Positions 1 through 32,000 of a stretch of 32,000 nt of DNA are shown here, one piece after another. Positions within the stretch are counted from its first letter, which is position 1; each line of letters opens with the position of its first letter. The stretch is from Bacillota bacterium (GTDB lineage: Bacteria > Bacillota > Clostridia > Acetivibrionales > DSM-1351), in assembly GCA_023433945.1 (NCBI GenBank), contig JAEYTP010000088.1, positions 842 through 32,841 of the forward strand, written 5' to 3'. The notes under the pieces are model-generated. The model saw only the letters and a list, made by a program, of their open reading frames with translations, was not told the origin of the DNA and ran no database searches. The translations under genes and the position numbers were made by a program.

Positions 1-1
1 G

Positions 2-160
2 AAACCTGTTCTTGAATACGCACAGCCATTTGCATATCCGGCTGCAGGTCAAAAGTTTACAGAAGCACTTATCAAGGGCTTTGACGAAGCTATATATGAT
101 AAGGATAGCAAAAAGACAGGCGCAGATATTGTAAAGGAAGTACAGGCTTTGTTTAATTAA
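2..160 (+). CDS. ABC transporter extracellular solute-binding protein, C-terminal fragment (gene starts upstream of window)
   Basis: Open frame from the window edge to TAA at 158-160, translating KPVLEYAQPFAYPAAGQKFTEALIKGFDEAIYDKDSKKTGADIVKEVQALFN. It sits directly upstream of two ABC permease genes, the usual SBP-permease-permease order. Confidence 0.65.
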   Translation, partial: KPVLEYAQPFAYPAAGQKFTEALIKGFDEAIYDKDSKKTGADIVKEVQALFN

Positions 161-178
161 GTGATTGTTGGATTAAAG

Positions 179-200
179 CAGGAGAGCTTAAGCTCTCCTG
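179..200 (+). terminator. Intra-operon stem-loop after the SBP gene (partial terminator or mRNA stabiliser)
   Basis: Perfect 9-bp inverted repeat caggagagc-ttaa-gctctcctg followed by ttct. The U-tract is weak, so this is probably an attenuating hairpin rather than a full stop. Confidence 0.4.
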
Positions 201-232
201 TTCTATTAAAAACTATATTGTTCTAAGATGGA

Positions 233-1159
233 ATGGAGTTGATTTCTTTGCTTAAATCAGTAAGGTCGTTATCAAGAAGTAAAAGGGAAGAGACTATTAC
301 TGCATATTTATTTCTTCTGCCTGTTATACTGCTATGGTTGATATGGTTTTTAGTACCAACGGTGCAATCATTCGCAATTAGCTTTTATCAGTACAGCTTT
401 GTCCAGGTGTCCCAAAATCATTTTGTGGGATTTGATAATTTCATTAGGGCCTTAACTGAACCTGACTTTTTCCAAGCTTTAAAACATACTTTGTTTTTGG
501 CTTTTGTTGCTGTTCCTCTTCAGAGTATACTTGCTCTTTTGTTAGCAATGGCTTTAAATTTAAATATTAGATTTAAGGGTGGTTTTCGTACCATTTTTTA
601 TACGCCTTATGTAGTTTCTAGCATAGCGGTTACGACTGTATTTATGTATTTTTTTGTAATGGATACACCAGTAACTAAATTTTTCTCCTTATTTGGATTA
701 GATAACACTACGTGGTATGCGGACTTTAATTTGGCTTTACCGTTTATAGCGATAATATATGTTTGGCAGCAGATAGGATTTTATGTAGTTATATTTTTAG
801 CAGGGCTTCAGACAGTCCCTGTTGAGTTGTACGAATCAGCAAAGGTTGACGGGGCAGATTCCATCAAGAGGTTTTTCTATATAACACTGCCAACGCTTAA
901 ACCAGTTATTTTTTTAGTACTGACATTTGGAATGATTCAAGCCTTACAGGTATTTGATCAGGTTGCTGCTGTAGCACAAAATCAACCTCTGGGATCACCT
1001 GCTGGCGCAACAAGTACATTGGTTTCATACTTCTATGTACAATCCTTCAAGAACTGGGATATGGGCTATGGAAGTGCTATTGCAGTATTGTTGTTTGTTG
1101 TAATCTTTATAGTCACCATGGTTCAAAAGAAGCTTCTTGACGATAGCGCTGATAGTTAG
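233..1159 (+). CDS. Carbohydrate ABC transporter permease (MalF/UgpA-like, binding-protein-dependent transport family)
   Basis: 308 aa, multiple hydrophobic helices, EAA loop ESAKVDGADSIKRFFYITLP. No strong SD before ATG 233, so the start is uncertain. Confidence 0.88.
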   Translation: MELISLLKSVRSLSRSKREETITAYLFLLPVILLWLIWFLVPTVQSFAISFYQYSFVQVSQNHFVGFDNFIRALTEPDFFQALKHTLFLAFVAVPLQSILALLLAMALNLNIRFKGGFRTIFYTPYVVSSIAVTTVFMYFFVMDTPVTKFFSLFGLDNTTWYADFNLALPFIAIIYVWQQIGFYVVIFLAGLQTVPVELYESAKVDGADSIKRFFYITLPTLKPVIFLVLTFGMIQALQVFDQVAAVAQNQPLGSPAGATSTLVSYFYVQSFKNWDMGYGSAIAVLLFVVIFIVTMVQKKLLDDSADS

Positions 1160-1170
1160 GAGAAATAAAC

Positions 1171-1980
1171 ATGAGAACATTATCAACATCTTTATTATAT
1201 ATTTTGCTTGGTTTATTATCGTTAGTTTTTTTAATCCCAATATTTTATGCACTATACACTTCACTATTGCCGTTACAGTATGTAGATAAAGTAGTGTCGT
1301 TCGATAAATTTACTTTTGATAATTATGTTTCGTTATTCAAAAAGACCGAAATAGTTCAATGGTTTGTTAATACAGCAGTTGTTACCATTTTAACAGTTGT
1401 GGGCAATGTTGTTATAAACACAATGGCGGGTTATGCACTTGCTAAGTTTAATTTTCCAGGGAAGAATTTAATTTTTATTATAGTTTTGGCCAGTATGATG
1501 ATTCCATTTCAAATGATTATAACCCCAATGTATATTATGGTGGCAAAGCTGCAATTGCACAATACATTAGCTGGACTTATCATACCGTTCCTATACAATT
1601 GTTTGTATATTTTTATGGCTAGACAATTTTTCATGACTATTCCTAAAGAAATTGAAGAAGCGGCTACCATAGATGGGCTTAGCAAGGCAAAGACGTTCTT
1701 TAAAATTATAGTACCTCTTTCAGGTAATATTATCACTACAATTATTATTTTAAACTTCACAACAACATGGAATTCCTATCTCGTTCCAGCAACTTTTATA
1801 AACGACAAGGCAAAATATCTACTTGTTGTTGGGTTAAGGACGGTTAATGATCAGTATTTTACAAGGCCTAACCTAGTAATGGCAGGGGTCATACTAACAA
1901 CATTACCAGTACTAATATTATTCCTCAAGTATCAAAAGCATTTTGTGCAGGGTATTGCTACTACAGGAATTAAGGGTTAA
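1171..1980 (+). CDS. Carbohydrate ABC transporter permease (MalG/UgpE-like)
   Basis: 269 aa, EAA loop EAATIDGLSKAKTFFKIIVP, SD taggag 7 nt upstream, 11-nt gap to the previous permease. Confidence 0.9.
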   Translation: MRTLSTSLLYILLGLLSLVFLIPIFYALYTSLLPLQYVDKVVSFDKFTFDNYVSLFKKTEIVQWFVNTAVVTILTVVGNVVINTMAGYALAKFNFPGKNLIFIIVLASMMIPFQMIITPMYIMVAKLQLHNTLAGLIIPFLYNCLYIFMARQFFMTIPKEIEEAATIDGLSKAKTFFKIIVPLSGNIITTIIILNFTTTWNSYLVPATFINDKAKYLLVVGLRTVNDQYFTRPNLVMAGVILTTLPVLILFLKYQKHFVQGIATTGIKG

Positions 1981-2013
1981 GTTTATCTTAGTGAGAGAAA
2001 GGAAGAAAAGTAC

Positions 2014-3303
2014 ATGAGAAAGATCTCTTTAGCACTAATAGGAGCTGGTGATAGAGGAATGCACTCCTATGCCCCATATGCTCTAAAAAAACCATATGAG
2101 ATTGAATTTGTTGCTGTAGCAGAACCGGATGATAAAAAAAGGGAAGCATTTAGGAATCAGTATGGTATTAGAGAAGACCAATGCTTCAAGGATTATAAAG
2201 ATTTGCTGGAAAAACCTAAAATGGCTGATGGGGTTCTGATTTGCCTTCAGGATAGGATGCATTATGAACCAACAATAAAAGCACTAGAAAAAGGTTATCA
2301 TGTTATGCTTGAAAAGCCCATGTCAGTGAGTGCTGAAGAATGTATTCAAATTGGGCAATGCGCTGAAAAGTATAATAAAATACTGGTTATTTGCCATGTC
2401 CTAAGGTATACACCGTTTTTTACGGCAATTAAAGATATTATTGACAATGAAACTATCGGTAAGCTAATCTCTATTTCTCACAATGAAAATGTAGGCTATT
2501 GGCATCAGGCTCATAGTTATGTAAGAGGAAATTGGAGAAAAGCAGATGAATCCAGTCCGATGATTCTGGCAAAATCCTGTCATGATATGGATATTATTCT
2601 TTGGCTTGCAGGAGCAAATTGTATTAAGCTTTCCTCCTTTGGTGAACTTACTCATTTCAAGGAGAAAAATGCTCCAGCTGGGGCACCTTTCAGGTGTCTT
2701 GAGGGTTGTCCTGTAGAAAGGGAGTGTCCATATTATGCCCCTAAAATTTACCTAACGGAAAAAACAGATTGGCCTACATCAGTCATAACTACCGATTTAA
2801 GCATTGAGGGTCGGATGGAAGCATTAAAGAATGGGCCATATGGAAGATGTGTTTACCATTGTGATAACGATGTTGTTGACCATCAAGTGGTGAATATGCA
2901 GTTCGAAAATGGCATTACTGCAACCTTTACAATGTGTGCATTTACGAATGAGATGGGCCGGACGATAAAGCTAATGGGCACAAAAGGAGAGATAAGAGGT
3001 CATATGGAGAAAAACCAAATAGAAATAATTGAATTCGGTTCTTCTAAAAAAGTAACAATTGACCTAAATATTGGGGTGGATATTCACGGCCATGGCGGTG
3101 GTGACGAAAGGCTTTTGAGTGATTTTATAAGCTTAATCAGAGAAGAAAAAAATAATGGTCTTACCTCTGCGAGAAACTCTGTTCAGAGCCATTTAATGGC
3201 CTTTGCTGCAGAAAAGTCGAGAATTGATGGCACTGTAATAGACATAAACCAATATACGCAGCAGCTTATGTCATGTGTGAAAACCTGTAATGAGATTATA
3301 TAG
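2014..3303 (+). CDS. Gfo/Idh/MocA family NAD(P)-dependent oxidoreductase with a Cys-rich insert
   Basis: N-terminal Rossmann LIGAGDRG, conserved MLEKPM motif, 429 aa. Cys cluster CLEGCPVERECPY ... CVYHC in the C-terminal domain. Confidence 0.85.
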   Translation: MRKISLALIGAGDRGMHSYAPYALKKPYEIEFVAVAEPDDKKREAFRNQYGIREDQCFKDYKDLLEKPKMADGVLICLQDRMHYEPTIKALEKGYHVMLEKPMSVSAEECIQIGQCAEKYNKILVICHVLRYTPFFTAIKDIIDNETIGKLISISHNENVGYWHQAHSYVRGNWRKADESSPMILAKSCHDMDIILWLAGANCIKLSSFGELTHFKEKNAPAGAPFRCLEGCPVERECPYYAPKIYLTEKTDWPTSVITTDLSIEGRMEALKNGPYGRCVYHCDNDVVDHQVVNMQFENGITATFTMCAFTNEMGRTIKLMGTKGEIRGHMEKNQIEIIEFGSSKKVTIDLNIGVDIHGHGGGDERLLSDFISLIREEKNNGLTSARNSVQSHLMAFAAEKSRIDGTVIDINQYTQQLMSCVKTCNEII

Positions 3304-3335
3304 GGGTATAGGATCACAAACAATGAAAATAAGGT

Positions 3336-3384
3336 ACAATCCTTCAATTAAGTTATTGATAATACCTTAGTGGAGGATTGTTTT
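3336..3384 (+). terminator. Candidate rho-independent terminator of the ABC/oxidoreductase operon
   Basis: acaatcct (3336-3343) pairs with aggattgt (3374-3381), followed by tttt. The loop is long (about 26 nt), so confidence is moderate. Confidence 0.45.
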
Positions 3385-3477
3385 ATATTGATATCAGCCT
3401 AACGCTGATTTACTTATATAAGAAACAAAAACAAAATAATACTAGCATTTACTTAGGAGAGGACTTATCTTGGTTAA

Positions 3478-3743
3478 CTACTACCCAGTCTACAGATAAA
3501 ACTGCTGACTAGCAAGCACATATAACTACTACCCAGCCTACAGACATAAAAGCTGACCAGCCTACAGACATAAAAGCTGACCAGCCTACAGACATAACAG
3601 CTGACCAGCCTACAGACATAACAGCTGACCAGCCTACAGACATAACAGCTGACCAGCCTACAGACATAAAAGCTGACCAGCGTACAGATATAACAGCTGA
3701 CCAGCGTACAGATATACCAGCTGATCAGCCTATAGATATAATT
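3478..3743. repeat. Tandem array, 24-bp unit gctgaccagcctacagacataa[a/c]a, about 11 copies
   Basis: Central copies are identical or differ by 1 nt; both flanks are degenerate. The array ends 1 nt from the stop codon (3745-3747, minus strand) of the OYE gene. Confidence 0.95.
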
Positions 3744-3744
3744 G

Positions 3745-4845
3745 TTACTTAGTGTAATCGACACAATCAAGGTCCGTTTTATGTCTCTCAGCTACCGCGG
3801 GGCAGTTGTGGGGCATGAAGGGACTCCAGAAACATATTTTACAATCTCTACACTTAACGTAAGGAGTATCCAGCATTACTGCTAATGCCCAATTTGGGTC
3901 TGCCAATAGAGCTCTTGCAGAATCAATAGTATCTGTAAGACCTTGTTCTATAAGCATTTTAGCAGTTTCAGGCTTAAGTATACCATTTACAACAGATACG
4001 GGTACTGCTCCACTAATATGTTCATACATCTGAATACCAAACCATGCTATCTTGCTATATGGTTGACCTTCAGGATAATCAATTTCATCAGGACCAATTC
4101 CACTAGAAACCTGAAGGTAATCTACTCCTGCTGCTATGTATTGATCTGCAATTGCCCAGGCTTCTTCGAGGGTTGGCTCAGCGCCACTGGTTCTGGCTGA
4201 AATAATAAATTCTACTCCGCAGGCTTTGCGAATATCACGTATGATTTCACAGCCAAATCGAGTCCTGTTTTCAAGACTACCTCCATACTCATCTGTACGG
4301 AGATTAACCTTTGCACTTGAAAATTCATTTATCAGGTATCCATGGCAGGCATGCAATTGGACTCCATCATAACCAGCCCTTTTGGCACGAATGGCAGCTT
4401 TAACAAACTGTTCCCGGATTGTCGCAATTTCTTCAAGAGTAAGAGCCTCAGTTTGCTTGTCATTCCATATTACAACGGAGGGGCCCTTTGGCGTACCGCA
4501 ATCTGGGTGAGTACTATATCCACCGTGGTGGATTTGAACCAGTACAACAGCATTATGCTTATGACATGCTTCAGTAATAGCAATATGGCCGGCAATCTGG
4601 CTGTCCTCCCATAGTCCCAACTGTGAAGGTGCAAGTCTTCCAGTAGGGGTAACACAGGTTGCCTCTACTACAATAAGTCCAGTGCCTCCTTTTGCCCTGT
4701 CCTCATAGTGACGGGCGAAACGGTCTGTAGGTATTCCACTGGTATCAGTCCAGCCGAATTTAACAGTAGGAGCATATGTAATTCTATTTTTTACAATTTT
4801 TGATCCTATTTTTATAGGTGTTGAGATTTTATTCATTTTCTCCAC
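3745..4845 (-). CDS. Old Yellow Enzyme family NADH:flavin oxidoreductase (FMN TIM barrel) with a C-terminal Cys cluster
   Basis: 366 aa with HACHGYLINEFSS active-site region. The C-terminal CRDCKICFWSPFMPHNC (C-x2-C-x2-C-x9-C) resembles the 4Fe-4S motif of enoate/2,4-dienoyl-CoA reductases. SD ggaggg before the ATG. Confidence 0.85.
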   Translation of the reverse strand: MEKMNKISTPIKIGSKIVKNRITYAPTVKFGWTDTSGIPTDRFARHYEDRAKGGTGLIVVEATCVTPTGRLAPSQLGLWEDSQIAGHIAITEACHKHNAVVLVQIHHGGYSTHPDCGTPKGPSVVIWNDKQTEALTLEEIATIREQFVKAAIRAKRAGYDGVQLHACHGYLINEFSSAKVNLRTDEYGGSLENRTRFGCEIIRDIRKACGVEFIISARTSGAEPTLEEAWAIADQYIAAGVDYLQVSSGIGPDEIDYPEGQPYSKIAWFGIQMYEHISGAVPVSVVNGILKPETAKMLIEQGLTDTIDSARALLADPNWALAVMLDTPYVKCRDCKICFWSPFMPHNCPAVAERHKTDLDCVDYTK

Positions 4846-4855
4846 TCCCTCCTGT

Positions 4856-4998
4856 AGGGTATATTATTGCATTTTGGTATAAAGAGTAAGAGATTTTGGC
4901 ATCTACCATTAGGGTATATTATTGCATTTTGGTATAAAGAGTAAGAGATTTTGGTATCTACCATTAGGGTATATTATTGCTTTTAGGTAAATGGGTAT
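4856..4998. repeat. Tandem array, 55-bp unit, about 2.6 copies
   Basis: agggtatattattgcattttggtataaagagtaagagattttgg[c/t]atctaccatt starts at 4856, 4911 and 4966 (third copy diverges). It lies between the TetR stop and the OYE RBS. Confidence 0.9.
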
Positions 4999-5031
4999 GA
5001 GTATTTTTCATTTAAAATACCCGTATTTTTT

Positions 5032-5652
5032 TTATTTTATAATTCCGTTTAGAAGAATCTTAAAGTGTATTAAAAACTGCTCCTTCAAGTTAAAATCAGA
5101 GTGTCTAATACACCATTCAAAAGTAATACCTCTCATAGCTAAAACTAAATGGTTTACAAGGGTATTAACCGGTATGTCTGAAGTAAACTCACCCCGAGTA
5201 ACACCTCTCTCAAGTATATCGCTATACACCTTATATAGATCTCGATTATAACTCACAGAAGATTGAGTATCAATTGCAGAAGTTAAATGTAATCTATATA
5301 AAATTTTCATATTTTCAAAGCCTATTTTACTCTCGAGAATTTCTGCGACTTTTTCTGTTAATAAAATTAAAATATCTGGGGAAGATACATTATTATCTAT
5401 GCTTTCCACGTAACTTTTATAATCGGTATCTACTTCTTTTACATAGTCAGTAATCAAAATAGAAGCCAAGGAGTCTTTAGACTCATAATGCACATAGAAG
5501 GCACCCTTTGATATGCCTACGGCCTCTACAATAGAGTCTACACTTACGTTATCAAAACCAAACTCAAGGAACATTTTCTTGGCGGTTTCATAAATTTTCT
5601 TTTTTGTTTCTGCAGCTTGTACTTTTCTTTTACTAACCATTTCTTTCTTCAT
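5032..5652 (-). CDS. TetR/AcrR family transcriptional regulator
   Basis: 206 aa, N-terminal HTH FGFDNVSVDSIVEAVGISKGAFYVHYESKD, SD aaggag. Confidence 0.9.
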   Translation of the reverse strand: MKKEMVSKRKVQAAETKKKIYETAKKMFLEFGFDNVSVDSIVEAVGISKGAFYVHYESKDSLASILITDYVKEVDTDYKSYVESIDNNVSSPDILILLTEKVAEILESKIGFENMKILYRLHLTSAIDTQSSVSYNRDLYKVYSDILERGVTRGEFTSDIPVNTLVNHLVLAMRGITFEWCIRHSDFNLKEQFLIHFKILLNGIIK

Positions 5653-5655
5653 GAT

Positions 5656-5850
5656 GTACTCCTTAAGTAGAACTATAAATATATTTAAAAGTACTGTCTA
5701 TGTATATATAATAGTACTGACTATGTAAATTATAAAAGTACTATCTATGTATATTAAAAAGTACTATCTAAGTATATTATAAAAGTTCTGTCATGTATAT
5801 TATATTAGTACTTCTATTAAATTATAGTAGTACTTCGCATGTAAAACCAA
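5656..5850. repeat. Tandem array, about 23-bp unit containing (a)aaagtact, about 8 copies
   Basis: gtact/gttct anchors at 5656, 5691, 5714, 5738, 5761, 5785, 5808 and 5830 (spacing 22-24 bp after the first). The array starts within a few nt of the TetR start codon and RBS. Confidence 0.8.
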
Positions 5851-5972
5851 TATAAATATTACGGTTATTCTATGCGTCAGTTTATAAAGCACCATGGTAA
5901 GTGACTACGGTCAATGGGATTCATTGAATAGTATACTACTGCAAACTAAAAGAAACAAGTAGTTAGAACTCC

Positions 5973-6113
5973 TTATTTTTTCATAGAAACTACATGTCCA
6001 CAACATTCACATCTTAAATGCAAGCCTCTTAGCTTTTTATATTCAACTTCAGGAAGGTTTAGCATTACAGATTTGCATTTATTGCATACTAGCGATTTAA
6101 ATTTAAATAACAT
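5973..6113 (-). CDS. Small zinc-ribbon-like protein, 46 aa (below the ORF-track length cutoff)
   Basis: Hand translation gives MLFKFKSLVCNKCKSVMLNLPEVEYKKLRGLHLRCECCGHVVSMKK, with CxxC plus CxCC. Strong SD aaaggag 6 nt before the ATG. A terminator lies only about 35 nt upstream, which lowers confidence. Confidence 0.4.
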   Translation of the reverse strand: MLFKFKSLVCNKCKSVMLNLPEVEYKKLRGLHLRCECCGHVVSMKK

Positions 6114-6153
6114 TTTATCTCCTTTCATTTAATAATACATTAGGCAAATAAAA

Positions 6154-6179
6154 AAAGAAGAGCAAGGGCTCCTCTTTTT
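6154..6179 (-). terminator. Bidirectional rho-independent terminator (A-tract, stem, T-tract)
   Basis: agaagagc-aagg-gctcctct (one mismatch), flanked by aaaaaaa on the left and ttttt on the right. On the minus strand it follows the csp gene. Confidence 0.5.
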
Positions 6180-6353
6180 ACTCCATTTACCAAGTAAATA
6201 GGATATTACAGGCAAGTATTACTAAATGAATGGATTATATGCTAGATAAGTACCAAATAAAACGTTAAATCTTAATAGTATTGTTAAAACATAATTCATA
6301 ATGTAATATTGACTAAAAGCCTAATTTAGCTAGTGATAGCTTTTTGGCAGGGA

Positions 6354-6554
6354 TTAAGCTACATAAACATTAGTAGCTTGTAAGCCACGTCTGCCCTTTT
6401 CTAAATCAAAAGTTACCCTCTGACCTTCATCTAGAGTCTTGTAACCATTTGACTGGATTGCAGAATAATGAACGAATACATCTTCTCCGCCATCTACTGA
6501 AATAAAACCAAATCCTTTTTCTGCGTTAAACCATTTTACTATACCATTATTCAT
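6354..6554 (-). CDS. csp: Cold-shock protein (CspA family, single cold-shock domain)
   Basis: [18 protein letters not shown] (RNP1) and VFVHY (RNP2), 66 aa. SD ggaggt lies 6 nt before ATG 6554. The 87-aa ORF in the track is an upstream extension. Confidence 0.93.
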
Positions 6555-6679
6555 ATTGGTACCTCCATAAATTTTATTTTTTTTACTTGTAAAATAAAAA
6601 GCACACATTGCTTGCAAATGATACTAAATCATTTACAAATAACGTGTGCAAATAATTATCACTTTCAAAATACTTTTTT

Positions 6680-6708
6680 ATTATAACATATACATAAGCA
6701 GCTGTCAA
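6680..6708 (-). promoter_or_regulatory. Sigma-A promoter of csp (consensus -35 and -10 hexamers, 17-nt spacer)
   Basis: The minus strand reads TTGACA-gctgcttatgtatatgt-TATAAT. This gives a 5' UTR of about 115 nt, typical of cold-shock mRNAs. Confidence 0.7.
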
Positions 6709-6738
6709 CAACTTATTATTCCACTCTGTAGAACCGAG

Positions 6739-9700
6739 CTACCTATATATATCCAATGTTGCTTCGCCACCATATCTCGTTAGAACGTATATGTTTGAAC
6801 CTATGTATTCGATATTCCATTCCTTTGACGGGCCCGCTAATTTGATGCCTTGTGGTGCATATATTTTTAGCTGTTGCAATCCCTTATCCAGAATATCTAT
6901 TGAAAGTATATCATCGCTGTTGGATATTTCAACAGGAAGATTGACGCGCATTATATGCATATTATCTGTCTTACCAGTACCAGTGGATATACTAATGGGT
7001 TTATTTACACCAAAGTAAAGAGCATCCTTTGACTTTTGATAAATATCTGCATCAGTAGTAAACGATGCCCCCTTATATTTATCCGCTAATTCAAGCTTTA
7101 AACCAAGAGTATTATTGAATATGTTGTTGTTATCCTTCGGAGCATTCTGTTCAACAGATACGTGTAACTTACCATCAGATACTGTACTATTGGCATTGAT
7201 AGTGTTATCTAGAACAGCCATCATTGTCATAGCATATTGTGTCTCAGTCATAAAATTATAGTCCCATTTATTTCTTAAAGAGTCTATTACAGAGGCGCTT
7301 GATTCAGCAGACTTTGGATTTTTGTACATATTATACTCAATATGGAGATATACACTTACGGGCATATCCCACCTATATATGCTGTTCATCAAATCGTCAT
7401 AACCCTTGCGATTTGTGGCGGTAAGATTAAGTGAAGCATTGAAGAGCAACATAGAAGTTGTATTTAAACCATCAGCAAGATAGTATGGTCTCGCCCAAGT
7501 ATATTCTGTACCTCCGGATGGATCTACAGGGGAGTTAGCTGGAGTGAAGCCTGAGTTCCAACGAAGTCCCGAATCATATTCATTGAGAATTGTCTGTAAA
7601 CCGTCTTGAAAGTTAATCTTCCAAGTATGTTGGTTTGTCCCAAGACCATCCCAACCCAGTCCATATGATTGGAAGGCTGCCTTATGTAATGCTAGTTCTG
7701 TTTTTTCGTCGGGGGAGTCCTTATACTTATGAGTAAAAACATGAGGTTCGATACTTATTCCGTTTTCATTACAGAACTCAATTGCTGATAGAAGTTCATC
7801 CCTATATGGAAAATACTTGGAGTCAATAGGGACTGCAAAGGTGCCAAACTCCAATCTTCCTGTTATTAGGTCTTTTTTGCCATCCTTATTTATGTCAGCA
7901 AAAAAAGGAACAACGTTATTACCATATTTAAAGTGTTTGTTGCCTCTATCATTGCTATATATATTGTCAATATAACCTGAATAAGAGAAATGCCCCTTGT
8001 TATTTGTATATTTGACTATGTAACCATCAGCTGTACCAACGTATAATTCAGGATAACCATCATTATTATCATCAAATAGCTTAGGAGCTGAGTTTTTTCC
8101 TTCGTGAATATCCTTACCCGACGAATTCTTAAGCTTTGAGAGCTTGCCAAACTTGATTTTACCTGAAACGAGTGAACCTTTAGTGTAATATATATTCCCA
8201 CTCATAGTACCTACTACAAGCTCAATTGAACCATCGGAGTTATAGTCTGCTATCTCAGGTGCCGAGAGCTTTTCACCAACAGGTGCATTTACCAATATCC
8301 CCATTGGTTTATAGGTATTATTTTTTAAGCCCTTAAACCAATATATATTTCCGTCCAAGCACCCTGAAACTAAATCTGCTACTTTGTCATTGTCTATATC
8401 ATACAGTATAGGGGCTGAATATGTATTTACTTTTAATTCATGCCCATTGGCATCTTTAAGAGGTCCCACTTTTTTTAGTTGCCATCCGTCCTTCAGGCTT
8501 ATGCATTGATAATAATAGAATTTTCCGTCCGAGCTTCCACATATTAAGTCTAAAAGACCGTCATTATTAAAGTCAGTAGCGTAGGGATATGCTCTATGTG
8601 AAACATTCATCTCATTGAAATACGTGTCCTGGATAGGAGATTTAGCAAGATTAAGCCAGCTATCGTTAACAATAGCATGCTCTCCCGGCGCATACAGAGA
8701 ATTATAATTATCATGGGATATGACAATACCGGAACCTGTTGTACTGTTTAATTGGTATCCAACTGATTCATATCTGTCAGACCATTCGTACATTCCCCTA
8801 GACAACGAAAAGGATGGTATTAGATTATATTTTTTTGTCAGTGAAAACCACTTTTCCATTGACTGTTCCTTAACAGCTGAAAGTACTTCAAAATGGTTCT
8901 GGTACGCCATAGCAGGTCTTCCATACGGGCCCAAAACCTTTTTTAGTGAATAGCCATACTTCTGCTTTGAAGCAAAAACCAAGCCCTCATCAAGTAAAAG
9001 AGAGGTTGCACTGGATACGGTATTATTAAAATAAAGTTGCTCAGAGCTTTCTTTCTTCATATCAAACCCCGATATGTACCAATTATTGGGCAGAAGAGCA
9101 CTGGTAAAGAACACAAAGCCCTTACCGTATTTATTAACAGAATAAAGTGAGGTATTGCCGTCGCTTGCAATTGTTGTCGCAGTATCAGGTATTATACCCA
9201 TACCATAAGATTTTGCTTTTAACTCCTTAAATGCAGAAAATTGCCGATAGCTTATCTCAAAATCTTTTATTACGTTCTGTATATTCTGCAAATCGCCGCT
9301 AACAGTAGGATAATTTATTTTATCTGGAAATGAGGGTACTTCTTTAAAATCTTTAGCACCCACTACTTTCTTAGGAAGCCAATTATAGAGGCTGTTCTCA
9401 AGAAATATAGTGCCTCCATCATATATAAATGACATTAATTGGTATTTTAGTTGCAGAGAATTCTTAGAATTCACAATAGAAGGGTCAGGATATATAAAAT
9501 CATATGAGGTTAGATCCAAGGATGTTTGTCCATCCTTAATCTCTATTTCCTCAACAGAAGCATTAGCTACAAGCGTTTGTTTTAAAAATTGATATGTACT
9601 TGTCCACGAGTTACTTGAACCATTATGTAGTATACAAACCCTTATAACATCACTACTATTTTGTTGGTTTTGGGCACCAACCGGTTGTATAGACGGTGAT

Positions 9701-9756
9701 ATCAGCTGAAGGCAGATACTTATTATTAGTAATGTGAAAATTATCTTTTTAAGCAT
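6739..9756 (-). CDS. Secreted 1005-aa protein with central FG-GAP/VCBS-type repeats; flanking domains unassigned
   Basis: Signal peptide MLKKIIFTLLIISICLQLISPSIQPVGA. Five DxDxDG-like repeats: FNNDGLLDLICG, DIDNDKVADLVSG, DYNSDGSIELVVG, DDNNDGYPELYVG, DINKDGKKDLITG. Confidence 0.85.
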   Translation of the reverse strand: MLKKIIFTLLIISICLQLISPSIQPVGAQNQQNSSDVIRVCILHNGSSNSWTSTYQFLKQTLVANASVEEIEIKDGQTSLDLTSYDFIYPDPSIVNSKNSLQLKYQLMSFIYDGGTIFLENSLYNWLPKKVVGAKDFKEVPSFPDKINYPTVSGDLQNIQNVIKDFEISYRQFSAFKELKAKSYGMGIIPDTATTIASDGNTSLYSVNKYGKGFVFFTSALLPNNWYISGFDMKKESSEQLYFNNTVSSATSLLLDEGLVFASKQKYGYSLKKVLGPYGRPAMAYQNHFEVLSAVKEQSMEKWFSLTKKYNLIPSFSLSRGMYEWSDRYESVGYQLNSTTGSGIVISHDNYNSLYAPGEHAIVNDSWLNLAKSPIQDTYFNEMNVSHRAYPYATDFNNDGLLDLICGSSDGKFYYYQCISLKDGWQLKKVGPLKDANGHELKVNTYSAPILYDIDNDKVADLVSGCLDGNIYWFKGLKNNTYKPMGILVNAPVGEKLSAPEIADYNSDGSIELVVGTMSGNIYYTKGSLVSGKIKFGKLSKLKNSSGKDIHEGKNSAPKLFDDNNDGYPELYVGTADGYIVKYTNNKGHFSYSGYIDNIYSNDRGNKHFKYGNNVVPFFADINKDGKKDLITGRLEFGTFAVPIDSKYFPYRDELLSAIEFCNENGISIEPHVFTHKYKDSPDEKTELALHKAAFQSYGLGWDGLGTNQHTWKINFQDGLQTILNEYDSGLRWNSGFTPANSPVDPSGGTEYTWARPYYLADGLNTTSMLLFNASLNLTATNRKGYDDLMNSIYRWDMPVSVYLHIEYNMYKNPKSAESSASVIDSLRNKWDYNFMTETQYAMTMMAVLDNTINANSTVSDGKLHVSVEQNAPKDNNNIFNNTLGLKLELADKYKGASFTTDADIYQKSKDALYFGVNKPISISTGTGKTDNMHIMRVNLPVEISNSDDILSIDILDKGLQQLKIYAPQGIKLAGPSKEWNIEYIGSNIYVLTRYGGEATLDIYR

Positions 9757-9927
9757 TTTTATACATGACTCCTAAAAATTGATGATGTATGAGAATTATA
9801 TCAATTTTTGTATGTTCGTTCAATACTATTTAAGGTCAGCTAGATGAACCAAGTGCTTACAAAACGTATCCAATTGACAAATTATTTAAAGCTATTTAGC
9901 ACTATTAAAAATAAATGCCTCAAAAAG

Positions 9928-9967
9928 AATGTCGCCCGGTTTGCTTCTTTTAAGCCCGAGCGACATT
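9928..9967 (-). terminator. Rho-independent terminator of the MCP gene
   Basis: aatgtcgcccgg (9928-9939) pairs with cccgagcgacatt (9955-9967) with one mismatch. On the minus strand the stem is followed by cttttt. Confidence 0.6.
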
Positions 9968-10020
9968 ACATTTAAAGTTTTGAATTCTTAAATTATAAGG
10001 TAACAATAAATAAACCAAGT

Positions 10021-10079
10021 TTTTAACTTAGAAAGCAGATATTGAACTTAGAAACTAAACTTTGAACTTGGATACTAAA
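10021..10079. repeat. Short tandem array, about 20-bp unit (t)tgaacttagaaa-like, 3 copies plus degenerate flanks
   Basis: ttttaacttagaaagcagata / ttgaacttagaaactaaac / tttgaacttggatactaaa. The last units contain the MCP stop codon (10055-10057) and final codons. Confidence 0.55.
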
Positions 10080-11797
10080 TTGCTTAAAATCTCAGCACTT
10101 TCCTTTGTCGAGTTAACACTTTCAAGGATTTCACTTGACATATTTGCTATACTTAAGGATTTAGATGCAATTTCTGAGGAACCCTGTGCACTTTCATTAG
10201 TTGAAGCAGTGACATCACTGATTGCTTTGGCAACACTTGCAATGGAAGCTAGAAGCTCCTCAGATGTTGAACTGAAATCAGTGACAAGATTACTTATACT
10301 ATTTGCACCATCGTTATAATCATTAGATGCACGCAGCATGATTTTGTAATCAGAATCAACATTGGTGTGCATGAATTCTAACAGTTTATTAGAATTTGTT
10401 GTTAAATTATCAACAGCACTGGTTACTGTTTTAGTGGTAGATTGAATTTGAGTAGCAGTTTTGCTTGAGTCTTCCGCCAACTTCCTGATTTCGTCAGCTA
10501 CCACTGCAAAGCCCTTACCCGCTTCTCCTGCCCTTGCAGCTTCTATTGCGGCATTTAATGCCAATAGGTTTGTCTGAGAAGTGATTTGAAGTATTGCATC
10601 GGCTAGTACATGAATTTGCTCAACAGATTTTGATTCATTGATTGCGGAACTAAGGTCTTTGCTTACAATGTCAAACAAATGCTTTGAGTTTTCACGCGAC
10701 TGAGTAAAAGTAATTTTTAAATCGCTTGCTTTCTTACTTATTTCCGCTGCAGATTCAGCACCCTCTTGCGATTTCTGAGCAATACTTTCAACCGCTTGTT
10801 CAATTTCAGTTGAAGCAGCGTTTATTTCTTGTGAAGATGCAGCAGTTTCTTCTAAACCGGCAGACATTTCCTCGGTGGTTGCAGATATTTCTTCTATTTG
10901 ACTATCCAGTTGGATAATATTTGAGTTTACATCTGCAATAGCGGCTTTTAGTATATCGGACTGCTGAGATACGCTTGAAATAATATTTCTTACTTCTTTA
11001 CGTGCTTTTGCTTCTGCTTGTACAATTTGGGCCAATTCATCCTTCTGTGACAAAAATCTCTCATAATAGCTATCATATTTTAAGTCGCAGTCAGCTGTCT
11101 TATTAATAAGATTAACAGCGTCTTTGGTGCGCTTTCTAAGGTTAGTTATAGTAATTAACCCAAATAGCGTTGAAATTACTAAGCTTAAGATAAATGCAAT
11201 AATAGAATTCATTCTTTCAAAAGAAACCGATGTTTCATATTCCTTCATAAGGTCTTTATTATGTACTTCTATAATCTCTTCCATCTGGTTGATACATTCT
11301 CTGGTATCTGAGAACTGTTTTTCATATTCTGAAAAGTTAGATATCTTATAACTTTTGTTATCAACTAATGCTATCCAGCTATTAAAATAATCTTGATATT
11401 GATTAACAAGTTCAGTCATAGTAAGGTTTGATTTCTCGTGTCTGTAACTACTTAAGCTATCTTGTCCGGATGCTATTAGTTCTTTAATGCGTTCTAATTG
11501 ATCTGCTACTTGATCTCTATTGGTAACATATTCATTGTAAAAATTGGTAGCCTGTTCCTGTGAAATTTGGCTATTTTGCATATTCATTGAAAAAAGCATA
11601 GCCTGATATAAATCCCTATCTGAATTAAGTAGGTAACTATTTAATTGGTAGGAATAATTATCAAATTCATCCATAATAGAGTTTTTGATATTACTTGACG
11701 TTTGAGATAATACACTGCCTGCAAACATAAATAAAAGAGGAATTAAAAATACAATCAGGATTTTGGTGCTCACTTTGATGTTGTTGAACTTTAGCAT
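10055..11797 (-). CDS. Methyl-accepting chemotaxis protein
   Basis: 580 aa with an N-terminal TM, a periplasmic-type sensor region, a second TM and HAMP. Signalling hairpin [34 protein letters not shown]. Confidence 0.92.
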
Positions 11798-12087
11798 ATA
11801 AACATCCTTTCCTAATAAATGTAATATAATGTGAAAAATTGTTAATTAGATAAATATAATTATCTGATATACCGTCATATAAATCAATATAAACTTTTAT
11901 AAAATACTTATGATGACTATTGTGAAGTCGATCTTTATATACCTATTAGGACAAGTAAATAAAACGTGATTTTTGCAAATTATTAAAAATAATATATCTT
12001 ACTGTAAGAATTACTATTATTTGGTTGAATAAATAGTAATCTAATTTTATAATAAATATAAATTATGTTAATGAACAGGAGATATCT

Positions 12088-13284
12088 ATGGACATAATGA
12101 GGGGCAAGAAAATTGCACTGATTGTAGTATGTATGTTATTTATTACAACCATTATTCTATCACCTAGTTTATCAATCAATGCTGCCACATCTGTTGCTAA
12201 ACCAAGTATTGCTGCAACTGCGAAGATTGGTACTGGAAGCTTTTATGGCAATAATGATTATTATTCAAAGACATATGATAAATATGCTTTAACGGTATCA
12301 AATGCTGTAAAAAATGCTACTTATAGCTTTACCTCAAGTAACACAAAAATACTAGCAGTAAAGGCTAGCGGTACAAAGGTATATTTGACAGGGTTAGCAG
12401 CTGGAACTGCAACAATCACATGTAATCAGAAATTAAATGGCAAAACAACAAAAGTTGGAACTTGCAAGGTTACGGTAATGAATTCAACCCTTTATGATAC
12501 TTACGTACCTGAATTACCTATTGGTACAAAGAGCCTGGCATTAGCAGAATATAACTACAGAAATAACGATGCAGTTTATACATATGTTTCTGATAGCAAG
12601 AATTTTTCAATTACTGAATCCTTCAGTACATTTGATGATATGCAATTCATTAAGCAAACATATATAGCAAAGGCAGCTGGCACATACAATATAACAATTA
12701 AAGAGACCTTTAATAAAAATACCAGAGTAGTCGGAAAGCTACAGTTTGTTGTAAAAAATCCCTCAGTGGATAAAGATTACTCTTTAGAGATGGGAACAGA
12801 AACAAATGCATATGAAATAATGAATAATGAAAAAGTCGGGGTTAACTACCTATTTGTATCTGAGGACAGTAGTATAGTTGAAGTAGCAATGAAGGGTTTG
12901 AATACTAACTTGCTTACTAAGAAGGTTGGAACTACAAAAATCAATGTTTATGAAAATACAAAGACTGCGGATGCGAGCAAATTAATAGGAACCTGTTCAA
13001 TTATTGTACAAGAAGTAGAATTAGATGAGCTTTGCTATGACTTCAGTGAAACAGAGGTATATTTAAATGGTGACCCAATAACAGTTGAGGTTTCTAAAAG
13101 TCAGGAAAATGCACCTGGTACAATAGAGGTTATCTCCTCTAATCCAAAGGTAGTTAAAGTCAGCACTATTGAAGATGGAGTATTTGAAATCACACCAGTA
13201 AGTCCTGGTACAGTTACAATTACTATTAAGTGCGGAGATATAACTGAAACTGAGACAATTACGGTTATAGACGAAGATGATTAA
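12088..13284 (+). CDS. Secreted protein with bacterial Ig-like (Big_2-type) domains
   Basis: Signal peptide ending SINAATS. Big_2-like segments include ILAVKASGTKVYLTGLAAGTATITC and VFEITPVSPGTVTITIKCGD. SD aggag. Confidence 0.8.
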   Translation: MDIMRGKKIALIVVCMLFITTIILSPSLSINAATSVAKPSIAATAKIGTGSFYGNNDYYSKTYDKYALTVSNAVKNATYSFTSSNTKILAVKASGTKVYLTGLAAGTATITCNQKLNGKTTKVGTCKVTVMNSTLYDTYVPELPIGTKSLALAEYNYRNNDAVYTYVSDSKNFSITESFSTFDDMQFIKQTYIAKAAGTYNITIKETFNKNTRVVGKLQFVVKNPSVDKDYSLEMGTETNAYEIMNNEKVGVNYLFVSEDSSIVEVAMKGLNTNLLTKKVGTTKINVYENTKTADASKLIGTCSIIVQEVELDELCYDFSETEVYLNGDPITVEVSKSQENAPGTIEVISSNPKVVKVSTIEDGVFEITPVSPGTVTITIKCGDITETETITVIDEDD

Positions 13285-13323
13285 TATTATTAAGAAAAGT
13301 AGTTTATTTTAACATCTTAGATG

Positions 13324-13369
13324 GGGCTGTCAAACTAATAAAAATTAGTTTAGCAGCCCTATTTTTTTA
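13324..13369 (+). terminator. Rho-independent terminator
   Basis: gggctgtcaaactaat-aaaa-attagtttagcagccc, followed by tattttttt. Confidence 0.8.
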
Positions 13370-13666
13370 TATGAGTTTAATATAACAGGCGACTATAGCC
13401 CTGTTTTTAGTAGGTAGCACAGTTTTTTAGGTTGACTATAACTATTTAAACAGATATAATTTTAAGCAAGAAAATATGCTCTTTTTGTTATACTAGCATC
13501 TCGGTTTTTACTTGCGAAATCCCATTGAGAATATGTTTTAACTAATCACTTATATATCAATAAGGTGCACATTGCATTTACTGTGTGGATAGTGTGCCTA
13601 AATAAAATTATTACGAGCCATTACTCAATTTAATTCCTAACAAAATAGTGTGGAGAATTATTAATT

Positions 13667-14341
13667 ATGGTGCAGATGAGTGCAAAGAGAAAAACCATGA
13701 AAATAGTTGAGACCATATTTGATTTATCATATCTTTTAACGGTACTGATATCGGCAGTGTTACTATATATTACTTCAGAAGCTGGAAGCTTGCGATTGCA
13801 ATACGCACTTATGGCTCTGACTTTAGGGGCTGGAGATGCCTTTCATCTGGTTCCGCGAATATGTTCTATGGCGGATAAAAAGGGTTGTAATTATACAGCT
13901 GTGTTAGGAGCGGGTAAGTTTATTGCCTCCATTACAATGACTATCTTTTATATTATTTTGTGGGAAATTGGTAAAGTATACTACATATTTAATGCTAATA
14001 TATTCATCTCAACAATTATATATGGTTGCGCGCTACTGCGAATCATTTTATGTATATTACCCCAAAATAGATGGAAAAGCTCAAATCCACCACTAATATG
14101 GGGAATTATTAGAAATATTCCGTTCTTTATTTTGGGGATGTCTGTAATGATATTTTATTTGATAGGAGCCGTTAATACCGGGGGGAGTTTATGCTTTGTA
14201 TGGCTTGCAATATTGATAAGCTTTGCTTGCTATATGCCCGTTGTATTATTCTCCCAATTACATCCGAAAGTGGGAATGCTTATGCTTCCCAAAAGCTGCG
14301 CATATGCTGCTATCGTATTGATGGGATTTTCACTTGTTTGA
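13667..14341 (+). CDS. Polytopic integral membrane protein of unknown function (about 7 TM helices)
   Basis: 224 aa, strongly hydrophobic throughout, no motif I recognise. The start is uncertain because the SD is poorly spaced. It lies 93 nt upstream of the catalase gene on the same strand. Confidence 0.7.
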   Translation: MVQMSAKRKTMKIVETIFDLSYLLTVLISAVLLYITSEAGSLRLQYALMALTLGAGDAFHLVPRICSMADKKGCNYTAVLGAGKFIASITMTIFYIILWEIGKVYYIFNANIFISTIIYGCALLRIILCILPQNRWKSSNPPLIWGIIRNIPFFILGMSVMIFYLIGAVNTGGSLCFVWLAILISFACYMPVVLFSQLHPKVGMLMLPKSCAYAAIVLMGFSLV

Positions 14342-14372
14342 TTACAATCTATCTCAATCATACTGATGGAGG

Positions 14373-14387
14373 CTATAATTCATATAG
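14373..14387 (+). promoter_or_regulatory. Candidate Fur-family (PerR-like) 7-1-7 box overlapping a TATAAT -10 element upstream of the catalase gene
   Basis: CTATAAT-T-CATATAG compared with the Bacillus Per box TTATAAT-N-ATTATAA matches 10 of 14 arm positions. TATAAT is at 14374-14379. The -35 is weak. Confidence 0.3.
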
Positions 14388-14434
14388 ATTGATAGCGAGG
14401 CAATGCAAAAAAAATTATTATTAAAGGAGGTATT

Positions 14435-15946
14435 ATGATGGAAGGAAACAAAAAACTGACCAACGAAGTAGGAGCACCAATAGCTGACAACGAGAACTCT
14501 ATAACGGCTGGCCCAAGAGGCCCGGTGGTTATGCAGGATGTGTGGTTAATGGAAAAAATGGCACACTTTAATCGAGAGGTTATTCCAGAACGTCGTATGC
14601 ATGCAAAGGGTTGGGGTGCATATGGCAACCTTTCAGTTACAGGTGATATTTCAAAGTACACCAAAGCAAAGGTTCTACAACCTGGTACTAAAACAGACCT
14701 CTTTGTTCGTTTTTCGACTGTAGCTGGAGAACGAGGTGCTGCCGATGTAGAGCGTGATATACGTGGAGTTGCAGTCAAGTTTTATACTGAAGAGGGTAAC
14801 TGGGACCTTGTTGGAAACAATACCCCCACTTTTTTCATTCGTGATGTACATAACTTCTCAGACCTTAACAGAGCTGTAAAACGTGATCCGCGTACCGGTA
14901 TGCGTTCAGCGCAGAATAACTGGGATTTCTGGACACTGCTTCCGGAAACCTTCCACCAAAGAACTATTGTTATGTCAGATCGTGGCATACCAGCCTCCTT
15001 CCGTAATATGCATTTTTATGGGGAGCATACCTTCTCCTTCTATAATGATAAAAATGAGCGTGTTTGGTGCAAATTCCACTTCCATACACAGCAGGGAATT
15101 AAGAATTTCACAAATCAGGAAGCTGCTCAAATCAGTGGACAGGACAGGGAATACCATGGTAGAGATCTTTTTGATGCTATTGAACGAGGAGACTATCCAA
15201 AATGGACTATGTACGTTCAGATTATGACAGAGGAGCAGGCACATAATCACTATGAGAATCCTTTCGATATTACAAAAATCTGGCGTCACAAGGAATTCCC
15301 ACTGATAGAGGTAGGTGTCCTTGAACTAAACCGCAATCCTGAAAACTATTTTGCAGAGGTTGAGCAATCTGCTTTTTCACCTGCTCACGTTGTTCCAGGC
15401 ATCGGCTTTTCACCAGATAGATTTTTGCAAGGTAGACTTTTTGCTTATGGTGATGCCCAGAGATATAGACTTGGTGTTAATCATAATCATATACCCGTTA
15501 ACCGTGCTAAATGCGAAGTCAATGAGTATCATAGAGATGGTGCAATGCGCGTAGATGGAAACTATGGTAGGATGCCTGCATATTCTCCAAACAGTGAAGG
15601 CTATTGGACACCACAACCAGAAGTGGCGGAGCCACCACTAAAACTTGAAGGTGCTATGTACAGGTTTGATCCAAAGGATGATCCTACAGACGATAATTTC
15701 CGTGCAGGTGGGGAACTATATCGATTAATGACAGAAGATAAGCGTAGGCTATTAATAGAAAATACTGCTGCGGATATTGCCCCTGTAACAGACAACGTAA
15801 AATATCGTCATGCTGTACACTGTTATCTGGCTGATACTGAATACGGAGAACGTATTACAGCAGCAATGGGTCTAGATTTAGATAAAGTAAAAGAATTATC
15901 AAAGCTGGACAATAATGGACTGATTCAGGCAACATTGAAACCATAG
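14435..15946 (+). CDS. katA: Monofunctional heme catalase
   Basis: Distal-His signature [20 protein letters not shown] and proximal-Tyr signature [14 protein letters not shown], 503 aa. SD aaggagg. The start may be the second ATG at 14438. Confidence 0.95.
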
Positions 15947-15956
15947 TTTAAAAAAA

Positions 15957-16155
15957 TGAGTCAAGAGGGACGGTTCCTTTTTGACTCATTTATTTTTGAA
16001 CTAAGAGTCAAGAGGGACGGTTCCTTTTTGACTCATTTAATTTTTAAACTAAAGTCAAGAGGGACGGTTCCTTTTAGGTCAAGAGGGACGGTTCCTTTTT
16101 GACTCATTTTATTTTTGAACTAATGAGTCATTAGGGAACCGTCCCTTTTAACTCA
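15957..16155. repeat. Four direct copies and one inverted copy of a hairpin unit (gagtcaagagggacggttcctttttgactcatt); stacked terminators
   Basis: Direct copies are at 15957-15990, 16005-16037, 16054-16075 (truncated) and 16078-16108; the inverted copy is at 16124-16155. Each full unit is gagtcaa / loop / ttgactc plus a T-tract. Confidence 0.9.
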
Positions 16156-16164
16156 ATAACCCTA

Positions 16165-16221
16165 TTGACATGTTGGTCTATAAGTTATAGACTATTAGCA
16201 TAAAGTCTATAACTTATAGAC
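16165..16221 (+). promoter_or_regulatory. blaI-blaR1 promoter with two 17-bp dyad operators
   Basis: TTGACA at 16165-16170. GTCTATAAGTTATAGAC (16176-16192) and GTCTATAACTTATAGAC (16205-16221) each have perfect 8-bp arms, with centres 29 bp apart. A further tctataga palindrome lies near 16249. Confidence 0.75.
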
Positions 16222-16333
16222 TAGTAAAATATTACTATGGCAAATCCTCTATAGACTGGTAAGTTATTTGGTGTGTAGGTCAGTAAACTTCTTTGTCAAA
16301 TACTAAGTTTATAAGATGGATAGGGAGGCATAT

Positions 16334-16693
16334 ATGAGTCATAAGCTTACAGAGAGCGAACAAAGGTTTACCGATATAATATGGAAGCACCAGCCCATTG
16401 GTTCGGGTGAGCTAGTGAAAATATGTGAGAGGGAAATGGGATGGAAAAAGTCCACAACATATACAGTCCTGAAAAATTTATGCCAAAAGGGTATCTTAAT
16501 AAATGAGAATGCTATAGTATCATCTTTGGTTACTAAGGATGAATACTATTCAAATCAAAGCATACGTTTTGTTGAGGACACTTTTGGAGGCTCTTTGCCA
16601 AAATTTTTGACAGCCTTTATCAATAAAAATAAACTGAGTAAGCATCAGGCAGAAGAGTTGAAGAAGCTTATTGATGAGCACAAGGAGGTGTAG
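16334..16693 (+). CDS. blaI: BlaI/MecI/CopY family winged-helix transcriptional repressor
   Basis: MSHKLTESEQRFTDIIWKHQPIGSGELVKICE...KKSTTYTVLKNLCQKGIL. SD gggagg 5 nt before ATG 16334. The track ORF starts 18 nt earlier. Confidence 0.9.
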   Translation: MSHKLTESEQRFTDIIWKHQPIGSGELVKICEREMGWKKSTTYTVLKNLCQKGILINENAIVSSLVTKDEYYSNQSIRFVEDTFGGSLPKFLTAFINKNKLSKHQAEELKKLIDEHKEV

Positions 16694-16695
16694 TG

Positions 16696-18323
16696 ATGAG
16701 TGAGCTATTTATTTCTGTGCTAAATATGAGCCTGACAGCAAGTTATGTAATTTTATTTGTTATACTTTGTAGACTATTACTGAAAAGGTGTCCCAAAATC
16801 ATCTCTTATGTCTTATGGAGTGTTGTGGCATTTCGTCTGATAATTCCTTTTTCGTTTGAAAGCATGTACAGCCTTCTGCCTCAAAAAATAAATACTTCAC
16901 CAATATCACACGACATCATGTATCAACAAAGCCCGCAGTTTAATAGCGGGATAGGTATAGTTGATTCCATTATAAGTAATTCACTGCCTGCTCCATCTAT
17001 TGGGGATAGTGTAAACCCATTGCAGATTTATTTAGAAATAGGCGCCTTTATATGGATAATAGGTGCAGTAGTATTACTTATCTACAGCCTTGTTTCTATA
17101 ATAACGCTAAAAAAACAGCTAAAAAGTGCACAGCCGATAGAGAAAAATACATATGAGGCAAAAGATTTGAAAACACCCTTTGTTTTAGGAATAATAATAC
17201 CAAAGATATACTTGCCGACTGGACTTAGCACACAAGAAAAGAGCTATATTTTACTGCATGAACAGACCCATATCAATAGAAAGGATCACATAGTTAAGGT
17301 TTTTCTTTCTTAATATTGTGTATCCATTGGTTTAATCCTCTTGTATGGATTGCATTTATGTTAATGAGCATGGATATGGAGTTGTCCTGTGATGAAAGGG
17401 TAATAAAAGAAGCGGGTAATGATACAAAAAAGCCCTATGCCACTACATTATTATCACTTTCCAGTGGAAGACATATTTTAAACGGGAGCCCTCTTGCATT
17501 TGGGGAGGGAAGTATTAAAGGGAGAATCAAAAACATATTAGATTATAAGAGACCCAAGTTTTGGGTTGTTACAACTGTGATAATTGCAGTTATTGCTGTC
17601 TCTATTGGACTTGTAGCTAACCCCCGCAGCACTACACCTTCAATGCTATGGGCAAAGTCCTTGCAACTAAACGATGTTGAAAGTATAGAACTGATTGTAC
17701 AGCCTTCCGATGAACAGGAACAGTACAAAAAATTTGAAGCCGAAGAGATTACTGCAATTATCAAGCTAATCAATAGTAGCAACGGAACACTTGTTCAATA
17801 TCCAGAGAGCATTTCAGGGAGAACTCAGACTATATTTATTACTTTAAAAAATGGTGAAGTTCATCATTTTATAAATAGTGGCAACACCTATTTAATTATT
17901 GATGGTGATACTTATATGGCAAAGCGGGACTGGCTAAATAGTTGGAATTATGAAGGCAATAGTGATGTGCCAACTGACTTTTGGGAAAGAGCAGGCATTA
18001 AGGCTACATCCTACCAGCTTATTTGGTTAAAGAAAGGGGAAGTGCAGCGCACTATAGCTCCCCTCAACAAGGACGATAGTAAGCTTGCACAGGAAATTAT
18101 AATGAACTACATGATTAGGTCATCAGCATGGCCTGGGGTTGATATTAATTCCTTGGAGAATTGTTACCTCGTGAGAACAATCTATTCTGACGGTACTACA
18201 TCTGAAAATTACGCATACCTACATGAAGGTAAGACTGTAATGCAGCATGGAAAAGATGGGCATTATACTATCGTTGATACTGGTCTGTATGAAAGATTGG
18301 TACAATTGATTGATGTAAATTAA
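16696..18323 (+). pseudogene. blaR1: BlaR1/MecR1-like M56 sensor-metalloprotease, split by a 1-nt frameshift into ORFs 16693-17313 and 17316-18323
   Basis: HEQTH (HExxH) lies at the end of ORF1, and the family motif HWFNPLVW is at the start of ORF2 in the other frame. Adding one T to the T5 run at 17300-17304 gives a continuous KVFSFLILCIHWFNPLVW. Confidence 0.8.
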
Positions 18324-18395
18324 CTACTATAAGCAGCTTAAGCCTATTAATGGTTTTAATACCTAATAAAACTAAATTACTGTTTAACTGCTCAA

Positions 18396-18438
18396 AAGGC
18401 ACAATACACCAGTAGATAATTGGTGCAATGTGCCTTTT
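18396..18438 (+). terminator. Rho-independent terminator after blaR1
   Basis: aaggcaca..cacca-gtagataat-tggtg..tgtgcctt followed by tt(a)t. Confidence 0.6.
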
Positions 18439-18550
18439 ATAGATATGATTTATAGGTCTATTGTTCCAGCTTCTCAATATTTGTGTACAAATATATTATG
18501 ACATGCTGTTGACATATTTAACCCTGTATAATGGAGTTATACTATTAAGG

Positions 18551-18630
18551 ACAAGATTTATATACTAAACAAATGCTTATATGTTAAAACAAATGCTTAT
18601 ATACTAGAACAAATGTTTATGTATTAAAGC
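18551..18630. repeat. Tandem array, about 21-bp unit aaacaaatgcttatat, about 3.5 copies
   Basis: acaagatttatatact / aaacaaatgcttatatgtta / aaacaaatgcttatatactag / aacaaatgtttatgtattaaagc. It lies between a TGTATAAT extended -10 (18525-18532) and the radical SAM RBS. Confidence 0.65.
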
Positions 18631-18672
18631 AGTTACCCATATATACAGCTAAAAGCATTAGGAGGTAGAGCG

Positions 18673-19563
18673 ATGCATTTTACTCAGGCCAAGGGGATAT
18701 TATCATCAAGCAATGGAATGAATATGTACCGTGGTTGTACTCATGGTTGTATCTATTGTGACAGTAGAAGTAAATGCTATGCATTCACTCATGACTTCGA
18801 GGACATAGAAGTAAAACAAAATGCACCAGAGCTTTTAGAGAAAGCCCTTCGTTCAAAACGCAAGAAGTGTATGATTGGAACAGGTGCGATGTGTGATCCC
18901 TATATGCACTGTGAAGAAAGCGTAAGGCTGACAAGAAAGTGTCTGGGAATTATTGATGAATATAAATTTGGGCTCGCCATTCAAACAAAGTCAGACCTTA
19001 TATTGCGGGATTTAGACCTGCTGAAAAGTATCAATAAGAAGTCAAAGTGTGTAGTACAAATGACAATGACTACTTATGATGAAAGCTTGTGCAAAATAAT
19101 AGAGCCAAATGTATGCACAACCAAGAGAAGGTTTGAGGTGCTAGAGATATTAATGGACAATGATATCCCCACTGTTGTTTGGATATCTCCAATTTTGCCA
19201 TTTATTAATGATACAATAGATAACTTGGAGGGGATTTTAGGTTATTGCATTGCTGCAAAGGTTAAGGGGATTATCAACTTCGGATTTGGATTGACACTAA
19301 GGGAAGGGGATAGAGAATATTATTATATGAAATTAGATGAATACTTCCCTGGATTACGGTCTAAATATCACAAAAAATATGGGTATGCTTATGAGATAAA
19401 TAGTGATAATAACGCTAAACTACATCAACATCTGATTAGCACTTGTAAGAAGCATAATATTTTATGCGATCCGAATGAAGTTTTCTCATACCTTCATAAG
19501 TATCCTGATAATAATATTAATTACCAACTACCCCTGTTGGGCGAAAACAATGAATTCATATAA
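18673..19563 (+). CDS. Radical SAM protein, SplB/DNA-photolyase-like (COG1533-type)
   Basis: CTHGCIYCDS (CxxxCxxC) near the N-terminus, 296 aa, SD aggagg. Confidence 0.85.
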   Translation: MHFTQAKGILSSSNGMNMYRGCTHGCIYCDSRSKCYAFTHDFEDIEVKQNAPELLEKALRSKRKKCMIGTGAMCDPYMHCEESVRLTRKCLGIIDEYKFGLAIQTKSDLILRDLDLLKSINKKSKCVVQMTMTTYDESLCKIIEPNVCTTKRRFEVLEILMDNDIPTVVWISPILPFINDTIDNLEGILGYCIAAKVKGIINFGFGLTLREGDREYYYMKLDEYFPGLRSKYHKKYGYAYEINSDNNAKLHQHLISTCKKHNILCDPNEVFSYLHKYPDNNINYQLPLLGENNEFI

Positions 19564-19572
19564 AAAAATTAA

Positions 19573-19606
19573 GGGACTACTTTTTACAAGTAGCCCCCTT
19601 GTTTTT
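19573..19606. terminator. Bidirectional terminator between convergent genes
   Basis: gggactactt-tttac-aagtagcccc (one mismatch), flanked by aaaaaaa on the left and ttgttttt on the right. Confidence 0.75.
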
Positions 19607-19613
19607 CTTGGCA

Positions 19614-20378
19614 TTAAACACAGGTAAATGCTCCATCAACCACTATATCAGATCCCGTAGTAAAGCTCGCTGCGTCACTTGCAAGGTAAAGGACCGCTCC
19701 TTGAAGTTCCTCAGGAGTACCCATACGCTTAACTGGAGTGGACTGAACCCATGTAGGAATCCAATCTGTAGCCTTTAGTGTCATCTCGGTACCTATATAG
19801 CCAGGACTTATAGAGTTAACTCTCACATTATATTGTGCCCATTCTACGGCGAGTGATTTTGTTAGCATTATAACGCCAGCCTTAGATGCATTGTAGGCAC
19901 TCTGTGGCTGAGGTACATTAACAATATGACCTGACATTGATGCAGTATTTATAATGCAGCCTTTTTTGTTTTTAATCATTACACGCCCTACTGCCTGAGA
20001 GGTTAGAAATACTCCTGTCAAATTAACATCTATAACCTTCTTCCATTCTTCAAAAGACATTTCTTCAGCCTTAACATTTACACATATGCCTGCATTGTTA
20101 AAAGCGATATCTATTGTGCCAAATTCAGCTACTATAGTGTCAATCATTTTATTTACATCAACAGGATTTGTTACGTCAGCTTTTACGGCGAGGCTATTTA
20201 CTCCTAATAATTTAATCTCTCTTGAGGTTTTATCTGCCTCATGAATATCCATGTCAACTATTGCAACGTCAGCACCTGCTTGGGCTAATGCAATGGCAGC
20301 ACACTTGCCTATACCACGTGCTCCCCCCGTTACATATGCCTTTTTCCCCGTGAGATTAAATTGACTAATAATATCCAT
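19614..20378 (-). CDS. Short-chain dehydrogenase/reductase (classical SDR; sugar or polyol dehydrogenase-like)
   Basis: TGGARGIGK cofactor motif, NNAG, catalytic YNASK, 254 aa, SD aaggag. Confidence 0.9.
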   Translation of the reverse strand: MDIISQFNLTGKKAYVTGGARGIGKCAAIALAQAGADVAIVDMDIHEADKTSREIKLLGVNSLAVKADVTNPVDVNKMIDTIVAEFGTIDIAFNNAGICVNVKAEEMSFEEWKKVIDVNLTGVFLTSQAVGRVMIKNKKGCIINTASMSGHIVNVPQPQSAYNASKAGVIMLTKSLAVEWAQYNVRVNSISPGYIGTEMTLKATDWIPTWVQSTPVKRMGTPEELQGAVLYLASDAASFTTGSDIVVDGAFTCV

Positions 20379-20420
20379 AAAATCATCTCCTTATCAAATT
20401 AGATAGCAAAACACAGTTAG

Positions 20421-21299
20421 CTATGGTCTACGGCGGTCTAACATATATCTGGAGAAATTAAGTGCGGCTTTTGCATCCATGTCAAGCATTTCCTCATTTG
20501 CACCATTGCTAATATCTCTCCAAACCTTAATATTTGATCCAACTGTTCCGCCCATTTTGACAAAGGGTTCCATAACAATACTACCATTATAACATATATC
20601 TGATAGTGCTTCGCCAATCTCATTCCATGGAGTTCTTCCTCTGCCAGGTACTTTACGATTGCATTCTCCGGTATGTAAATGGCCAAGATATTGTCCAGCA
20701 GTTCTTATTGCTCCACCGATGCTATCTTCTTCAATATTCATATGAAAGGTGTCTAACATTACCTTTACATTACCATGACCAACTTCCTTTACAAAATCTA
20801 CACCTTCTTGGGCTGTATTGATTAAATAATTCTCAAATCTATTCAATACTTCAAGGCAGAAGTCAACGCCACAGGCCTCTGCTACCTTGGCAACCTCACG
20901 AACTCCTTGTACACTACGTTCCCAATCTCCCTTTTTGTCAATTGCTTTTGTATAATCAACAGGCCAATAGGAATATAAAGCCCCACCTATTAAGTGTACA
21001 TCTAACTTGTATAGACGTTTTAACAAATCTGTATAAAAGGCAATAGCATTTTTTCTAACAGCAGGATCAGACGAGGAAAGATTTTGGTCTGCCCTTGGGC
21101 CATGACCCACTGTAAGAGTTATCCCATTACTATTAGCACATGCTCTAAGCTCGCTAATCTGACTGTCACTGTAAAAAGGTATTGGTGAAGCAGCTATTTC
21201 AAGTATATCAAAGCCAAGTTTGGCAGCCTTCTCAATATAGTATTTGTAGTCTGCCTCCCATTCCTGCTCCCAATATGCGTAATAAATACCATATTTCAT
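20421..21299 (-). CDS. Ketose 3-epimerase (D-psicose/D-allulose 3-epimerase-like, xylose-isomerase-like TIM barrel)
   Basis: MKYGIYYAYWEQEWEADYKYYIEKAAKLGFDILEI. Metal and catalytic segments are CLEVLNRFEN, MLDTFHMNIEE, GHLHTGECNR and VMEPFV. From memory this is very close to the characterised Clostridium cellulolyticum DPEase; not verified. Confidence 0.85.
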   Translation of the reverse strand: MKYGIYYAYWEQEWEADYKYYIEKAAKLGFDILEIAASPIPFYSDSQISELRACANSNGITLTVGHGPRADQNLSSSDPAVRKNAIAFYTDLLKRLYKLDVHLIGGALYSYWPVDYTKAIDKKGDWERSVQGVREVAKVAEACGVDFCLEVLNRFENYLINTAQEGVDFVKEVGHGNVKVMLDTFHMNIEEDSIGGAIRTAGQYLGHLHTGECNRKVPGRGRTPWNEIGEALSDICYNGSIVMEPFVKMGGTVGSNIKVWRDISNGANEEMLDMDAKAALNFSRYMLDRRRP

Positions 21300-21321
21300 A
21301 TTAGCGTCCTCCTATAATGTT

Positions 21322-22698
21322 TTACTCAGCGGGTTCAAGTATTACATTAGCTTTTCTAAGAATACTACGAACCTCATTTACATCAACCATAGAAGGAGCA
21401 ATATTGTATTTCACTGCAAGTGCAGCCCCAACGCCAGCGGCTTCACCTATAGCCATGCAAGTTGGCATAACCCTTGCAGAGCTCATTACTACAGCATCCA
21501 AAGAAGCACACCTTCCGCTCAACATGAGGTTATCTATATCTACACTTACTGTACATCCATACGGAATACCATACGGTTTTATTCTTTTAACTATTGTACC
21601 TGCACCGTTGCCTTCGTGGATATCTATTATGTAGGATCCAAGTGCAACAGTATCTTCTGGAACTTCGCCCACCATTATTTGCGCCTCAGTCAACTCACAT
21701 AAACCTGCGAATCGGCGAGTTTCACGCACACCTAGGGAAGGATATATTTGAGTAATGTAGCAGTTCTCAAAACCTGGAACGTATTTTTTAAGAGTATCAA
21801 CTAACTTGGGTATCTGCAAGTGACCTTCAATCTCTGCGCGAGTCAAATCCAGAACATCACTACCATTAATACCAAGATGCCTTGTTGTATTTATATGTAC
21901 TTCCCCAGGTATTAAGCTTTTAATATATATAAGAGTATCTCTGTCAACAGGCAGCTCTCCTTTTTCCTTTAATTCGAGGAAAAGCTTACGCATGCCTACC
22001 ATAACGTGATGGTGTGGATTTGAACGGAGGAAATCCGCATTGTACTTTTCAAAGTCGCATTCTATGGTACTACATAAACGCATTTGTTCAGGATCACTTG
22101 CGATAAAATCTATTGTCTTGTCGGTATCTACGTTGCCTAAAGTAAACATAAGAGTTGGTGGCTGCAGTGCACCAGTATCTTTTTGGCCCATATTATAGGT
22201 AGCACCAGCTAAGTAAGCCATGTCACCGTCACCGCTTGCATCTATAAAGACTTTAGCATGAACCTCTATATAATAACCCTTACCAAAAAGTGTAACTGAC
22301 CTGATGCTACCATTATCTACATTTGTATTGATTACTTCGGTGTTCAAAAGTATATCAATACCTGCTGTAAGGCACATTTCAAATGCAACAACCTTAAAAA
22401 TTTCATGGTCGTAAAGTGTTACAGAGTTGTGCATGGGGCATGTATAATGATCGGTACAGGCATTGCGCTTTTTGAGTTCATCTACAAGTTCCTGAGCAAT
22501 ACCAGCGGTTACAGGCTTGCCATCTTTGTCGAGATATCCCAACAATGGTAAACCTATCGTTAAATTACCACCAAGATATCCGTTTTTTTCTACCATAAGC
22601 ACTTTTGCGCCATTTCTACTTGCTGCAATTGCTGCAGGAATTCCGCCTGGTCCACCGCCAATGACGACCACATCATAATTTTTTTGGAGGGTTTTCAT
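21322..22698 (-). CDS. FAD-dependent oxidoreductase (FAD_oxidored/PF12831-like), paralog B
   Basis: VVVIGGGPGGIPAAIAASRNGAKVLMVEKNGYLGGN dinucleotide fold, C-terminal RVMPTCMAIGEAAGVGAALA, 458 aa, SD aaggag. Confidence 0.85.
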   Translation of the reverse strand: MKTLQKNYDVVVIGGGPGGIPAAIAASRNGAKVLMVEKNGYLGGNLTIGLPLLGYLDKDGKPVTAGIAQELVDELKKRNACTDHYTCPMHNSVTLYDHEIFKVVAFEMCLTAGIDILLNTEVINTNVDNGSIRSVTLFGKGYYIEVHAKVFIDASGDGDMAYLAGATYNMGQKDTGALQPPTLMFTLGNVDTDKTIDFIASDPEQMRLCSTIECDFEKYNADFLRSNPHHHVMVGMRKLFLELKEKGELPVDRDTLIYIKSLIPGEVHINTTRHLGINGSDVLDLTRAEIEGHLQIPKLVDTLKKYVPGFENCYITQIYPSLGVRETRRFAGLCELTEAQIMVGEVPEDTVALGSYIIDIHEGNGAGTIVKRIKPYGIPYGCTVSVDIDNLMLSGRCASLDAVVMSSARVMPTCMAIGEAAGVGAALAVKYNIAPSMVDVNEVRSILRKANVILEPAE

Positions 22699-22746
22699 AG
22701 TTTTGTCTCCTTTGATAATATAATTTTTTTATTAATTAGTAGCTAA

Positions 22747-22900
22747 CTGCACCTCTACTAACATAGCTTTTTATAAACAAGCCTTTTATGGCTGCACCTT
22801 TACTAATACAGTTTTATAAACTAGTCTTTTATAGCTGCACCTTTACTAATATAGCTTTTTATAAAACTAGTCCTTGATGACTGCACCTTGATTGATAAGG
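22747..22900. repeat. Tandem array, 43-46-bp unit, 3 copies plus a partial copy inside the upstream CDS
   Basis: Units start with ctgcacc at 22747, 22792, 22835 and 22881. The third unit contains the real stop codon (22867-22869) of paralog A. Confidence 0.85.
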
Positions 22901-24240
22901 GTATTACGAAGATTAACAATATCTACATGCTCGGGGAGAACACCGCTTTTTTGCGCTATCGCAGCTGCAGTGCCAGCGGCCTGACCCATTGCAATGCATG
23001 CAGGCATAACACGATAGCTCGCTGCAGCCTCTGAGGAACCACATATGCTACGCCCTGCAACAAGCATATTATCGCAGTTCTCAGGAATCAGGCAACGATA
23101 TGGTATAGTGTAGTACTTGTCAACACAGGTAAATGTGACCCCACCACCTGTTGAGTTGTGAACATCAATGGCATATCCGAATGTACATATCGCATCATCA
23201 AAATGCTTACGAGATAGTATATCTTCCGCTGTAAGCTCATATTTGCCCACAATGTGTCTTGTTTCGCGAACACCAAGTGCAGTGGCTACTTGAATGAGTT
23301 GTATATTCTCGCAACCAGGGAGATATTTTTTCATGAAAGCAACAACTTCCTGTACTTGACGTCTACCTTCAATAAGAGCTTTGGTTATATCAGAAGTTTT
23401 TGTAGCATCAATATGTGCAATACGAGTGGTATTAATTTTCCACCGCCCAGAGACATTTTGTTCATAGTTTCCTAATTCATTGCGGTCAATTGTCCAGTCT
23501 CCGTTACGCTTTGCTTCGACTACATATTGAGCGAAACAATTAGCGGTGTGATTATCTAGGTTGGCTTTGTTGGCTTCTAACTCACCTAAGTATTTCTCGC
23601 GGTCGATATTTCCAACTTCGAAGAAAAGGGTAGTAGGTTGCATAACACCAGTATCCTTTTGACCAAGCCAGGTAGGTACACCCGCCAGATATGCAACATC
23701 AGCATCGCCAGTACAATCTATGTATACCCTTGCACGAATTGCTGCAATACCTTCTTTCATATGAACTATAACATGCTCTATCTTTCCATCATTAGTAATA
23801 CAATCGGTAACTTGAACGTTGTAAAGTATTTGTGCACCTGATTCTAGAACCATTTCTTCCATTACGACTGCAAGAACCTCCGATTGATATGGAGTAACAT
23901 GTCTATGGCTTGCCATATAATATGAGGAGTAAGAGGTCATGCCTTCAATCTTGGATGGATGAATAGCACCCCCTCGAGCTTCGGTCCGAATACATAACTC
24001 ATCAAATATACCCTTGACAAGCTGTTCCTGTGCATCGTTATCATAGCAGGTCATAAATGGTCCAACGAGACCTGTTGTAGCCATACCTCCTAACATGCTT
24101 AAACGCTCAATCAGTAATGTTTTTGCTCCGTTTCGAGCTGCTGCTACAGCTGCTCCGAAGCCAGCAGTACCTCCACCAATAACAAGGACTTCTGTTTCTA
24201 TTACATTTTTAATGATTTTTTTATATTGAATCTCGCTCAC
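22867..24240 (-). CDS. FAD-dependent oxidoreductase (FAD_oxidored/PF12831-like), paralog A
   Basis: VLVIGGGTAGFGAAVAAARNGAKTLLIERLSMLGGM, C-terminal RVMPACIAMGQAAGTAAAIA, 457 aa. GTG start with SD aggagg 6 nt upstream. Confidence 0.85.
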   Translation of the reverse strand: MSEIQYKKIIKNVIETEVLVIGGGTAGFGAAVAAARNGAKTLLIERLSMLGGMATTGLVGPFMTCYDNDAQEQLVKGIFDELCIRTEARGGAIHPSKIEGMTSYSSYYMASHRHVTPYQSEVLAVVMEEMVLESGAQILYNVQVTDCITNDGKIEHVIVHMKEGIAAIRARVYIDCTGDADVAYLAGVPTWLGQKDTGVMQPTTLFFEVGNIDREKYLGELEANKANLDNHTANCFAQYVVEAKRNGDWTIDRNELGNYEQNVSGRWKINTTRIAHIDATKTSDITKALIEGRRQVQEVVAFMKKYLPGCENIQLIQVATALGVRETRHIVGKYELTAEDILSRKHFDDAICTFGYAIDVHNSTGGGVTFTCVDKYYTIPYRCLIPENCDNMLVAGRSICGSSEAAASYRVMPACIAMGQAAGTAAAIAQKSGVLPEHVDIVNLRNTLINQGAVIKD

Positions 24241-24508
24241 GACTATCCTCCTAAAAATGAAACGGTTTATGTCACTAAATTAATCCAATTATAATTTAAT
24301 GCATTTTAAAATTACTGCTAAAATGGAGAATTAAATTTCAATTGATAAATATGATAAAAGAACTATATTTTCTTTTAATATAGCATGTAGCACATTGAAG
24401 TCAACAGAACAGAAAAATGAGTGAAGGATAGTGATAGTTTTTAAACAAATAGTACATAAAATTTAATCTCTATAAATAAGAAATTAGTAATATTGTTGAA
24501 AAATATAC

Positions 24509-24535
24509 TTGACAGATAAAATATTTTTGTATAAT
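24509..24535 (+). promoter_or_regulatory. Candidate sigma-A promoter for the response-regulator operon
   Basis: TTGACA (24509-24514), then an extended -10 TGTATAAT (24528-24535). The spacer is only 15 nt, so confidence is modest. It implies a leader of about 210 nt. Confidence 0.4.
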
Positions 24536-24749
24536 TTGTTAAGTGTTGCTAATCATATATTTACATAATGATACCATATTTTGTAAACTAAATAACCCTC
24601 AATGACTACATGTAATCCATAGCACTAGCTTAGCATGGTTTTATAGCTATCCCACTAATGGTATGGCATTTATAGAATAAGCAATTATCATAAACTTATA
24701 ACGCTATATATAGCTCAAATAGTAATACAACAAAAAGGAGGAATATTTT

Positions 24750-26369
24750 ATGTATAAGGCTATTATTGTTGATGATGAAGACCTAGTGCGTCAAGGACTT
24801 AAGAAACACTTTGATTGGAGTGCTTACAATATTCAAATAGTTGCCGATTTACCAGATGGAGAAAAGGCATTAAACTTTGTAAAGGAAAACCATATTGATT
24901 TAGTGCTTACCGATGTCCTTATGCCGTATATGGATGGAATAACATTAGCCAAAAATCTACGGGAGCTCTATCCAGATATAAAGATAATTTTCGTCAGTGG
25001 GCATGACGATATAGCATTTCTAAAGAATGCACTTAAGGTTGATGCTATAGATTATATCCTTAAATCAATAGACTTAGATGAGCTCAAAGAAACCGTCAGT
25101 CGAGTGGTCAACATTATGGATATGGAGAATAGAAGCAAAAAAAACCTTGCTGATATGGAAAACCTCCTAAATGAAAGCTTTCCTCTTTTGCAAGAACGTT
25201 TTTTTATAACAATGATTCGTGATGACGTAGAAAATCCAGAAATATTGAAGGAACGAATAGCTTTTTTGAATTTACCTCTGTATGACGAAATGCACTACTG
25301 CGTACTGGTTATTCAAGTACAAAGTATATACAGCACATTTTATACTCTATCAGAACGTGAACGACAACTTTTATCTTTGCAAATTCAAGACGAATGCAGG
25401 AATGTAGGTAAGCTTTATGGCGATACAATTTGTTTTGAAAATAAGCAGGGTGAATACATAATGATACTTTCCTTATTAGAGGATGAGTATGAAGATACTA
25501 TCCTTGAGGTCTCCGAGAAATTAAACAAACGACTTAATGTGAGTATGAATCTTAAAGTAGCGATTGGTATTAGTGAAAGATTTAAAGGACTTGAAAATAT
25601 AAAGATATCCTACGATAATGCTTCAAATGCTATAAGTAAACGCTACTTACTCGATAGCGAACTAGCTATCTCCATTGATAAATACGAAATGGACGAAAGC
25701 CTTAAAGAATTTAAGGAAAGAGCCGAAAAGAGTTTGCAGGAGTGCTTGAGCCATGGTAGTGCCGAGCAGGTTATAGAGGTACTTAATGAGCTTTTTAGTA
25801 TAATTAAGGAGAAGTTTCATAGTGATGAAGAGCAAAATTTGCTGATTTACTTACTACTCCTTCCAACACGTATAGTAACTGATGTAATGATAAACAAAAA
25901 AAGTGACTACTCCAATCAACGTATGATCTTAGAGAAGTTTTTATGCTGTTCGGATTATGAAGAACAGTGTCTTATGATTCAAAAGCTTTATACTGAGGTA
26001 GCTTCCCTCATGAGAAATATGAGTAAAACATATTCTCACACTATAATTAATCAAGTCCGTAAAACGATTGAGGAACATTTTAAGGAGCAGATATCTATAA
26101 CTACGTTAGCAAAAGATGTCTATTTAACACCGACATATTTATGCGTATTATTTAAACAAGTTACTGGTACTACTATAAATGATTACTTAACTAACACAAG
26201 GCTTGAAAAGGCAAAGAAGCTCTTATCAGACCCGTACATAAAATTATATGATGTATGTTATGAAGTGGGATACCTTTCTCCTAGCTATTTTTCACGCTTG
26301 TTTAAGAAATATACAGGACTCTCACCTAGTGAATATAGGAATATTGCAATTTCATCAGCAGAGAAATAG
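24750..26369 (+). CDS. Two-component response regulator with AraC-type HTH output (YesN-like)
   Basis: Receiver domain MYKAIIVDDE...LVLTDVLMPYMDG and C-terminal AraC HTH GYLSPSYFSRLFKKYTGLSPSEYR, 539 aa, SD aaggagg. Confidence 0.92.
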   Translation: MYKAIIVDDEDLVRQGLKKHFDWSAYNIQIVADLPDGEKALNFVKENHIDLVLTDVLMPYMDGITLAKNLRELYPDIKIIFVSGHDDIAFLKNALKVDAIDYILKSIDLDELKETVSRVVNIMDMENRSKKNLADMENLLNESFPLLQERFFITMIRDDVENPEILKERIAFLNLPLYDEMHYCVLVIQVQSIYSTFYTLSERERQLLSLQIQDECRNVGKLYGDTICFENKQGEYIMILSLLEDEYEDTILEVSEKLNKRLNVSMNLKVAIGISERFKGLENIKISYDNASNAISKRYLLDSELAISIDKYEMDESLKEFKERAEKSLQECLSHGSAEQVIEVLNELFSIIKEKFHSDEEQNLLIYLLLLPTRIVTDVMINKKSDYSNQRMILEKFLCCSDYEEQCLMIQKLYTEVASLMRNMSKTYSHTIINQVRKTIEEHFKEQISITTLAKDVYLTPTYLCVLFKQVTGTTINDYLTNTRLEKAKKLLSDPYIKLYDVCYEVGYLSPSYFSRLFKKYTGLSPSEYRNIAISSAEK

Positions 26370-26467
26370 TATTTTACTGAAAAATTTATTATACTGTTCA
26401 GAGAATTTATTATACTGTTAAGAAAAAGTTATTTACTGCTCAGATAGTTATATTTACAGAAACAGGT
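26369..26467. repeat. Tandem array, about 21-bp unit atttattatactgtt-like, about 5 degenerate copies
   Basis: atttattatactgttcagaga / atttattatactgttaagaaaa / agttatttactgctcagat / agttatatttacagaaacagg. It fills the spacer from the RR stop to the HK RBS. Confidence 0.6.
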
Positions 26468-26483
26468 GGGAAAGGAAATAGTT

Positions 26484-28295
26484 ATGAATAAAGTTAACTT
26501 AAAAGATAGACTTTTTAAAAATATTCTTTATAGTGATAATATGCGTTTATCAAAAAGAGCAATTGCTCTTTTTGCTTTTACAGTATTTATACCGCTCACT
26601 CTTATCGTAATTATGTATTCCAATCACTCATCAAATATTATTGAAAATGAGCTGTCAAATAATATGAGATTAGCGGTTAACCAGATCAAAAGCAACCTGG
26701 ATTACCGGTTTGAACAAATATCTGAAAGCGCCCTTTCTATTCTTAGTACGGCTTATCCGTATATTAGAAGTGGAAGCACGGATGTTCAAACACAGCTAGA
26801 GGAATATGCCGAACTTAAATCTCTGGTTTCAGCTTACGAAGGAAAACATATGATTAGTAAAGTTAGACTATATGTACCTTCCGGTAAAATATATGCAAAT
26901 CAACAGGATACATTCTATTCTTTGCCTGAGCTTACGATGGAAAACAGTGAGAATCTAAAGCGGGGAGTAGTTTGGTTGAAGACCTATGGAGCGCGTATAT
27001 ATGATGGAACAGGATTAATTAATGTTATATCTTGCCGAATGACAATTTCGAGTAAAAAAAATTATGATGAAATAGCTAGCGTACTACAATTAGATATAGA
27101 AGAAACCAAGCTTAGTAAAATATTTTCTGCAGGCATAAGCAGTGATGAGGAGATTTACTTGGTAGATTCAACAGGGTATATAATTTCTCACCCCGATTCA
27201 AGCTTGATTGGTAAAGAGGGCCTTACACCAACCGAATTAAAAGCTGTGCTGGAAAATGAGACAGGACATCTGAGTGGAAAGATGAGTAATAATTCTGATC
27301 TAGTGGCATTTTCAAAGTTGAGTGTACCAAACTGGTATTTAATTATGAGATTGCCAGCTACTACAGTATACGGAACGGATATTTATTCATTTGATGTGAT
27401 GCGCGCTGTGCTGATTTTAGCCGTTATCTTAGTTTTTGTTGTCTCACTAATAATCATATATTCTAGTATAGTTGAAAATACTGTGAAACGAATAAATAAT
27501 GCTATTATGGTACTGAAAAATGAGGGAATTGATCAAGCTGATAATGTTGCCACACTAAACGACAAAAATAATAAGTCTCTTGCATTATTAGAGAATAATG
27601 CAAACCAGTTAGTTATTACTATAAAAAAATTGATGGAAGAGTCATATGAAGCCAAATTAAAAGCCCGTGATTTTCAGTTGAAAGCTCTACAGGCACAAAT
27701 AAATCCTCATTTTCTATACAATACTCTTGATGCTATAAAATGGATGATATTGGAGGATTATAAACAAGATAGTATATGGATGATAAATGCTTTTTCAAGG
27801 TATTTCCGTCTAAGCTTAAGCAAAGGAAGGGATGTTGTTACCCTTAGAGATGAATTAGAATTAATTGAGTCGTATATTGGAATTATGCAAAAAAGGTTTA
27901 GTAATATATCAACCATAGAAATAAATATTGATGAAGATCTGAAAAATTGCCTTATTCCCAAGCTATCACTGCAGCCACTTGTTGAGAATGCACTCAATCA
28001 TGGAATTCTTCATAGCCAAAACAATGATGGTAGCCTTACTATAGCTGCAAGAGAAGAAGAGGAGAGGTTGATTATTGTCATCAAGGATAATGGTAATGGG
28101 ATGAGTCAACAGCAGCTTGACAACATTCTTGAGCCAAGTAATAGCAGTAACACCAAGGGCTATGGCCTTGGAAATGTAGACGAAAGACTTAAGCTGTTTG
28201 GAGGAGAAGACTGTGGGCTTAGTATAAGTTCTGAAATTAATGTGGGTACAACTGTTACCATTTCATTACCTATAAAATATATGCAACACGAATAA
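26484..28295 (+). CDS. Sensor histidine kinase (YesM-like; double-TM sensor, HAMP, His_kinase, HATPase_c)
   Basis: H-box QINPHFLYNTLD and ATPase motifs LVENALNHG, DNGNGM, GYGLGNV. ATG 26484 is preferred over GTG 26466 because of SD gggaaagga spacing. Confidence 0.9.
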   Translation: MNKVNLKDRLFKNILYSDNMRLSKRAIALFAFTVFIPLTLIVIMYSNHSSNIIENELSNNMRLAVNQIKSNLDYRFEQISESALSILSTAYPYIRSGSTDVQTQLEEYAELKSLVSAYEGKHMISKVRLYVPSGKIYANQQDTFYSLPELTMENSENLKRGVVWLKTYGARIYDGTGLINVISCRMTISSKKNYDEIASVLQLDIEETKLSKIFSAGISSDEEIYLVDSTGYIISHPDSSLIGKEGLTPTELKAVLENETGHLSGKMSNNSDLVAFSKLSVPNWYLIMRLPATTVYGTDIYSFDVMRAVLILAVILVFVVSLIIIYSSIVENTVKRINNAIMVLKNEGIDQADNVATLNDKNNKSLALLENNANQLVITIKKLMEESYEAKLKARDFQLKALQAQINPHFLYNTLDAIKWMILEDYKQDSIWMINAFSRYFRLSLSKGRDVVTLRDELELIESYIGIMQKRFSNISTIEINIDEDLKNCLIPKLSLQPLVENALNHGILHSQNNDGSLTIAAREEEERLIIVIKDNGNGMSQQQLDNILEPSNSSNTKGYGLGNVDERLKLFGGEDCGLSISSEINVGTTVTISLPIKYMQHE

Positions 28296-28301
28296 TTTTA
28301 T

Positions 28302-28470
28302 CTACATAATATCTACAAAAGACTCCACATAAGGATGAACATAACTCTACATAAGATACTACAAAAACTCAACATAAGATATTACAAAAAACTCAGCATA
28401 AGATACTATAAAAGACTCCACATAAGACTGTACATAAAACTCTACATAAGATTCCTGCATAAGATGAATG
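28302..28470. repeat. Tandem array, 22-24-bp unit c[tac][ag]cataagata ctacaaaaact, 7 copies
   Basis: Units start at 28302, 28325, 28347, 28370, 28394, 28418 and 28442. The first unit starts 7 nt after the HK stop codon. There is an internal sub-period of about 12 bp. Confidence 0.85.
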
Positions 28471-28503
28471 TTAGTCTACATATATAGCAAGGAAATAGCT
28501 TTT

Positions 28504-28550
28504 AAGAGACTGATTCAATAGCTAGATATGGCTATTAATTCAGTCTCTTT
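28504..28550 (+). terminator. Long imperfect hairpin, likely terminator of the two-component operon
   Basis: aagagactgattcaatagc-tagatatg-gctattaattcagtctctt followed by tatat. Confidence 0.5.
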
Positions 28551-28796
28551 ATATATACCATTTTGGGCATTATGCAATAAATTCCAGTGATGGTTGATAC
28601 TATTTTTATGCAAAAATAACAGTTTTGGATAAGAAATCAGAAGATTGAGTCATTCTACTTATGATTTTTGTGTGCTAAGATAGGAGCATAGAAAAGATTA
28701 AACTTAATTGAAAGCTTTCAAAAGTCTATATTTCTCATTATTTCAAAAGAAATATTATGTTAAGGGTTTTTACTCACTATTTCGGAGGAAAATGCT

Positions 28797-29765
28797 ATGA
28801 AAATGTTTGCTTTAAAACCAAAAGCAAAAAATGAACTACAATCGCACTCTAAATTAGGAGCATATTTGAAGGATCATTATCTCTTATATTTAATGTTGCT
28901 CCCTGGACTGTTTTTCTTGATAGTCTATAAGTTTCTACCACTCTACGGTATTACAATTGCATTCAAAGATTATAGTATTTTTGCAGGAACCAATCCGCTA
29001 GATGCAATAGCAAAAAGCGAATGGGTAGGATTAGAGCATTTCGAACGCTTATTTGCAAGTTCTGCATTTGTAAAAGTACTTCTAAATACTCTTATTATTA
29101 ATGGGTACAAGATTTTGTTCTTATTTCCAATTCCTATAATATGTGCCATTTTACTCAATGAAATTAGAAATAAGGCATATCGCAAGCTGGCACAGACAGC
29201 AATATACGTTCCATATTTCTTCTCCTGGGTTGTTACATTCGGTATTTTTTATTCATTATTAGGTACCTATGGAATTGTTAACACTGGGTTAGCAGCCTTT
29301 GGCTTTGAAAGAATCAGCTTCTTTTCGGACACAAACGTATTCCGTGGCTTATTAGTCTTTACTGAGGGTTGGAAAGAGATTGGATGGAATACAGTTATTT
29401 ATTTGGCAGCAATAACTGGTATTGATATTTCGCTCTATGAAGCAGCTAGAGTGGATGGTGCATCCAAACTGCGCCAAATCTGGCATGTGACATTGCCTGG
29501 AATTGCATCTACTATAGTACTTATGCTCATTCTAAAGGTTGGATACATATTGGATACCGGTTTTGAGCAGATCCTTGTATTCTATAACGCAACAGTTTAT
29601 GATGTAGCCGATGTAATCCAAACTTATGTTTACCGTATGGGGTTGGGTCAATCAGATTTTGCATTAGGTACTGCTCTTGGTTTATTTAATTCTGTTGTAG
29701 CATTTATCTTAATAGTAGGTTCAAATGCTATTAGTAAAAAATTGCTTCATAGAAGTATCTGGTAA
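28797..29765 (+). CDS. Carbohydrate ABC transporter permease (LplB/YteP-like)
   Basis: 322 aa, EAA loop EAARVDGASKLRQIWHVTLPG, SD ggagg. Confidence 0.9.
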   Translation: MKMFALKPKAKNELQSHSKLGAYLKDHYLLYLMLLPGLFFLIVYKFLPLYGITIAFKDYSIFAGTNPLDAIAKSEWVGLEHFERLFASSAFVKVLLNTLIINGYKILFLFPIPIICAILLNEIRNKAYRKLAQTAIYVPYFFSWVVTFGIFYSLLGTYGIVNTGLAAFGFERISFFSDTNVFRGLLVFTEGWKEIGWNTVIYLAAITGIDISLYEAARVDGASKLRQIWHVTLPGIASTIVLMLILKVGYILDTGFEQILVFYNATVYDVADVIQTYVYRMGLGQSDFALGTALGLFNSVVAFILIVGSNAISKKLLHRSIW

Positions 29766-29801
29766 TAGAAACGAAAGTATATTCTGCTTGAGGTGAAAAT
29801 T

Positions 29802-30698
29802 ATGTTAAACAAAAAGAAAAACACGGGTATTCCACTAGAAGCAAGTGAAAAATCTATGATAGTAACTTCTTATATTATTATGACAATATTTGCATTGTGT
29901 GCCATACTTCCAATCTTGCATGTATTATCTAAGGCATTCAGCAGTGCATCAGCTGTTACTTCGGGAGCCGTATTGTTTTGGCCAATTGATATACAGTTTG
30001 AGACTATAATATATGTTTTAAAAGAAACAACTTTTATGAATTCTCTTAAGAACACCGTGATTGTTACTGTTGTAGGTACAATCATCAGTATGCTAGTAAC
30101 AATCACTACTGCCTACCCACTATCAAAGCCATCATTTAAAGGGCGAAAGTTTTTTATAATGCTATACATAATTAGTATGGTATTCTTTGGTGGAATAGTT
30201 CCTGCATATATGGTTGTTCGTACCCTTGGCATTATGGATACATTTGCGGCATTGATTCTTCCGTTTTTTATAGTACATTTTAATATGTTTATTGTTAAAA
30301 ACTATTTTGAGGGTCTACCTGAAAGTATTGAAGAATCAGCAAAAATTGATGGCGCAAGTGACATTAAAATCCTTGTATACATTGTATGTCCAATGTCTAC
30401 TCCAGTTTTAGCAACAGTGGCGATGTTATATGCTGTAAATTACTGGAACAATTACTTCCATGCAGTAATGTATACAAACAGTACTGACATGCAGACATTA
30501 CAGTTATTTATCTATAACACTATCAGTAATACTCAAACAATTGTTGAACGTCTAGTAGCAGGTAATTATGCCAATGTTTCTATTGATGGTATTATAGCTG
30601 CGGTGGTTGTTCTTTCGTTAATTCCTATAGTAGCCGTATACCCATTAGTTCAGAGATATATGGTTCAAGGTATAACCATTGGCTCAGTTAAGGGCTAA
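29802..30698 (+). CDS. Carbohydrate ABC transporter permease (LplC/YtcP-like)
   Basis: EAA loop ESAKIDGASDIKILVYIVCP. ATG 29802 with SD gaggtg 6 nt upstream is preferred over the GTG 29793 used in the track. Confidence 0.9.
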   Translation: MLNKKKNTGIPLEASEKSMIVTSYIIMTIFALCAILPILHVLSKAFSSASAVTSGAVLFWPIDIQFETIIYVLKETTFMNSLKNTVIVTVVGTIISMLVTITTAYPLSKPSFKGRKFFIMLYIISMVFFGGIVPAYMVVRTLGIMDTFAALILPFFIVHFNMFIVKNYFEGLPESIEESAKIDGASDIKILVYIVCPMSTPVLATVAMLYAVNYWNNYFHAVMYTNSTDMQTLQLFIYNTISNTQTIVERLVAGNYANVSIDGIIAAVVVLSLIPIVAVYPLVQRYMVQGITIGSVKG

Positions 30699-30764
30699 TG
30701 AAGTGGTCTAATCCTATGTAATTTATCGGAAACGATAAAAATATAAAAAAGAGGAAGGGATATT

Positions 30765-32000
30765 ATGAAGAAGATTTTTGTAACATTTCTTGCAGCAATG
30801 ATGGTTGTTTCTAGTTTAGCGGGTTGTGGTAGTGATAGTAAAACCCCAAGTGATACCTCAACTTCACAAGCAAGCAGCTCAGGAGGAGCAAAGGCCCTCG
30901 ACGGTGAGAAGCCAACCCTTAAGTACCTTGGATACAATGTAAGCTTTGATCCTAACACTGACGGCATGGCAGCAGTTTATGAAGAGACGACAGGTTATAA
31001 GGTAAACTATAACGTACTTCCAGCTGAAAATGCAAATGAAAAGCTGCTTATGGAAGTCGCATCTGGCGCAGATTATGACGTACTTCAGGTAAGTGTTTCA
31101 CAGTTCCAGACATTACTTTCCCAAGGCGCATTGATGCCTCTTACTGATTTACTTAATGAGTATGGCCAGGACATTCTAAAGGGTGTAAATGAGGTTACTT
31201 GGAAGGCGTGCTCGGATGAGAAGGGGGATATCTACGGTATTCCTTACAAATATCCATACCCAACTGAGATAGGTGCCTTTATGGTAGCTAGAATGGACCT
31301 GTTAAAAGCAGCTGGAATAAATGAAATTCCTACTACAATTGACGAGTTCTACAACACACTTGTTGAGCTTAAGAAGTTCTATGGTGACAAATACATCATA
31401 TTTACCGGTCCTTTCCGTGTTGCTTCAGAAGGTTCTGTTAACTGGGATATACCACAGAGTATAACCTCTGCCTTTGGTATATACAACGACTGGATGGTTG
31501 ATGAAAATGGCAAAGTTTTCTATATGACTGAACATGAGAATTTCCCTAAATTAATTGAATTTATGCAAAAACTCTCAAATGAAGGACTTATTGATCGTGA
31601 CTGGGCAGTTAATAACACAACTACAGTAAATGAAAAGTTCTCTGCTGGAAAAGCAATTATTGCAGCTTCTAACCGTACAGGTGTTGCAGTTACAACGCCT
31701 ATAATGACAGGCAAAGATGGTCTTGGCCTCAAGTATGAAGATTTAGGCTATATTAGTGCACTGTCAGGTTCTGATGGTACTTGTAAATACATGAAGACTG
31801 AGGCAATTAATCAGATGACTTGCATACTTAAGAGTTCTAAGAATGCTGAGCATGCTATTAACTGGATTAATGTTAAACAACAAAATCAGCTTTACCTCAA
31901 TATTGGAGTTGAAGGTACACACTTTACATATGATGCAGATGGTTCCATCAAACCAATTAACCCTATCTTCTCAGAAGAACGTGGTAATTCATACTGGTAT
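30765..32000 (+). CDS. Extracellular solute-binding lipoprotein (LplA-like, large family-1 SBP), 3' end beyond window
   Basis: Hand translation gives MKKIFVTFLAAMMVVSSLAGCGSDSK... with lipobox LAGC. The frame is open for 412 codons to the window edge. SD gaggaaggg. It is absent from the ORF track because it has no stop. Confidence 0.88.
   Translation, partial: MKKIFVTFLAAMMVVSSLAGCGSDSKTPSDTSTSQASSSGGAKALDGEKPTLKYLGYNVSFDPNTDGMAAVYEETTGYKVNYNVLPAENANEKLLMEVASGADYDVLQVSVSQFQTLLSQGALMPLTDLLNEYGQDILKGVNEVTWKACSDEKGDIYGIPYKYPYPTEIGAFMVARMDLLKAAGINEIPTTIDEFYNTLVELKKFYGDKYIIFTGPFRVASEGSVNWDIPQSITSAFGIYNDWMVDENGKVFYMTEHENFPKLIEFMQKLSNEGLIDRDWAVNNTTTVNEKFSAGKAIIAASNRTGVAVTTPIMTGKDGLGLKYEDLGYISALSGSDGTCKYMKTEAINQMTCILKSSKNAEHAINWINVKQQNQLYLNIGVEGTHFTYDADGSIKPINPIFSEERGNSYWY

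Follow-up and report, generated by a model that had tools for sequence, protein, structure and literature searches.

A 32-kb stretch of genomic DNA (the window) from an uncultured Bacillota/Clostridia lineage carries nine tandem-repeat arrays which are mutually independent, derived from local sequence and located at gene boundaries, and which vary in copy number and are turned over between species. They are probably ordinary bacterial minisatellites of the VNTR type that are unusually frequent in this lineage, a reading to which we give a probability of about 0.7. The arrays are not a new genetic system; in kind they are the familiar VNTR phenomenon.

A sequence-only reading of the window had picked out nine array-bearing spacers. 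TRF recovered every one of them, against a mean of 0.28 and a maximum of 1 in shuffled sequences that preserved local composition and dinucleotides (see table). By this comparison, head-to-tail units in the 10-100 bp range typical of minisatellites are more numerous in the window than chance allows. Array 8, which had been counted as five copies, consists of 3.0 units of 21 bp by TRF, the remaining copies being very decayed flanks. The homogeneous centre and decayed edges that had been remarked upon are borne out in array 1, where the successive units match the consensus with identities of 0.83, 0.58, 0.96, 0.96, 1, 1, 1, 0.96, 0.92, 0.88 and 0.67.

Table. Coordinates in the window, strand, repeat units and TRF calls of the nine arrays and of the operator-type palindrome upstream of tetR.
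Feature	Coordinates	Strand	Unit and copies	TRF call
Array 1	3475..3743	-	24-bp unit CCAGCCTACAGACATAACAGCTGA, ~11 copies, 48-bp superstructure	3475-3741, 24/48 bp, 8.7 good copies (11 with decayed edge units); score 341
Array 2	4855..4998	-	55-bp unit x 2.6	4855-4989, 55 bp x 2.5; 96% matches, score 249
Array 3	5656..5850	-	23-24-bp unit TATATTATAAAAGTACTGTCTATG, 7-8 copies (TRF and unit listing)	5680-5834, 23-24 bp x 6.7
tetR operator-type palindrome	5901..5913	-	GTGACTACGGTCA, distal to array 3	
Array 4	10021..10079	-	20-bp unit x 2 and one decayed copy (10021-10041)	10042-10079, 20 bp x 1.9; score 62, weakest of the nine
Array 5	15954..16155	+	terminator-like hairpin and T-tract, 4 direct and 1 inverted copy (GAGTCAAGAGGGACGGTTCCTTTTTGACTC ATTTATTTTT)	15958-16099, 47/24-bp hairpin unit; inverted copy extends to 16155
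Array 6	18537..18643	+	20-bp unit TTATATATTAAAACAAATGC x 3.6	unit and copies as called by TRF
Array 7	22747..22900	-	43-bp unit x 3.2, between two paralogous FAD-oxidoreductase genes	22747-22889
Array 8	26369..26467	+	21-bp unit AAAATTTATTATACTGTTCAG x 3 and decayed flanks	26381-26444, score 84
Array 9	28301..28470	+	24-bp unit (48-bp superstructure) x 6-7	28301-28465, 24/48 bp x 6

The arrays had been described as starting beside gene boundaries, and their placement agrees with this: six of the 11 non-coding arrays overlap a stop codon or lie at most 11 nt from one (Fisher combined P=0.002, the null being uniform placement along the spacer), and another three have their end 18-29 nt away from a start codon. 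Next to stop codons, RBSs and start codons, array DNA would belong to UTRs or intercistronic regions, and it is presumably transcribed. Array 1 sits between two convergent genes and comes within 1-3 nt of the stop codon of a gene for an OYE-type flavin oxidoreductase (3745-4845, minus strand). The intercistronic spacer between tetR and the OYE gene is filled by array 2, which ends at the OYE RBS (GGAGG, 4846-4853), and array 3 occupies the tetR leader, with an operator on one side and the RBS on the other. Array 4 overlaps the stop codon (10055-10057) and the final ~8 codons of an MCP gene, with a terminator-like hairpin downstream (~9928-9967). Array 5, whose hairpin unit is identified by the stretch GTCAAGAGGGACGGTTCC, begins ~8-11 nt past the catalase stop codon (15944-15946), and three of its copies are predicted to be intrinsic terminators. 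In the leader of a radical-SAM gene, array 6 is preceded by a promoter-like block (~18490-18535) conserved with the sister species L003 and followed by the RBS (AGGAGG, 18660-18665). Array 8 takes up the spacer from the stop codon of a response-regulator gene (26367-26369) to the RBS and start of a histidine-kinase gene; array 9 begins 5 nt past the stop codon of the kinase (28293-28295) and a long hairpin (~28504-28549) follows its end.

Three arrays grade into functional sequence. The proximal edge unit of array 3 merges with the tetR RBS (GTACTCCTTAAGTA compared with the unit GTACTATCTAAGTA), array 4 runs into the last codons and the stop codon of the MCP gene, and the last, decayed copy of array 7 doubles as the 3' end of the upstream FAD-oxidoreductase gene, stop codon (22867-22869) included. 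These arrays thus arose by duplication of local DNA. A palindrome of the type GACTAnAGTC precedes the start codon by 30-80 nt in the tetR orthologs L088 and L093-L097, and one likewise lies upstream of the tetR-leader array in L003. In the window, the putative tetR operator has been displaced ~250 nt by array 3. Since the palindrome is distal to the array, the interval from the operator/promoter region to the tetR start codon is where the latter was inserted or expanded. No array was found in distant tetR orthologs.

The units are unrelated to each other: none of 66 unit pairs scored above z=3 against shuffles. Nor were copies of any unit found outside its own array in ~1.2 Mb (49.5 kb of the source genome, ~49 kb from three related species and ~1.1 Mb of other Clostridia), except in the L003 ortholog of the 43-bp array. 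The view that the arrays share no consensus and do not form one REP or MITE family therefore holds for the sampled DNA, and together with the edges that grade into RBS or stop regions these results point to the locus-specific, locally derived units of minisatellites. A MIRU-like family with one consensus across loci is rejected by the same pairwise comparison, and MIRU-like coupling ORFs are rejected because none of the six frames is free of stops in arrays 2, 7 and 8, which are intercistronic. As to the palindromes of REP/BIME or MITE elements, array 5 alone forms a strong hairpin (z=-13). The units are contiguous, without spacers, and no cas domains occur among the window proteins, which rejects a CRISPR array; with lengths of 19-55 bp, they are not the simple sequence repeats of phase-variable contingency loci (1-9 bp units) either.

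Two arrays differ by whole units between strains, as VNTR loci do, in comparisons of short-read metagenome assemblies: array 1 is exactly 72 bp (3 units) shorter in the near-clonal strain L084, and strain L001 lacks one 24-bp unit of array 5 (16054-16077). Single 141-mers reach across the short allele of array 1, which is thus directly read-supported; no single k-mer spans the whole long allele. The two compared strains are near-clonal except for one recombined tract, in which array 4 lies (4 substitutions compared with L001); array 2 is the same in L001, with no differences. Because of this near-clonality, the absence of substitutions between strains is uninformative. Copy number was identical between two strains in 7 of the 9 arrays compared, so not all arrays are demonstrably unstable. 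Turnover is also seen against L003, which is ~10% divergent. Arrays 3 and 7 are present there at matching loci, homogenised within each species and different in copy number: the L003 tetR-leader array has another unit (24 bp x 10.3 plus 26 bp x 2.6), and its counterpart of array 7 has 2 units, not 3, which are 95% identical to each other and 86-88% identical to the window's units. Array 5 is absent from L003, where a single unrelated terminator hairpin stands instead, and so is array 6, which is represented there by one copy between conserved flanks. The ongoing expansion and contraction suspected in the sequence-only reading is supported by these differences.

How unusual is such a density? 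In the 49.5 kb recovered from the source contig, 32 kb of which was chosen for its arrays, arrays account for 20% of the non-coding DNA and number 1.55 per kb of it, compared with 0.20-0.28 in 1.09 Mb of other Clostridia (5.6-7.8x). Arrays of at least 100 bp occur at 1.6 per 10 kb versus 0.1 in the Clostridia background (16x), whereas coding DNA shows no excess (0.46 versus 0.41 per 10 kb). The unselected flanks (17.5 kb) contain only 2 non-coding arrays. The base period falls between 19 and 24 bp in 9-10 of 12 arrays, as against 25% of background arrays (P about 4e-4). A uniformly raised slippage rate alone does not explain the lack of a coding-region excess, nor does it explain the period preference. 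The GH95 gene next door contains an in-frame 24-bp x 9 array encoding a (QVDSEIAK)n insert, which indicates that the same type of duplication survives in coding DNA when its period is a multiple of 3. The density had been called unusual for a bacterial chromosome; within the 49.5 kb it is, relative to other Clostridia, but the difference is one of degree. Single loci in the background Clostridia have similar arrays, including tandem terminator hairpins, and intergenic enrichment is already published: the DetectRepeats survey (NAR 2025, PMC12418385) found tandem repeats to be commoner upstream of starts and downstream of stops than within genes, and proposed them as an under-appreciated source of regulatory variability. 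The placement bias is alike in the window, where arrays make up 20% of non-coding DNA; stringent TRF arrays by themselves occupy 3.8% of the window, as compared with a mean genome-wide coverage of 2.1% in the survey, which used a sensitive detector. The present lineage is not described there.

Could the arrays be products of faulty short-read metagenome assembly? All assemblies used are short-read, collapse and mis-joining of repeats are a known problem (PMC12418385), and the Logan contigs of SRR13243547 terminate within arrays 1, 2 and 5. However, the arrays are identical base for base in MEGAHIT assemblies of two different samples (ERZ27268766 and ERZ27268920) and recur at the contig ends of this third read set; k-mers in De Bruijn contigs all come from reads, the arrays are imperfect with a fixed order of unit variants, and orthologous arrays are found in a GenBank MAG of another species. 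The arrays are not assembly artefacts, and we consider this origin exceedingly improbable. It is distinctly improbable, if less so, that some arrays, chiefly array 5, represent clustered copies of a dispersed REP/BIME- or MITE-like element whose other copies escaped our sample. The array 5 unit is a GC-richer imperfect palindrome at a gene 3' end, one copy is inverted as in BIME clusters, and the array stands in place of a non-homologous terminator in L003, as expected of an insertion; yet a second locus for any unit was found neither in the source genome nor in the relatives and other Clostridia searched, Rfam gave no matches, and the other eight arrays are non-palindromic and derived from flanking sequence. 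The 24-bp arrays 1 and 9 might instead be relics of, or cryptic extensions to, protein-coding repeats, which, as the GH95 gene shows, can be coding here. Their periods are divisible by 3, array 1 has one frame per strand that is open or nearly so (the plus-strand frame encodes (QPTDITAD)n with a single stop), and in array 9 a frame in phase with the stop codon of the histidine kinase stays open over 58 codons. This origin is nonetheless very unlikely, since a 24-bp unit is expected to have a stop-free frame by chance and we judge the phase of array 9 with the kinase ORF to be such a coincidence; moreover, the plus-strand frame of array 1 lacks a start codon and RBS and has its internal stop in the first units, the HATPase_c domain of the kinase is already complete at the annotated stop codon, and the remaining arrays have stops in every frame.

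A regulatory role deserves more weight, as every array is in a regulatory position (leaders, intercistronic spacers or 3' ends). The arrays would then be selected elements with copy number as a tuning knob, either protein-binding sites (operators, iterons or response-regulator boxes) or UTR modules tuning mRNA stability, termination or translation. Array 5 is a predicted set of tandem terminators, the units of array 3 carry AGTACT palindromes and a motif resembling a tetR operator half, arrays 3 and 7 are kept at the same loci in L003, and the narrow 19-24 bp period could mirror a binding footprint. Against this, arrays 2, 4 and 6-9 (six of nine) fold no better than shuffles (z about 0). With clear structure confined to the terminator-hairpin array, the selection for structured UTR extensions that had been put forward fails as a general explanation; nothing points to the protein-binding extensions offered along with it, the tetR operator-type palindrome lying outside array 3. 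The distant tetR orthologs do without an array, a hairpin separates array 9 from the downstream promoter region, arrays are lacking at the paralogous two-component locus to the left, unit sequences turn over wholesale from one species to the other, and L003 can dispense with arrays 5 and 6. A regulatory role is therefore unlikely.

If the arrays are minisatellites, they would start when some 20-55 bp of the sequence present at a gene boundary was duplicated in tandem, and could then expand, contract and be homogenised via replication slippage and/or unequal recombination between copies; slippage or unequal exchange is the probable mutational mechanism. They would accumulate where duplication is harmless, i.e. 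between stop codon and terminator, between cistrons, or between promoter/operator and RBS, and filtering for such permissive sites may explain their placement. An array would abut a stop codon, RBS or terminator because the boundary DNA was originally a few nt long, and the boundary copy would look like a decayed edge because it is still selected for its original job. More speculatively, a lineage-specific duplication process or retention filter might act with a ~20-24 bp step at transcribed but untranslated boundaries, making UTR and leader length fast-evolving; such a step would correspond to about two turns of the helix and would often be fixed in dimeric form (43-48 bp). We hold this to be unlikely. 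Were it true, hundreds of genes would vary between strains in UTR and leader length, and the remodelling of 3' ends, terminators and operator-to-RBS distances would far outpace point mutation.

Among known repeat systems, the mycobacterial interspersed repetitive units (MIRUs) of Supply et al. reportedly form one dispersed family with a common consensus, about 40 loci and small coupling ORFs. Arrays 2, 7 and 8 resemble MIRUs, which are VNTRs, in being intercistronic within operons and abutting or overlapping the upstream stop codon and the downstream gene start; unlike MIRUs, each array has a unique unit with stops in nearly all frames. The REP/BIME (palindromic unit) clusters of enterobacteria belong to high-copy dispersed families (PMC2884548). 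Array 5 is like them in its imperfect palindromes at a gene 3' end, one of them inverted, which are potential terminator or mRNA-stabilising hairpins, but its unit has no second locus in the sampled DNA and the other arrays are not palindromic. The cyanobacterial small dispersed repeats or STRR (Elhai et al., cited in PMC2884548) form dispersed, possibly mobile families with sequence in common between loci; the arrays are similar in having ~20-bp tandem units of variable copy number in non-coding DNA and differ in being locus-specific. The closest match is with the bacterial minisatellites or VNTR loci used in MLVA typing (tandem-repeat databases of Vergnaud and colleagues; VNTRDB, PMC1781188): tandem units of ~10-100 bp, mostly intergenic, each locus having its own unit, with whole-unit differences between close strains (arrays 1 and 5), homogeneous centres and degenerate edges. 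The window differs from VNTR loci of the Clostridia background in its far greater local density, and from ordinary ones in its narrow range of unit lengths (19-24 bp or ~2x) and systematic placement at stop codons and RBSs.

The practical implications are firmer than the wider ones. Arrays of this kind break short-read assemblies, as seen from the Logan contigs that stop inside them, and give rise to spurious small ORF calls, e.g. a 52-aa call within array 1; they would also suit strain typing of this lineage in metagenomes. If the density is genome-wide, the clade would be a natural system for the origin and turnover of minisatellites in bacterial UTRs. It would show how much drift in the length of leaders, intercistronic spacers and 3' UTRs gene expression tolerates, as exemplified by tandem terminators and an operator ~250 nt from its gene.

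The nine intergenic tandem-repeat arrays of the window, numbered 1 to 9 from left to right, lie in an ordinary chromosomal setting of a saccharolytic Firmicute, among genes for ABC sugar permeases, a GFO/IDH oxidoreductase, an OYE-type flavin oxidoreductase (OYE) with a TetR regulator, a cold-shock protein, an FG-GAP protein, an MCP, a catalase, BlaI/BlaR1, a radical-SAM enzyme, an SDR, several FAD-oxidoreductase paralogs and a YesN/YesM-type two-component pair. Tandem Repeats Finder (TRF) recovered in place all nine arrays listed in the sequence-only reading, compared with a mean of 0.28 and a maximum of 1 in block-wise dinucleotide shuffles of the window. An Rfam scan of the window gave zero matches and a tRNA scan zero tRNA genes. 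One enzyme family is also unusually expanded here: in the window and in L086, five or more paralogous genes for PF12831 FAD-dependent oxidoreductases are grouped around a sugar ABC transporter and three genes for zinc alcohol dehydrogenases.

Coordinates of the arrays (1-9, TRF) and of other features; window positions unless a record is named
Feature	Position	Unit and copies	Remarks
Array 1	3475-3741	24/48 bp	1-3 nt from stop codon
Array 2	4855-4989	55 bp x 2.5	
Array 3	5680-5834	23-24 bp x 6.7 (~7)	
Array 4	10042-10079	20 bp x 1.9, plus decayed third copy	overlaps stop codon
Array 5	15958-16099, to 16155 with inverted copy	47/24-bp hairpin unit	hairpin core GTCAAGAGGGACGGTTCC; ~11 nt from stop codon
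Array 6	18537-18643	20 bp x 3.6	
Array 7	22747-22889	43 bp x 3.2	overlaps stop codon
Array 8	26381-26444	21 bp x 3	0-11 nt from stop codon
Array 9	28301-28465	24/48 bp x 6	5 nt from stop codon
GH95 array	L083 4563-4777	24 bp x 9	~5.2 kb left of window start
Putative tetR operator	5901-5913		GTGACTACGGTCA
Terminator-like hairpin after array 4	~9928-9967		
Long hairpin after array 9	~28504-28549		
Palindrome 5' of blaI	16176-16262	17 bp, two to three copies	GTCTATAAGTTATAGAC
BlaR1-type sensor gene	16693-18323		frameshift ~17304
PF12831 gene cluster	21322-24240 and L086 13628-17794		
Recombined tract	~7700-12200		
ORF called in array 1	L083 13277-13435		52 aa
Logan contig ends	~3562, 4925, 15987		in arrays 1, 2, 5
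L003 differences	1739-1767, 11585-11660, 13937-15568		
Single large arrays, other Clostridia	L077 11959-12236; L052 4954-5145 and 17359-17649; L049 17554-17774	47-75-bp units	intergenic

Joining the window to fetched flanks gave a contiguous source region of 49,533 bp, which we compared with a background of 76 loci (1.09 Mb) of other Clostridia from the search that gave L003, a sister species. The flanks contribute intergenic arrays of 20 bp x 2 and 19 bp x 3.7, as well as an in-frame array that encodes (QVDSEIAK)n within a GH95 gene. When non-coding DNA is taken as all sequence outside ORFs of at least 120 aa, the source region, 32 kb of whose 49.5 kb was chosen for its arrays, holds 1.55 intergenic arrays per kb non-coding DNA (10 in 6.44 kb) versus 0.20 in the full background and 0.28 in its low-GC loci (Poisson P = 1e-6 and 2e-5, respectively). 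Arrays make up 20% of its non-coding DNA versus 1.7% and 2.4%; their median length is ~140 bp versus 46 bp in the background, and those of at least 100 bp number 1.6 versus 0.10 per 10 kb. Per 10 kb of coding DNA, the source region has 0.46 arrays and the background 0.41. The unselected flanks (17.5 kb) hold just 2 non-coding arrays, density is 0.78 per kb non-coding DNA in L003 and lower in the more distant relatives L004 and L005, and a few background loci have single arrays of comparable kind, among them tandem hairpin units 3' of their catalase genes. Moreover, a 2025 survey of 5,374 prokaryotic genomes (PMC12418385) reported an intergenic enrichment of tandem repeats close to start and stop codons; on average the repeats cover 2.1% of a genome. 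The excess in the source region is therefore one of degree: the unusual density claimed earlier stands as an intergenic excess, but enrichment of this kind has been published. Single large intergenic arrays, several with terminator-like hairpins, are found in MAGs of unrelated Clostridia (L077, L052 and L049); tandem duplication of terminators therefore recurs beyond this lineage.

Assembly artefact is ruled out for the arrays. The window lies in a 459-kb MEGAHIT contig of ENA sample ERZ27268766, a second, near-clonal strain (L001/L084) comes from sample ERZ27268920, and Logan contigs of SRR13243547 also cover the region. The array sequences match base for base in two assemblies from different samples, and L003 (MAG 'Bacillota bacterium OH_HBrB_169', the nearest species-level relative among one-per-species genomes), assembled independently, has orthologous arrays. 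Arrays 1, 2 and 5 contain the ends of Logan contigs SRR13243547_45867 and _126249, the expected effect of a real repeat on small-k assembly. Short-read assemblies fragment at these three arrays, and the ORF that a gene caller placed in array 1 is probably spurious. The arrays are not one family, and they are probably not mobile. Pairwise comparison of the 12 unit consensus sequences of the source region, on both strands and in every rotation, gave no pair with z>3 against shuffles (0/66). In blastn-short searches of each unit against the source region, the relatives and the background, the sole match outside a unit's own array was that of the 43-bp unit of array 7 to its ortholog in L003. The all-against-all comparison and the per-unit search rule out a single repeat family, in agreement with the earlier view that the units share no consensus and do not form one REP or MITE family. 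A base period of 19-24 bp is present in 9-10 of the 12 source arrays versus 25% of background arrays (P ~4e-4), and a 43-48 bp dimer superstructure often accompanies it.

The two strains are 98.8% identical overall; one recombined tract, ~7.7-12.2 kb, accounts for 211 of 245 mismatches, and the rest of the 35.6-kb strain alignment is nearly identical. This near-clonal background makes length changes in arrays 1 and 5 more telling: they differ between the strains by exactly 72 bp (3 units) and exactly 24 bp (1 unit), respectively. The ongoing expansion and contraction proposed from sequence alone is thus seen, in whole units, at these two arrays, but not at the other seven compared, which are unchanged. 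The short array 1 allele has direct read support, its variable core of 96 bp being smaller than the assembler k of 141; how many copies the long allele has is less certain. Purifying selection on the arrays (substitutions 0.47% versus 0.98-1.26%) was considered and dropped, because the strains are near-clonal and the mismatches fall mostly in one tract. An exact-protein look-up with the cold-shock protein returned no strains besides the same two; in a TetR metagenome scan all orthologs had at most 59% identity, and they helped to locate the tetR operator but were of no use for VNTR comparison. Look-ups with OYE and with a permease, both given GTG starts, yielded no match, probably owing to wrongly chosen start codons. 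The tract itself differs by ~5% between strains, covers the 3' part of the FG-GAP gene, the MCP gene and the 5' part of a Big_2 protein gene, and resembles sequence imported by homologous recombination, with effects on surface and sensory proteins. Loss of one base (GGTTTTT-CTTTC) divides the BlaR1-type sensor gene of the window into two ORFs, whereas strain L001 has GGTTTTTGCTTTC and an intact gene (532 aa); the frameshift would be either a recent pseudogene or an assembly error.

L003 shares with the window a catalase 99% identical in protein, DNA of just 85-91% identity and partial synteny. It lacks array 5, in whose place stands one unrelated terminator, array 6 is single-copy, and array 3 is built of a different unit (24 bp x 10.3 plus 26 bp x 2.6, versus 23-24 bp x 7 in the window). 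Array 7 has 2 units in L003 versus 3 in the window; the L003 units are 95% identical to each other and 86-88% to those of the window, and this higher identity within than between species indicates within-species homogenisation. L003 is also without the 3-kb FG-GAP gene, and its blaR1 and radical-SAM genes are separated by an insertion of 1.6 kb. At the site that array 5 occupies in the window, between the catalase terminator and blaI, its minus strand may code for a hydrophobic peptide of 24 aa.

A stop codon is abutted or overlapped by 6 of 11 non-coding arrays (combined P = 0.002 for uniform placement per spacer), and arrays 2, 3 and 6 finish 18-29 nt from a start codon, immediately 5' of the RBS; the earlier claim that arrays begin at stop codons, start codons or RBSs is thereby borne out. 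Hairpins read from the sequence follow arrays 4 and 9, and array 5 is itself a tandem series of three to four hairpins that, with their T-tracts, resemble intrinsic terminators. Judged by position, most arrays would be expected to be transcribed but untranslated. Distant TetR orthologs have a GACTAnAGTC-type operator palindrome 30-80 nt 5' of the start, without an array; in the window (GTGACTACGGTCA) and in L003 the same putative operator lies on the far side of array 3, which therefore expanded within the tetR leader. This palindrome (GACTAnAGTC in L088 and L093-L097) is likely the binding site of a TetR subfamily paired with OYE, and L097 has up to three tandem copies. Array 6 has the RBS on one side and, on the other, a promoter-like block that is conserved with L003; an apparent TTGACA/TATAAT pair 5' of the array has a spacer of just 12 nt, and match counts in a promoter scan equalled shuffle expectation. 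The palindromes 5' of blaI, regulatory repeats of another kind than the minisatellites, are probably a BlaI/MecI-type operator. The edge unit of array 3 grades into the tetR RBS (GTACTCCTTAAGTA versus unit GTACTATCTAAGTA), the last codons and stop codon of the MCP gene form part of array 4, and the last copy of array 7 is the 3' end of the upstream FAD-oxidoreductase gene. Homogeneous centres and decayed edges had been described, and array 1 shows this classic profile; as three arrays grade into functional boundary sequence, the decayed edges are partly original copies still under functional constraint.

Selection for structured or protein-binding UTR extensions had also been put forward. In sense-strand folding, array 5 clearly beats dinucleotide shuffles (z=-13) and arrays 1 and 3, which hold short CAGCTG or AGTACT palindromes, do so weakly, but arrays 2, 4 and 6-9 fold no better than shuffles, which refutes structured UTR RNA as a general explanation. 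Protein binding found no support at the tetR (array 3) and two-component (array 9) loci: the putative tetR operator lies outside array 3, and binding of the response regulator at array 9 is unlikely, given that a hairpin separates this array from the next operon and that arrays are absent from the paralogous two-component locus to the left. As for coding, every array has stops in most frames, and units of 24 bp would be expected to leave the stop-free frames seen in arrays 1 and 9; the near-open plus-strand frame of array 1 has no start codon. Homology of the array 1 peptide (QPTDITAD) to the GH95 repeat (QPDITIAR/QVDSEIAK) was too weak to claim. The GH95 repeat itself is inserted near the end of GH95_C: the Pfam match stops at HMM 84/94, and beyond the repeat the domain continues with its final strand.

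Nothing that was tested supports either of two further possibilities, a duplication mechanism specific to the lineage or a function for array length. The base period of 19-24 bp and the absence of an excess in coding DNA are left unexplained by the best explanation, which is that the arrays are locus-specific minisatellites, or VNTRs, notably frequent in this lineage. Arrays would be born by local tandem duplication, then change by slippage or unequal exchange, and would be kept at the few sites of a compact genome where added copies do no harm; retention at such sites would explain why they hug stop codons, terminators and RBSs.

What the first reader, a model, noticed from the sequence alone, without database searches (positions are those of the whole stretch)
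19614..32000. Sugar locus with no glycoside hydrolase: two paralogous FAD oxidoreductases, a ketose 3-epimerase and an SDR, wired to a YesN/YesM-type switch and an LplABC-type importer
What the sequence shows:
- A four-gene minus-strand operon with tight spacing and good SDs: FAD oxidoreductase A, FAD oxidoreductase B, a TIM-barrel ketose 3-epimerase, and an SDR.
- It sits divergent from an AraC-type response regulator, a histidine kinase, two LplB/C-type permeases and a large lipoprotein SBP.

Established knowledge:
- YesMN plus LplABC-type modules normally import plant-derived oligosaccharides or glycosides and are usually accompanied by glycoside hydrolases. None is present in the part of the locus visible in this window.
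- The epimerase looks, from memory, nearly identical at its N-terminus to the biotechnologically used Clostridium cellulolyticum D-psicose 3-epimerase. As far as I know, the physiological substrate and pathway of that enzyme are unresolved.
- Oxidoreductase plus xylose-isomerase-fold TIM-barrel pairs are the core of oxidative, hydrolase-independent glycoside cleavage: 3-keto-glycoside routes, and the DgpA/DgpBC-type C-glycoside cleavage. Those systems use Gfo/Idh/MocA or GMC oxidases.

Inference:
- PF12831-like FAD enzymes here could supply the oxidation step of an undescribed rare-sugar or keto-glycoside pathway, with the SDR re-reducing the product.
- Two adjacent paralogs suggest a heteromer, or two sequential oxidations.
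Basis: partly seen in the sequence, partly recalled or inferred. Interest (0 to 1): 0.72.

Follow-up and report, generated by a model that had tools for sequence, protein, structure and literature searches.

The report
Hydrolase-free, flavoenzyme-rich sugar catabolic locus
This is most of a 16-gene bacterial sugar-uptake and breakdown locus with no glycoside hydrolase; it has five uncharacterised flavoenzymes next to the industrially used psicose epimerase, so it could show what that enzyme and that flavoenzyme family do in nature.

Summary
Window 19614-32000 holds 9 genes of a 16-gene locus in a Ruminiclostridium species. Reading on along the window's own contig, the SBP gene is followed by three more PF12831 flavoenzymes, three Zn-dependent polyol-type dehydrogenases and a fructokinase-like PfkB kinase. 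No glycoside hydrolase follows.

In R. cellulolyticum H10 the orthologous locus is Ccel_0941-0954. It ends at the kinase. Published RNA-seq shows it transcriptionally silent on glucose, cellobiose, xylose, cellulose, xylan and corn stover.

The epimerase is an ortholog (about 88% identity) of the characterised C. cellulolyticum D-psicose 3-epimerase. Orthologous loci in other Firmicutes keep the importer, the flavoenzymes, the Zn-ADHs and a PF01261 barrel. Two of them add cytoplasmic sulfatases.

PF12831 is a large family. These tools found no solved structure and no annotated function for it.

Best reading: an inducible, hydrolase-free redox pathway that funnels an unidentified imported carbohydrate into fructose-6-phosphate. 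The chemistry of the flavoenzymes is inferred, not shown. The proposed A/B heteromer is not supported.

The parts
19571..19599 (-). Terminator-like hairpin ending the minus-strand operon
   Evidence: 12-bp stem followed by a T-run, directly after the SDR stop codon.
19614..20378 (-). SDR, a polyol/ketose-reductase-like short-chain dehydrogenase (254 aa)
   Evidence: PF13561/PF00106. Nearest solved relatives are carbonyl reductases, a putative polyol dehydrogenase, NADP-mannitol dehydrogenases and galactitol dehydrogenase. Absent from the H10 locus. A 64%-identical copy sits inside the plus-strand operon of L093.
20421..21299 (-). Ketose 3-epimerase, ortholog of C. cellulolyticum D-psicose 3-epimerase (292 aa)
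   Evidence: NCBIfam NF051856, 474 bits against a cut-off of 300. E 1e-177 to PDB 3VNI/3VNK. 87.5% identical to Ccel_0941. E150, E156, D183, H186, H209, R215 and E244 are invariant across 23 homologs.
21322..22698 (-). FAD-B, PF12831 flavoenzyme (458 aa), cytoplasmic
   Evidence: PF12831 1-416/416, E 1e-117. PDB matches cover only the N-terminal Rossmann part. Orthologs at 64-67% identity in L170 and L131.
22867..24240 (-). FAD-A, PF12831 flavoenzyme (457 aa, GTG start after AGGAGG), cytoplasmic
   Evidence: PF12831 E 1e-126. AF2 model with pLDDT 89.6; best PDB TM-score only 0.46. 91% identical to Ccel_0943.
24241..24749 (.). Divergent intergenic region, presumed to hold promoters for both operons
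   Evidence: 509 bp, AT-rich, lying between two divergent start codons. No convincing operator shared with the transporter promoter was found.
24750..26369 (+). YesN-type response regulator (REC + GGDEF_2-like + AraC HTH, 539 aa)
   Evidence: PF00072, PF17853, PF12833 and PF00165. JGI names a cluster member 'response regulator YesN'.
26466..28295 (+). YesM-type sensor histidine kinase (dCache_1 + PF06580 + HATPase_c)
   Evidence: The public gene call is 603 aa and starts at window position 26484.
28797..29765 (+). LplB/YteP-type ABC permease (322 aa)
   Evidence: PF00528. Source names for the ortholog cluster: LplB, YteP, aldouronate transport permease.
29802..30698 (+). LplC-type ABC permease (298 aa)
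   Evidence: PF00528. The exact protein is on record in 23 contigs.
30765..32000 (+). LplA/LipO-type lipoprotein solute-binding protein, cut by the window end (525 aa in full)
   Evidence: PF01547/PF13416 and lipobox LAGC. Full gene at L001:11969-13546. Only weak similarity to solved oligosaccharide SBPs.

Best explanation
The window holds 9 of the 16 genes of an inducible catabolic locus of about 21.5 kb in a Ruminiclostridium species. Its gene order is: SDR, DPEase, FAD-B, FAD-A, then divergently RR, HK, LplB, LplC, LplA, FAD-C, FAD-D, FAD-E, ADH1, ADH2, ADH3, PfkB.

Proposed working:
1. The membrane sensor kinase detects an extracellular carbohydrate and switches on both operons through the AraC-type regulator.
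2. The LplABC-type importer brings the compound in. It is probably a glycoside or a small oligosaccharide, and it is sulfated in some relatives.
3. The compound is processed in the cytoplasm without any glycoside hydrolase. The five PF12831 flavoenzymes act on the sugar moieties; the inferred reaction is CH-OH oxidation to keto-sugars or keto-glycosides, or a redox-assisted bond cleavage.
4. The Zn-dependent and SDR dehydrogenases interconvert the resulting keto-sugars, ketoses and polyols.
5. The ketose 3-epimerase converts 3-epimeric ketoses to D-fructose.
6. The PfkB kinase makes fructose-6-phosphate.

Shown: gene content, gene order, family memberships, conservation of the association, absence of a GH, and silence on common plant sugars. 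Inferred: the substrate, the reaction of the flavoenzymes, the order of steps and the co-regulation.
For: Extent and content:
- The locus extent and content come from the window's own contig.
- The H10 ortholog Ccel_0941-0954 is bounded by agrB and contains no GH.

Orthologous loci:
- L093: SBP 74%, FAD-C 81%, FAD-D 80%, ADH1 76% identity.
- L099: SBP 63%, FAD-C 70%.
- L170: 65% GC; ADH1 76%, FAD-B 64%, FAD-C 62%, SBP 53%, epimerase 52%.
- All three keep the TCS, the importer and several PF12831 genes. L093 and L170 also carry Zn-ADH genes and L170 a PF01261 barrel. No GH was seen in any of them.

Evidence that PF12831 acts on sugars:
- PF12831 lies next to PF01261 barrels in L056, L109, L131 and L170 as well.
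- Family-wide neighbours are CUT1 permeases and SBPs, LacI/AraC/GntR regulators, PF01261, SDR, ROK and NanE.
- A close homolog is fused to a CBM9-like domain, and long forms carry DUF7402.
- L093 and L099 embed cytoplasmic Cys-type sulfatases and an anSME in the same operon.

Evidence for the downstream funnel:
- The SDR and ADHs resemble polyol/ketose dehydrogenases.
- PfkB scores best against fructokinase.
- The epimerase is a DPEase ortholog.
- FAD: NAD(P)-dehydrogenase gene counts are roughly 1:1 in these loci.
Against: - No PF12831 member has a known reaction or a solved structure, so the chemistry is a guess.
- The hosts are presumed strict anaerobes, and no electron acceptor or partner for the flavoenzymes is encoded in the locus.
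- FAD-A orthologs at 65-67% identity sit in a cluster with a secondary transporter, a hydantoinase/caprolactamase-like ATPase, an HExxH protein, a GDSL hydrolase and a glyoxalase-fold protein. That context points to a small and possibly nitrogen-containing substrate rather than an oligosaccharide.
- The DPEase family is otherwise found with monosaccharide (CUT2) transporters, FucI and FGGY kinases.
- A GH acting in trans from elsewhere in the genome cannot be excluded.
Confidence: 0.5

Rival explanations
1. A funnel for free rare sugars and polyols, with no glycosidic bond to cleave. The importer takes up free hexitols or rare hexoses. The flavoenzymes oxidise them, for example aldose to osone or alditol to aldose. 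The Zn-ADHs and the SDR convert osones and polyols to ketohexoses. DPEase converts psicose (or tagatose/sorbose) towards fructose, and PfkB phosphorylates it.
For: - Every non-flavin enzyme in the locus is of polyol/ketose type.
- DPEase is active on free ketohexoses (reference 23 cited in PMC8576529).
- The DPEase family elsewhere sits in monosaccharide clusters with Zn-ADH and SDR, as in L011, L072, L080 and L086.
- The minimal conserved module around FAD-A orthologs is FAD + Zn-ADH + a fructokinase-like PfkB.
Against: - LplABC/YesMN modules with SBPs of about 525 aa are typically oligosaccharide importers (my own knowledge; source names). Monosaccharide DPEase loci use CUT2 systems.
- Five flavoenzymes are hard to justify for free polyols that NAD-dependent dehydrogenases already handle.
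- Sulfatases and an anSME in orthologous loci and the CBM9 fusion suggest glycan-like substrates.
Confidence: 0.22
2. Deglycation of Amadori or opine-like sugar-amine conjugates. The flavoenzymes oxidatively cleave the C-N bond of 1-amino-1-deoxy-ketose (or -alditol) conjugates, giving an osone. The ADHs and SDR reduce the osone to fructose. The epimerase plays an FrlC-like role on the 3-epimers. PfkB phosphorylates fructose.
For: - C-N cleavage by flavoenzymes, giving glucosone, is the known amadoriase chemistry (my own knowledge).
- The fructoselysine 3-epimerase FrlC belongs to the same fold family; the epimerase gives a weak NCBIfam hit to it.
- The FAD-A ortholog cluster holds an HExxH protein, a lactamase-type ATPase, a GDSL hydrolase and a glyoxalase-fold protein next to a fructokinase-like kinase.
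- The locus has no GH and ends in a fructokinase-like kinase.
Against: - Known amadoriases and opine oxidases are PF01266 proteins, not PF12831 (my own knowledge). No PF01266-dominated protein is in the locus.
- The sulfatases, the CBM9 fusion, the pectate-lyase neighbour and the sugar-type regulators point to glycans.
- No amino-acid or peptide genes lie in the Ruminiclostridium locus.
- An oxidase-type reaction is awkward in an anaerobe.
Confidence: 0.1
3. The flavoenzymes are reductases, for example ene-reductases, acting on unsaturated or dicarbonyl sugar derivatives. They would take electrons from NAD(P)H and serve partly as a fermentative electron sink, while the ADHs supply the oxidations.
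For: - The best structural neighbours are geranylgeranyl reductase, fumarate reductases and ketosteroid dehydrogenases, although the TM-score is only about 0.46.
- The hosts are anaerobes and no acceptor is encoded.
- Invariant Arg, His and Asp residues (R325, R397, R410, D359, H361) are shared by all five paralogs.
Against: - The structural similarity is generic to two-domain flavoproteins.
- No lyase that would make unsaturated sugars is in the locus.
- The recurrent pairing with PF01261 barrels is best known from keto-sugar chemistry.
Confidence: 0.1
4. An ordinary oligosaccharide locus whose hydrolases are encoded elsewhere. The flavoenzymes would be accessory tailoring or detoxifying enzymes.
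For: - CUT1 loci often rely on genes in trans; no ABC ATPase gene was seen in any of the locus gene tables.
- Only one locus per genome was inspected.
Against: - The absence of a GH recurs in orthologous loci from very different genomes (37-65% GC), while 4-6 flavoenzyme genes are kept.
- Flavoenzymes and dehydrogenases make up 9 of the 10 enzyme genes in the locus.
Confidence: 0.08

Closest known systems
Oxidative, hydrolase-independent glycoside catabolism: Gfo/Idh/MocA or GMC oxidoreductase plus a xylose-isomerase-fold protein. Examples are the gut-bacterial AL/BT2156-2160 clusters, DgpA/DgpBC, CarA/CarBC, the Agrobacterium O-glycoside beta-eliminase and the levoglucosan Lgd enzymes.
   Same: - Oxidoreductases are paired with PF01261-fold proteins and re-reducing dehydrogenases.
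- No Koshland-type glycosidase is involved (bioRxiv 10.1101/2024.03.25.586180, read; PMC10628242, listed).
- PF12831/PF01261 adjacency recurs.
   Different: - The oxidoreductases here are PF12831 flavoproteins, a family with no known reaction.
- The locus has no Gfo/Idh/MocA or GMC protein.
- The PF01261 protein is a ketose 3-epimerase ortholog, not a lyase or hydratase.
- All enzymes are cytoplasmic, there are five paralogs, and the pathway ends in a fructokinase-like kinase.
E. coli ycj cluster (YcjQ Zn-ADH, YcjR 3-keto-D-glucoside 4-epimerase, YcjS dehydrogenase), which edits the stereochemistry of glycosides
   Same: - A Zn-ADH, a PF01261 epimerase and a second reductase lie beside a CUT1 ABC importer.
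- YcjR (PDB 6WN6) is a detectable relative of the epimerase, E 8.5e-15.
- The pathway logic is from my own knowledge.
   Different: - ycj has phosphorylases and no flavoenzymes.
- The epimerase here is a DPEase ortholog at 88% identity, far from YcjR.
C. cellulolyticum D-psicose 3-epimerase (Ccel_0941; PDB 3VNI)
   Same: - Ortholog: about 88% identity, all catalytic and metal-binding residues conserved, and the same genomic position next to FAD-B and FAD-A.
   Different: - Nothing about the enzyme itself differs.
- What is new is its genomic context. I found no discussion of that context: no searchable paper mentions Ccel_0942-0949 in its main text.
YesMN/LplABC-type oligosaccharide utilisation loci of Bacillus and Paenibacillus (aldouronate and rhamnogalacturonan oligomers)
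   Same: - The same regulator, kinase, permease and large-lipoprotein SBP architecture and the same source names.
   Different: - Those loci carry glycoside hydrolases (my own knowledge).
- This one has none in 16 genes.
Fructosamine/Amadori catabolism (frl operon with the FrlC 3-epimerase; FAD amadoriases)
   Same: - An epimerase of the PF01261 fold and a fructose-type kinase are present.
- Flavin-dependent cleavage is a known deglycation chemistry (my own knowledge; weak FrlC hit).
   Different: - Amadoriases are PF01266 proteins.
- The frl pathway uses a kinase plus a deglycase rather than flavoenzymes.
- The locus has no FrlB or FrlD equivalog.

Membership tests
D-psicose (ketose) 3-epimerase, NCBIfam NF051856 | Whole-protein score above the curated cut-off | tested here: met
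   473.9 bits against a cut-off of 300, covering 1-287/287 of the model.
D-psicose (ketose) 3-epimerase, NCBIfam NF051856 | Close identity to a biochemically and structurally characterised member | tested here: met
   E 1e-177 to 3VNI/3VNK/7E9W. 87.5% identity to Ccel_0941.
D-psicose (ketose) 3-epimerase, NCBIfam NF051856 | Metal and catalytic residues E150, D183, H209, E244 and substrate residues E156, H186, R215 | tested here: met
   All are invariant in the 23-sequence alignment, which is numbered on the window protein.
D-psicose (ketose) 3-epimerase, NCBIfam NF051856 | Epimerase activity on D-psicose/D-fructose | not testable with these tools
   Inferred from orthology only.
PF12831 FAD_oxidored | Full-length match to the family model, with an N-terminal GxGxxG dinucleotide-binding fold | tested here: met
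   FAD-A 1-416/416 (E 1.5e-126) and FAD-B (E 1.1e-117). FAD-C, FAD-D and FAD-E by precomputed Pfam hits. GGGxxG is visible in all five.
PF12831 FAD_oxidored | Bound FAD and a defined redox reaction | not testable with these tools
   The PDB, NCBIfam and literature searches found no characterised member.
3-keto-glycoside / C-glycoside cleavage systems (DgpA/BC, CarA/BC, AL/BT2156-60) | A Gfo/Idh/MocA or GMC-type glycoside 3-oxidoreductase | tested here: not met
   No PF01408 or GMC protein is in the 16-gene locus. A Gfo/Idh/MocA gene at 2014-3303 belongs to a different operon 16 kb away.
3-keto-glycoside / C-glycoside cleavage systems (DgpA/BC, CarA/BC, AL/BT2156-60) | A PF01261-fold lyase or hydratase acting on the keto-glycoside | tested here: inconclusive
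   A PF01261 protein is present, but it is an equivalog of a ketose 3-epimerase. Activity on keto-glycosides was not tested.
YesMN-type two-component system | REC + AraC-HTH regulator paired with a Cache + PF06580 + HATPase kinase | tested here: met
   The source name YesN is given for a cluster member.
LplABC-type (CUT1) ABC importer | Two BPD_transp_1 permeases plus a lipoprotein SBP_bac_1 of about 500 aa or more | tested here: met
   Source names LplB, YteP, LipO and aldouronate transport permease. No ATPase gene was seen in any of the locus gene tables; whether an MsmX-type ATPase encoded elsewhere is shared was not checked.
Conventional GH-based oligosaccharide utilisation locus | At least one glycoside hydrolase, phosphorylase or lyase in the locus | tested here: not met
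   None among the 16 genes, none in Ccel_0941-0954, and none in L093, L099 or L170.
FAD amadoriase / opine oxidase | PF01266 (DAO) fold as the principal domain | tested here: not met
   PF01266 gives only weak N-terminal hits, far below the PF12831 score.

The most novel reading that the evidence does not exclude
PF12831 proteins are a new class of carbohydrate-active flavoenzymes that do the work of glycoside hydrolases. In this reading they open or cleave glycosidic bonds, or bonds of sulfated sugars, in imported oligosaccharides by flavin-mediated redox chemistry. Each paralog would be specific for one linkage or sugar. The physiological role of the 'psicose epimerase' would be to correct the stereochemistry of the keto-sugar or ketose products on the way to fructose.
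Probability: 0.2. Interest if true: 0.9.

Novelty: new variant of a known kind. Interest (0 to 1): 0.7.

Why it matters
- DPEase from C. cellulolyticum is a workhorse of allulose production, yet these searches found no description of its natural pathway. This locus gives a concrete and testable context for it: a dedicated sensor, an importer, ten enzymes and one kinase.
- PF12831 is a very large family. It has 4,968 clusters at 50% identity with E <= 1e-30 and 14,575 with E <= 1e-10. These tools found no solved structure and no assigned reaction.
- In these loci PF12831 genes sit beside sugar importers, PF01261 barrels, polyol dehydrogenases, sulfatases and CBM-like domains, where glycoside hydrolases normally sit. 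This marks the family as a candidate new type of carbohydrate-processing enzyme in anaerobes.
- If that is confirmed, it would widen the newly recognised set of non-hydrolytic glycan breakdown routes. It would also explain genes that are currently annotated only as 'FAD-dependent oxidoreductase' across gut, digester and soil Firmicutes.

Tried and rejected
1. **A/B heteromer.** Rejected as obligate. FAD-A orthologs occur without FAD-B (L005-L009, L090), and FAD-B orthologs occur without FAD-A (L131, L172). No multimer prediction tool was available.
2. **A GH just outside the window.** Rejected.
3. **DPEase and PF12831 as a general pair.** Rejected. Only L056 among 80 DPEase-family loci has adjacent PF12831 genes; L059 has a distant one about 7 kb away.
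4. **A structural relative that would reveal the chemistry.**
   - Foldseek against the PDB gave only generic two-domain flavoproteins (TM <= 0.47).
   - Sequence and profile searches of the PDB matched only the Rossmann N-terminus.
5. **Literature.**
   - PF12831 and FAD_oxidored appear only in flavoproteome lists.
   - No main text mentions Ccel_0930-0949 apart from 0941.
   - Other phrase searches found nothing useful.
6. **An operator shared by the two promoter regions.** Only weak 12-of-14 matches were found, and their arrangement was inconsistent.
7. **The tandem repeat after the kinase gene as a regulator site.** Rejected. Its copy number varies among near-identical strains and it is absent from H10.
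8. **The adjacent radical SAM gene (18673-19563) as a sulfatase maturase.** Rejected. It is of the PA0069/Rv2578c type and has no SPASM domain.
9. **An SDR remnant in H10.** None found.

Full report
**1. Observation**

Minus strand:
- SDR, 19614-20378.
- PF01261 epimerase, 20421-21299.
- Two full-length PF12831 proteins: FAD-B at 21322-22698 and FAD-A at 22867-24240. They are 34% identical to each other.
- Each gene is preceded by a GGAG-type ribosome-binding site.
- A hairpin plus T-run follows the SDR gene at 19571-19599.
- The intergenic gaps are 168, 22 and 42 bp.

Plus strand, divergent:
- A REC/AraC response regulator.
- A Cache/PF06580 histidine kinase.
- Two BPD_transp_1 permeases.
- A lipoprotein SBP that starts at 30765 and runs off the window.
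- Public sources name the orthologs LplB, YteP, 'aldouronate transport permease', LipO and YesN. The labels 'YesMN-type' and 'LplABC-type' are therefore fair.

**2. The epimerase**

- It scores 474 bits against NCBI's D-psicose 3-epimerase equivalog model, whose cut-off is 300.
- It matches the C. cellulolyticum DPEase structures 3VNI/3VNK at E 1e-177 and is 87.5% identical to Ccel_0941.
- The metal, catalytic and substrate residues E150, E156, D183, H186, H209, R215 and E244 are invariant in an alignment of 23 homologs.
This is the ortholog of the biotechnological enzyme.

**3. The locus is bigger than the finding**

Window 18797-32000 is identical, with 0 mismatches, to the first 13,204 bases of locus L001. 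L001 was fetched from a 459-kb ENA metagenome contig. Reading on along that contig, the SBP gene is followed by:
- three more PF12831 genes (FAD-C, FAD-D and FAD-E; 31-42% identical to A, B and each other);
- three Zn-dependent medium-chain dehydrogenases;
- a PfkB kinase. The kinase scores best against fructokinase.

The ADHs resemble threonine, sorbitol, idonate and scyllo-inosose dehydrogenases. The SDR resembles polyol, mannitol and galactitol dehydrogenases and carbonyl reductases.

No glycoside hydrolase, phosphorylase or lyase is present among the 16 genes.

**4. The ortholog in the type organism, and expression**

- R. cellulolyticum H10 carries the same locus. Accession order places it at Ccel_0941 (DPEase) to Ccel_0954 (PfkB), and the next gene is agrB. 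So the locus ends at the kinase.
- H10 has two ADHs instead of three. It has no SDR and no remnant of one.
- Supplementary Table S2 of Xu et al. 2013 (PMC3656788) gives normalised transcript abundances for Ccel_0941-0954.
  - For Ccel_0941-0951 they range from 0 to about 0.7 on glucose, cellobiose, xylose, cellulose, xylan and corn stover.
  - The two ADH genes and the kinase reach at most 3.2.
  - Ordinary genes in the same table range from several units to hundreds.
- The locus is thus silent on the usual plant-cell-wall substrates, and its inducer is something else.
- No paper in the searchable library mentions these genes in its main text, apart from the DPEase.

**5. Conservation**

Three more distant orthologous loci were found:
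- L093 (bioreactor metagenome, 49% GC): FAD-A 75%, ADH1 76%, RR 65%, permeases 77-82%, SBP 74%, FAD-C 81%, FAD-D 80%, SDR 64% and FAD-E 69% identity.
- L099 (56% GC): SBP 63%, FAD-C 70%, FAD-D 53%.
- L170/L171 (65% GC). The anchor protein of this locus is indexed in 202 blocks of the public collection. ADH1 76%, FAD-B 64%, permeases 65-72%, SBP 53%, FAD-C 62%, epimerase 52%. This locus has at least five PF12831 genes and four Zn-ADHs.

No GH was seen in any of them. The association of the sensor, the LplABC importer and several PF12831 genes, with Zn-ADHs or SDRs and a PF01261 barrel in several of the loci, is therefore conserved across very different genomes, although gene order and paralog complement vary.

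L093 and L099 embed Cys-type sulfatases without signal peptides, carrying CxPxR motifs. L093 also has a radical-SAM/SPASM maturase. These genes sit in the same operon as the flavoenzymes. With SBPs at 63-74% identity, the transported scaffold is probably the same, and in those lineages it is sulfated.

**6. What is known about PF12831**

- Phmmer and profile searches of all PDB sequences match only the first 50-180 residues, the dinucleotide-binding fold.
- A confident AlphaFold model of FAD-A (pLDDT 89.6) finds nothing better than TM 0.46-0.47 in the PDB. The hits are geranylgeranyl reductase, flavin monooxygenases, fumarate reductases and a ketosteroid dehydrogenase.
- NCBIfam has no specific model for the family.
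- The Pfam accession and name occur only in flavoproteome inventories.
- The family is large: 4,968 50%-identity clusters at E <= 1e-30.
- Context is the only handle on function:
  - Among 138 neighbours of PF12831 genes in 52 metagenomic loci, the commonest families are CUT1 permeases and SBPs, LacI/AraC/GntR regulators, PF01261 barrels, SDRs, ROK and NanE.
  - PF12831 lies directly beside one or two PF01261 barrels in L056, L109 (which also has a periplasmic pectate lyase), L131 and L170.
  - A close homolog is fused to a CBM9-like domain, and the 620-635-aa forms carry DUF7402.
- All five paralogs here begin directly with the Rossmann motif, so they are cytoplasmic.
- The five share E121, K162, Q201-P202, N270, R325-E326-T327, D359-x-H361, R397 and R410. 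These are candidate active-site residues.

**7. Evidence that cuts the other way**

- FAD-A orthologs at 65-67% identity, from Solobacterium and other gut Firmicutes, sit in a different conserved cluster. It contains:
  - a ROK/NagC-like regulator;
  - an 11-TM secondary transporter;
  - a 715-aa hydantoinase/caprolactamase-alpha-like ATPase;
  - a 195-aa protein with an HEYYH motif;
  - the flavoenzyme;
  - a GDSL hydrolase;
  - a Zn-ADH;
  - a glyoxalase-fold protein;
  - and, in one lineage, a fructokinase-like PfkB.
- The module shared by the two contexts is flavoenzyme + Zn-ADH + fructokinase-like kinase. The extra genes there suggest a small substrate that may contain an amide.
- FAD-B orthologs also occur alone. 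This argues against an obligate A/B heteromer.
- From the epimerase side, 80 DPEase-family loci in GTDB genomes show PF12831 neighbours essentially only in L056. The usual partners of the epimerase are CUT2 monosaccharide ABC systems, L-fucose-isomerase-family proteins, FGGY and PfkB kinases, SDRs and ADHs.
- The DPEase/flavoenzyme combination is therefore specific to a few lineages.
- The combination DPEase + SDR + several Zn-ADHs recurs without flavoenzymes in L011, L072, L080 and L086. It looks like a separable polyol/ketose module.

**8. Mechanism**

The shown facts fit a two-part pathway.
- **Downstream half.** This comprises three Zn-ADHs, the SDR, the ketose 3-epimerase and the fructokinase-like kinase. 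It is a recognisable funnel that interconverts polyols, keto-sugars and ketohexoses and delivers D-fructose for phosphorylation.
- **Upstream half.** This comprises the five PF12831 flavoenzymes. It must create or release those intermediates from whatever the oligosaccharide-type importer brings in, and it does so without a hydrolase.

I commit to the reading that the flavoenzymes act on the sugar moieties. This would be oxidation to keto-sugars or keto-glycosides, possibly with bond cleavage. It is analogous to the Gfo/Idh/MocA- or GMC-dependent 3-keto routes that pair an oxidoreductase with a PF01261-fold enzyme, and to E. coli YcjQRS (my own knowledge; YcjR appears as a distant relative).

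My confidence in this overall picture is about 0.5. The specific reaction, the electron acceptor in an anaerobe and the substrate are all inferred.

The rivals, each with a distinguishing experiment in the Rival explanations section, are:
- a funnel for free rare sugars and polyols (0.22);
- deglycation of Amadori or opine-like conjugates (0.10);
- reductase or ene-reductase roles for the flavoenzymes (0.10);
- hydrolases supplied in trans from elsewhere in the genome (0.08).

**9. Novelty and verdict**

- TCS-plus-LplABC loci, DPEase and hydrolase-free redox glycoside catabolism are all known.
- The new element is that a large, uncharacterised flavoenzyme family occupies, in multiple copies, the place where hydrolases or Gfo/Idh/MocA enzymes normally sit. 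It does so in a locus that contains a biotechnologically important epimerase whose natural role I found nowhere described.
- I classify this as a new variant of a known kind. There is a roughly one-in-five chance that PF12831 is a genuinely new class of glycan-cleaving flavoenzyme.
- The finding is real, it is strengthened by looking outside the window, and it can be tested directly.

Noticed in passing
window 28301-28465: A tandem repeat (period 24/48, consensus ATATTACAAAAAACTCAACATAAG) lies directly after the kinase stop codon and before a hairpin at about 28505-28550. Its copy number differs among near-identical strains (L174, L175, L177), and it is absent from R. cellulolyticum H10. By contrast, about 28600-28690 is conserved down to H10 and is probably the promoter/operator of the transporter operon.
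   Followed up: partly
L093:15412-21195 and L099:8459-9961: Orthologous loci (SBP 74% and 63% identical) carry cytoplasmic Cys-type sulfatases (CxPxR motif, no signal peptide). L093 also has a radical-SAM/SPASM maturase. These genes are in the same operon as the PF12831 genes, which implies a sulfated substrate in those lineages.
   Followed up: partly
L005:4695-14978 (also L006-L009, L090): FAD-A orthologs at 65-67% identity sit in a separate conserved cluster in gut Firmicutes. It holds a ROK-like regulator, an 11-TM transporter, a 715-aa hydantoinase/caprolactamase-like ATPase, a 195-aa HEYYH-motif protein, the PF12831 gene, a GDSL hydrolase, a Zn-ADH, a glyoxalase-fold protein and a fructokinase-like PfkB. 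Its function is unknown.
   Followed up: partly
L056:283-13047: A Lachnospiraceae locus with close LplB/LplC orthologs, a ROK protein, FGGY kinases, a PF00144 serine hydrolase and two 617-633-aa PF12831 proteins, one with a sub-threshold DUF7402 match. Divergent from these lie a DPEase-family epimerase, a class II aldolase and another FGGY kinase. This is a second, differently wired union of PF12831 with a ketose 3-epimerase.
   Followed up: partly
window 18673-19563: A radical SAM protein of the PA0069/Rv2578c type (no SPASM domain) lies convergent with the SDR gene. It is probably unrelated to the locus and is not a sulfatase maturase.
   Followed up: partly
window 233-3303: The tail of another sugar ABC operon: two permeases followed by a 429-aa Gfo/Idh/MocA oxidoreductase. 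It is a separate system, 16 kb upstream.
   Followed up: no
window 14435-15946: A full-length haem catalase (PF00199, E 1e-180) in a presumed strict anaerobe, about 3.7 kb from a locus that encodes five flavoenzymes. This adjacency is not seen in the flank of the H10 locus that was read.
   Followed up: no
window 6739-9756: A 1005-aa protein with FG-GAP repeats next to a methyl-accepting chemotaxis protein (10055-11797). It was not examined further.
   Followed up: no
window 26381-26444: Three copies of a 21-bp repeat (AAAATTTATTATACTGTTCAG) in the 96-bp gap between the regulator and kinase genes.
   Followed up: no
L010-L089: Across 59 genomes, the DPEase family most often neighbours CUT2 monosaccharide ABC transporters, L-fucose-isomerase-family proteins and FGGY/PfkB kinases. 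This hints that many 'psicose epimerases' serve rare-aldose or deoxy-sugar catabolism.
   Followed up: partly
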